Assembly: GCA_003971905.1 (NCBI GenBank)
Contig: RSEE01000089.1
Span: 186,001-250,000 of the forward strand
Source: Moniliella sp. 'wahieum'
Lineage: Eukaryota
Direction: 5' to 3'
DNA: 64,000 nucleotides
The position numbers and the translations under genes were made by a program. Positions within the stretch are counted from its first letter, which is position 1; the number at the start of each line of letters is the position of its first letter. Positions 1 through 64,000 of the stretch are shown in pieces. Below the pieces are notes generated by a model. The model saw only the letters and a program-made list of their open reading frames with translations. It searched no databases and was not told where the DNA came from.

Positions 1-987
1 TCGCTCGTCTTCTTAATCTGGAGCAGACGCGAGCGAACAGGAGTTTCGTTCATCTGCTTCGAGACGCCTTGACAAATCGTGGGGGTTGGAAAACGTACCA
101 ACCAAATCCCCCTTTGTATTTTTGGGCCATATATTCCTGTGCACCACATGCGTCTTTCCGGACAATGGGCACCTTCTAAGCGCATTCGTTAGCATTTCAT
201 CCGTCACCCCATTACCCGAATCCCAATGAGTAGTCGCCTGGGTGCTGAAAGGAAGGACGCGGCGGAGTCTTCGTGGTCAGTAATGATGGGCTGCGCACAC
301 TCCAAAAAAGAGGGTGGGGAGAATACTAAGAGTCTCATTCGAGCAGCGCTTGGTGGCCGTCTCATAAGGATGTCCTCACCGCCTACAAAGCACCGTACTC
401 CTCGTAGGTTGACCCTTTTAAAGTGCCCAGTAATCGATTTCCTCTCGCCATCCTGTGGGATCTGTCCACCCTGGGACGAAACCGAGGACTCACTGATCTC
501 CATCGCAGCAGATTGATTGGCGTACTCTCAGTCCCCGTGCGAAACAGCAGACGGGCTCTCGTTGGTGGTGTAGTACATTCCGTACGTCTGATGGAAACCA
601 TCGTACTAGCTGAACGTCCAACTTCCGCGCGATCTGTCCCACCGGTAAAAGGTGTGTACACGACGTTCTCACTTGCCTCGGATCCAGCAAAGAGGGTGGG
701 GGCAGCCGTAAATGTTGAGGCTGTGTGATTGACCTTACCCTACGAACCATGGAACATGGTAGCAGTGGTGGTGTTGGTGTTGGCGGAGGCCCTTGTTTCC
801 CAGCCCAGCATCAGCGCCATCATGCATCAGCATCATGCGGCGGAAAGACAGAAACACGCGAGAGGACTGGTGTAGCGCCCGCACCCGAATTCCGCCCCAG
901 GTTTCCGCCCCCTGGCAAAAACGGGGGGCAGACAAAATCTTCTCTGCGCCGCTTTGCCGACGGCTACCTCCAACGTACTGGTGCACC

Positions 988-2857
988 ATGGCGTCCTTCA
1001 ACATGCCCCCCCTGCCCCCGGCAGGCACTCTCTTCGGCCCGCCGACGGAAGATCCTGCGTCGGATGTGCCGCAAGAACTCAAGGGCATCCCCTTTCCTTT
1101 CGCCATGGCTGATCCCGTGGGCCGTATCGCCGACTGGAACAACATCCTTGGCCAGGGCCAAGACGAGCGGACCCGGCGCCAGAACCAGCGCCCTGCTGCG
1201 CCCACTGCCTTGAACGTTTCCACGGTCGGCAGCACTTTCGGTTACACGCATGCCCAGGACGAGGCTACGTTCAGTGTGGTGAACAACGCCCAGCGCCCAG
1301 GCGAACGCTCCAAGGGATTCAGCACCCGCGGTGGGGCTCGGTCCAGCGCTCGTGGCGGCCGCGGTGGTACCAAGCTGGGTGGCGCTGCGCCCGTGTACAA
1401 CACCCGTGCTGGAACTGCTACCCGCGGCAACGCTCGCGGTGGTCGTGGTGGCCGGATGGGTGCGGTGGTGGTGGCCGCTGGCGCGATTGGGACCGGCCGC
1501 AGCGGACGCGTGAGCCGTCGGTTACCGTTCGGTCTGCTTGGAAGTCCGTGGAGGAGATTGAGTTTAGCCGGTTGGGCAAGCTGCGTCTGGACGTGCGTCC
1601 CGGTGCGACGCTCAAGCAGTATGGTGTGCTGGCCGAGTACAACCGGACCTACGATCGCACGGCGACGGTTCGTACGCCGCAGCCGCTCAAGCCGGTGGAT
1701 CGGACCAAGTTCCAGTTGACCACGTCGGAGGACGAGGTGCTGCGGAAGATTGCTGCTGCTCCGCCGCGGTCTTCCCTCCGCCGAGCGAGGATGTGCCCAT
1801 CTCGGCCGGATCGGGTGTCATGGCCTCCGAAGAGGGCCCCAAGCCGCATCGCATCTCTCCTCACCGACTCGATTCTGGCGCTGCTCATGTGCCTGCCCCG
1901 CTCGGTGTATCCTTGGGATCTGACCCTGACCGTCGAGGATGGCAATGTCTACTTTGACAAGCGCGACGGTGGTGCGTTGGACTATGTGACGGTGAACGAG
2001 AACGCGGCGGACCCTCCTCTGGAGCCGGCGGAGCTGAAGGACGAGAAGAACGAGGCGAACGCCACGATTGCAGCGGCCACTGCGGCGGCGGCGGCCAAGA
2101 GCGACCCCATCAACACGCCTTCTTCCTTGGCGCTGGAGGCGACGTACGTGTTGCACAACTTTGCCTTCCTCGCGGTCAACGAGAAGAAGGAGATCAAGCT
2201 CCCCGATGGGGCGTACCCTGCGCCCCAGTCGGCCGACGATGTGGACCCGCCGGCGGCCGTGGGCTACCGGTACCGGCAATTCGACCTTTCTTCCGAGGCT
2301 GAGGACCCGATTCAATTGGTGGTGCGGACGGAAGTGGATGCCTACCTGCCCTCTTCGGCCGGAGCAAGAAGCGCCAGCTGGTGAGTATCAAGACACTCAA
2401 CGAGTTTGACTCTAAGGCGCAAGGTGCTGGTGGAGCGCCGGATTGGCGCACTCGTCTGGACAGCCAACGTGGTGCGGTCGTTGCGACCGAGATCAAGAAC
2501 AATGCGTTCAAGTTGGCCCGGTTTGCTGCCCAAGCGATCCTGGCTGACTCGGATGTGCTCAAGCTGGGGTACATCTCGCGTACCAATCCCAAGGAAGCTG
2601 GCCGGCATGCCATTTTGGCGACGCAGACGTTCAAGCCGCGTGACTTGGCGATGCAAATGAACCTTTCGCTTGCGAACGGATGGGGGATTGTGCGCACGAT
2701 TGCCGACTTGGTGCGCAAGGAAGATGGCAAGTACGTGCTTGTCAAGAACCCCAACAAGCCTGTGGTCAACCTCTACAAGGTCCCCGACTCTTATCCTGAG
2801 GAGGAGGAGAGCGAGGAGGAGAGGAGGGAGGAGGAAGAGGAGGAGGACGACTACTGA
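988..2857 (+). CDS. EIF3D: Eukaryotic translation initiation factor 3 subunit D (eIF3d); frameshifted in this assembly
   Basis: Successive ORFs give [10 protein letters not shown]...VGRIADW, an RGG-rich segment, [93 protein letters not shown]...[13 protein letters not shown] and an acidic tail. All are characteristic eIF3d motifs. Confidence 0.95.
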
Positions 2858-3129
2858 TTGGGAGGCGGATGAAGAAGTTTTGATGCAGCAATCTACTCTT
2901 GCCCATTTGGTGACTCTATGCACATGTCCGCGTTTCTGGCCCAAGGCCCGCTTAGCTAGCTCTATAGATTGTAGAATTCCTCGTACAAGCTTGCATTTTG
3001 CAAGTGTGCAAAATGGGGCACAAGTGGCCCCTGCCATAGTCATCCCCTGATACCCCCAAAGCGAGCGCCATTGCGGTGAACACATGAGCGGAGAAAGTTG
3101 ATTATTATGAAAAGAGAACCCGACGAGAC

Positions 3130-4691
3130 TTAGATAACCGCGGCAACCAACCCAACCGCAAGCCCCGAGGCCAGGAGCAAGACGCAGGTGTGCGGAGCGA
3201 GCAAGGCCGAAGCCGGGCTTGACGAGCTGGTCGGTCCGGTGACAGCAGAGGAAGTACGGGAGGATGGGGAAGATCCTGCAACCGCCGATGAGGAGGAGGA
3301 GCGACGACGGAACTGCTCGTCACAGTCGACGAGGCAGAAGAGCTGGTGCTGGATGGAGCAAGGGACAGGGACGGCCTGGTGTTGTTCAAACCAAGACTAA
3401 ACAGGCGCATTTGGGTTTCGGGGTTGGAGTACACTTTAGTCTTGGTGCGCCGTGTAGGCAAGGGAGGCAAAGCTGTGGTTGGCGCCCGCTGGGTTGCCTG
3501 GGATGCCATCGATGGATTTTTGGAAGTTGAGGCACCGGTTCAAGTGTGAATCGCCTTCGCATTGAGCAGCTGGATGCGTGTCTCCGGCACCATAGTCCGA
3601 CAGGCCACAGACAGTGGTGACCTGCCGAGCGAAAAAAGTGGTAAGCGTAGCGTTTTTCGCGTTGGTGAGATTGGCAGAGTAAGTAGCGTTTTGGTACGAG
3701 GGGATGTTACCGTCCAGTCCATAGGGCCATTCGGTATAGTTCCCACCCGGTTGGCAAGTCGACAGGTTGGTCACCGCAGGTTGATCCGTCACTTCCACAT
3801 AGGCACCCGGGTTGCCACAAGAAAAGTCATGTAAGGATCTTGAACCGCGTTGGGCTTGCGCAGGACGGCGTACCGCTGGGTGAAGGAGCCTCCCAGACTA
3901 TGACCGGCCACGATGACTGAGTTCAAGTTGGGGAAATTGGTCTGATTGAAGAAGAAATCGACCAAGAGATCAAGGGCATCAAACGCACTTGCATTTGTCG
4001 CGCCGGGACCAGCGGCCATGCTGCCATCGGACCACGATTCGAAATAGACATCGTTCGGGCCAGCGGCGCCAGCGCTAGACTCGAGCGGGCTCATCCATGC
4101 CACCCCTCCCACAATCACATCTCCCATGTGCACCCCCATCGTTTCGTTGGTAGCGGCACAGATGAGGGAGTTGCGGACCAGACTCATGTAGCTCCACACA
4201 TCCCGGGCCAAACCTGGGTTGACAGCGATAGCCCGTTTTACCTTGCTCCAGTCCTTGCGCTCAATATAGTACGGAACCACGGCGCCGGTTGCCCGGTCCA
4301 GAACCAAGTCGCGGTGAAAGTCAAAGCCCGTGACGTTGGGAAGTTGTGTCCAGCCAGTGTTGACACTGCCCACTGCTTCGGCTGCGCCAATAAAGATGGT
4401 ATTGCACCAAGGGACCTGAGACGCACTGTCATTGCCCAGCTGCGGCGAGGGGCCCACCTGCACCGTCTGTCCCAGCGAGTCAATGGCCCAGGCCCCAGGG
4501 GCGAGGTTGCCGTTCTGGTAGCCCGTGGCATAGTACGATGCAATGACAGTGGGGTCGCGTGTATTGTTGCCAGGCGTATTGCCGGGGCCACCATCTTGGC
4601 GGTGAACAATGGCAGGGCGAAAGTTAACGGTAGAGCAGTGGACAGCGGTGGCCACGAAAAGCATAGTAGCCGCCAGACGAGAGATGAGCAT
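3130..4691 (-). CDS. Secreted, probably GPI-anchored alpha/beta-hydrolase-fold protein
   Basis: Signal peptide MLISRLAATMLFVATAVHCS; nucleophile elbow VAGHSLGGSFTQRYA; WPYGL; candidate catalytic His in YTAHQD; many N-x-S/T sequons; Ser-rich stalk; hydrophobic C-terminus LLLASGLAVGLVAAVI* (stop 3130-3132). Confidence 0.75.
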
Positions 4692-5000
4692 GGGCTGAGG
4701 GGCAGGATGATGACGGGAAGGAAGTGGGCGGAGAGGCGAAAAGTGGCTCTGTCGTCTTAGCCGCAGAGCAGTGCTACACGGACGAGAGAATGGAAATGTG
4801 GGTTTGGATTTGCGAGCAACTCGGGCAGGAGAAGGTGGGGCGGGATGATGGATAGATATGCTGTGCCGGCGGGTCAATCGACCAGCGCATGCTTCCGGCT
4901 TGGAGGCGGGCAGTCGGGGTCGTTCACATAGCCACTGCCCCATGGTCCATTTTACGGGTTTGGGGCCAGGCCCTGCCACGCAATGGAGGCCTGGCCACAT

Positions 5001-5079
5001 TCAAGCTTCAAGCTTTAAGCTTTAAGCGAGGACAGGCGAGGACTCTCGGAGTTTTGGTCTCAGTAACTCAGTACTCAGG
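5001..5079. repeat. Heptamer palindrome array (AGCT and GTAC cores)
   Basis: TCA-AGCT-TCA-AGCT-TTA-AGCT-TTA at 5001-5024 and TCA-GTAC-TCA near 5068-5077, upstream of the hydrolase gene. Confidence 0.8.
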
Positions 5080-5502
5080 TGCCTGAAGATCGGTCACGCG
5101 TCTGCATGGTGTGGAGACTGGGGCCCCAAGCAACACAGATTCTCGATCATCGATCACCAGCACCATGGTGCATGGGTGCCAGAGAGCTGCGCCTCAGGAC
5201 CCAGGCTGAGTATATTGAGTACCAGTCCTGCATCCGACGCCAGGAGAAACGAAAGGAACCCCCAGCGCGCTCGACCCGCTTATAGCCCAAGTATCCAACG
5301 AACTCATCAATCTTCCTCCCAACTATATGTGAGAGACGGAACACATATCCCGTTGGCCTACTATGCTCAGCCCCTCAACTCATTCTCTACACGCCAGGAC
5401 GTATTTCACCTCTTCGCGTGCTAGGTATTTGCCCTGGGAAGGGGACCCGGCGCTAGCTGAAGACCCTGCTGGAAAGTAGTACATTACGGATCGGCGGTAT
5501 GA

Positions 5503-6885
5503 TCAAGGGAGCACACGAAGTGCATGAAGAAGGTAACCCCCCGTGGCTGAGGTACTCATCTCGGGGTGTGTTCGGCCTGGGAGGACCTGGTAGCGACGCA
5601 GCCACGGCTCATTGACTGTGACCGCAATGTAATCGTGACAGACACGCATGCGCGCATGGGTTTCGACCAACGGCTGCAGGAACGGAGCATGGACCACAAT
5701 GTTGGCCGAGCCGGCAAGGTAGGGCGTGAGCCGTTGGATGATCGGAAAGGGGTCGTACTCGGCCGAGGCAATGACCAGACCATCAAAGTTACCCGCAAAC
5801 AAGTCTTGCCTCGTCGTTTCCAGGTGGGCAAACATGGCACGCCGACGCTTGAACTTACGAATGTCCCGCGAGTTGACTCGGTCCCATGTGACGTAAGTGG
5901 GGCACGCGAATCGGTAGGGAGACCGCCCTCGGCTCAAGTGGAAGATCAGGCAAGGTCCAACTAGGATCAACTTGGGCCCAATTCAGAACCCTGAGGACTC
6001 CATCCGTCGCCTCGGTGGGTAGGTTCATGTCCTTCATGATTGGATGGGCTGGCGGCGAGTCGGCGTCATGGATCAGCAGCAAACACCCATCCACGCCCAT
6101 CCGCTCCAACATGCCGCCCGTCAGCAGTCCATTCGTCCCGTCCACAACAATATACCGCCCTCCCGATTGGATCTCGCCCAAAGTTAAGGTTTGGGCCAAA
6201 GAGTCGGCACGCAAGTTGCTCGCCGGTCGATCCGACGCAGGCGGACGCTTGTCAAATGTGGCCGATGCGAGCTGGTGGGCCGTAGGAGCACGCGGGACAA
6301 AAACTGTCGAGTGTTTCTCCGCCTTTTTGCGACGAAACTTTTCCTGGCTGTAGACGGTGCGTTTGGCGTACGAGGCACTGCGCTGAGCCACCAACTCGAC
6401 CAATTTGGCGCCAGCCATTCCGGCTGCCTTCAAGTCCGCAATTTCCAGACTCGTCAAAGCTTGTGAGTCATTGTCGTCGTAAATATGCTCGTTGGTAGCG
6501 TTCGTCTCGATCAACTGTTCAACGGGTGTGTCCATCAGAACGCTGAGCTTGCCAAAGCCGGCCTTTGCGCGCTGATGTTGCTTGGCCTTGTTGGTCTTTT
6601 TGCCCCGCGTCTCCTCCTCCGCAGTAGAGTCGGCACCCTCACCCTGCCCAGAAGCGGTAGGAACAATCTCGTACTTGAGGCCATACGGAAGACCAATGAG
6701 CTCATCGGCAGAAAAGCTGCCAAACTTGCCGAGTTCAATCGTCTTGCCTTGCTCGAGGACAACCGTTTTGGTGTTACCAGAAGGAAGTTCGAGAATGACA
6801 GGCTTTTGGGCAGGAATGAAGGTAAGCCTTTGGCGTATTTCCTCGCGCGACGTTTCTGGCCGACACGGGTATCGTCGTTGCTCAT
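5503..6885 (-). CDS. TRM6: tRNA (adenine-58-N1)-methyltransferase non-catalytic subunit Trm6/Gcd10
   Basis: ETNATNEHIYDDNDSQALTSLEIADLK, KRTVYSQEKFRRKKAEKH, LRADSLAQTL, YIVVDGTNGLLTGGMLERMG, and C-terminal EPWLRRYQVLPGRTHPEMSTSATGGYLL. Confidence 0.93.
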
Positions 6886-7118
6886 GGCGGTGGGGGGGTG
6901 GTGGTTAGGGTGGTGCGGAAGAACGGCAAGGGCGCGACAGGGGAGAGGACTCGCAGCAGCAGCTTTTCCAACGCCCAAGGCCACCAGAAAAATAAGAGCG
7001 GAATTGGGGTCGGGTGGGAGCCGTCGGAAAAAGGACGCTGGCTTAGGTCAGCACTGGATGAACATTCCCGTGCGACTTAGGCTGCTGCTTACCACCAGCT
7101 CCACTCGTCCTACTAGCC

Positions 7119-8059
7119 ATGGCGGCCGCGTCCTCGTTGCTTGGCGGGCTTGCCCGTGCAGTGTCTACGGCCACCAGTATCTTCTCCGTTTGGTGCGCGC
7201 GCCTTCAGTGCGTCGGCCCCAGTGGCCATCCTTCCCCGTGTCCTCAAGGCCAAGGCCATCAAGCGCACCAACTTGGAGCGCCGCAAGGCGACTGAGCAAT
7301 TGCTCAAGCAGAGTGTCAAGCGCGACACTTGCCGTGGCCACACCCTCACCCCGAAGGGTTTGCTCTTTGGGAAAACTCGGATCTCAAGTCCCTCATCTCA
7401 TCCCTGAAGAGATTTGGAAAGGAAATGTGCCTGCCTTGCCCAAGTTGTTGGAGGGCGACCCCGAGTCAGAGACCTGGACCAGCGTGATGGGCCGGCCGCA
7501 GATGCTCAACTATGGCCTGACCAAGTCCGATTCGGAGTTCATATTTAAGCAGGTCCCCCAGCTTATGGCCGAGGACCGTCTGCAGGACTTCCCCGAGGCG
7601 GTGAATGACTTGGCTGACCAAGAGAGTCAAGCTAAGAGCGCTATGTTTACCGAGCTGCTCCAGACCGAGCAAGCAGGGGCAGAGACACTCTCGCGGATCT
7701 TGGATTTGCGCAACGCTTCAGGCCAGCAGATTGAACGGGAAAACTTGCGGCGAATTGTCAAGGTGTTTGGCGACGGTTGGAACGTGGGCTCGCCGAGTGC
7801 CAAGCCGCCGTGCTGACTTATCACATGCGCCGCCTCATGGACCACCTGAAGCAAAAACGCAAGGACACCATTGCTCGTGTCCGTTTGGGTCACTTGATCC
7901 ACAAGCGTGCCAAAATCCTCAAGTATCTCCGCCGCAAGAACTTGGCCCGGGTACTATGCCCTTCCCCGGTTGGGACTGGAGCCCCTGGGTGTCGAGGGCT
8001 CTCTCCCCATGCCTCCCATGGAAAAGATTGCCCCCAAGTACAAGATGACCAGGCGCTAA
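7119..8059 (+). CDS. Mitochondrial small ribosomal subunit protein uS15m (yeast Mrps28-like)
   Basis: Arg/Ser/Ala-rich presequence; RILDLRNAS...ENLRRIVKVFG; S15 core NVGSP-ECQAAVLTYHMRRLMDHLKQKRKD...LIHKRAKILKYLRRKN. Confidence 0.88.
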
Positions 8060-8287
8060 AATCACATTCTACATCGCATCATCGATTAATGTCATCGACC
8101 TTAACGCCATGCATTAGCTTCATATTTTGTCGTTGAAGCCAGCTTTACGTTATAGGAACGGCAGATGCATATGGTGAGGCTACGGCAACAGTGCAAAAAC
8201 ACAGCCAAATGATGTCCAAACTTAATGCCAAGATGACTTGCGACACAGTTTATGGCGCTACAAAGTAGCTAATAAGCTTGGATTGAC

Positions 8288-9023
8288 TTAAAGGTCAGCC
8301 TTCGCTCCCTCTGTCTTGGGAGTGTCGTCCACAAGCTGGCCCGACTTGACAATGGTGACGTCCTCCTTGGGGCGGTCCATGGGGCCCGTGGGAACCTTCT
8401 CGATGTACGACACAACGTCCATGCCATCAATCACGCGGCCAAACACGACGTGGCGGCCGTTCAACCAAGGGGTAGGGACAGTGCAAAGGAAGAACTAGAA
8501 CAACAAATTAGCATCAGGTGTGGCCGAAGTGCAGTCACGGAAACGTACCTGGGAGCCATTCGTGTCACGACCAGCGTTGGCCATCGAAAGAACACCAGGC
8601 TTGTCGTGACGGAACTTGAAGTTCTCATCGGGGAAACGGGCACCGTAGATGGACTTGCCACCACGGCCATCGCCCGAGGTGAAGTCACCACCCTGGATCA
8701 TAAAGCTGGGGATGACGCGGTGGAACTTGGAGCCCTCGTAGCCAAACCCGTGCTTTCCGGTGCTGAGTTCGAGGAAGTTGGTCGCCGTCTGTGCACGCAG
8801 TGTTAGTAGCTTGGCCTTGGGCAACTGTCGATCCGAACAGATCACCATACCTTGGGCACATCCTTGCCGTAAAGGCCGACGACGATGCGGCCGATGCTCT
8901 TGCCGCCGTGCTCCATGTCAAAAAAGACCTTGTCGGTAACTTCGGGCTCCGGATCCGCGTGGACTCCGCCAAAGAGGCCAAGAGCGAGCGCCAAAAGAGG
9001 ATGACAAGCACGAACAGACGCAT
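8288..9023 (-). CDS. ER peptidyl-prolyl cis-trans isomerase (cyclophilin B); 2 introns (~8496-8549, ~8790-8850)
   Basis: Signal peptide; [10 protein letters not shown]...[62 protein letters not shown]-terminal KADL*. Confidence 0.95.
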
Positions 9024-9414
9024 GGCGAGGGGGGAGGGGAAGCGGGTGTGGTGGTGGGGGGGAGGGATGCGGGATGGTCTTCCACGTGCCACGTGGGCGT
9101 TGCTTCGCTGCAGCGGGCTCGCACGGCCCCTCGCTGCGAGATTCCGCCGTGCGGCCAAAGTTGAACATTCAAATGTCCTAATTCAATCACAGCGCCACAA
9201 TGTTTGCGCCGAGACTGGCGCTGTGGCCGGGTGGCGCGGCTGCCTGCGTGGCACAGCAGCCATACCCAGTTTAAGCTCAGTACTCGTGGGTGGGTTCTGC
9301 CGGGGTTGCGGTCCTCCGTGCAACCACACCCCGGCCAAGTCGGAGGCTCAACACCACCCCGACGCTCGCTCGCCTCCTGCGTTCCCTTGATTCCTCTCGC
9401 TCGTCTTCCCAACC

Positions 9415-10385
9415 ATGAGTTTTTTCAAGTCGATGGGCCGGTCTGTCCGCCCAAAGGGCGCTTCTCCCCAGCCCAACCGCGACGGCTTCCCTCCTGCCCC
9501 AGCCACTGACGGTGCCATGACGAGCGTGGCGGGCCAACCGGCCGGCAAGCCGCTGTACTTGTGCAACCCGTTTGTTCGATCCCTCATTAAAGGATCGTAC
9601 AAAACCATCGTTGTGCTTCCCAAGTATGTCGATCAGCGCGAATGGGTCGCGGTCAATCGTACGTTGTCTTGCTCCCTTTCCTAGCGACCCATCTAATCCC
9701 CCTCCGCCCCTCCATTGTCCCCCCTCTGCAGTGTTCGACTTTTTCAACAACCTCAATCAGTTCTATGGCGTCATTACCGAATTCTGCACTGTCCGTAACA
9801 ACCCCACCATGAGCGCTGGCGTCGGTCTGGACTACACTTGGGTCGACCAGAACCGCAAGCAGGTAAAACTCCCGGCGCCGCAGTACATTGACTACGTCAT
9901 GACCTGGGTGGGTGGTTTGCTTGGCGACGAGGCCACCTTCCCTACCAAGGCGGGGTAAGCCCCCCCCCCCCCTATCCCCGTTTGATTCTGCAGGGCAACG
10001 ACCCTTCCTCTACTTTTTGATTCACTTTCCAGCTCGGGACTTCCCCCCCACGTTTATGATCACGGCAAAGCATGTTTACAAGCAGCTTCTTCGCGTATTT
10101 GCTCACATTTACCACGCTCAATTCTCTTGGCTTTTGCATTTGTGCTGCGAGGGACACTTCAACAGTCTCTTCGCTCACTTCATCGCCTTTGGCAGCGAAT
10201 TTGACCTTTTTGACTTTGAAGAGTTCCGCACCTCGGGACGATCGACGGGGAACGCGTCGCAGGCCAACACCGTGTCCGGGAATGGATACCCAGGCGTATG
10301 CGATCTGATTGTCAAGTGGACCGAGATGGAGATCCTCCCCGAAAAAGTCTTGACCAAGTCGATCCCGCAGATTGCCGGGGCATGA
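9415..10385 (+). CDS. MOB2: Mob2-type NDR/Cbk1 kinase activator; 2 introns (~9659-9731, ~9955-10032)
   Basis: LYLCNPFVRSLIKGSYKTIVVLPKYVDQREWVAVN, LPAPQYIDYVMTW, DEATFPTK, KQLLRVFAHIYHAQF, HFNSLFAHF. Confidence 0.92.
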
Positions 10386-11037
10386 GCGTTGAGCGCTGAA
10401 TCTCAGCAGCATCCCTGTACTCAGCTCCCTTGCCCTCTTCAGGCCTCCGTCTGCTGCTGCTCTTGTATAAAATACCACCAACTTGACCATGCTTATCGTG
10501 ATCCATTTTCGCCCACTGGTTGTAGTGTTAGTAACCCATCGATGGATCGAAACCCCAGCCATCCGAGGGGGCAACGGTGCTGTAGGGTGCAGTTGGCTGG
10601 TTGTCTATGCTGAGCTAGCCTCTACCCTGTTCTCTACCCTTTGAGCAGCGTGAGGCACGGGATGCACTTCGCGGGAATCATGTAGATAAAGCATGTGGTG
10701 CAGGATGCTGATGGTCCAGTACCCAGGGGCTCGCAGTTTTCCCTGCCCCAGCCTTAACCTCTGTCAATGACATGGATGAAGAGTGGGGCAATGGGAAGAA
10801 GAAGAGAGAAGGGTTGACGTCATTGAAGTTTCACACTGCGGCTGGTGCGCTACTCTTACAGGATTTGGCTATGCGGGACGTTTGGCTCCGAGAGCTGATG
10901 ACGGCTCGCTCTCGCTCCGCTCCTCAGCTTCCTCAGCGCGTCAGCTCGATCCGCCACCACCGCTACAGACCAAGGTAACTTTGCCTGTTGGCTGCTCTTC
11001 TTGGTTGTCTACTATCACCTGCGTGATCTTTGAAGCC

Positions 11038-11796
11038 ATGCTCTCCCGCCTCGTCCTTCCTCGCGCCGCCTCGCGCCCTCAGTTCTCTGCGTTGGCATCT
11101 TTCTCTCTTGGTGCCGTGCGCATCTCGGCATCTTCTCGCCTATTACACACCTCGTCTTTGGCGCCTGCTGCGGTGCGTGCCACGCTCCCTGTCAAGGCAG
11201 AGGTTGGCTCGCCTTCGGCGGCCTCCGACCCGGTGCCCCCGCAAAATGAACATCCGCACCCCCGCATTTGGCTAACACCGATGTGAAACCACTATGACTC
11301 TCTTGCTCTCCCAAGCCCCCAAAATAGAGACTCGATCCCGGCTGAGGTTCAAAAGGGATGGGACACGAAGCGCATCGAAACCAAGAACTCATTGATTACA
11401 TTCTACAGTGGTCAGTCAGAGGCGTACAAGAGCGACCTCCAGTTCTAGAGACCCTGGCGCGGGATGATGCGCTGGACACGTCGCTGATTACCATTGATGT
11501 GGACAAGACCCCCAAGATGGGCGAGGCATTTTCGGTGGTTTCGCTCCCTACTGTATTTGGAATGTACAATGGCATGGTCGTTCGGAAAAGTACGTACGAT
11601 GCTGAGGCGATGTCTTTTCCCAGTACTAACTTTCTGATGGTACTTAGTCCCAGGCGTCCCTGCCAAGGCTGAGGCCCTTCTGCGCCAGTTCATTCACGAC
11701 CTGGGCCCACTGGCAGAGCTTGACCAAAAGAAGGCTGAAGCCGAAGATGCCAGCGGCGCTGATAATGCCGATAACCCCAAAACCAACAAGGAGTGA
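11038..11796 (+). CDS. Thioredoxin-fold protein with predicted mitochondrial presequence, lacking CxxC; intron ~11590-11648
   Basis: Presequence MLSRLVLPRAASRPQF; Trx-fold segments PVLETLA, LITIDVDKTPKMGEAFSVVSLPTVFGMYNG; intron gtacgt...tactaac...ttag. Confidence 0.7.
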
Positions 11797-12119
11797 AGAT
11801 TGATGTATATGTGTTGGTTTTTGACAACAACCCACGTATTATTTGCCTGCTGCCGCGGGTGCTATCGTCTTTTTCTCGTGTATGGGTGGGAGGACGAAAG
11901 CGCCATTTAGCGTTGCTCCATCTGAAGATTGGACGAACTTTAAAGAAGGGTTTGCTGTGGCGAGAGGCGAAAGCCGCCAATCAACATATACACTGCAGCG
12001 AGGTGGATCAATTCATCACATATTCACAACTAGCGGGTGCTCCGTCTGATGAAGCAGGAATATTTCATTTCTTCCTTCGCTACGCTCTTCTTCACCACCA
12101 CCATCTCTGCTGCTGCAAC

Positions 12120-12877
12120 ATGACGACACTAGCACCACTCGCGCGGGCCGAACTTCCCGGCAGTCCTGATGAAATTCGAGCGTACGAAGACCAAGGCCGG
12201 GTATCGAAGTGGGTGCATCATTCTCTCCAAACCGTGCGCGATGGGTTGCTGCAGGTTGGGCTGGATGGGTCCCAGCCATTGGCGGCGCGCATTTTGGGCT
12301 CGTGCTGTAAGTATGATCTGGGGATGAGAAGGGTTCTATTGTGCTGGATTTGTATTGACCAGTGCATGGGAAGTTTTGGTGGCCATTCCCGTCTCCATGA
12401 CCAATACTTACCGCCCCTACATGTCGTTTGAGGGGGAAATGGGAAACCACCACGACCGACAAACAAGGCCGGCCCTTATCCCCCACTCAACAAAAAGCGG
12501 CTCGGTTGCTGGTCTCCATGAAGCGGGCCCAACACGATGCCAAAATCAGACGACAGCGCTTACCTGCCTTTTGGCAGCTGTTGGGTATGGCCGGCATCTG
12601 CTTTTCGTCCGGCTATATCTTGATCCCAAGCAGGGCGGCGACGCCATCAATGGCGCAGGCATCCTCACATCTTGGTCGGCCATCTACCTCCTTTGCTTTG
12701 GTCGTCGAGTCACCCGCCCGCCACATTTGCCCTAACTCAGCAACGACCGTGTTTGGCTTGCTTACCTACGGCTCGTACTACTATGGCACTGCTAGCTGGC
12801 GCGATGCCCTGCCGGGCCTATCCGTCGCATCGAAGGCAAGCCATTGCCTCCGGGTGGCACAGGGGCGCTTCGACTAG
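12120..12877 (+). CDS. Aim19-like small mitochondrial membrane protein; intron ~12308-12362
   Basis: LPAFWQLLGMAGICFSSGYIL followed by GDAINGAGILTSWSAIYLL, resembling the Aim19 family motif GDxxNGxGxxTAWSxLYL; YGSYYYG near the C-terminus. Confidence 0.6.
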
Positions 12878-13087
12878 AATAGAAGCAATGCGAATTCAAC
12901 TATGTACTGGCATCGCTACTTGGACATGATGAACCGGACATAGGAGTATAGTCATTCGGGACAAATCAAAAAGGGCACGAAAGACTTCCGAATACGGGCC
13001 AAAGGAGGTTCACGATCGAAGAAGAAAAAATAAACGGGTATCAACGAATGGGAAAACCGAACGAAACGGGCTGGGCTCAATCACGAA

Positions 13088-15738
13088 TCAAATGAGGCGA
13101 TATGGGCAATATGTTCCCAAGGAGACGCTTAGAGGGTTGCGAGCGAGGCCCGGGTGGGCTTCTTGGGGTCTGCTTCTTGGCCAACGCCACATCATGAGGC
13201 AGGGCCACCACAATGTTGCGCGAGTTGTACCATACTCATCTTGGACAACCGTATCGGCGTAACGGCGGATCTGGTAGTCGTGCGTCTTGCCTCGCTTAAC
13301 CGACTCAAACGACCCACGCAATAACAAACGGCCCTGACGAGGTCACAATCGAGGTCTCGTCGTCCTCTCCCACATCGAACCGAGCCGGGGTGAACTCGAC
13401 GCCCTGGCCCATGTACGCGACATGGTGGGCTTAAGCTGCAACCGGCGCGGAACAGGCTTCGAGTTGGCAGGGAATGATTTGTCAAAGCCCAAACTACCCG
13501 CCCAGCGACCATCGCCAATCAGAGTGTCGATAAGCAAGAGATAGGTCTTGCACGTCGCCAAAACGTACCGCCCGTCGGACGTGACGTCCACTCCAGTGAT
13601 CGGGTCACCAAGCGCAGGAAGCGCCGTCTTGGCATTCTTACCAATCTGTCAAACAAACGCAAGTCCCCTTGTTGGAAGCGACCACGAGTCGCCAGATGCA
13701 TCGGTGGCAGCCGAGGAAAAGTCAGCCTTGGTGGCATACTGCTTGAACTGACTGTCGACCAACTTTCTGGCCCGATACACGAGGGTCAATCCGGTAGACC
13801 GCGTTGTGGCTTGTACCAACCAGTGTCTGCTCGGATGTCATCTGAGCAAACTTGGCCGAGGGGATTCACGTTGGCCACTCGACGTCCTCATGAATCCCAC
13901 TCCCAACACCTTTCCATACTCCAAATCCATCTGAAGACCGAGTGTTGGTTGTTAGGATCCATCGCACCATAGCCGTATCCGAGTCGTGGAGCATGGCCTT
14001 GCGGGTTGAATGCGTTGCCCCCCGGGTAGAGACATTGTTGATCGTCGTCGAAAACTCTAGGCCAGGCTGGCCTCTGAGCCATTAGACGTCTTAAACACCC
14101 AATCCGGTTACCGCGCACGACGAATGCACGATCGTTCTTGTAGCCAATCGCCAGCTGGGAGTTCAGTTCCCTGCCAAGGCGTCCGTCTCGTTGGGCATCC
14201 CCTCCGGCGCATCTCCCTCATTACCCGCGTCGTCTTCTGGTTCCTCCTCCTCAGAAACCTCGTCTTCCTCCTCGATCGGGTTAATGGTCTCACCCATGCT
14301 TGGTCGATCGCCGCGTCGTCCTCCTCGTCCTGGTCTGCGTCGGGCATGTCGACATCTTCCTCATACGCGTCATAGAGGTACTTCTGCTCATCCGGCTTGA
14401 GCTTGGACAAGGAAGTTCATTCAGGGTTTGCCACAGGCAAGCGCTGAATCCGTGCTGGAACTGCTCGTACGCTGGGCGCTTGTAAAAGCGCAATAGCCAC
14501 GAGTAGTACAGCACCTTTCCTTCGTCATTGTGTGGTAAAGTAGTTCCATACTGCACTCAGATTGTCCGCAGCAAAGTTCATGTTCATGTCTGCCGACACA
14601 CGCTGAGAGAGCCAGAGCCGGCTCTGTCCATCTTCTTGGGGGAAGACTGAACAGTCATCCAGAACATGTACTGGCCGGCTTCCACGACCTTGGCAACAGC
14701 GTTCTTCTCCTGGCTCATAAACAAGCCCGAAGCCTCGTCATACAAGTACAGATCCGCGACCGCTTCCACTGCCACAGGGTTGCCTGTTTCTTCAGCCCCA
14801 GGCACAATGGGGGGCAGGTCTTCCTCGGTCGGAGCGGCGGGACCAATGGTTTGCTCTCTGACACAGACACCGCCGCAGTCGATACAACGCTTACATCCCC
14901 CGGCCGCCGCCTCCGTTGCCTCTGTATTCTTGGCTGGGGTAGCAGGGGCCGATGGGGCAGCCACTGACTTGGCTGCAGGTGTGCTGGCTGCTCTGTTGAG
15001 CACGCGGAGCGCGCTGGGGTAGCAGGAGTGCCAGGGACCGACGGGCTGCCACCGACTTTGCCGCTGGCGTGTTGAACTGAGTCGATGGGGTCGCACTGGG
15101 GCGCAGTGGGGTGGCCGGAGCGGCGGGATCGAGGGTAAAGACGGGGAGGTTGATACTTGAGAGCATCGAGATCCTCATCGGAGGCCTCCTGGTGAGGACG
15201 GTTGTACTTGCGCTCGTAGCAGCACTGGAGGTAGGTCACCTCGAAAATCGAGCGGGTTACGGCATTGACCTGCTGTCCATCCACGACAAACTGGTACAAG
15301 TCTTCGTCCGGTGTCAGTGGCAGGAGTGGTAGGCGAAATGAGGGCCGACGAGCTCATATCCAATTCTTCACCCAGATCGCGCCAACCAATGTCGGCTCGT
15401 CCGGCTCATCCGTATCGTGTGCACCGGGATCAGCGCGCAAAGTGGACAGGCGGAAGGCGAGCGAAGGGTCAATGAGGAACGATTTTTCGTCGTCTGACTC
15501 ATCGTCGTCGTCGAGAAGTGCCTTCACCCTCATCGTAAGCGCGGGTGATGACCAGCTGGTAGTTGAAGGGGATGCTGGTGCGGCGGATGGTGGCGACGGC
15601 GTCCTTGTAGATGCACTCACGGGCGCTCTTGATCGCCCCGGAGCGGACGAGGTAGAGCGCACCCGCAGGAATCTGGATCAGCTCAGCGTTGTTCTCGTCG
15701 CCCCAAATTTTGCCAAAGAGGGACTTGAGCATGAACAT
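13088..15738 (-). CDS. VID27: Vacuolar import and degradation protein Vid27; 3' end approximate
   Basis: N-terminus MFMLKSLFGKIWGD..ELIQIPAGALYLVR..RECIYKDAVATIRRTSIPFNYQLVITRAY; PH-like middle; C-terminal propeller GDLRLFD..KNAKTALPALGDPITGVDVTSDGRYVLATCKTYLLLID. Confidence 0.92.
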
Positions 15739-15760
15739 GCGGGCAAGGGTACCAGGAGAT

Positions 15761-15906
15761 GGTGGCGTGAAAAAGAAAAGCTGTGGCGAGATGCGATGGC
15801 TTTGACGGGCGTTTGAACGTAGAATAGCCACCTACGCAAAGAAAACATTGAAGCCACGTCTCCCAATTCCGCCGGGGTCCGGGCGCCAGCGGAATTAGAT
15901 GTGGCG
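15761..15906. promoter_or_regulatory. Bidirectional VID27/RPT1 promoter with five GTGGC/GCCAC cores (Rpn4/PACE-like)
   Basis: GGTGGCG 15761, TGTGGCG 15782, GCCACC 15827, GCCACG 15853 and TGTGGCG 15900 lie within about 150 bp upstream of a proteasome gene. Confidence 0.5.
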
Positions 15907-16002
15907 GACTGGCGACGCGTGGACATATTGGCGGTTGGTACTGTAGGTCCTGAGTTGCCCTCTCCACCCCGCCGCCGCCACCACCACCTCGCCTCCTCCA
16001 TC

Positions 16003-17409
<1,407 letters not shown>

Positions 17410-18191
17410 TCCCATGCATCTGATCACAATCGCTGTGCGAGTTGGGGCTGTGTGAACCCCCACCAGGTCCCAGGGGCTGATCGAGTTGATCAGGCTGAGG
17501 ACAGGGTCATATCTTCATCATAGCTGATGGCTAGTTCAGCCATATGAAGCGAGCACAAATGCCACAGTAAGGTAATTGAATGTCGGCCCTAACCCTTTGG
17601 CTGCCGCGCCTCCAAAATGTAGTCTCCTTGCGCCCTTTACCACCATCATCGCCACCGAGAGATGTTGGAGATAAAGATGCCCCAATGATCAACGTAAGCC
17701 ACGCGCCGCCTCACCTCTATCTCTGACCCTACACCCCTCTCTTCCGGCTTCTCAGTGGCACATGTAGGTGCAAAAATATTAAAGGAGAGTAGCGCAGAAC
17801 TGCCAACTGAATCGATGTGAACTACACTAGCTGCCAGGGACGCGCGTCTGCTATTGTTACTACACAGAGGATCTCAAGGTGGCCGCTATACGCCTTCCTA
17901 ATCACCTACAGGCCCCGGGCCGCTTTAATTGGTGGCAGGCACACGCATGTCCATTGAAGGACGGGCAGAGAGGCAAAGTGTTCACAAACCGCATATTCAG
18001 AAAGAGGGGATGGGGATCGACAGAAAACGACACGACCGCGGGTGGGAGAGCGAACGAGAAAGACAAGCAGTATAATGAGACGGATCAGAGGCGGTACACC
18101 AAGCAGCGTCCGCAGGGCCCACATTCCTAGTCCGAACCACGCCAGCCGATTCTACTAGACAGATTCTAACAAGCTGGATATCAAACACAGA

Positions 18192-21100
18192 TCAGAGCGC
18201 ATCAAGTGTGGCCATGTCCGTCGCCTCGTTCGACACGGAGGCGGAACTGGTACTGGACATGCAGGAAAAGGGTAGGTCCGATCCCTCTTGTCTCGCCTGC
18301 TCCCCTTCTTGTGCATCCGGCTCCGTATGGCCTCTCCGGGAAGAAGGAAATGAAGACGGCGCTGTCTCGCGGGGGAGCGGGGCGTGTACGCATCGGCAGC
18401 TGAGAAGGGTCGGTGAGGGGTGATTTCCAGCCCAGGAGACGGTGGGGCCTGGGAGAGGGTGCGGTCCCGGGCCGTTCCGGTCATCTCAGAGGCAGGGAGG
18501 GGTGGCAAGCTGTCGCAACCTGGGGCGGGAGGAGGTCTTGGGACAGTCTGTCCCCGCCTCGCCTGCTCGGACGAAGAAGTCAAGGCCGAGGAAGGGGAGG
18601 AAGCAGAGGAGGTGGAACGGAGACTGCTCATATTGAGGGCCTTACCAGCCAGGGGAGACTTACGCATAGGTACATGCTGCGTTCCTGCTCCCACTACCAC
18701 CCGGCCCAGCGCAAAACCAGGAACCTGCGTCATCTTGCTCGTCGACCCCTGCTGGTGAGGTCGGTCCACCTTCCACCGATGGAAGCGGGAGAGAGGGAAG
18801 AGGATAGAGAAGGGGAAGAGCGTAGAGGTGGAGGCAGCAGCACTAGAATGCGCCAGGCATTTGGAGTGTTCTCCTCCTGAAGAGTTCGGGCTTGGCCAGT
18901 TGTGCCCCCCTTCAGGGGTAGATGGAAGTAGGATTTTGGAATGCTGCGGTAAAGTCGCCAAGGGCTCCCAAGATGGTGAAGAGATACGTGGTCACCTAGA
19001 TCACAGGGCCAGCGCACCAGGCTCGTTCGGAGCCAATGCCGTTTCCCGCTGCCCTGCTGACCATACAGGGCTCTGGGAAAGTGAACCGTCCTCTTCATCG
19101 TTAGAAGGACCCGGGGTATCCGATGGAAAATGTGGGATAAACGGTTGGACCAGCGACGGCGCTCCTTGGTTGATTTCCTTTCTGAAGATGGATCTGCAAG
19201 CACGGGCAAGGAACGAGGACGAAAGAGTGACGTGGTGTGCGTCCGGGCAGGTCCTTCTTTTTCCCGGATATTGGAACGACGACGGCATCCTGGGTTCCAA
19301 TGGGGCAGACGAAGACGTATAAAATGGGACGATGGGTACCCTGACCCGCCCATCGGATTGGGGGGCGGTGCAGCTGGGGGCTCGGCTTGGCTCCTACTTG
19401 CCTGGTCCAGGGCAAGGTAGGCGGCTGCGCTCGATCCAATAGTTTTCGTCGGAGATCTGAACCCGTGTTGCTCCACGTTCAGGAATGGGGGCGGTGGGGA
19501 GACGGAGACAATGGAGGAGGCAGATGTGGAGGGTCCGGGAGATGGGCACAGGCCATAGGGGTCGGATTGGGTCACTTTGCGTCCGGCCACGCGGACAAAC
19601 GCCGAAGGCATGGGTGATGGTACCGCGGAATGACGAGGGGGGGATGGAGGAGGCGGAGGAGGAGGAGGAGAGGAGAAAGAGGAGCAGAGCGAGGGGAGGA
19701 CGAAGCGGCGTGGGTAGTTTGGGGTTGGGTGGTTGAACCAGAGTCATAGGGTACTGTGACAACCCCTGGCGGGGCAAAACTCTCCTCGACAACCGAAACA
19801 GAAGAGACATGTACCGGGTACTGAGCGCTCTGAGATGCGCCTCCCTCTACCGCGTCTGGGTGAGCCAAAGAGGATGGCGTGAGGGCTGAGAAACCCATCA
19901 AGTGATACATCGAGGACGCGCTCAAAGGCCGAGGAAAGAAGGACGATGTACTACGGGGACGGGCGGTAGTAGAGCAAAGGTCGGTTGACCCAAGGATCCC
20001 GTTTGAATTGTCCCATCCTCGGCAATTTGTTCACCATCGAGGGTAGAACGGAACGAGTGACGCAGCAGCTTCGCCTTTTCCGTCCAAGAGGATTCGGGGC
20101 GGGGCGGGGCTGAGGGTGTCTGTGGGGGGCAGGAAGATTGGAGTAGGAAGAGGAAAGAGGGTACGGTTCAGTACCCAGCGAGCCTTCATTGGGTGAGAAT
20201 CGTACCCCACCCCGTTAGGGCTGAGTTCTCCACAACCACCTCGTACGGGTGTGGGTGTTGAGAATCAAATGAGAGCCAGGTGAGAATGCGAAGGAGACCT
20301 TGGCCAATTTTGGAGAGGATGAGGAGCACGAGGACAAGAAGCATTACGGCCAGCATGACAAGGAGAAAGTACGCTACCCAGTCAGCTGTGGTGGGGGCAA
20401 GGGAGATGGCAGACAAAGCAGCAGGACCAAGAGCCCTCCGATGGGTCGAATGAGGGTATAACGAACAGCGTAAATCCGTTGGTGAACGTAGGACTTGTCG
20501 AGGAGGAAAACAATTTGGATGCACGCTTCGAGGCCAAGAAGGAAAAGATACATACGGCGGCACGTAGGAGGTCAAAAACGAACAGGATGATTGCCTGGGC
20601 CGTCCCGGATCGTTGCCCTGCACCGATAACAATGCCAGTACAGAGCGATCCAAGAAAGTGCATCTGGCCCATGCGCAGACCTTTCTGCGGGGAAGACCAG
20701 GAATGGTATAGGGGCCCCAGGGCCAATAGCACGGCCCGATCCCACGCCACATCCGAGTCGATAGAGTGTAGGTGCCAGAGGGCTCCCATGGGAGCCAAGA
20801 GGGAGAAGAAGATGAAGGTGACGATGGCCATGGCCCGCGTGTGGTCTTGGTAGGTACTAAACTGGTATGTGCTCATCACCGTCAGGGGAAAGTGAAAGAG
20901 AATCAAGAGGCGAATGAGGTTGCCCTGCATGGCGGCCAAGTGCTCATCCACAACGTCTTGCATACGAAGCTTGTGAGCCGCATGCCCAGGTTGGTGTGAA
21001 CGCGGTGGCAGCGTTTCCCCTCCTCTTCGGGCAGAGTGGTCGAAACAGGGGTATGCTCACCCCGTTTTCTCCTGGAAGTGGTACAGGCGATCCAACTCAT

Positions 21101-22579
21101 GTGCCCCACCCCGACCACACAGCTGACGACAACCAAGGCTGCGACAACAATGAGGAAAAGGCTAGTGCACGTCCCGAATCCGTCTTGAGGATGCAGCCGG
21201 GCCATGCGAAGCAGGGCGGGCAACCCTTGATGCGAACCTGACAGGTTGAGGATATTTGGTCGTGCGGCGGGAACCAACGCGCTCGTCGGACGTGGAGGAA
21301 GGTGGAATGCCCAAGTAAAGCGGGCTGGAGGTATTGCTCATCATCTGGTCTTGGGCCCATGCATATTCCCCCTCTGGCAGGGGCGAAGCGACCAACAGAG
21401 GATCGTACCGGATCCCCCGGGTTGGTGGAGGTGCTGTACCAGCTTCACATCCCCCAGCAGGAACGTCCACAGTACTTGTTTCAGCACTGGGTACACAAAC
21501 TCGGGCCAATCCACCGCCACCATGGCTAAAGCGGCGGCCCACTGGAAGAAAAGCCATACATCTGTCAGATTCGGGGTGACAAAGCGGTGTAGGGAAGGAG
21601 AGGTAAGAAGATGATGGCCGCGCGAAAGCAGTAGACGCGATCGACGCTATGCCTTCTTCCGACGCTCGCTTTTCCGCATGGAGGGAACTGCTGCCGCCCA
21701 GGGACGAGCCAAAACGGAAAGAAGAAAGAAGCTGCCGGCCAGGCAGATGGGTAGGGCAAAGAGCAGATGCCAGTACCAGGTTGAGGGTAAGTACTGAGCC
21801 AGCGCTATCTCGATACAGCCCATCGTCTGTGTTGGACTGCCGGACATTAATTCCATTGGTATGGATCGTGCCCAGAGGATAGCGGTGGTGGAGAGGAATT
21901 TGAACCCCAATCCCGATTGTGCCCGGGCCATAGGAACAGGACTGGAAATCACCTGCGAGCGGGTGGGACGGGTCCGGTCTCACGGGCACCATGGACTGGC
22001 ACAAGCTGGTGACATGGTCTGAGATGGGAAAGGTAGCAAAATGGGTGTGGGTAGAAACCGAGCCTGAGAAGAGAATGTGAGTTAGCCAACAAGTGTTTCC
22101 ATTTCCTCTCGTCGGCTGTGACTCGAATCGCTCTATACGCACTGACAATGCTTGACCCATTCTGCACGGCACTGGCCGGGGAGGGGGTAGTGCCAAGGGC
22201 CACCAGCTTGAGCACGTACGGGGGAGATGCGTCTGGGGCATTGCTGAATTCTGAGGGAGCCAGGAGAGTAAGGTAGACAGCGTCAAAGTGGAACTGCTGT
22301 ACCAGTGGAGCCTGGTGGCGGACAGGTACGGAGCATGAGGTGAACCATTGGTCTGGCACGACGGAGTGGATGCGTGCCGGGTGGCCACTAGTCCGTTAGG
22401 TAGGGCGCGATACGGACGCAAAAGCGTCCAAGGCACGGTCGCAACAGGCGCTTGGGGGGCTGCCTCCACGGGGCTTACGACGGCCAGCGGTAGCAGGAGC
22501 AGCAAGCACAGGCCCAGACGGGCCAGGCAGCTGCTGGCTTCCCAGACCGTCGCCACCGCTGGATGGAGCGGGCGGCCAT
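18192..22579 (-). CDS. TRP/FLC-like multi-pass membrane protein with signal peptide, luminal N-domain and long disordered Ser/Pro-rich C-terminal tail; ends approximate
   Basis: Signal peptide LGLCLLLLLPLAVVSPVEA; CSYGPGTIGIG; AVDWPEFVYP; QGNLIRLLILFHFPLTVMSTYQF; LLALGPLY; GIVIGAGQRSGTAQAIIL; several TM helices followed by low-complexity ORFs at 18.2-20 kb. Confidence 0.7.
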
Positions 22580-22941
22580 ACTAATGGCGGGGTGGTGGGG
22601 CCCTCCTGATGGCCGACGGAGGCGGAGGGAGGCGGTGGGTTGCTCAGCGCCAGTGGGTGTGGGGGCGGGGGGTTGCTGAGCAGTGAATGGCAGAGCGCCG
22701 ATGCGGCTGCTTGTGGTTGGTACTACTGCTACTAGGGACGGCGTGCTAGGATCGGATGGCTGTGTACACCAAGCACCGTACTCCGGCTGCGGAGAGGCGT
22801 CTGGGAGGGGCGGGAGATAGTCGCTAGATATACAATCCCACCCGGCGGCTCCAAACCAGCCCAAGTGGGTGGTGGTGGTGGGATGAGCGATCGATGAGCT
22901 CCATGCGATGAGCACTGCGCGAGTGATGCGCCTCAGTGCCA

Positions 22942-23074
22942 GTGACTAGTGACTGGTGATTTGCCTGCCGCTGTCTCTCCGATGCCAGGCGCCAGCAGTC
23001 CAGCTGCCCTAGTGCCCCAGTCGGGGGGCATGACCATCATGCATCATGCATCATGCATCATCATTCATCGATCA
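22942..23074. repeat. Heptamer palindrome arrays (CTAG, TGCA x3, TCGA cores)
   Basis: TGA-CTAG-TGA near 22943; TCA-TGCA-TCA-TGCA-TCA-TGCA-TCA 23037-23060; TCA-TCGA-TCA 23065-23074. Confidence 0.8.
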
Positions 23075-23399
23075 TCAACCATCGCATCAGTCCCGCCACA
23101 CGCTCATCCATCCCGCTCCCCCCATCTTGACGCGACCACGCTGGGGCGGCCTAAGCATGCAGATGTTCGTCGCAGCGCCAGGCGTGCGGGTGGCACACGT
23201 GGGCCTGCTTCACTAGCTCTCGACAGTTCCGAGACTCCCAGCTGGCACAGGACACTCTCACTACAGGATACCATCAACCCACCACCTCCAGCGCCGAGCC
23301 GATGCCAACGGGAAAGGGTATGTCGTCGTGACGAGGGGAGAAGAGGTAGGACAGGGCAGAACAGGGGGTAGGAGGGCAGGACAGTAGGGCCAAGAACAG

Positions 23400-26294
23400 C
23401 GGGGCAGGCAGGGGCTGGGCAGGTGGCAAGATACCACCCACGCCCAAGTGCACGGGTGGACCGTACCATGTTGCTCGCTTGACACACGTCTCGCCCCCCA
23501 GCCCAAGAGCGAGGTAGCAAGAGCTGGGTCGGGGTCGGGGTCGAGCTACGTCGACTGGCCGTTCTGGCTAGCTGGCTGACTGCGCATCGACGAATGCAGC
23601 CCATTCCGATGCTTGTCCCGCCACTTGCCCGCCAGCAGCGCGGTGCGCAGCGCACGCAGTTGCAGCGGTCGCAGTCCTGCCAGCGCGGCCGTCTCGTAGA
23701 ACGGGTCGCGAGCCGCTGCCGCTCGTCGAGAGGCAGCGTCTGCAGGTCGGGCACGGCGTTGCTTCCCGGTACGGGCAAGACCAAATCGACGGTGAGGCAG
23801 GTGTGCATGGCATGGGCAGCCCATTGGGTTAGGTCCGGCAGGCCGTACAAGCCACCCAGAAGCAGCAAGGTGCAAAAGACGGCCGGGTGGTGTGGGTGCG
23901 GGTGCAGAGACTGCGCGCATACAGAAACTCAACCAGCGCCAGCCCGACCACCCCGGGCTCGGGCAGGTAGAGCTTGCGCGGCGTGATCCGCACATCCGCC
24001 GTATCCTCTCTGCTGCCCCTTCTTCCCCCACGCACCCGATGACCCCCCAGCCTGCATGGGGGGCATCGGCATGCCCTCTCCTGCCCACGCAACTGCGCCA
24101 CCACACTCACCGCGCGCTCACGGTACCCCACCAGCGCTGCGGCGAACCAGGGCCACCGGCGCTCCAGCACCGCACGGTTCACCCCAATCCGCACCCCATC
24201 CGAACACACAATCTCAAAGTCGCCTCGCCCGCCCAGGGTGTTGGACAGGTAAGGCAACGCGGATCCGGGGTGGTACGCGTCAGCGGACGTGTCACTGGAA
24301 GTAAGGTCCGCCAGCGTCGCCCGGTTGGAGCGAAGTTGCGTCGGTTGTGCCGGTGGCTGCCTCGCTAGTGGCAGCACTCCGTGGGGGACAAGACGGAACT
24401 AGGGGGTTGGGACGAGGAAGAGGAGGTGCCGACGGCTTGAATCAGCGTAGCCACCGCACTGGTCGAATCGCCCGAGGTGTCTACCATACTGGCCGCCAAC
24501 TTCTCGAGTCCCAGTTGGGCCACCAATTTGGCCCTCGGTCCACTGCGCGGGGGCTCGTAGACGCCCAATGCTTCCAGCTCCACAGACACCACATGGGTCC
24601 AATTGTTTTGGCGACGGTTGTAGTCGGTCACCAGGTCGCGACTGCGGTCCCAAACACCAGCAGACGGTTCGCGCCCCGGTGCAACAGCGCTCGGTTCCAG
24701 GACCCATGACCTAAAATGGTCCCGTATCCAGCCGGGACCACGTAAGGGTGGGCAAGTGCAAGACCCACAGGCTGAACGTTTGGGTTGTGTTGGCCAAGTA
24801 GGTACCACTGATAATCATGTGGCTGCCGCAAATGAAGCCAGAGGGGAAACGAAGACCGGGCGGGAGAGGAGGATGTCCGTGTCCCATCCGTTCGAGTAGT
24901 CGGTCGTTTCGAGCGTCATGCTCGCTTCGGCGTCGGGAGTGGGTTTGGTGAGGACATACTGCATCGACTCGAGCTCCCGCTTGACATCAGCAAAATTGTA
25001 ATTGGAGTAGACCATGATCGGAGCCAAGGGCAGCTTGGTCTCGGGAGACGTTTCCTTGTTCTCCTCCTTTTCGCCCATCGAAGTAACAGGGGCAAACTGG
25101 CGCGGTCGAGGCCTGCTGTGGGGAGTTGGTGCAACTCCATTTTGGATGACTTGGGGAGTTCAAGCGTGGCGCGCGAGGCGCTGTTCAAGGATAAATTGGC
25201 CAACATGGTGCTCAATCGTTTTTGCCTCCGCCTGGCATGGAGTCAGTCCGAACAGAATGGCTGCTACCCATACTTGGTGTGGTTGCATGGCTCGGATGGC
25301 CATTTTTGTTGGGTAAAGGGTTGCGGCGATCCAGTGCCGGGCCAGAAGACGAGTGGGATCGAGTACGAGGCTGGAGCTGCTGCCGGATCGACTGTTGGTC
25401 GTGCCCCGCAAGCGCGCAGAAGAGGCAGTGTCTTTGTCGGGCAACCAGATGGGTCGAGAGGATGGAGTACCTTGTGCACAGCCTGCTTTCTGCACCGTCC
25501 CATCCGGCTCATACACCAGTAGCGGGCTCGAGACGGCGAGACTGCGGTAGCTGCCGCATTGGTTGGTAAGCGGGTCGTTGCGGACCCATTGCCGACGCTG
25601 TAGGTCCAAGACGGACATTTCCTGTACATAGTTGTTTTCATTGTCCTGGCCACCGAGAATGACAAGATAGTCGGTTGCGACACTGCTGAGGTGAGCATAG
25701 CGGGGGGCCGGCACGGCTGGCGCGGGATGGTCGCTGCTGGCAGGAAGGACAAAGTCCAAGTCCCAGGTCATGGTGGCAAGGTCGAGTACGACCACCTCAT
25801 CCAGGACAACCAGACCATCGGTCTTGCTGGACTTGGAATGATGTGAGCTGGTGCGATCGCGCGGCAAGCCCATGCCGCCACAGATAACGATCTTGTCTGC
25901 CACAAGTCGGCAGAGTGGAAGTAGCGCGCATGGGGCAGAACGGGGGGCGAAGTGGAGGGAGGCGGGACGACCTTGCGCCAAACCATCGTGTCGAGGTCAA
26001 GCTGGTAGAGATCGTTGGTCATGACGCGGGTTGAAACAAGGCGGCCACCAAAGACATAGACGCATGCACCGCCGTGGGGACCGGTGCCGGGCCCGGAATC
26101 GACGAGCACGGCAGAGGCGCCCTGGAGGGAAGCAGGCAGGCCAGGTCAGTCACTCCCGCACACACAAGCCACGAGTGGGAAGGGAAGGGAGACAGCGGCA
26201 GGGCACGCACCACAACAGGCGGGGGCAGGTCACCAGAGCAAGCGTCGAAGGCGGCGACGACATCCTGGAGGGACGTGAGGCTGAGGGAATCCAT
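23400..26294 (-). CDS. Kelch-repeat plus BTB protein, Ral2/Mds3/Pmd1 family; intron ~26121-26210; 3' end uncertain
   Basis: GDLPPP; YVFGGRLVSTRVMTNDLYQLDL; ARYFHSAD; PRYAHLS..LVILGGQDNENNY; family motif VYSNYNFADVKREL; BTB GDFEIVCSDGVRIGVNRAVLERRWPWF; LYLPEP; FYETAALAG. Confidence 0.85.
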
Positions 26295-26515
26295 GGGGGG
26301 CTCAGGCGGGCTGGTGGTGGGAAGGAAGCTATCTGGACACTTGGGACGCTCTAGGGCACGCGCTTCAGATGGCCATCAGCGACGCGGGCGGGGAGCAGGG
26401 GGGGTGTGGGGAGCCAGACGGCGGCGGAGTGGAGCACGAGAGGGCGAGGGCGAGGCGGTGGGAACAGGGTGGACGCCTGGGCGTGCCTTGGGCGTGCGTT
26501 GGCCCAGCCCTGGCG

Positions 26516-27225
26516 TTTGAAGATTGAATGTTCAACTCGCCGTTCGACGTGCAATGTTCAATGTTCAATGTGCTCAATCAGGGACCCAGATCACGTGCAG
26601 GCCAGCCTCGTAGTTGCTTGGTGCGGATGCGTGAGCATGTGGTGATGCATGATAGCTCTTGGCCAGGAGCAGAGGCGCGATCATCGACCAGCGATCAGCG
26701 CTCAGCGCCGCCGCTGTGCAGGCGCTGTGCAGGCGCAGCCACCTCCTGCAGCCAATATCCACCGGCCCCACCCCTGTTCCCGCACGCACCCCGGCTGCCT
26801 TTTGCACCGCCCGCCCTACCGCCAACGCCCACCGCCCAGCGCCCACCCGCGCACGCCGCATCATGCATCATGCATCATACATCACCCGCCTCACCCACCG
26901 TGCAGATGATCGACCGTCGCTCACCTCCGGCCTGCACAGCGCGTCTCCGTCTGGCTGCCGCCGCGCCACAGCCGCCTTTTCTGCAATTCTGTCCGCTTCT
27001 GGCGCGCGCCAGCGGCCCTGCAGCAAGGGGCTGTCGTCGTGGAGTAGCGAGCCACTGGTACCTGCATCCCGCAGCCGGCCCCACTGGCCCCACCACGCCC
27101 CGCCTCTTGGCCCCTCCCGCAGCCGTCCGCATGTCCCAGGGATGCCGTGCGTCATGGACAGCACTCCCCCGTCTGTGACATGTGATGGCCACAACGACAT
27201 AATAAGGCCTTAGCTAAGGCTTACC
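26516..27225. repeat. Cluster of heptamer palindrome units upstream of the kelch gene (ATGT variant of ACGT, TGCA, GCGC, CATG, GGCC cores)
   Basis: caatgttcaatgttcaatg near 26552-26570; TCA-GCGC-TCA-GCGC 26695-26708; TCA-TGCA-TCA-TGCA-TCA 26861-26877; TGA-CATG-TGA near 27176; TAA-GGCC-TTA near 27203. Confidence 0.7.
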
Positions 27226-28033
27226 GTCTACCCCTCGTCGCGCTCTCCACGTCTGCTCCCAGAATAACACCCCCCGCGGAGAGTCCAAAATCACACGGGA
27301 CAGCCAATCAGTCCGAGACCACCCCCCACCACAGGGGAGACAAACAGAGGGAAAAGACCAAACGACAGAGGAAACCATCGTGGTGGCCGCGCCAAACCTT
27401 CCATGAGATGGTATACCAGACATGGGAAACCCGCTTCAGATGTTCCTCGAGTAATCTACCACCGCCGACGGTGTCACGGGCAAGAAAGCGCGGGCGAGTC
27501 CCCGTGCGCTCACAGGCGGCATGGTGTGGGTATGACAGGCATGGAGAGGTGAGAGCAGGGGCAACAGGTCAAGAACTACCAACCGTGGTGCTCTCCTCCC
27601 GTCGGATGCGACCAGTGTCGGGGAAACCGTAGTACTAGTGTCCATCCTCCGTCGATGTGATACATGGGAAGCGGCAAACGATTCGCCAGCCCGATGCTCA
27701 GGGTTAGATGTTTCCCGAAACAAGGGAACTCCTAGGCCGGCCTGAGGAGGGACTGAAGCGTTGGCCAAAACACAGCTACCCGCTGTGGCTCAGCAGGTCA
27801 TTTGAGAAGGGAGGTAGGATGGGCGATAACATGCCACCAACGCGAGAACAATCAGCTTAATCACAGGATTATATAGGTGTGCTCTTCTCACACTCCCAGT
27901 CCTTCGCCCAACCGCCCAATGCCATGGAAGCTACGACACAAAGTCTACCGAGGTGTCAACACGTTTGTCAGTCTAATGGTATGCAATGGAAGATCATAAC
28001 GGGATCACCACCTCCGCGGCGCGCGACAAGCGC

Positions 28034-29428
<1,395 letters not shown>

Positions 29429-29494
29429 GGCGAAGCGACGTGAGAAGAACACGGTTGGTGGGGAGGGCCCAAGCAAGGGGAGACACGCAAGGGA

Positions 29495-29501
29495 TTTTAT
29501 A
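29495..29501 (-). promoter_or_regulatory. TATA box of enolase
   Basis: TATAAAA on the minus strand about 70 nt upstream of the ATG, in an otherwise GC-rich promoter. Confidence 0.65.
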
Positions 29502-32500
29502 GGGCAGCGACCGTCGGGGCGGTTATGCGCCTGTGGCACCAGCCCAGCCCCCCGGTGGTCGAGGTGGCTCCTGGGCGCAATCGGAAGCTAAGGGAAGCTG
29601 GGAGGGGGGCGTAGCGAGCTCAGGCCGCAGGCCTCAGGTTAACACACTGGCCCCGTGCTGCGCCGGGCCGGCGCTCCCCTGGCCCGTGCGGCCCCGCGCC
29701 CCTACCGGCCCGGTGCCAGGCCGCCCCGGGAAGGAGAGTGGCACTGGCGTTGTGCCGGGTCCCAGGCGGATAGTTTCAAACTCCTGGGGGCGAAAACCCG
29801 CACCACCTTGCTCGTCGCGTTCGGTCGGCACAGACGCAATCAAATCAACCAACATGCAATGTTCACTTCAAAGTGAACGCTCAACCCTCGGCATCAACGA
29901 ATGATTCCATCCGCCAGTGGTGCACCGACATCTGCCCTGCCTCCCCCCGTCTTGCCCACCAGGCCAGACGCAGGGCCCACATTTGTCGTCCCCTTAGGTA
30001 GGTCTTACCCTGCAACAGGACCAGGGTAAGGATTGGACGTCCAGCATTCAGAACCCGACCCAAATTCCCACACAACTTAGGGAAACAGGGCACGGCGAAA
30101 TATGCCCTCTCACCGATGTGGTTTGCATCTCGAAATATTGTTGTTGATGGTCAAGTGACTTACTATGACTTCCAATAGTTCGGACCCATCTGGCGCAGAT
30201 CGACCACAACTCACACAGTCCTCACACACCCAACTGCGAACTGCAATATACAATCCTCTGCGATCTCAAATCTCAGCACGCATCACGCCCTCATAATCAT
30301 TGAGGCCCACCACTGGGCCCCAGCCTGGCAATTGCTGGGGTTGCCATCCTTTCCTCCCTTTCCTCCGCTAGGATCAGCCTCAGCAGCCCTGCATTTCTCA
30401 ACGCTCAGCGAGTCCTAAAGCAATTAATGACGCATGGCACCATGCCAATCTTCGGACACCCTTTGTCGCGCAACTTGAAGGAATGGTGAAAAGGCTTCGT
30501 GATCCGCATGATCTTCTCTTCCAGGACGGCACCCGCGTAAACAAGCGCCGTGAGAAGTTGAAGTTTGAACGGTTCCTTTTGTCCCTCCTAGCATAGTAAG
30601 CAAGGGACATTGCCTGGATTTTTCTCTATAGATATTGAATCATAAGCCTCTGTAATGCGTGTCTGATCCGAGGGTGCCGCACGGTCCCCCTATTATATAC
30701 CAGTGCACTTCATCTATCCCAGCTGTCAACCGTCAGAGCGTCGCCTCTGAATTCATAGCATTTTGTGGTATAAGCATTTACTAGCGACTCCACTCGCGTC
30801 TTGATTTGTCGACACTCGAACTAGCAGCCACATGGATGAGCGATCCTGCGTTTGGTACAGGCGCAGCACGTTTCTTTGCCCCTGCCTTGAGATCGCGACA
30901 TTCACAAAACTTATGACAAGAACAAAGACTCGCTGCGTCTGCCGGGGTCCTTCATTCGGTATGTGTTACTCTTTTTAAAACACACAAGCCAATGCATTCC
31001 TTTTCTTCTTGTGCTTCATATATGCGCGTGCTGTCCCCGGCATAGGCATTGCAGTGGAATAGTGCGCAATTATCAAAAAACGGGATTCGTCCTTGTTGGA
31101 CCCGTGGTCCCGTACTTAGGCCAAGGTGCCTCATCACCCTTCACCCTGATTTGTCCTCCGAAGCCTCCAGTGTATACTCAGGCTTGTTTGAACCCCTGTC
31201 TCTAGGTGTGGCACAAGGCTTAGACCGAAACCAGCACCATCGCGATTGCATTGTTCTACACTTCCAGAGGTTCTTCACCCAACCCCTTGGGTTCCTCCGG
31301 TCTTACAGTCCTCTGTTGGGAGTATCTCTTTCTCCTTTATTGGGGGCTTCCTACCCGCAAAAAAGCCCCGACCTTTCCAACCCACACAATAAAGGGCAGT
31401 GCTGCCTATAAATCCTCCGTCCGTTGTCCTTCACAACTGCTTCATTTTTGTGGCTACTTCGAAGTGACGTACGAAACAACACTTGCAATATTGCATTCCA
31501 TGTTGTTCGAATCACGTGCCGGTAGGTTCTTGGCTGCATGTTGCTGGGCGAATGGTCGACAGGGTTACTCGCCCGCTTCGGTCCGCCCGGGGAGGGAGGG
31601 TTGACGATGCCGCCGAGTCGAGAGGTACCGGCACTGCCGGGACGTTCCGGGAAAAGGTCGGAGTGCCTGTGTCTGTGGTGCGTGAGGAGGGGAGGGAAAG
31701 GAAGCACGCAGAGCGTCTCATCGCCCGTGTATGGCCGGTACAATTAATAGCAGAGAGGGAGCGAACTACCAGCCTGGTGGGGGCCGGGGAGAGAGGGCCT
31801 GTGGGGGAGCCAATCCCGGAAAGGGCAGAGCGGGGCAGAGCGGGGCCCCGCGCTTGTGCCGACCCGTCCGACAGGACACGCGGCCCATCCCATCACTTCG
31901 GACTGCGAGAGCTTCCACTCATTCACGGCTTCATCATCGATTCATCATCCATCATCGATCATCCTCGGTCCCGCACCGGCCGCCGCGCCCCCCATCTTCT
32001 CACTCTCTTTCATTCCGGTACGGCCGCGCGCGTGAATACTGTTGCCACCGGAGGCCGGACCAGCGACGCTCAAGGGCACTTTGGTGCCAGTGGAGGCCTC
32101 TATTTTCGGCCCGACCCACCCGTCAGGCAGTTCAACGTTCAGACATTCGGAGCGGATTATGTGGGACACACGCGTGGCATGCGACGCATTCAAGTGATTC
32201 TCCATCAATAGTTATAACACTACTCAAAGGAGGCACACCAAAAAGGGGTTATAAAAGTCAACAGGGAACATGGATGGCGATGACCAAAACAACCTCAAAA
32301 GAAGCAAGATCCTGAATGGTCTGAACCCGAGAGAAGGCACCGTTGTGAGAGGCGGGCTACAGTGGGAGTGGTAAGAGGGGTTTCTGCTGGTTTTTGTCTT
32401 TGAGATGAGCAGGATCAAGGGGCGGACACTGAATGAGACTGAAGGGAACAGGATTGACAGCAAACCGAGCAGACAGAACAAAGCGTGAAAAGATGGGAAA

Positions 32501-32649
32501 GAAAGAAAGGCAAGAGGAAGATGCTGCCCACCCTATTGTGTGGGAATGATCGAGGAGGAAATGAGCAGAACAAACGCCAAAAATGGGAAAAATGATTCTG
32601 TGGGGGAAGCGGACCCAACAAAAGAGCGTGAAGAGCCAAAATATGATGT

Positions 32650-34670
32650 ACTTTACTTGTTTTCCTCGCTCGAGGATGAGTGGGCAAGCTCATCATCTGA
32701 TCTAGCAAGTGCTGGGTGCGATGCAGGTACATGGGGGACATGGGCGCTAGAGGTTGTCCCGATCGAGAAAGCCGCTCGAGGGACCCATCTCCATGGGCTT
32801 GCCAGCCAAAATGTCACGGCACTCCTTTTTGGCCAAATCAATCTGGCCCATGCGGAAGTGGAGGCGAGCGAGTTCAAAATGACTAAAGCTAGGGAAAGGA
32901 TGGTGTCAGCTCTCGGCCAATAAGTGGTGTAGGGGGGATAGCAACAACTCAGTAAGGAGAGAGGGGGTGGCAAGTACTACACTATATCAGAGATCGGTCT
33001 TGGCCCTCGAGGTAGGGCGCATATTCAAAGACGGAGATGAGGGAGCGGCACCCTTCGTTTGCCATCTCTTCCCGAGTACCCATCTTCATGTTGGGTGGGA
33101 GACGAGCAATGGTGCCCTCGCGAGGGTAGGCAACGTAGCTCAATGCTACCTGTGGGAAAGATGAGGGTCAGATCAACTATGTCAAGCAGGTAACGACCAT
33201 GAAACTCACTCCTTTGAGAACGAGGGTGGTGCAAAGTCCCCCATAGTAGTCGGCCGTGGTGCCATGTTCCTCGGCGAGGCAGATTAGTCAAGTAGGTGTG
33301 CATGTTCTCCAAAATGGGCAAGTAGTCTTGTACTATAGTGAACACGGCATGTACTGGTGCAGGTGGAACAAGTACATGTGCTCCCAATCAGTAACGTCGT
33401 CTTGCGGCCCGGAGTGAAGAACTTTCGGCCGAAGAACTTCATACCCTTCCATTGCCATTGCCCCACCGCCCGAACGAACAAGCATGGGCACCGTACGCAT
33501 AATTGTCGTCACCCCGATCTACCTGCGAAGGGTCCAACTCGTACAAAACAGCTCCCTTGAGGTACTGGAACATAGCCTTGCTCCAGTTGGATTCCTTACT
33601 GAGCGTATCGTAACAATCGTATGCTCCTTGCCAATCGCCAATGATAATGTAGCACGCAGCCAAGTCCCAGAGGCACAAGTGGATCATGTTGGAGGACGCC
33701 CCGGTTATTTTTCCAGGCGTTTTATGGTGATGTGCAACACCTCGATGGCTCGCTCGGGCAGGGCTTGGTTGAAAAGAGGCGAGCTTGGGCATGAAGGAAT
33801 AACGGTCCGTTGGGATACCGATCCAAGTTCCAGGTAGTAATGGCGTCACACAGCTCAAAGTCCAGGCTGGGAACGGGTGAGATCCAGAGACAATCAGTTG
33901 GAGGACGAGCGCTGCCAGTCAGCAAGGGCCGCTGCAACCCCTCACGCTCGATCGACATTTTGGGAGTAAAACGATTCTTGCTCCAACCCCCGGGGGCGAG
34001 TATATTTCATCCCCCGCATAGTGTCTTCTCGGTGTTGAGGAAGACCCAGGATGGAAGACACTCCAGAAGGAGCATGGTTTATCAGGTACAGCCCAACCCC
34101 TCTGGTCAACAGAACGGCACTGCGAAAGTCTTCGTCCAACACCCGAGCAGCCTTTTTGCCCCGGACCAACGCTTCTCAGCTTCATCATCAGTCACTTGGA
34201 TGTAATCGGTGAGCCCCAAAATGATCTTGCGTGCCGTTCTGAGCATGAGGACCAACCGCGCCATGGTTGTCGTGTTGCCAGTTTGAGCTGAGGTCATGAG
34301 ACCCAAAAGGATGCGCATCTCAGCAGCCAATACTTCCGCATGAAGTTGAACGTCTGACATGGAAGCGTAGACGGCATTGGATGCCGAGAAATTGAACAGC
34401 GCCTATCTTCGAGCGATGCTTACGGAGAAGCTCAGCAATACTGAGGGCATGGGCGCAACAGTGCATGGCAACCACCATGTCATCCTGATCGAACGAGGCG
34501 AGAGCACGGACACAGTTGACCAGCGCCATAGCGGCCGCGCTGTACGGCCGCGTCCCGGCATACTTTTTGATCGAGTCCCCAATGCCACCAATTTCGCCCG
34601 ATAGCGCCAAGTCCCGTACCACCCGTACCCGGTCGAGGTCATCCTTGAGCTCGGTGTAAGTCAGAGCCAC
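32650..34670 (-). CDS. Iml2/TTC39 (TPR-like) domain; probably the C-terminal half of the CRAL-TRIO gene; 3' end approximate
   Basis: CVRALASFDQDDM, QLHAEVLAAE, WNLDRYPNGPLFL, HLCLWDLAACY..DWQGAYDCYDTLSKESNWSKAMFQYLKG, HFELARLH. Confidence 0.8.
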
Positions 34671-35207
34671 ATCCTCACGGGATAAAGTCTTGGAAGGGAT
34701 GTAGCGCGGGACAATCTTACTGGGCGGGATCCAATTGATTGATCCCTCACTCTCCGAACTAGGGGTTTTACCGGTATCAATAGTGCCGGGTGACTCGAGG
34801 CTGGACGTTTGAGTTGTGGGGCGGGTGTGGTATTGGGGTTGGGAGATGCTGCGGATATCTTGGGGAGGGAACTTGATGTCGAACTCTTATCCGTCTGGTA
34901 AGATGTAGGGCTTCCGTGGGGGACGTCATTTTGGGGCGATGGCCATGGTGATACTGGCACTCCCAATGTGGTGTTGGCGCCAACGGTAGTTTTGGGTGCA
35001 CTAGAAATGCGTTGGCGAGGCGAATGAACGTGGGTGTTGCACCAACCCCTAGTGCGCCAACACCTGACCGCTCCGAATCTTCCAACGCAGTAGTGTTGCC
35101 CGTAGAAGCGAGCTGAGAAGACAGCCCTGAAACGCTACTTCCCAGCGAGGATGCCACAGGAGTGTAGGTGTGGGTAACGTACAACGGGATAAGTTCAGGA
35201 GAACGGG

Positions 35208-36883
35208 CTATACCACACGCACCGTACCTCCGCCAAAAGAGTCTTGCATCGTGTCTTGATCGTGTTGTGCAAGCCCACCAGGCTGGAATACTGTACTCCT
35301 GAATAGAGTCACCACCTCAGACCCGTTTGATCCAGACTTGGTGAACGTCCAAGTAACAGAGCCGTTCTCATTGAGAATGCCCGCACGATTGTAAACATTG
35401 GTAGCGTAGACAAACGGGCGGAGCTGTAGTTGCTTGAGCCGGACCTGAACTTGCAGCACGGTTCGGCGAAAATCAATGTCTTTCTCGCGGATCCCCTTCC
35501 GGAAGGCCAGCCCATTCCACAGAGAGTTGGTCGAGAGACTTCATGAGCTCTTGTAGTTCCAGCTCAATCATCTCGCCAATGTCGATATTACCCTGCACCT
35601 TGTCTTCCTCGGGATTGGGGTCGATATACCGCCATTGCCATTGTGCAGTGCCCCCAGGTGAACTGGGAGGGATTCTAACGGTACATAATGCTCCAAATCC
35701 TGGGCCTTGTTCGAAAAGTGAATCTTGCTTCGTACGGTTGAGTCAAGGATGGGCAGAATGGTTTGCCACACCCCACGAAAGGCCCAGGGCATCCGATGGA
35801 GAAAAGTTACCTCCATGCGCTCCAACATGACGAGCTGAAGGTACTTGATGGCAAACAGTACTGCTTGCCAGTCCATCGAATTCCCTTTAAAACCGTACAG
35901 ATCAACGATGAAGACAGCTTTTCCATACTGGCTTACTGTGAGCTGGTGGAGGTACTGAGTCACCAACACGATAAACCCCTGAAGCGCTTCTGTTGAGTGC
36001 CCCCCCGCAAGCATGCGTGCTGGATTCACAAACAAGGGCATGCTGATCCCATTCACCTCGGTAAAGCCTTGAATGTAGGCGGGTCCACGGTGAAAGAGGG
36101 AGGTATGTTCTGCTTCGCCGTGCTTGAGAATCCCGGGAACATCCAAGTCGTACCATGCACTGAGGACTTGCAGGGCACTGGTTGTACACATGTCAGTATT
36201 CAATCCGGCCCTCCATCAATAATCTCGGTAAGGGTTGTGTGCTCAGCCGCTAACTCACAGTGTCAAGGCATTCTCCACGTCGAAATCTCGCGCGCGCGCA
36301 GGAACCGTAGAAATAGGTCGTCCGCAAAGTCACCCTGACAAAGTTAAAGTAACGTATTTCATGTTAGTAAAGAAATCGCGTTGGCCAGGGGTACCCATGC
36401 ACAGCACAGAGCATTGCACTTGAGAGTAATACACATACCATTGTTCCTTGCCAGAATGCTTCGCGCAAAGCGGGCCGCCATAGACGTTGGTTAAGGCTTG
36501 CACAGGGGTGTTGCGGTCTTGAAAGTTGCGGGAAGTGGCCTCCTGGTCACCGAACACGAGGTTGGGAGAGCTGGTGAGGTCATGGTTAAGAAACTCAAGC
36601 GGCAGCTTGGGTACGGCCGATGGTCCTCCCACCATGCGGACCCGGTTGGACACATCCTGATGAAAATCACACGCCTCCAACGTGCGCACCCACATTTTTT
36701 TGAGCTGCGCCTTCTGGAAGGGCGAGAGGTTGCCTAGATGAAAAGGACGAGATTATCAAACCCAAGACGGGCGGTGCTCAGTGGTCAGGTACGACACTGC
36801 CTATAGGGAAAGAAGGATATGGACTTACCATTAAAGCCCGGCGGAACCGAGGGCGCATTGGGCGCAATGGGCACCGTGTTCAT
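35208..36883 (-). CDS. Sec14/CRAL-TRIO lipid-transfer domain (Csr1/Sfh-like); start tentative, 5' intron near 36828
   Basis: CRAL_TRIO_N motif DDLFLRFLRARDFDVENA (~36270-36325); core KAVFIVDLYGFKGNSMDWQAV..HRMPWAFRGVWQTILPILDSTVRSKIHF..LPVHLG; C-terminal LRPFVYATNVYNRAGILNENGSVTW. Confidence 0.85.
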
Positions 36884-37180
36884 CGCACGTCGCCAAACGT
36901 AATGCGGGTGGGTGAAGGGTGAAGGTGGTAGAGGGTAGATGCAGGGGTGGTGGTGGTGGTGTGGTGTTTCGAAAGGAGGGAGACAGCCGACATATGCTTC
37001 CATCCACGCAGAGGATGGATGAAATGATTGGCAAGCGGTGTCGTTGTACATATGTTCGGAGTTGATCAGGGGGTGTGGTGTCGTAGTGACCATAGTAACC
37101 ACCCCTAGTGGCCTGGCCAGTGACGCTAATACTAGTGCCGTCTCACCGCGGCTGTCTTGGAGACAAGCGTATCTTGACGT

Positions 37181-38665
37181 GTGAAGCTTGAAGCCTGAGC
37201 TTGTAGCCTATGGCTTGCGGCCTAGCTTGAGACCGAGGCCTGAAGCCTGAAGGAGGGGGGGAGATGACATACACCATTCGGGTCATGCAAATAGTGGGGT
37301 GCCCAGCGCTCATCAACACGCCACGGGATCCTTCTCACGAATAAGGCGAGAGAGCGGCATGATGCATGATGCATGACCAACAAAAGTGGAGCCGATCATA
37401 TCAATATGGCTCCTGTGTTGACCTGTGCTGCGTTCATTATTGCTCCGGGTCTGTTGGTTGCTCTCGCTCAGCCTCTGGGGCCTCAATGTGCCGGCCGCAA
37501 CGTTCAACCCCGGCGGCCATGTTAATCCCCGGACCAGCACCTACCCTGACTTCAAGGAGGGCGGTGGCGTCCAGAGCATAGCGGACGCTCTGCCAAGCAC
37601 ACAGAAGGTCCAAAAAGGTGTTGTGCTAGCTTTTGGCCACCGCAAGTAAGACAGCCCCATACGCGGAGACTTAATATATCCCGTCCCCACCCGCTCCCAA
37701 TATCCCAATGTCCAAACCCCATTGGGCGGCGACGGGCACGAGTCATCACCGGCACGGAGCCTACAGGCCCTCTCTGCCGTGCCCATCCCAGGCCCCTAAC
37801 GGGCGTAAGGCGTCGGGGCGCTTACGCTCAGCCCGCCCCAAGCGCATCGTGCGTCAGCACGCCAGCGCGCGTCAGCCCCACGCCCCCAATTCTTCAGCCA
37901 ACAGCCACACCTTCAGGGGTACTTTTGATGTATGTTGCACAACACCTGTGACATGTGATCGAGGATCTTAGTTCAGAATATATAGTTGGCTCGCAAAAAG
38001 AGCCACAAAACAAGAGGGTCTCCTTCTGGGCCCGATGCCCAACAGAAGCGAAGTGGTTAGCGCTGTGGGGGGGGGGGGGGAGGTGGGGTTACTAGTTACT
38101 AGTTACTAGCTACTCCCCGGGAGAGTGTGTGAGGGGAACTGTGTAAATGTAGGGCGGGTGGAATGGCCCCTCTTCCCCAGGAGTAAATTATCTCCACAGA
38201 GACAGGCCCAGCGCTGATGCCACATGGTGCGCGTTGGACGTTGGGCGTTGGGCTCCGATACATTGAACGTACATTGGCTTGTGCTAGCGACTAGTAGCTA
38301 AGGACGTGTGATGTGTGACGCGTGACGTGAGGCATACGAAGCATGGTGTATGATGCATGGTATCGGATGCATGATGCATGATGCGCGATTGGCCGATCGA
38401 TTGTCGACGATACAGACGCGATGCCGGAAGGGTTACGAGTACTGACCCTGTGCCTTGTGGAGCTGCGAGCGCGAGCCGGCAACTGGCACAGAGTGGTCAA
38501 ATGATCATCGGTCAAGCTTCAAGTGATGTGTGACCGGTGATGGATGATGCATGATGATCGATGACATGTGACAGGTCCATCGATGATACGGCAGGGCGGA
38601 GACAGCAGCAGAGCGCTTTGTCGTGAAGTTTTTTAAGTGCTACTATATACTAGCCTCAAGCTTCA
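37181..38665. repeat. Dense set of heptamer palindrome units in the divergent Sec14-Iml2 / PLC intergenic region
   Basis: TGA-AGCT-TGA 37182; TGA-TGCA-TGA-TGCA-TGA near 37360; TGA-CATG-TGA near 37949; TTA-CTAG x3 38089-38109; TGA-CGCG-TGA 38316; mosaic 38512-38571; TCA-AGCT-TCA near 38656. Confidence 0.8.
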
Positions 38666-39024
38666 CGCTTTTTAAGAGCAGGGATGGGGGGGGAATGACT
38701 TGTACTACACGTGTATATATTCACTGGTGGGCGCAGCTGCCAGGAGCACACCATCAGTTGCTGGCTGGCCCGTGGGGCCAAGAGGGGCGCTAGAGCGCGC
38801 TGCGCACGCTCAGCCCTGCTGCACAGTGCCCCTTGTTTTTGGCAGCAGCATGTGGGGCAGACACTCTTTCTCCCATTTGGTATTCCCGTCAGACTGCCAT
38901 TACAGACGAAAGAGAGGTGCCGAGAGTCCTGGCCTCTGTCACGTATCCCGGATTACTAGTTCCTTCCATCCCCCTCCTCCGACAGCGCTCGCTCACACCC
39001 GCACCCCCCACCCCCTCTTCCGAT

Positions 39025-40959
39025 ATGGCCCTCCCCTCCACTCTGGCCCACGAGTTTATGGGGAGCTCAACCCCTTCCACACGTCTGGGGAAGAGGGCGG
39101 CGAGGAGCATAGCACCTGGGCACACGCCAACTCCATTGGTGGCGGTGGTCTTCGCTTTGGCCCGCAGCATCAACGTGATCTGGAGGTATCACACCAAGCC
39201 GATCCCACCGCACCATTGCCTAAGCGTCTCCTCCCGTCAGCTACGCCCTGCGCCAGTACCTCTCTGCCGACCTGGGCCTGATCTCTGCGGCCGATGTTGG
39301 CTCGGAGGGAGACTGCACATCTCCTTCTGCCAAGGTCTCCGGTCTCTGGCCCGGCCAGAGGTCGAGGTGCCGACGGCCGCTGTGGTCGACCCAAGTCATC
39401 CGATCTCGTCCTACTTTATCTCCAGCAGCCACAATACCTACTTACTCGGTCAGCAGCTCGTAGGCAAAAGCAGCGACTCGGCCTACGTGCATGTGCTGCG
39501 AGCGGGTGCACGCTGTATCGAGATTGATGCGTGGGACAATGAGGAAGACGCAGAGGAGCCCAAGGTGACCCATGGACTGACCCTCGTCTCTCATATTCCT
39601 TACCGCTCCGTACTGCAAACCATCCGTCAAGAACTGGATTTGGTTGCATCCCAACTGGGACCCGGGGAGCAGCAGCCACCGCTATTTGTCAGCCTCGAGT
39701 GCCACTGTTCCCCCCAAGGACAGAGAGCGACTGGTATCCATCGCCAAAGAGGAGCTCGGCCCCCGCCTGGCTTCGTTACCCGAAGACGATCCTGCAAAGA
39801 AAACGTTGGCGGACTTGGCTGGACGGGTGATTTACCTTGTGGAGTGGTATGAGCAGGATGAGGTGCTCGAGCAGGAGCAGGAGCAGAGCAGAAGCAGGAG
39901 CAGGAGGAGATGGGAGGAGGGGAAGGTAAAAATGAGGAAGAGATGGATCCGCGCCCCCCAGTCAAAGTCAAGATCATTCCTGAGCTGCAAGCGCTGGGAT
40001 TGTACGCCAACTCAATCAAGCCCAAGGGTGACGCTTGGCTCAAGGGAGAGCTTTCCGAACCCAAAAACTGTTTGATCAACATTGGCGAAAGCGCCATAGG
40101 CGCCATCATCAACAAGGACGATTCGGACTTGAAAATCCACAGTAAGTTATGTTCTCTTCATCATCAATGGATTGTGAAACCAAAATGGTGCACACTGAAC
40201 TGTCCGGGTTGAATAGATTCCCGGAATTTGGTCCGTGTATACCCAGCCGGTACGCGGATCACGTCCAACAACTTGTACCCCCTCGACATTTGGGACTCGG
40301 GGGCGCACATGGCTTCGCTCAACTGGCAGAGGTTTGACGCAAATTTGCAAATGAACGATGCTCTGTTTGCAGGGTCGAACGGGGTGGTGCTCAAGCCAGC
40401 GCACCTGCGTCCTGACAACACGGGCCAGTTGCCGCTCCAGGTCCGGAAGACGGGCAAAGTAAAGTTGCAGATCCATGTGGTCGGGGCAAGCAACCTCCCT
40501 CTGCCTCGCGACCGCACCGACAATTCCATTCGTCCGTATGTGATGGCCTCGCTGTACCACCCGCACTGCCGTTCTGGTAAACCCATAAGCTGCCAAACTT
40601 CCGCCTACGACCAACACCATGACCTCGGCACCTTGCTCGGAGTCCAGCACCACCCGCCTGTCCACGAGCCTATCTGGAACCAAACGCTAGGGTGGATCTA
40701 TGATGCGGAGGGGGCGGATCTGGTGATGGTCCGTTTGCTGCTCAAGTCGGAAGACCGCTTGGCTCCAAACACTCTGTTTGCCGTGACTTCGATTCGGGTG
40801 GCATATGCACCCAAGGGTGCGTTGGGCTCTCCACTGCACGATCTTGCTCTGATCGGATAGTTTTGGTTTTCCAGATTACGTCTTCCTACGTCTTCTCGAT
40901 CTCTCTGGCATGGAGACCAATGCTCCCTTTTTGTTCGCTTTCAAGTTGAAGAGGTCTAG
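39025..40959 (+). CDS. Phosphoinositide-specific phospholipase C (X, Y and C2 domains); introns ~40143-40216 and ~40817-40874
   Basis: X box YFISSSHNTYL..ARCIEIDAWD..VTHGLT..SLECHC; Y box VRVYPAGTRITSNN..SLNWQRFDANLQMNDALF..VLKP; C2 domain QIHVVGASNLP..PYV..PIWNQ. Confidence 0.93.
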
Positions 40960-41412
40960 CAAAGAAAAAGCAAGGTACCAACGTGTTCGTGGTAGACCGG
41001 AAATATAAGAGTTTGTTTTCGGACCGCGCTTTTTGCGTCTCTATACCCCTGTATCATACCGATTTTAAGATTTACTTCATCTCCCCTCTCCGTCGCACAT
41101 TTCATGTGCGTCTCACACAAATGGAATGTAGGCAAGATCGAGTAGCAAGGCGTTCCCGTGTAGGAAGCGTATGGTCGTCGGGATCGGATAGATGGCACAG
41201 GGATATCAAAAAGGGAGAGAAATGCGGGAAGTATGCCGCGGGGCCAACGAAATCGAGAGAGGCAAAAGGGGTCCAGCCCCATGTTCAACGTTCAGCACTC
41301 CCAACATTCCAGAGAAAGGGGAGTGAAATGGAGCGGGCGTCCAGCGCTCCCCCAATGTAAAAAAAAACAGCACTCGAGGCGAAGGAGGAAAGTGATACCG
41401 AACTCAGCATCC

Positions 41413-42415
41413 CTAATTTCCACCGCCGGTGTTCTTGACCCAAAAGTCAAATAATCCCGTCGGTTCGCCACTGCTGCTGGCCAGGCGGTTGACAGAGGCG
41501 ATGTTGAGGTTCTTCATGACACCGTAAAAGGCAATGCCCTTGACCCAGTTGGTTTGTTGGGCAAACTGGTTGACCTCCTTGATATAGTTGTAGGCGTCCC
41601 CCTCGTTTGGCTCAGGCCCTCCCGAGAAGCTCTGCACGACGTCTCAGTAATGTAGATCGGTTTGCCAAAGGTCTGATGCCACTGTTGGAAGTATTGGATG
41701 GACTTTTGCGGATCCGACTGGTAGCTGTGCAACGAGTCATACGAGATGGCGTTCCACACGTCGCTGCACTCGGACTTGAACTGTGCATCCACTTGATTCC
41801 GTCGGGTGCACCATTGGTTGAGGGACCAATCAGCGTCCAGCCATCCTCGTTTTTGAGCGGTAAGAGGTACTGCCGGAAGAGCTGCATGCTTGGCCTGGGT
41901 TCATCTGGCCCTGACCTTGCTGGTTGACCTCGTTGGGACCCATGGCAACCTTGGCCTGATTTTGACGCGCGTTACGGTCGTTCAACACATACTTTTTCCA
42001 GTCGGAAATGCGCGAGCCCGAGTTGGACCACAGCATGGGGTAGAATTCAATTCCCTCGGGAATAAACCATTCAGCTGCCAGCGAACCAAGCGATCATATC
42101 TGTGGTCAGTCCAACCCGCAGACGAGGATCAGAGACGACGTACCGAGGGGACTGCCGGTGGCAGGTGTAGCGTCCCATGAGTAGAGCCATCCCATGCTCT
42201 TTTGGTAATGCGACGTCCATCGACCCTCCATTGGGCCACCCCAGTCCGTTCTTGGACTGCGAAGGCCCCGACGACGAGTTGCCGCGAGGCTTGTGGTGGT
42301 GGACAAAGCCGCTGTGACGACGCATCTGCGTTCGGTCGCCACCCATTGCCAAGCTTGGCACGTAGCCAAGGAAGCGCTGGCCAAGCCAGCTGCTCATAAG
42401 GGTGAAGAGCTTCAT
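41413..42415 (-). CDS. Secreted GH128 (Asl1-like) beta-1,3-glucanase
   Basis: Signal-like N-terminus; KNGLGW; WLYSW; GIEFYPMLW; GPNE (acid/base); LIGPS; LHSY; FGKPIYITE (nucleophile). Confidence 0.88.
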
Positions 42416-44303
42416 GCCGGATACTTCAAGTAGGGCGTGGAAACGAAGGTGTACCAATACCGTGTATCGGGGTGAGGAGAGGCGTGACAACAACAAAAAG
42501 CAAACTGAAGGGATGGGACACAGGTAGTGGTGGTGGTGGTGGTGGTGGTAGAGAATGTGGCAAGCCGCGTCCCGCTCCCGCGCGCACTACTGCTGTATAA
42601 GTTCTCAGCGACGGATGGGGGATCCTGGATCTGTTGAGGCCATTGAGGGCGCAGCACGATTGATGCATGATGGCTGTAGCTGCTCTCTGGCGGTACGTGG
42701 TGGGGTCGCTTCGCTCTGAGCTATGCTGGCTTCGGCCGCGCGCGGGTAGAAAAGTGCCGTGAGATCCAAGTCTAGAAATCCGTGTGGAGGTGGATTGTCG
42801 ATGGAAGCGCCGTCTTCGGTGGGAGCGAGACCAAGAGCAAGAGCGAGGCGTAGGTTTTTGCAATGCCCAATGGCGCCTGTGACATGTGAAGCATGATGCA
42901 TGAACAGCGCGAGCGAGCTCTATAGGTGGCTGCAGTAGCGCAGCACTGATGCATGGTGTCGATGACTTGAACGGTGACTGCAGGGCAGGGCCTTCCTATA
43001 ATATAGTAGCTTCCGTACCGCACGGTGTCTTCCAACCCCGCGCCTCTATCAAGTCAGAATGTCAGCCTGGCGTGAAGACCCACCATCTTCTCTCCCACCC
43101 CGCCGCTCTGAGGGCCAAACAGTGAACCCAACCCAAGCTGGGCCGTCCGACGCGCGGGCAATTGATTCGGTCGACTATATGAGTAAGCACCTCCCCCCGA
43201 GAGTGGAATTGAAATATCAAATAATCGTGAGTCGTTGGGGGGGGGGGGGGGGGGGGGGGGGGGCAATCTGCCAGCCCCGGTTCCTCCATGGACTCCGCAG
43301 AGAATGGAAGGTGCGAGAGTCCAACGGTCGATGGCCACAGCGCGTTTGAACTGCTCGCCCCACCTACCCGCCGGCTCGTTGCCGCCAAGCCCCACTTGAC
43401 GCGCATTCTGGTCCGTATCTTTTCAGCCGTGGTGAGCGGGTGGGCATCGCAGCATGTGTGTTTCCTTTCCTTTCCTTAAGCGCTGGCTTATTCCGGTTGT
43501 TTTCCTGGCCAGCCCCACGTGGACAGATGTGTGGTTTCTATCATGCACCTCTCTGTCCTCCGTTCAGTACTCAGTGTGCACCATCGAAAAATAGATCGTC
43601 GATCGCCGTTGGTTGTTGAGGATCGCGGCTGTGCAGCCCTATTGTGTAGCGGTGACGTGGACGTGCCGCGTCATCTTGCGCTTCAAGCTTCACAGTGGTT
43701 CCAATAGTGGCAGCCCAATCAAAGCCCATTCATCAGGTAAGACAAGACGACATTCATCATGATTCGTGAGCTGAGCGAGGGAATGCCCTCAATACCTACG
43801 TATTTTTATGGTGCTGTAGAACCCTGCCAACTGCCGAGGCTCGGAGCGCCAAGAAGCGGAGAGTAGGACGGGGACCATGCATCCATCTAGGTGCGAAAGA
43901 AGGTGGGGGGTAGAGGGGGGGGGGGGGAGTCAAACGAGGCCAGCAGCAGAACTAGAGCAAAGAAAGATCGACAATACCAGACTGCAAGAGAGAGGTGGGG
44001 GCAGGACGGACTTGACAAACCAAAGATACACGACAGCACAGGAGAAACAAAAGGACATAGGACAAGGACAAATGGCAAAGGGAAGAGGAGAAAGGAGAAA
44101 GGAGAAAGGTCAAAAACAAAGGGAAGAATTGAAACGAGGGGCACAGAAGGAGCGCATTGTGGACTGGAAAAGGGAACACGGACGAGACGGGAAAGCTAGA
44201 ACGGATGTGGGGCCAGGGATGGGGGGGGAAGGACAGTCAGCGACAAAGCGGATCAAACGAGCGAGGAGGGACGCGGGGGTTGGGGGTTGGGGTTGAAGTT
44301 GGT

Positions 44304-47300
44304 TCAGAAAGCAGGCATGTAGTTCGAGTGCTCCATCCCGTCATTTGCAGCCCCATCCCTGGGCCGGTGGAGAGACCGGTGAATGTGTCGAAAAAAGGGG
44401 AGGCGTCGGTGGAAGAAGCAGGCTCGTCCAGCGTCACGGCCGGCACGCCAAGGAGCGAACTGGAGCCAGGTTCTTGTCCTAGGTTGGGAAACTGCGAAAG
44501 AGGGGCCATATGAGCCGAGAGCGAGCCGGGGTTGGTCATAGAGGCTCGACGTTGAGGCGTAGCGTGTTTTTCCACATCGGGCAACGGAACGGTGGGCATA
44601 GGAGTGCTGCGGAAGGTAAAGTCCCGGAAACTGTTGGTCAGCATCGAAGGACTTTTGGGCAGGGGGAACAAGGGGCCGGAGAGCATGCTGGGAGAACACT
44701 GTAGCTCGTTCCCGGCAGAGCCTGGAGGACCGAGGAAAAGTGGGGGGGCCCAGGGGTGTGGTGTTGGCCAGCGGAGAGGCGCCCACACCAAGGTGGTAGT
44801 CCGACATGGACCGTGCCATCCGCATCCGTGAATCTTTCCCTGACAGATGGTTTGTCGGCGTTTGGAGCAGAGGAATGGGGGTGGAGGGGAGACTGCCTTC
44901 GAGCGGCGAAGCGATGGGCGCTTCGGAGCGCATTGACCAAATCCCAGCGTCCATATCGGACCCCGGTCCCGAGCCCGGCAGGCTCAACGTTGACGATTGC
45001 GGTGTGCCATTCACGATACTCAAGCCAGTTGGGTAATGAGCGACGGACGGAGGCGTGGGTGAGATAGACAGCTGGGTTGGGTACGAAGTCCCCGTCTGGT
45101 CCCGTGCTGACAAAGTGCGTTTGCGCAGCAGAGTGGGCGTAGTCTGGGGCTGCGGGGAGACCGAGCCGACACTTCGACGCAAAGGAAGTGGTGACAAAGA
45201 GGCCATGCCAGCATGGAGCCCTTGGACAGAGAGCGAGTGTGTAAAGCTTGTGGTGCCATGGGTTCAAATGGAGCCCTTCCAACCGCAATAGACGACTGCA
45301 GGTGCTCAGGGGCACTGAGCGAAGATGCCATAGAGGGCGCGCCAAACGCAGGCATACCAGGATTCGACGGCATATGGAGCGGGGCTTGCGCAGGAGTGAC
45401 TGGACCTGTTCCAGGCAAGCCAGGGACAAACATGGTGGGTGAGGTCCCCAAAAAGGAGGGATACTGCATTGGGTACGGTGGGTGAGGAGCGCCAGTCATG
45501 ATTTGACCGTTGTTGACAGGGTCCATGGATGGGCGCCTCATACCCGTGGGAGGGGTCAACAACGAAACTCGCGGAGTAGGGTGGCCGCTTGTGTGGTCTT
45601 TTCCACACATTCAATGTCCCACACCAAGACAAGCTTGACTGTGCCCACTTTCTGTCCAGGGGAGCTCAAGCCATCAAGCCCCTCTGCCATGATTTGCTTG
45701 ATTGAGGCAGCACACGCTCATCTGCCACCACAAACTCTTGGATCAGAGCAATGCCCGCCACGGCCATACCCAGGGCAGCACGTTCACTCGGTTCTTTCCC
45801 AAACGTGGGAGAGTCATTGCCCGAGGCAAAGTTAACAGGGTGGCTGCGGCTCAGCAGGTCAGCCCAGAAGTCGGTGGCAAACGGTGCAAAGTGACTAAAG
45901 CAATGCGAGGGGGTGGAGCCTGCATTGGAGGTGGCCGGGGAAGAGATACGGCGGGGTGGCTCCAACGGCTCGACGAGAGTGAGAATGCGTTTTCCGTGGG
46001 AAAAGACCGTGGTGACCGAAGTTAGCCGGTGCGCCTCTGTGCTTGTGAGGGTGAGTTGGGTGCTGAATTGGTCAAAGTCCGGCAGGAACACATCGGCGTG
46101 AGGGATGCTCAGGGGAGCATAAAGGTGCAAAAACGGCAGGACAGCTGCTCAAACATGTGAGCCAAATGAGGGAAGCGGACCTGCCCCAGATGGACCGTGC
46201 TGATGGGCTTACTAGCCCCAACCACGCTTGTGCTGGACTCTGCCCTCTTGCCCATCTCGACATAGACGTGCCGCTCGTCCGTGTCGCTGCAGTGAACCCA
46301 CATAGAAAAGTTGGTGGGAATGACCGAAGGCATGTTGGAAGGTGAAGGGGGGCAGTCAAGCTGGGGTCCTTGATGCGGTGAACATTGCCTTGCAACGCGT
46401 CATTGACCGCTTCCCACCCAGGCAGGCCATACGGCCCACTTAATCCGCCATAGCCGAACTAGCTAGGGTGAGTGCATACATCATTCCACCAGCGGGGACA
46501 TAAAAGTCCTCCTCAGAGCGCGGCTCTGCAATCAGGTTCAAAAATTCGGCATCATCCTTGCGCACATTTTTGAGAACTTGAATGTGACTGGAGACTTGCT
46601 TGCGTGAGCGTTGCTTTCCCGTCTTGCGGTTGATGTAATCCGCGATCATTCGTTCCGACCACACGCTTTTCCATGGACGAGCACTTTGCGACGCCCAAGC
46701 TTGGGAATAAACCGAAGAGCTGTGAATACAAAAAAAGTTCGTTAGTCTGCCCTCCTTCCAAAACTGAACTCCGGCCCACGTACCTTCCCAAAATGCCACC
46801 TCCACATCATCTGGCCATACGTCTGTATTTTTCGCTGCCGCCGCTGCCCTGGCCGAGGCGGAGGTGGAAGTCGGGGTTCGATTTGCGGCCGCTTTGGCGG
46901 GGGGCTGGTAGCAGCTAAGCCGTCAGGCCCTTCGTGGTAGGGGCGAACTGTTGGAGCCCAGGGATGCACCGCTGGGGGGACGAGCTGGAGTCTTGGTGGA
47001 GGAGCCAGTCTCGGTTGTAGGCGCTTGTTCTAGGGGTGTGGACGCAGCAGCGTCTGATGGGTGGTGGGCACGATCCGGGGTGGCCGGGATAGCAGACGGG
47101 CTGCCGGGGAGCAAGGTCTGGGCGGGGTCAGAAGCAGGCGACGGCAACTCCCCAGGCAGGTCGTCGTCCGAGCCGACATCAACGTGATCGGCACCAGTGG
47201 GAGAGAAGGTGGCAAGACCAGGCGGAGGCACAATGTCGTGGGTGCGGCGGCGCTTGGAGTGGTGGCGTCGGGTGAGAGGAAGGCGGCGGAAAGAGCGTGG

Positions 47301-47501
47301 GAGGAGTGGAGGGCAGAGTGGGGAGAGGCGATGCGAGCGGTCAAGCGGGGGCGAGAGAACGAAGTCGGGGGTGCGCAGAAAGGCAGTGAAGGCATCGTCA
47401 TCTCGGGGCGGCGCCGCCAGCAGCGCGCGAGCGCGGAGGAGGGGTGGAGGGGGTCCGCGGCGGGGGGAGGGTGGGGGCGGGGTGCCGCGGGCAGCAAGCA
47501 T
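44304..47501 (-). CDS. TEA/ATTS-domain transcription factor (Tec1/AbaA/TEAD family); intron ~46720-46782
   Basis: VWPDDVEVAFWE / LRFIPKLGRRK..IADYINRKTGKQRSRKQVSSHIQVLKN, followed by LTSVTTVFSHGKRILTLVE..FATDFWADLL and a long Pro/Ser-rich activation-like tail. Confidence 0.92.
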
Positions 47502-47779
47502 GGCGGGGGGAAGGGGGGGGAGGGTGGGGGGGGGGGCGGAGAGGAGAGGAGAGGAGGGAGAGGAGCGGGTGGGGGCGGAGGGGAGAAGGAGCCAGAAAAA
47601 ATGCGCTGACGGGCTGGGGAGGGGGGCTGAGCCTCAGCAGCAGACGGGGGCTGAATGATTTCAGTTCTGGCCCGTCGCGTCGATTAACGATTGCTGCTGG
47701 ACGCGGCTGGGCAGTGAGCGGTTGAGGCTGATCGATCGCTGATCTGAATACGTGTCCTCACCACAGGCACCGGTGATAG

Positions 47780-50304
47780 TGACTAGTGACTAGTGACCGC
47801 CGTCGCCTGCCGCAAGGAGCAACTAGTAACTAGTAACTACCGCCCAGCATCCGACATCCTCCCCAGGCAGGAGCCACTACGCCCCCGTGCGGACGCACCC
47901 ACGCCCAACCCTGCTGCTCGCACCTCCCCGCGGGAGCAGGGTGCGCTTGAGCAGCCGCTGCGCCCGGCGCTACACTGCCCTCCCCCCCGCCCTCCCTCGC
48001 CTGCCCTGCCCTGCCCTACTTGGCCAGCCAACCCTCCCACCCCCACAGGGGCAGTGTGGCCCGTACTCGAACTGGCCAGTCCCTTACTGTACCATTTAAT
48101 ACTTATCATGCATCGCCGTCATCGGTCATCGCTATCGGCGCCAATCCCTAGTCCTGCATCCTGGTCAGTGATTTATGGTTCACCCGATGAACGTGATTAA
48201 CGTTACACCGTCCAACCCTTCCATTGAAGCGAGTGAATATTGAGTTCGCAGCACCTGGTCAGTACGTACACCCATGCGACGTGCCATCGATGCGGGGCGG
48301 GGATGGAGCCGGGCACTGGAGCACTGGGTACTGGGGGGGAGGGCACCACGGCCATCGACCACCAGCATATTGGCGCACTGGGGGTGCCTACTACTGCCCC
48401 CTCCTCGATCCTGGCCAATGCTAATGCGCTAATGCATAATGGGATAGGGGAATCGAGGCCCGAGGACAAATGACGCGGTGACGCGGAACCTCACTCAGTC
48501 AGTAACTAGTAAGTAACTCGTAACATGTGATGTATGATGCATGATGCATGATGATCAACGGTTGATGATCTGCAGAGGGTGCGGCGGCACTGTGGCCCAG
48601 CACGACCAGCACGGCCCAGCCAAGACGCTTTTTGTTCGCGTGACTACATTTCCCCCAAAGTTGAACGTTGAACGTTGAAAGTACTTGAACGTTGAATATT
48701 GAAAGGTCCATGCACGGGGGAAGAAGAGACCACCAACCGCCGCCTTATCGAAGTGACTAGTCGCTAGCCCACGGAGTAACTGAGTACTGAGTGACACACG
48801 ATTACTGAATACTGGTGCCGAACGGGCCACACTATGGGCGTATCGCCTGCCCCAGTGTGCTCGTTCTTTTGTCATCGTTTCTGGTGATAGTGAGCGCTAG
48901 CGCATGGCGGCATGCCTGCGCACAATGATTAATGGCCAAAGACGCCGACAGCCCCCCAAGCAATTGGGCTCATGTATTGGCCAATGCCTCAACCCCTATC
49001 GGTCCAATGAATCCGTCCTGTGTTCTGGATGAAAACTGAGCTGAATAGTGAATCTCACCGCCATCCGAGGAACGTGTGGGCCATGCAATTTACAAAGAAA
49101 AGGTTTAAAGAACAGTAAGAATGGCAAGGTGCCAGTGGGTTCGGACTGGCCTGATGCATGATGCACGATGCATGGTGGCGATTCCACTGTCTTCGTGAGT
49201 AGGTTGGCACGACAGCTCAGCCTGACCGCGCCCACATGCACCCGATGAGCGGGGGCCTGTGATATAGAGGCAGTGTGTCTTTGTCCCAGCCTTATTAAGC
49301 TCCACCCTTACTATTAATGTCATAGTTTGGTTGATCGATGATCTTGCTCCCATTTCCAATTTCTTCGTCTCGAGCGTCGCGCTCCTTTCCTGTTTTCTTC
49401 CACTTCGCACCATGCCCTCTGTTCTTGCTTCTTCCCCACGAACGATTGCTACACCCCTTGGCCTAGTCCGATTCTGGTCTCCCTCGCCTTAGCCCCGACT
49501 GTGACAATTAAGCTCTGTAAATATGAAACGGTAATGTGAATATTGAATGCAGAGAATGTAGAACCAAAGGAGAAAAGAACCTCATTAATCATTTTATTGT
49601 TTCGGTCTGTCACTAGTGTCACTAGTCACTTCCATCAGCATCACTAGCTTCACTAGCCACTAGCCACTAGTCACTAGTCACTAGTCACTCAATCATTAAT
49701 CACTCCGGCGCCACAGAAGGGTCAAAAGGAAGGCCTAAACTCCAAGGCCTAATCGACCTAAGGCCTAAGGCTTAGGCCTAATCGATAATCGGCGCGTAAG
49801 GCGTAATCGACGTAATCGACCAATCCACATTCAGCACGTTCAACGTTCAAAACGTACAAGGTAAGGTGCACAGGGCAAAATTCCGACGGCGACCGGTGAG
49901 GTGGCCGGTGATGTTTGACCCACAAAAAATATAAATGGTGCCTTCCGCTTTATGCGACGGGTCGATTGCCTCACAATGAGCTTACCCACACCTCCAGACC
50001 CTTAATCTTCTTAGCTTCGGGACGTTCAACGTTCAACGTTCACGACGTTCACGCTCCCCATAGTGCATCCGTCCATTCTTCTGATCCAACACTTCCAGAC
50101 ACCCGCGTGCGCGTGACCCTCCTCCACACTTACACCCACCAAATGTGTTCGGGATCTCAGATCCCATTTGACATGCTGACCGGCGACCGACGATGACCCC
50201 GCACGTTTCTCTGTTTCCTTCTGTTCATTTGCCCCACTCCTACCCTTGTTTGATTCGCCCGGGTTCGTTGGCTCCACAACTCAGTACTGAGTACTGAGTA
50301 CTGA
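47780..50304. repeat. Multiple heptamer palindrome arrays upstream of the TEA gene
   Basis: CTAG arrays 47780-47796, 47821-47836 and 49611-49687; TGCA 48535-48551; ACGT/ATAT 48662-48702; GTAC 48781 and 50281-50304; GGCC/TCGA 49731-49826; ACGT 50022-50042. Confidence 0.85.
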
Positions 50305-53300
50305 ACTCATATACTCAGTTGAGACTTCACAGATCGCCATGCTTCTCCCCTCCCCACAACCATAATCTAAAGCGCTTTTAAGCTTTTATTGATTCGGCGC
50401 GACGCTGATCGCGCTGATCAAAATGGTTATGATTCTCTCCCATAGTTTTCCAGATCTTCTCCGTTTGTAACTCCAAGTCTCGACAGAGCGGCACACCCCT
50501 CTGGTTTGCCCTGTGCAGGAGAGAGACCGCGAAAAGGCTATTGCCGTTAACCACACAACAGGCCTCATGGACCTCATCTGATGGATGTGCTGGGTCAGCT
50601 GAACCTGGTACTTTTTCCCTCAGTCTCTCTACTACCATAAGCGGTCCATTTCGAAAAGGGATGACAACGTTCCCCATATCAGATCGGTGGCACTGTCGTG
50701 CTGACGTCTTCGTGCTAGCATCGTGCTCGCAGTCCTGGGCAATGCCACCAGGTAGATACTGCTTCGTCGTCGATCCTCCGGTGGGAAAGAGCAAGACTGG
50801 GACTCTGCTCCGGACCCATCTCGCTCCGGACCCATATCGTGACAAAACGGAGCGGCGCTGCCACAGCTGTCACAGTCGGGGCCAAGGTGAGAGAAACCAG
50901 AGTCGAGACTAGGTCAAGGGATATAGCAATCGTGCGTGCCAGGGAAGAAGCAAGAGCATATAGCACATGATGCGAAGTGGAAGAAACAGAGAAAGAGCGA
51001 AGAGACGCTCGGGACAGAAATTGGAAATGGGAGCGAGATCAGCCAAATTATATGACACCAGCCCAAGGGGTAGATAAACACAACCTCTTGTCCACTCGGA
51101 CCACGGTTGTACTGAGTTTGCCCTCTTTACATTATATGCTTCTTCGCTTTAGTACTTCCAAACGAGGGGTGCGAAACGGTAGTGGCAGCAATCACAAGGT
51201 GCAGTCTTCCAGCCGAAGTCACGACAGCACGTTCCCTCCTACAAGATCAAAGCATGGCGACAGCGCATTTCCTATCATGCAGATCGGGTAACTCGGAATG
51301 GCCGTCCCAATCCTGCCACCTGTTATCTTTTGAGGAGCTAACCGTTGCGGCAGGCTATCCCATCGCTTTAGTGCAGCACAGTGGCATACACTCTAGTCAA
51401 CGAAGACGATAAGGAACTTCTTGTCGCCCCAGGCTTCTCCTCTGCGCCTATTTGGGTATATGATATGAGACGAAGGAAATGGCTATTAGAGTGGGCGAAC
51501 AGCAAGGGTCGCAGTGACGGCTCACCGGGGTGCAGGGTACGCTGAGATGGGGGAGGACGGTAGAAACCACTACCTTTGCGCTCGAAGACCCGAGCCGTCA
51601 ACTGATTTTGCTTCGGCCGCGATCGCGGAGCCGAGGCCGCACGTGCCTAGTCCTGCCGTGTTGGAGCTTAAGAGAGGCATGAGAACAGGGACGATACAAC
51701 TGGCTTGCGGAACCGGTCGTTTTGGTGCAATAAACGTGCGAACTCTATGGGGGCAACAGGGCAAGGGACGAAACCGTCAGCAATATCACCTGCCACGCCA
51801 TCCCACTGCCGCTGCTGATGCGACCGCCGTGGGAATAGTGAGGGCAATGTCGGGATGTTCCCCTCCGGGGGCGGACCCGCCACAAGGAGTATGAAGCGCA
51901 ACGATGCGAGCGAGTGGAAGCAATAAGCGTTCCACAAGATGAGATGAAGAACTTTGTCGGAGGACCGTGACCAGAACGGGATGGGCTTCAGGCATATATA
52001 TATGGAGACACTATGACGGTGGATGGACAGAAGGGCGAAATGGGTCCCACAAACTTCGTGTAACTATAGCAATTTACCGGAGAAGGTTAACTGTTCTTTT
52101 TACCGGATATCTCTCTTTCTATAAAAAGAGAGTAGTAGGAGATTGGTCGGAACGATGTACTACCATAGCTGGATGTGGAATAGTACTACGAAGTCCATAC
52201 CACCAATCTCACGGAGGATGGGATGAACGAGCTACTAACATCGCGATCCACGGATGGGCCAAGAACCGAGAATGTCGATGAGTCTGCAAACCAGCAGGCT
52301 GTTGTAATGAGCATAGTCTTCGCCGTCCTGTATCAAAGCAGGTGTACCGGCCGCGGCACTTCGACTCTGTCCAGACCTCGCTCTGCCCCGGCCCAAACTC
52401 TTGGGCGGCATTGCATTGGGCCGCAGGGATGACGCAGCGCCCACGTACAACCCATGCGTCCCTTTTCCCTTTTTTTGTCTTGACCTGGACCACTTCAGAG
52501 GCACTACTCTTCCGTTCGCTTTCCGACGCTGGCCCGGCTGACTGGCTCACTCCCATACGCTCACCGTCACCCCGATGACCAATAATCAAAACGGCGTTTT
52601 GTTTCCCGTGAAGCCCCGCCTATAACCCAATCCTCACAGTCGGCCACATATTGGGCAAGCAGGCTCAGGCGCTCAGTAGAACGTGGGCACCCCCCCGGTC
52701 ACCCGCATTTCCCGTCTTGTCGCACCAATCTACTGGTTTCCAGACAAGGGCAACTTTTCTTCTGCTGGGGCGCAAGCCACACACACCACGTTCCGGTGCT
52801 CCACAACTTCCACTGTTTTTTGCATTATAGTCTCCTGTCGCCAGTTGTGCCTTTTGAATCTCTGCTCCTGTAATCCATCCACAAGGTCCACAGTCCCTGC
52901 CCCTGCAGTTTTAATACGAGACCAATTCGCGGCAGTGCTCCACCCCCCCTGCCTTTCCTAAAGAGAGACTCAGAGGTGCCCGATGAGCAGCAGCTCGGAG
53001 TTACCCGACATGTTTTTGCGAACAGTAAGACCTCGGCCATGTGTATATCCATCATGATGTGCCTAATATACAGATGGGGCAGAGATTGATGCGTCTCGCG
53101 TTGCCGGGTCACATACATACACCCAAACTCTCGGCTGTGCACATATACGGCTCTGTTCTACATATTCTCCTTGACCCTTTATTGTCTCTCTCTCTTCAAG
53201 CGTTTTGTTTATCGCATGATTAATGATTGATGATTGCTTCTCCTCTGTTCCATGCAGTCTGAACTTGAATACCATCGTCATACAAAACAACTCTCCTTCA

Positions 53301-53801
53301 CTCGTCCTCCCATGCGGGCCTGGGGCCCAAAAGGACGACAGAGGATGATACTACTAGAGCTCGAGCTAGGACTATCACAGAGACTACTAGCACCCCCTCC
53401 TCTACGGTACTACTGATATAGCCAAGTAACAGGGTGGATTCGGGCAAGCATACGCACCGTCAAGCTTCAAATGTCGAACTATAGCGAAACCCACGAAAGA
53501 ACCAGGCTTTGCGTCCTTCGTCGATCGTCGCCAGTCGAGCGCGACTGGCTAAGTGTCTGTGTGGCGTGGCGTGCGGCGGGATCCCAAGGCCCTCCCCATA
53601 ACCCTTTTCCTCTCCCCGCCGCCCGCCCACGCAATCCACCCGGCAGGTCTGCTAAACACACAAAACACACACAACGGGGCAGGTGAGCACAAACAAGCTC
53701 ACGTGCCAAGGCATAACTTTGGGTGCATGGGCAGCTGACAGCCGACAAGGCTTCTCAGATCTCAACCCCTGCTGACATGAACCAAAACAACAACTGATTG
53801 C

Positions 53802-54718
53802 CTAGTGCGACCTAGGCCTCTCAACTCCGGTACTCAGGCACAAGCGTACGACTCGAGCTCCTGGGGCGTGCTCTCGTCGTCCGAGGCACAATCGGGGGCA
53901 GGAACGGTGGTCAAGTCCTGTTGTTGCTCTACTAGCTGCCTCGCGCACTTGGCGCTGGAGCGCATTGGCATCCGTGTCGGACAAAAACTGAATGGTGATC
54001 GGGCGGTGGGTCGAGACGGGGCAGGCACGCGGTACCGAGGCCGGCGTCGGTGGCACGAGACTCAGCCCATCCAACTCGGTCATCAGAGCACGCTCGTCGC
54101 GCGCTGCGGGATCGAGCGAGGCATGCTGCAAGTTGGCTTCCAATTCGGCCAATGCCAAGCGGTCCGACAAGACCTGCTGCATCGACTCGATCGTCGTCTC
54201 GAGTTGGCGACGGCACTCGGGCGGATAGGCAGCGCTGTTGGGTGCGTGCAGCGACGCTTGGCGTTGCTTGATTGTCGCTTGCAATTCAGCAATCGACATG
54301 CGCCGGGGCGACTTGGATGCACCCGTGTGCGGCGCGGCACAAACGCACTCGCCCGCGCGCGCATACGCGGTTGCAGCGCGTCCAACTCCGCCTGCGCCCG
54401 GGCCACCTCCGACGGAGGCGACGTGCCAAACACACTGGTCGCTACCGTACTCGCGCTGGTGGGCGACGAGGAGAGCGACGCAGACTCGTCGGTACACCGA
54501 GAGGGAGAACGGTGGGTGCGCGTCGCAGCGCGGGCGCGGCTAAAAATGGGCGAGCGCTCGCCAGGAGGCGACAGGCCATAGGGGGCCGTGCTGGAGCGGA
54601 CACCGCCTGTGCCCGGGAGGGCAAGAGGGATGGAAGACGTGCCCGAGGCGGGGACGTTGTTCAAAGTAGGGCTGCGGCGAACAGCTAGATCGGCTTGCGT
54701 CGTACGGATGGGAGCCAT
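53802..54718 (-). CDS. Hypothetical protein with Ser/Pro-rich N-terminus and helical (coiled-coil-like) C-terminus
   Basis: Coding-like ORFs MAPIRTTQ...SPPSEVARAQAELDALQ and MSIAELQATIKQRQASL..LETTIESMQQVLSDRLALAELEANLQ; TATAAAA on the minus strand near 54939-54945 and a pyrimidine-rich 5' UTR. Confidence 0.6.
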
Positions 54719-55396
54719 GATGGACGCACTGCTGGCCACATAGACAAAGCCGGGATGATACGGGGGTTGGAGGCGTAGCGACGACCGGGTGGGGGTCGGA
54801 TCGAACGAAGCAGACGGGCGGCGGAAGAGAGGGGTGGCGTGGGTGCTTGGGGGAGGGGAGAGAGGGAGGTGGGCACGAGGAGCAGAAGCGGGAAAGGGCG
54901 ATGGGAGGCAGCAGCAGCTGGGCTGGCGGCAGCTGGGCTTTTATAGGGCGAGAGGGCCCGGCGTCAGCCACGCTGCCAGCTGGGGGGGCGGCGGGCTGGA
55001 GGGCAGTGTGGCGCGGGAGTGGGGGAGTGTGCGAGTGCGGGAGTGCGGAGTGGGGAGCGCAGGAGCAGGCTGCAGCGCTGCAGGCACCGGGTGGGGGCCA
55101 GGGTTCCGTGCGCCGGCGCTGCTCTGGTGCGGGGGGCGGACGCAACCCTAGGGATGCGGCCGGGGTGCCGCCGTGCCAGCGCCGGGTGGCCGTGTGCCAT
55201 GGTGCGCTCCTCGGGCGCTCGCAACAGCGGCCCCCTGCTGGCATCCACGCTCACGTTGTCATTGCGGGCGGGTGGGTGTGGAGCGGAATGGAGCGGATAG
55301 GGCCTAGGGGGTGGCATGTGGCATGCGACATGTGACGTCGAATGGATGATGCATGATGCATGGTGTCGATGACGCGATGACTCGATGATGACGCCG

Positions 55397-55456
55397 GATG
55401 CCGATGCAGGATGCCGATGCAGGAGGCCGATGCAGGAGGCAGGTGCAGGATGCAGG
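55397..55456. repeat. 13-bp tandem repeat (GATGCAGGA[T/G]GCC), about 3.5 copies, next to TGCA/CATG heptamer units
   Basis: gatgcaggatgcc gatgcaggaggcc gatgcaggaggc, read directly. Confidence 0.7.
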
Positions 55457-56145
55457 GGTGCAGCGGATGGGTGGATTGACTGACTGGTGACGCGGACGGG
55501 ACATGGAATTCGGCGCTGGCTGCGCGTGAAGCGGATGGGGCGGGGCAGCGGGGCAGTGGGGGTGGATGGGGTGCATGGCATGTGGCCGGTGGGCGTGGGC
55601 GCGTGGGATTGCAATCAAGCAATCCATCAGTGCCGCCGATTCCCCGTGGCTGGGGCGCTGGGGGGCAGAGGGCCGGGTGGCTAATCATCCCTGGGGGGCA
55701 CGGGGCAGGCGTGTGCGCAATGCTGAGTCTGAAATCGTGCTGACTAGGATGCGCCGATGCACCGAGGACTGCGGCCTCAGCCTGGTGAGATCGATAGGTA
55801 CGAGTCCAGTCCGTGGCGAGTACAGAGTGCTGACGCACGGACGGCGTGCACTTGTACTTGTCAAGCATGTCACGTGTTATCCAGTAGGCAGTATGCGGCA
55901 GTGTGAAGAGACTGTGACATGCATGTGACAGGCGGTGCCGCAACCCTGTACTGGCCTGGCCAGGCTTGGCTTTCAATTTCCAGTTGAATCGTTTGGCTGC
56001 CGAGTGCAGGCTACATGCGCCAACACCCTCGTCGGCTCCACCCGGCTGCCCCAGACTCCACCTGCGCTGACCCTCGCTGAGCGTCGCCCTGCCTTCGCAC
56101 AAGCTGCCCGCGCCCTCGCCTGACGTTGCGGGCGCCCGTGCGACC

Positions 56146-57534
56146 ATGTCCCCGCCGTCCCGCTTGCCTCGCACGAGCCAGGCGACGCACCTGCTGCCGA
56201 TCCCCTGCAATCCCCTCCGCTCCTCCACCCGCTCCTGCCTTCCGCCGCCGCCTCGCCACCCTCCGCCTCTCCGCCCGCCTTGTTTGACGCTGGTCTGTCC
56301 CTTCCCCCGCCCGATCGTCCGTACGATGGCCGTGTGCTGGCCTCGGCCGATGCCTCCACCTCGGCCGCCGTCCACAGCCTCTCTCCGCCCGCCCCCGCCC
56401 GAACCCGGCTGGACTCGGTCCGCCTGGCCCTTGGCCGCTTTGGCCGCCTGGTGGGCATGCGTGTGCCTGGTGCGGTCTATACCTCGCTGTCCCAGTCGGA
56501 CGACGATCCTGGGGTGCATCCACGCCGTCGCGTCGTTGGTTCGGGCCTGGGCCAGGACGGTGTGTTCTCCAATATGAATGCCAAGCCCGAACCGCGCCGG
56601 CGCCGTCACCCCAACGCCGGGATGGAGGGAGATCGTGGCGAAGACGACGACTTGGTTCGTTGCCCCCCCCCCCCCCCCCCTAACCCTTCCTCTATCTTTT
56701 CCCGGTAACAAGGCTGACCATTTCTTCCAGGCTGACGAGGACGAAGTGCCCCCCTCGTATGCGCAGGCTGCTGCCGATGCCGTACCGCCCTATTGGGAGA
56801 CCGCCGTGGGGGCGGTCTTCCCCACCCTCTTGCCCCGGGGGGCAGCGGCTGGACTCCTGGCTCGACGTCTGTGGGCTCAGTGCAAGATTTGATTGTGGAT
56901 GGATTACCGGTGGGCAACCTATTTGGCTTGGTCTGGAACCTGGTGGTATCGGTGTGCTTCCAGTTTGTCGGGTTTCTGCTCACCTATCTGTTGCACACGA
57001 CGCATGCCGCCAGAGCTGGTTCGAGGGTGGGGTTGGGAATCACCTTGGTTCAGTACGGATTCTCGCTGCGTGCGTCGGCAGAGAAGTTGCGCTCCGAAGT
57101 GCCCAACGCCAGTTCTGGACAGGAAGATGCGGGGGCCAAGACAGCCCAAGCTATGGAAATGTCATCGGCTGATTGGCTTTCCTTTTCTCGTCCTTCTGGG
57201 CGCACTCATCATCCTGGCCAGCTCCTCGTCGTACATCAAGCTCGTGCGCTTTGGCCACCGTCTCGTCAAAGAAGCCCGTCGTGATCAGGAGGATACCGAG
57301 GCGACGCTGGAAACGGATGCGGTTACGTTGCCATCCAACCCGGCGACGCCTGCGTCCACCGTTCATGCCTCTGCCTCGCACCACGCTCTCTCCGTTCTTC
57401 AAGCCATGCTGCAGCGTCCACATATTCCACGTATAGCCTCGGCCGCCGCGCAGGAGGACAGGGAACGGCGGACGGCGCTGGCACCGGTCTTTGAGCTGGA
57501 AGATGTGGAGGGTCCGCCGGCACGATCCACCTAG
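56146..57534 (+). CDS. BSD2: Bsd2-like Rsp5/Nedd4 adaptor (metal homeostasis membrane protein); intron 56655-56730
   Basis: GQDGVFSNMNAKP; PY motif PPSYAQAAADAVPPYWET; DGLPVGNLFGLVWNLVVSVCFQFVGFLLTYLLHTTHAARAGSRVGLGITLVQYG. Confidence 0.92.
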
Positions 57535-58562
57535 GCCAAAGGGATGCTGGCTCCCTTTCGTTTTGCCTCTTGTCTTTTTCACATGATTGTACTCATACCT
57601 TCCTTTCCCCGTTGTTGCTTTCACACTGGACATTACATCTTGCGCTTATTTGTCACGGATCTACGACTCATTGGGCCGAGTGGCTGGAGCAAAGTGAACC
57701 ATATCATTCACACATGATCGAGTATCAACCGAATGTCAGGATGAGACGTTAGAGTCAAGTAAACTATTGGTAGATTGCACTGTGCAGCCCACCGCAAAGA
57801 GTCAGTCCTCCAAGCGTACCAACAACTCCCCTGAGGTGGGATGGGGAAGATCATGGTTAGTGTATTATACTGGAGGGAGACGTTAGGAAAAAAGATGAAT
57901 ACGAAGGGGTCGAAGCAGATATCGCACGTGCAGAGTGAATAACGGCAAGTCTTTCGGGTAAACAGATGGCAAAGGGACAGGTGAGCCACCGTTGAGAGAG
58001 GAGACGTTTACAAACCGTGGCTCAACGGAATCATTTGTCCAGACACCACTAACCCCACCAATCTTTTTCGCTTTATATTCTCCGTAGAAATGTACATCAC
58101 GCCGATACAACGACGCCGTATCCACACTCCCGCGGGACTCTTCTCCGTGGCAGTGGCCCCGTTTATCCTGAAAATCATCATATGTGAGCCCAGTGTCCTA
58201 CTTGAGGCCCGACTGGTTAGACACTCTCTGTCTAACCATTGTCTGTTATTTTTCTCCCACGCAGCCTCCCAAGCGGACCACAACAACGCGAACTAGCATA
58301 CGGGGTGAATACATTTTGAGCCGAAACGTAACAAGGGTGGGGCAAGAAAACGAAAAGTCAGGAGAGCGAAATACGTGCGGTTGGGTAGCGAGGAGCGACG
58401 TGCACATATGAATACAATGACTGGGAAGTTGGTATCAGGAACTAAGACGATCCGAGGAGAATGTGGCCAACGAGGGTCCGCTTCTCGACGACGTTGATCG
58501 CAGTCGAGCAAGTACTGCCCGTGTACGAGAACTCTTGAGTGCACACTGGGTGCATTCCGGCA

Positions 58563-61500
58563 TCAGGCCTCAGGCCTCAGGGCGACAGCTCCTTGGCCCA
58601 CTGTGCTGCGGTGAGGTGCACGCCTTTGAGCCGTTGCCGCAGATCGGCCAAGAGGCCTTGGGAGCGCAACTCGTGGGCCGTGCGCGCATACAGCGCAGTG
58701 ATGGTGTTGTCCCCATCCCTCCATCTCCTCTCCGACACGGGGGGGGGCGTGCCGGGGCCGAGGGAGCGGAAGCAAGTGGCGCTGCCGCGCGCTGCTGGCA
58801 CGTTGGCCCGCTCGCCGGCACCAAGGGCAGCGCGGGCGCTTCCTCAGTCGCATACGTAAAGGAGAACCGGGGCAGGGGGGCAGGTTGCTGTTCTGCGCGC
58901 TTGCTCGCTGCCCAGGCGGCGGTGATGAAACTCTCTTCGGCGTGGAGCCGCCTTCCTGTAGCGGCTGGGGCGCGAAGGAGTGGGTACGGCGGCCAGCGGT
59001 GCGGGGCGAATGGGTCGCTGGTCGTTTGCCCATCCGCGCCGTACGCAGGGGCAGGCGCGCGTCCGACTGAGGCGGCGCAGGCCAGACCAACAAACGGCAT
59101 GGGAGGACTGGGTTCGCGTTCCCGTTGCCGTTCCTGGTCCGTACCAGCTGCGGCACCACGGGCATGCTTGCCGTTGGTGAACAGTCTTCTAGGAAGCGGC
59201 AGTCCGGCACCTCGTTCCCGCTCCCGTCTACGCGGGAAGGGCGAGTCGGCTTCCTGGACGACAAGCGGCCGAGACAAGGGAGAAGTGCGACGGGTACGAA
59301 TCGGACCCACCCTGGGCTCCCTCCTCTTCGCCACTAGAGAGGCGGGCAAGTGCACTGACAGAACGGGAAGCGCGGCGCGCGACGAAGGCGAAGCTGATAC
59401 CCAATCTTCCGCCTCGGACGCCGAGTCGGGCGAGCTTTCGAGCGAGGCAGTGGCGCGGCGAACGCGTCAACGTCCATCGCTTTGGGCGGGAGGTGGTAGG
59501 CCCAGTACTGTGCGTGGACACGGACTCGGGCTCGGACGGAAGCGAAGGTGATGGCGATGGCGAGGCGGAGGGCGATGGCGATCCGACGCCCAGCCCGTGG
59601 GGAAGGACTGGTGGGAGGCGCAAGTGGGTGGGTGTTGGAACCGGGTACAGGCGAGCGGCCGTTGGCCGGTCGAGGTAGCGGGATGTTCGTTGGGGGTCCA
59701 AATTTGACCCTCGCGGCGTTGCGAGCACTTTGTTGCACTGCGCATCATTTTCTCCAGGCCTCAGACTCGGATACTTGGCGCTTGGCTTGCTCCCGCCCGA
59801 GCAGCGTGTGTCGCTGCCAACGCTTCTGTCCATCGGACGCAAACTGGGAGGTGGGTGGCGCATCCGGCCGGGGGTAGGCAAGACCGGTGCCGCCTGAGGG
59901 AAAGGGTAGGGAGAAGGGGGAACACCACTGGGGGGAACCGAAGTTGGTTGTTCCGCCCCTGCCATTCCTCGTGCCGGGGTGGAGAAGCGAGCAGCACGAG
60001 GGGCAAGGAAGGAGGATTCGAGAGGCATGTGGCCTCTGCCCGAGGCCATGGCAAAGGCCGGGGTCGAGGCGGGGAAGGCCACCAGGCCGGCAAAGGGGGT
60101 GGAGAGCAGGGACCCGGCACCGCCGTGTGCACCGAGGCAACCATGGGAAGACAGTTTGGCTCATCGAGGCCTGGCGTGGCGTGTTCGGGGATCGGAGGGA
60201 AGCAGGGGGAGGATGGTCAAAGCAGTGGCGGTCGGGACGGGGGTAAATCGATCCAGGTGAAGTCCACCTCGAGGTCGGGCTGCTTATCATGTTCGTCGTC
60301 CGCCTCCCCCTCCGAAAGGGAAGGGGTAGAGAGCGAGGCATCCATGGCCTCCGCTCGGTCATCTCAGTGTCCCCCGTGCGGGGGGGAGGAGAGAGATGCT
60401 GAGACACGCACTGCGGAACGATCAAACGAGTCGGAAGAGGGGTACGTCTTGCGCTGGCATGAGGTAGCTCTCATCCGGAACAGCACGACTCGTCCACCAT
60501 CGGGACAAAGGGGGGTGGCGCCGTCGTCCATGAGGCTGGGTCAGATCCGGGCAAAGAAGGCATGGTTCAAACTTGGTCGGAACCTTGCCGCCCGAGGCGC
60601 TGCGCCGGCGCCGAAAGAAGCCCGAGAGGAGCGAGCGCAATTCTTTGCTGATCGGCACCGACTCGTCCAGACGCAGGAACTGGTCATGATGCGGATGCGG
60701 TAATAAGCCTCAGACGGCTTGGGGGACCAAAAGGGGAGTGAACCATACGTCATCTCATACAGCACCACGCCCACCGACCACCAGTCGACTTCGGGTCCAT
60801 AAGCCCCGGGACCATCCGCAGGGAGGTGCACGGACTCCTCCCCGTCCTGAGAGAGACCTGCCAATCTGCTCTCCTCGTGCAAGAGGATCTCAGGCGCAAT
60901 GTAGTCGCACGTACCTGCTGGTTTTTTGGCAATACATGTGGTTGTACCAGGCGTTGCTTCCATTCCCTGTTGGGGTGATCGGGTCGAACCAACCAAAGGG
61001 AGCGGCCGTGCCAAAATCACAGATCTTCAAGTGGCCCGTCGAGTGCAAGAGAAAGTTGGCTGGCTTGATATCGCTGAATCAAAGGGTGAGCAAAGATGGA
61101 CCAGCGGGGGAGGTTACGGGGTAGATGCATGCGTACCGTGCGCAAACCCAATGCCATGCAACCAGGCCACAGCCGCACAAATGTCTTTAGCATAGGCAAG
61201 AGTCCAATTTTCCGTCAGAGAGCGCCTGGAACCTTGCTCTGACCCGGGTACGAGGCATCTGCAGCGCCGGCAGAGGACAACAGGGCCTCGAGGTCGCCCG
61301 CAGGGCATTATTCCATGACCAAGTGGGCTGCCTCGTGGGACTGGAAGGCGGTGGGGAGGAGCGGTGTGGGCATGCTGCCCCAAAATTCCCCCGGGACAAC
61401 CGACAGAGCATCTTCGTTCGTCTCGGTGGTATCTCTCGTGTGGCCGAGGGAGGCAGACAGATCCGTAGTGCGGCCCGAGGCAAGCGCTTTGAGGAAGATT

Positions 61501-62053
61501 CGCTTTTCCAGCAACGGGTTAATCCTGTACCGTTCCCTCTCGGCGGCGCCCTTGAGGGTAGACTTGAGCACGTATACCTTGCCATCGTGCCGGCAGCGCA
61601 CGAGATCGACCATGCCGGGCCCACCGCGCTGCAGGTTTCTGACCAAGGTGTAGTCGGCGGCATGGAGCATGAGCTCGGGCACGCGCGCCAGCTGGGCGTG
61701 CTCGCTGCTGGGCAGGGATCGCGGGGGCACCCAGAGGAGGGCCAGGGCCGTATCAATGTCGGCCGAGTGGACGCTGGAGGAGGAGGAGAGGGGCGGGGGT
61801 GGCCGAGCTGGTCTGCACGCGTCCTGGCGGCTTGGAGACGGCGGCGATGGCGGGCCGTTGAAGGAGGGTGTCGAGCTGGGTGCTGCGCTCTCGCCACAGG
61901 CGGAGTTCGCCGGCGGGGGCGGAGGGCATGCTGGAAAGAGGGTGGGAGGCGAGGAGGTGGGGGGAGGAGGGAAGGCGGGCGAGGCGGGCGGTGGGGCGAG
62001 GTGGGTGGCTGGATGCTCTGTGGGTCGGCCCCTACACCGCGGGGGTAGAACAT
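58563..62053 (-). CDS. AGC-group Ser/Thr protein kinase with long disordered C-terminal tail; intron ~61076-61136; ends approximate
   Basis: [69 protein letters not shown]. Confidence 0.9.
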
Positions 62054-62847
62054 GGAGGGACCGAGGGCTGTGTCCAGGGCATCGGTGCAACGGCTGCGGG
62101 CACGGCGCCAGTGGGTGCGCCACTTGCCGTGCCAGGCAGGGGGCGCTATAGATGTTAGACTAACGACCAAGCAACCAGCCAGGCGAAACAGTGCTGGAAG
62201 TCGCAATTCGCAGCCACGCGGCCGGTGAGGCGACCGTGACCGGTGAGCGATGCCAGCCGCACATCTCAGGTGGCCCAAGCACACGCTCCCCCCTCAGCGC
62301 CCTCCAGCCTCAGCCTCCAAGCCTCGCCCACAGCCTCCATCCCCAGGCACTGGGCCGTGTTTCGCTACTGGCTGCTGGGGTCTGCGCGTGTGCTCGGGTG
62401 CGGGAGCTTCTCCTTTAGGAGAGTCTCTCGGGTGCTTTTCAAACTCTACCATTCTCAACACGCCCCCCATCTCCATATCCCATCGACCACATCTCCATCA
62501 TCGACGTCATCCCCGTACTACCAAAACATGTGGTCAAGGCATTCCATCTCCCCATGCTGCCCGCCATTTCACGCCACAGTGCTCCGTTGCCCTACCCAGT
62601 CCCCACCCCCGTCCTGCACCTCTCCCTCTTCAAGTTTCCCTGGATCCGTTGCGCAAAGCAACGCACCTGCAAGCGTGGCGCAACACATGGGCACTACGAT
62701 AGATAGGGGGGGCAACTTTTTGGATTTGACCTCGCTACTTAACGAACACTGTTTTGCAGTTTGCACCATCGGTGCCGAACCCACCCGCCATCATGAACAT
62801 CATGCCAACAATCTCACAGAACACTCGTCCCCTAGGCGGTCGCAGCG

Positions 62848-64000
62848 TCAAATCAGGGCCTGAAGCTGCGCCGTAAAGCCCTCCACCAGGTAGACGCTGG
62901 TCTCATCCATGACAACCAGCCGACCTTGCCCAGCATGGGCAAAGTCGTTGGTCAAGGACGGGAAGAAGATCTTGACCACTGGCACCCCTCGGGCGTGGAC
63001 ACCATGACGCCATCTGCATAGTCGGCATAGACTTGCCCTGCTGGTCCAGCTTGAGGCCATCCGGGACGCGGGTAAAGGCCCAAGAGTGCATCTTTTTATT
63101 GGCCAGTTGGTGCGTCGTCACACCGTCCCGTGTGCTGGTGAGAACATCAAACTCGTATACCGCCGACGTTTCAGTCACCTCCACCACAGCCGCTTCGGTT
63201 GCGGTCGAGGTCACGTACACTTTGGTCCCGTCGGGCGAGATTTGAATACCGTTGGGAACGGAATGCTGTCGTCAAGGGCGCGGACGAGACCGGTACGCGG
63301 GTCAAGACACCAGGTCATCAAGCGCATGGTCTGGGCGGACGGAACGTTTGGGTTTGCGCGTACCACTGCCAGAGATAGGGGTTAGTAGTGCACACAATCA
63401 GAGGATTAATCGCCCTCCGCCGTCGACCGATGCAGTAGGCCAACATACCGAGTCTGTAAAGAAGATCTGTCCGGTCGTCGGGTGGACCGAAACGTCGTTA
63501 GTCCGTTCCATTGACGGCCATACGCATTTTGCAAGCACCTGAGGTGGGGCAGAGGCGTTCGTCCGGTCTACCAACACCACCGATGGGTTCAGCTCGCCCC
63601 GACCTTCGGTCACGAACAGTAGATGGTCAGCGCCATAGGCCGTGCCGCCATTAATCATCTGTACATTGGTCGAGTTGACCCCAAACAACTTGACCGCCGA
63701 CGTATCGTTCCATGCCAGAGCATGACCCTGTGCCTTGGCTCGTACCGCGACACTGGTGAGGTGTTGACCTCAAAGATGACGTTGGTGCGGTTGATAACCC
63801 GAGTGGCCATTAGGCGAACCGGCGTTAGAGACAAAGTAAAGGGACTAGGGTTGGGAAGAATGCGTCAGTGCTGCTTTGGAAAATAGGCAGTCCAGAAAGA
63901 TATAGAAACCATAAGAACAAAACGTACATCAGTTTGCGGGTAGTAGACTGGGGCCTCGTGGGCCCAGTAGTAGTCGTCGTCGTTCTTCAAAATCTCAGTG
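62848..64000 (-). CDS. SMP-30/gluconolactonase/lactonohydrolase-family six-bladed propeller; 5' part lies outside the window
   Basis: VQMINGGT; NDVSVHPTTGQIFFTDS; PNGIQISPDGTKVYVT; VYEFDV; PDGLKLDQQG. Confidence 0.85.

Follow-up and report, generated by a model that had tools for sequence, protein, structure and literature searches.

A Stereotyped 7-bp Insertion in Palindromic Heptamer Arrays of Moniliella sp. 'wahieum', Possibly Left by Transposon Excision

Heptamer Motifs in a 64-kb Window

The sequence studied here is a 64,000-nt window of Moniliella sp. 'wahieum' (GCA_003971905.1, contig RSEE01000089.1, positions 186,001–250,000, forward strand), with positions below counted from its first base. 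Besides a Kelch-repeat gene, a glycosyl-hydrolase-like gene, a TEA/ATTS-domain gene and a Sec14/PI-PLC divergent intergenic region, it holds many short repeats with a period of 7 bp (Table 1). Rfam and tRNA scans of the 64-kb window returned no matches. A preliminary description of this DNA had reported a recurring 10-mer, TNA followed by a 4-bp palindrome and a second TNA, and we found it at each of the 13 positions listed there (13 of 13). With this 10-mer as the motif and dinucleotide-preserving shuffles as the background, the window contains 82 copies against 6.6 ± 2.5 expected (50 shuffles), which bears out the enrichment and places it far above chance.

The outer A/T pair and the palindromic core are both specific, as had been proposed. 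Palindromic cores within the remaining 15 outer pairs occurred at 0.59× to 1.95× the shuffled count (CNG, 0.59×; GNC, 0.69×), ANT-flanked palindromes were not enriched (13 versus 7.9 expected), and nonpalindromic cores between TNA triplets were found 104 times against 113.4 expected (0.92×). The reported diversity of palindromes also stands, but the inventory required correction: 14 of the 16 possible cores occur rather than 13, with GATC present (53755) and AATT and TATA absent. Core length 4 alone is enriched when the spacer base matches (73 versus 1.6 expected, compared with 9 versus 8.3 for length 2 and 1 versus 0.5 for length 6). Tandem repeats with an exact period of 7 number 41 at a threshold of 2 copies (4.2 expected) and 18 at a threshold of 2.5 copies (0 expected; 20 shuffles); in 24 of the 41, the unit is a 6-bp palindrome plus one base, with outer A..T in 23 of these 24. 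No published description of the heptamer pattern was found in the literature searched.

Placement was judged against our own approximate gene models, built from Pfam matches and a codon-usage score. Only 9 of the 82 matches lie inside the rough coding prediction (29118 of 64000 bases), and 46 of the 50 loci with identical spacers fall in promoter-containing intergenic DNA (2.47 per kb), in agreement with the scarcity in coding sequence and the clustering upstream of genes noted previously. The others comprise two loci in terminator-only intergenic DNA (0.42 per kb), one within gene spans (0.03 per kb) and one at the window edge. Overall, the density is about 50–55 loci per 64 kb. A link between spacer polarity (G versus C) and gene orientation was considered and rejected: neighboring loci share polarity, but the downstream gene bears no consistent relation to it.

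Table 1. Heptamer loci and the inverted duplication in the window. Dots within sequences separate repeat copies from junction bases.
Feature	Position	Strand	Context
TCAAGCT/TTAAGCT array, 3 motif 10-mers	5001..5026		Directly upstream of minus-strand ORF ending at 5000
Two isolated canonical 12-mers, TGAGT.AC.TGAGT (5066-5077) and TGATC.GA.TGATC (5145-5156)	5066..5156	-	Both read on minus strand
TGAGC.GT.TGAGC then GC.TGA, one decayed and one intact unit	10383..10399	+
GATGAGC.GATC.GATGAGC, full 7-mers with 4-nt filler (1 + 3 flank-derived palindromic bases)	22882..22899	+
AGTGACT x2; (CATCATG) x3.9; then TCATC.GA.TCATC and decayed TCA-N4 units	22941..23076
TGATGCATGA, TCAGC.GC.TCAGC, (CATCATG) x3, TCACA.TG.TCACA (minus strand), TAAGGCCTTA	26643..27212		Cluster upstream of Kelch-repeat gene
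TGAAG.CT.TGAAG, (GCATGAT) x2.9, TCACA.TG.TCACA, (GTTACTA) x3.1	37182..38107		Sec14/PI-PLC divergent intergenic region
TGACG.CG.TGACG, (GATGCAT) x2.7	38316..38383	+
Mixed-core array, constant TGA; cores CCGG, TGGA, TGCA, TCGA, CATG, CAGG	38512..38573	+
Five loci; cores TGCA, CATG, TGCA, GTAC, AGCT	42661..43692		Upstream of glycosyl-hydrolase-like gene
GCTGATC.GATC.GCTGATC, full 7-mers with 4-nt palindromic filler	47727..47744	+
(GTGACTA) x3, (AACTAGT) x2.7	47778..47838	+	Upstream of TEA/ATTS-domain gene
GCTAATG.C.GCTAATG, then CA.TAATG, TAACT/TAAGT array; (TGATGCA) x2.9, TGAACGT array with ATAT unit, (ACTGAGT) x2	48420..48792	+	Locus run
Inverted duplication, left arm	49315..49506	+	Partner ~50868-51065; arms ~85% alike; internal comparison for the 7-bp indel only
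TGAAT.AT.TGAAT; TCATT.AA.TCATT; TGTCACT.AG.TGTCACT (49608-49623; full 7-mer, 2 palindromic bases, full 7-mer), then AG.TCACT	49537..49630	+
CACTAGC and TCACTAG arrays, TGATT.AA.TGATT, AAGGCCT array; TAATC.GA.TAATC, CGTAATC.GA.CGTAATC (49802-49817), TGAAC.GT.TGAAC	49641..49849		Dense stretch
(TGAACGT) x3 continued by CGTGAAC.GT.CGTGAAC (50038-50053, minus strand, full 7-mer class)	50024..50053	-
(AGTACTG) x3.1	50281..50304	+
GATCAGC.GC.GATCAGC, full 7-mer, 2 palindromic bases, full 7-mer	50404..50419	-
TGATT.AA.TGATT, TCAAGCTTCA, TGAGA.TC.TGAGA (sole GATC core)	53217..53764
TGATG.CA.TGATG	55347..55358	+
TGTGACA.TG.CA.TGTGACA, intact 7-mers with 2 palindromic bases from each flank	55913..55930	+
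(TCAGGCC) x2.7	58563..58581	+
TGACCGGTGA	62237..62246	+	Final match in window

The 12-Mer Unit, Its Target and Its Arrays

What had been presented as an intergenic "grammar" reduces to one stereotyped 7-bp insertion, in which TNAxy becomes TNAxy·y'x'·TNAxy. The elementary unit is this 12-mer, a 5-bp direct repeat enclosing two bases that are the reverse complement of its last two. The one-base spacer proposed earlier was retained, while the accompanying symmetry was not: spacers are identical in 73 of the 82 matches and complementary in 3, so the unit is a direct repeat of TNA rather than a perfect 10-bp palindrome. The same count of 3 ruled out long P tracts, which would make perfect 10-bp palindromes. 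Among all instances of TNAxy NN TNAxy (n = 107), the two intervening bases reverse-complement xy 83 times and the first two bases never (0), and the remaining 24 carry other spacers. The junction bases of these 83 are thus inverted copies of the adjacent flank, as P nucleotides are, and the junction is flanked by two copies of a target duplication, seen as the TNAxy repeat in the 83 and as a full mnTNAxy at about eight rarer loci.

Scanning without bias for S z x y y' x' z' S z x y recovered the unit as well, giving 96 matches with z = A in 90; the base preceding these 90, left unconstrained in the search, is T in 83. Of the 61 maximal runs of exact period 7 containing the motif, 21 have the modal length of 12, with 3, 4, 10 and 5 runs at lengths 10, 11, 13 and 14, respectively. 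The 2-nt extension is one-sided, on one side in 10 runs, on the other in 9 and on neither in 3. Against 83 perfect copies (0.1 expected), there are 85 with a single violated constraint (8.3 expected), and the decay of motif copies looks neutral.

In the rarer junctions, the full 7-mer mnTNAxy stands on both sides of 1–4 flank-derived palindromic bases. Each class retains a complete 7-mer (W) with TNA at positions 3–5: W+2+W at four loci against 0.1 expected (49608, 49802, 50404 and 50038), W+2+2'+W at one (55913), W+GATC+W at two (22882 and 47727), W+2+W[1:] at two and W+1+W at one. These roughly eight loci are what support a 7-bp rather than a 5-bp target, and an unbiased scan for the pattern u + rc(last 2) + u came back empty at both k = 8 and k = 10 (0 matches each). 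A model in which the 5 bp TNAxy are duplicated asymmetrically and only one flank supplies P bases fits less well than a symmetric 7-bp one, since some junctions carry full mnTNAxy; it also leaves the absence of TN-side P bases (0 of 107) unexplained. A footprint to which each end of the transposon contributes its last 2 bases, flanked by a 3-bp TNA duplication, was ruled out, as the core consists of neighboring flank bases and 14 cores would require 14 families. The observed junctions show a lineage-specific process that converts mnTNAxy to mnTNAxy.y'x'.TNAxy, or to the mirror product mnTNA.n'm'.mnTNAxy, with a net gain of 7 bp. An inverted duplication offers an internal comparison: TGATC.GA.TGATC at 49332-49343 (+) corresponds to TGATC alone in the paralogous arm (~51030-51045, reverse complement), a single pair of paralogues within one genome in which the direction of the indel is not proven.

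Arrays reach 3.9 units, and 11 of the 61 runs contain at least 2 units, several of them at whole-unit lengths of 14 or 21. If TNA sites were re-hit at random, we would roughly expect about 2 multi-unit runs, and therefore a hotspot effect or slippage must be added. The CCACTAG-unit array (49651-49670) expanded despite a mutated TNA, which points to slippage. The mixed-core array (38512..38573) can be parsed as successive copying of the left or right flank, as in GATGA.TC.GATGA.

Transposon Excision and Rival Origins

We lean, if cautiously, toward interpreting the 7-bp arrays as mutational scars from the excision of a cut-and-paste transposon with a 7-bp target duplication and hairpinned flanks. 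We infer the individual steps from the junctions, along with the kind of element and the feedback at hotspots. A cut-and-paste DNA transposon would insert at NNTNANN, producing a 7-bp target-site duplication, and its excision would leave both flanks as perfect hairpins, with chemistry like that of RAG/Transib, hAT and Mutator. A host nuclease would then cut both hairpins 2 nt to the 3' side of their tips, so that the two flanks would carry self-complementary 4-nt 3' overhangs, xyy'x' in one case and n'm'mn in the other. Direct ligation would join the protruding 3' end of one flank to its partner's recessed 5' end, which by then starts at the T of TNA, and segregation of the heteroduplex would yield the canonical footprint or its mirror image. 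Every such footprint would duplicate TNA and embed it in the symmetric 7-mer y'x'TNAxy, so that an ordinary TNA would become a symmetric copy of the preferred target and might attract further insertions. Repeated insertion and excision at one spot could extend an array by 7 bp with its core unchanged, as could slippage once at least two units exist, and events that use the outer flank would add a different palindromic core. Footprints would persist only in places that tolerate a +7 frameshift, and possibly in those favored by the element for landing, which would be promoter-containing intergenic DNA.

A matching element family was looked for in the 64-kb window only, and none is there. The search for a 7-bp direct repeat with terminal inverted repeats (at least 10 of 12 positions matching, within 9 kb) returned 0 elements with a TNA-centered duplication in the window and 0 in a reversed-sequence control; any 7-mer repeat gave 2 candidates versus 2 in the control. 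Scanned against Pfam, the 283 ORF translations (20 + 150 + 113, the 113 from long noncoding regions) contained no transposase domain, and fillers between distant 7-mer copies in the window, sought as a clue to element ends, shared no recurring sequence. The agent is therefore inferred. Other observations also count against a footprint origin. With about 50 loci per 64 kb, the element would have to be very active, but there is none in the vicinity, and a single junction type makes up about 90% of events, which is more stereotyped than reported hAT footprints.

These same features favor routes to the +7 product that need no mobile element, namely a host or domesticated transposase-like nuclease cutting at TNA, or a nick with a template switch (TNA is nicked, a strand is displaced and serves over a short stretch as template, and re-annealing follows at this quasi-palindromic triplet). 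The window lacks an element or transposase, the outcome is very stereotyped and event density is high; moreover, T-N-A is self-complementary except at its center, which would aid re-annealing after a strand switch. Re-annealing, however, predicts that CNG and GNC should serve equally well or better, against the 0.59× and 0.69× seen, and a template switch gives no ground for the fixed 5 + 2 geometry. For one 7-mer to sit on both hairpinned ends, it would also need to have been duplicated beforehand, which is what insertion does. We consider an origin of this kind unlikely. Still less probable is hairpin-driven, CNG-like replication slippage favoring 7-mers made of an A....T palindrome and one base, even though it would suit the multi-unit and whole-unit runs, the CCACTAG array that grew without TNA, and strands that are self-complementary except at the spacer base. 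A TNAxy site cannot acquire its first palindrome through slippage, which also leaves the strict T..A specificity unexplained. Whole-unit lengths without sequence-specific birth would be its mark, whereas the modal object is a 12-mer (1.7 units) with a one-sided 2-nt extension, not a run of at least 14 bases. In addition, the predicted single-strand hairpins of six arrays are weak (-2.0 to -3.2 kcal/mol), with z-scores from +1.24 to -2.45 and z < -2 in one of the six. The CNG analogy drawn in the preliminary description is poorly supported on these grounds. Its broader suggestion of a hairpin mutational process pointed in the right direction, but palindromes are not amplified for being palindromes; they arise de novo as 2-nt inverted flank copies at the junction of a duplicated TNA-centered target. 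Slippage probably contributes to array growth only.

Selection in promoters for sites of a dimeric or oligomeric DNA-binding or chromatin factor, or of several palindrome-binding factors, would fit the strong promoter bias, and the TGA/TCA half-sites and hexamers resemble what we take to be half-sites of bZIP-type factors. Site arrays of this type should share a core and be enriched in degenerate variants, but there are 14 different cores, nonpalindromic ones are unenriched (0.92×) so that no tolerance gradient appears, and spacer polarity has no consistent relation to gene orientation. We know of no protein that could read palindromy as such across 14 different cores. The specific proposal of a dimeric factor reading TGA-N4-TGA is not supported, given that the two bases next to TNA determine the core (83/0/24 of 107) and that one-mismatch copies are about as common as perfect ones (85 versus 83), and we regard binding sites as very improbable in any form. 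The earlier judgment that neither an ordinary microsatellite nor a single transcription factor motif would fit agrees with the modal 12-mer runs, the T..A specificity and the core statistics above. An assembly or base-calling artefact is scarcely credible for a pattern that is sequence-specific, avoids coding DNA, decays in a graded manner and differs between two paralogous arms within the same assembly.

Beyond excision scars as such, we entertain with considerable doubt a wider proposal, that a hairpin-forming transposon or host-kept transposase with a 7-bp NNTNANN target wrote a sizeable share of the promoter DNA, its footprints acting as self-reinforcing hotspots that grow into arrays and generate palindromic cis-regulatory sites. 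If true, every unit would be a fresh 6-bp palindrome beside TGA/TCA, hence a built-in generator of such sites and a natural experiment on how newly made palindromes are recruited for regulation. One regular mutational signature would then explain most period-7 repeats and a visible promoter fraction of a compact fungal genome, and sequence alone would reveal how active a transposon no longer nearby had been, which target it used (NNTNANN) and by what chemistry it cleaved. Excision footprints would also have been shown to seed microsatellite-like arrays, and motif-discovery tools could be expected to report excision scars as promoter "grammar".

Comparison with Known Systems

Classical hAT elements use an 8-bp target, nTnnnnAn, and nick the flank with a 1-nt offset, which gives odd palindromes around A-N-T. 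Here, the duplication is 7 bp and centered on T-N-A, the period is 7 and the palindromes are even, with ANT counts of 13 versus 7.9. Flank hairpins in hAT, Transib, MULE and RAG systems are opened by host enzymes and joined by NHEJ, leaving footprints, according to part of one account (PMC5499845), and Ac/Ds footprints are described in a portion of another as palindromic sequences derived from flanking DNA (PMC4561436). As in the footprints of Ac/Ds, other hAT, Mutator-like and Transib elements covered in those portions, the heptamer junctions retain two copies of the target duplication, carry short palindromic additions copied from the flank between them, and combine a dominant junction type with minority variants (PMC4561436, PMC5499845).

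The present setting is a fungal germline, unlike the lymphocytes of V(D)J recombination. V(D)J junctions are also far more heterogeneous than the heptamer junctions. A section of PMC2175297 reports that Artemis opens hairpins mainly at +2, leaving 4-nt inverted-repeat 3' overhangs that become P nucleotides; the zero-offset hairpin opened 2 nt 3' of its tip that we propose here would match coding joints made by RAG and Artemis, as would the 4-nt inverted-repeat overhang and the 2-nt palindromic addition. The RAG/Transib target duplication is 5 bp in the relevant part of 10.1101/2023.08.20.553239, compared with 7 bp here. A 5-bp duplication with P bases from either flank also differs from the TN-side count of 0 of 107 and the full-7-mer junctions.

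DNA transposons with 7-bp target duplications are recorded in Basidiomycota by a portion of PMC12730594, namely hAT7 in Pucciniales and Kyakuja in Laccaria. They share with the heptamers the phylum and this unusual duplication length; within that portion, they come from Pucciniales and Agaricomycotina rather than Ustilaginomycotina, and the 64-kb window contains no homologue of either. PIF/Harbinger elements (Tourist/mPing) likewise have a T-N-A target with a free middle base, according to part of PMC4561436, but they duplicate 3 bp and mostly excise precisely. The TNATN'A hexamers predicted from a 3-bp hairpin show no enrichment in the window (14 versus 15.9, 14 versus 15.2, 0 versus 2.2 and 2 versus 2.4 expected). 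A PIF/Harbinger footprint would pair the 3-bp TNA duplication with element- or hairpin-derived bases, whereas the core here is flank-determined and TNATNA occurs 45 times versus 36.2 expected. Tc1/mariner canonical footprints resemble ours in the dominance of one stereotyped form, but their extra bases come from the element ends and are constant per family, as stated in a passage of PMC4561436, while those described here are flank-derived and site-specific. Microsatellites and CNG-type hairpin expansions also form short head-to-tail arrays with self-complementary strands; in contrast, the heptamer arrays begin as a 12-mer in which the flank is copied in inverted form.

The elementary unit

The motif, a 10-mer in which two TNA triplets flank a 4-bp palindromic core (xyy'x'), is present at all 13 positions listed in the preliminary description, and the window holds 82 such 10-mers against 6.6 ± 2.5 expected from 50 dinucleotide-preserving shuffles. 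The importance attached there to the outer pair and the palindromic core was borne out: the remaining 15 outer pairs with a palindromic core gave 0.59x–1.95x, and TNA with a non-palindromic core was observed 104 times against 113.4 expected. The tally of 13 cores rises to 14 of 16, as GATC, which had been overlooked, is present at 53755; AATT and TATA are absent, as described. The window has 41 exact tandem repeats of period 7 with two or more copies (4.2 on average over 20 dinucleotide-preserving shuffles); 18 reach 2.5 copies and 8 reach three, lengths that no shuffle produced. The repeated unit was a 6-bp palindrome plus one base in 24 of the 41, with A..T outermost in 23 of these 24.

In 73 of the 82 matches the two TNAs share their middle base (GG 35, CC 30, AA 5, TT 3); in 3 the middle bases are complementary. 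The TNA is thus a direct repeat. The lengths of maximal exact period-7 runs containing the motif (n = 61) peaked at 12 (21 runs; 3 of length 10, 4 of 11, 10 of 13 and 5 of 14), and the 2-base extension was one-sided, falling on one side in 10 runs, on the other in 9 and on neither in 3. Thus, the elementary object is TNAxy.y'x'.TNAxy, a 5-bp direct repeat around the reverse complement of its own last two bases. An unbiased search of both strands for S z x y y' x' z' S z x y, with neither T nor A required, returned 96 matches; z was A in 90, and in 83 of these the unconstrained preceding base was T. Among TNAxy-NN-TNAxy arrangements, 83 have the reverse complement of xy as their spacer and none has that of the first two bases; the spacer differs from both in 24, of which many are one-base variants. 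Spacing is rigid: where the middle bases are identical, enrichment is confined to palindromic cores of length 4 (73 vs 1.6 expected) and is lacking at length 2 (9 vs 8.3) and 6 (1 vs 0.5). Bases flanking the 32 isolated 12-mers were without constraint. Per 1000 available TNA sites, motifs were about twice as frequent with G or C in the middle (30.4 and 26.5) as with A or T (13.3 and 13.3).

Junction classes and a proposed excision mechanism

We scored a grid of junction models derived from the presumed 7-bp target W (mnTNAxy), varying left trim, left and right P bases (inverted copies of adjoining flank bases) and right trim. Junctions of type W + 2 P + W minus 2, mirror included, were observed 83 times against 0.67 expected; junctions with a net gain between 3 and 6 bp were not enriched, and the rarer enriched classes all retain the complete 7-mer (table). 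At all four W+2+W loci, the sequence shows the repeat stopping short of the eighth base, and the pattern u + rc(last two) + u, sought without bias, has no match at k = 8 or k = 10. The filler in the repeat at 48550-48570, a single case, could be what is left of element ends.

Junction classes, arrays and other repeats (window coordinates)
Feature	Position	Description
W+2+W	49608, 49802, 50404, 50038	4 observed vs 0.1 expected
W+2+2'+W	55913	TGTGACA.TG.CA.TGTGACA
W+GATC+W	22882, 47727	full 7-mer on both sides
W+2+W[1:]		2 loci
W+1+W		1 locus
Repeat around filler	48550-48570	GATGATC.AACGGTT.GATGATC; TNA-centred 7-mer, 7-nt quasi-palindromic filler not derived from the flank
Mixed array	38512-38573	cores CCGG, TGCA, TCGA, CATG; includes GATGA.TC.GATGA
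CCA-bearing array	49651-49670	CACTAGC x2.9, adjoining a TCACTAG array
Inverted paralogous arms	~49315-49506, 50868-51065	~190 bp each, ~85% alike, ~1.36 kb apart
Common core units	47778-48792, 49669-50304	ACTAGT, AACGTT, AGTACT on both sides of ~49.5 kb; spacer polarity opposite
Inverted match	47778-47797 / 49670-49689	20 nt, perfect
Unit pair	48662-48682 / 50022-50042	second example across ~49.5 kb
Tandem duplication	55396-55453	GGATGCCGATGCA x4.5; period within 10-13
Tandem duplication	26712-26736	CGCTGTGCAGG x2.3; period within 10-13
Tandem duplication	31823-31846	GGGCAGAGCG x2.4; period within 10-13
Homopolymer run, non-coding	38067-38088	G x22
Homopolymer run, non-coding	43237-43263	G x27 (perfect)
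G-rich run, non-coding	47505-47536	32-mer
Homopolymer run, non-coding	56663-56680	C x18

Because both ends carry the same 7-mer together with inverted copies of their own terminal bases, we infer that the motif is the footprint of an element that inserted with a 7-bp duplication and was then excised via flank hairpins. In the first event, the element would insert and duplicate its target; in the second, it would excise and leave the flanks as hairpins. Each perfect hairpin would be opened 2 nt 3' of its tip, giving every end a 4-nt self-complementary 3' overhang and a recessed 5' end that begins exactly at the T of TNA. Butt-joining of the two ends would then make both strands ligatable without synthesis or trimming, the top strand reading W.y'x'.TNAxy and the bottom strand giving the mirror form. 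Opening at +2 and butt-joining would explain the fixed 5 + 2 geometry and the net gain of 7 bp, as well as the near-equal orientations (10 and 9) and the lack of P bases beside TN. The minor junction classes would arise if hairpins opened at +1, at +3 or at the tip itself, or if both overhangs were kept.

A candidate before/after pair is provided by the inverted paralogous arms, which differ by a 7-bp indel: one holds TGATC.GA.TGATC (49332) and the other TGATC. Whichever way the change went, the pair shows the event as a discrete 7-bp step. The arm ends carry no target duplication, and coding signal is absent from the inverted duplication.

In published accounts, +2 is the main hairpin-opening position of Artemis (PMC2175297), hAT, Transib, Mutator-like elements and RAG leave flank hairpins that the host opens before the ends are joined (PMC5499845), and Ac/Ds footprints are palindromic and derived from the flank (PMC4561436). 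Among Basidiomycota, the DNA transposons hAT7 (Pucciniales) and Kyakuja (Laccaria) are described with 7-bp duplications, and the likeness is one of duplication length (PMC12730594). Counting against the excision reading, the 64-kb window contains no candidate element and no transposase domain, the 7-bp target is supported by about eight loci, the dominance of a single junction type is unusual, and the reading is drawn from one genome. Excision footprints with P-type palindromes are textbook knowledge; our literature searches turned up no description of one that is 7 bp in size, centred on TNA and nearly uniform in outcome, and that saturates promoters and gives rise to arrays of heptamers.

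Alternative origins, decay and location

The preliminary description had proposed either a dimeric or chromatin factor reading TGA-N4-TGA/TCA or a hairpin process akin to CNG expansion. A binding-site grammar is not supported: the core varies, non-palindromic cores are unenriched, the spacer follows the flanking xy, and copies with one constraint violated (85 vs 8.3 expected) are as frequent as perfect ones (83 vs 0.1 expected). Such parity is what neutral scars of differing ages should show. CNG-like slippage may help arrays to grow; it fails as the origin given the run-length mode of 12, the restriction to T..A and the weak predicted hairpins (−2.0 to −3.2 kcal/mol). It is unlikely that a nuclease or template-switch route independent of transposable elements makes the motif. 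Judged from the assembly sequence, an assembly or base-calling artefact is very unlikely, as the arms differ within the same assembly, few matches fall in predicted coding DNA and decayed copies are abundant.

The window is eukaryotic with a G+C content of 58.0%, and its Pfam-recognized genes include eIF3d, Gcd10, a proteasome Rpt1-like ATPase, enolase, PI-PLC, a Sec14-like protein, Mob1 and a TEA/ATTS factor, among others. Among named relatives, the best matches to the eIF3d exon come from Ustilaginomycotina, the closest being Tilletiaria anomala (55% identity). We approximated gene spans by combining Pfam hits with a self-trained codon-usage score. With these models, promoter-containing intergenic DNA accounts for 46 of 50 same-spacer loci (2.47 per kb), in keeping with the upstream clustering described before; terminator-only DNA holds 2 (0.42 per kb), gene spans 1 (0.03 per kb) and the edge 1. 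The loci lie a median of 797 bp from the closest approximate gene 5' end. Predicted coding DNA (29118 of 64000 bases) contains 9 of the 82 matches, several in weakly scored segments. The two matches within well-supported genes, enolase and the TEA gene, have complementary spacers.

Between 47634 and 53939 (~6.3 kb), coding potential is nowhere convincing, and 34 of the 82 matches lie here; no ORF of at least 55 aa in this stretch has a Pfam match. Such a stretch is very long given the otherwise compact genome.

Array growth and other repeats

Within an existing footprint, the second TNA is embedded in the symmetric 7-mer y'x'TNAxy. A new event there would add an identical unit, and one using the outer flank would add a unit with a different palindromic core. 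Use of the outer flank would explain arrays with mixed cores, for example 38512-38573. Of the 61 runs, 11 contain two or more units, above what we roughly estimate if sites were hit again at random; footprints would then be favoured as targets, or units would be gained by slippage. Whole-unit lengths suggest slippage, as does the CCACTAG array (49651-49670), whose growth took place with no TNA present. The unit there has CCA in place of TNA and was amplified nonetheless, which suggests that arrays already in place undergo slippage or conversion.

The unit pairs on either side of position ~49.5 kb are not colinear with a single inverted duplication. Tandem duplications of period 10-13 lie outside the TNA scheme, and the G runs at 38052 and 43230 have similar lead-in sequence.
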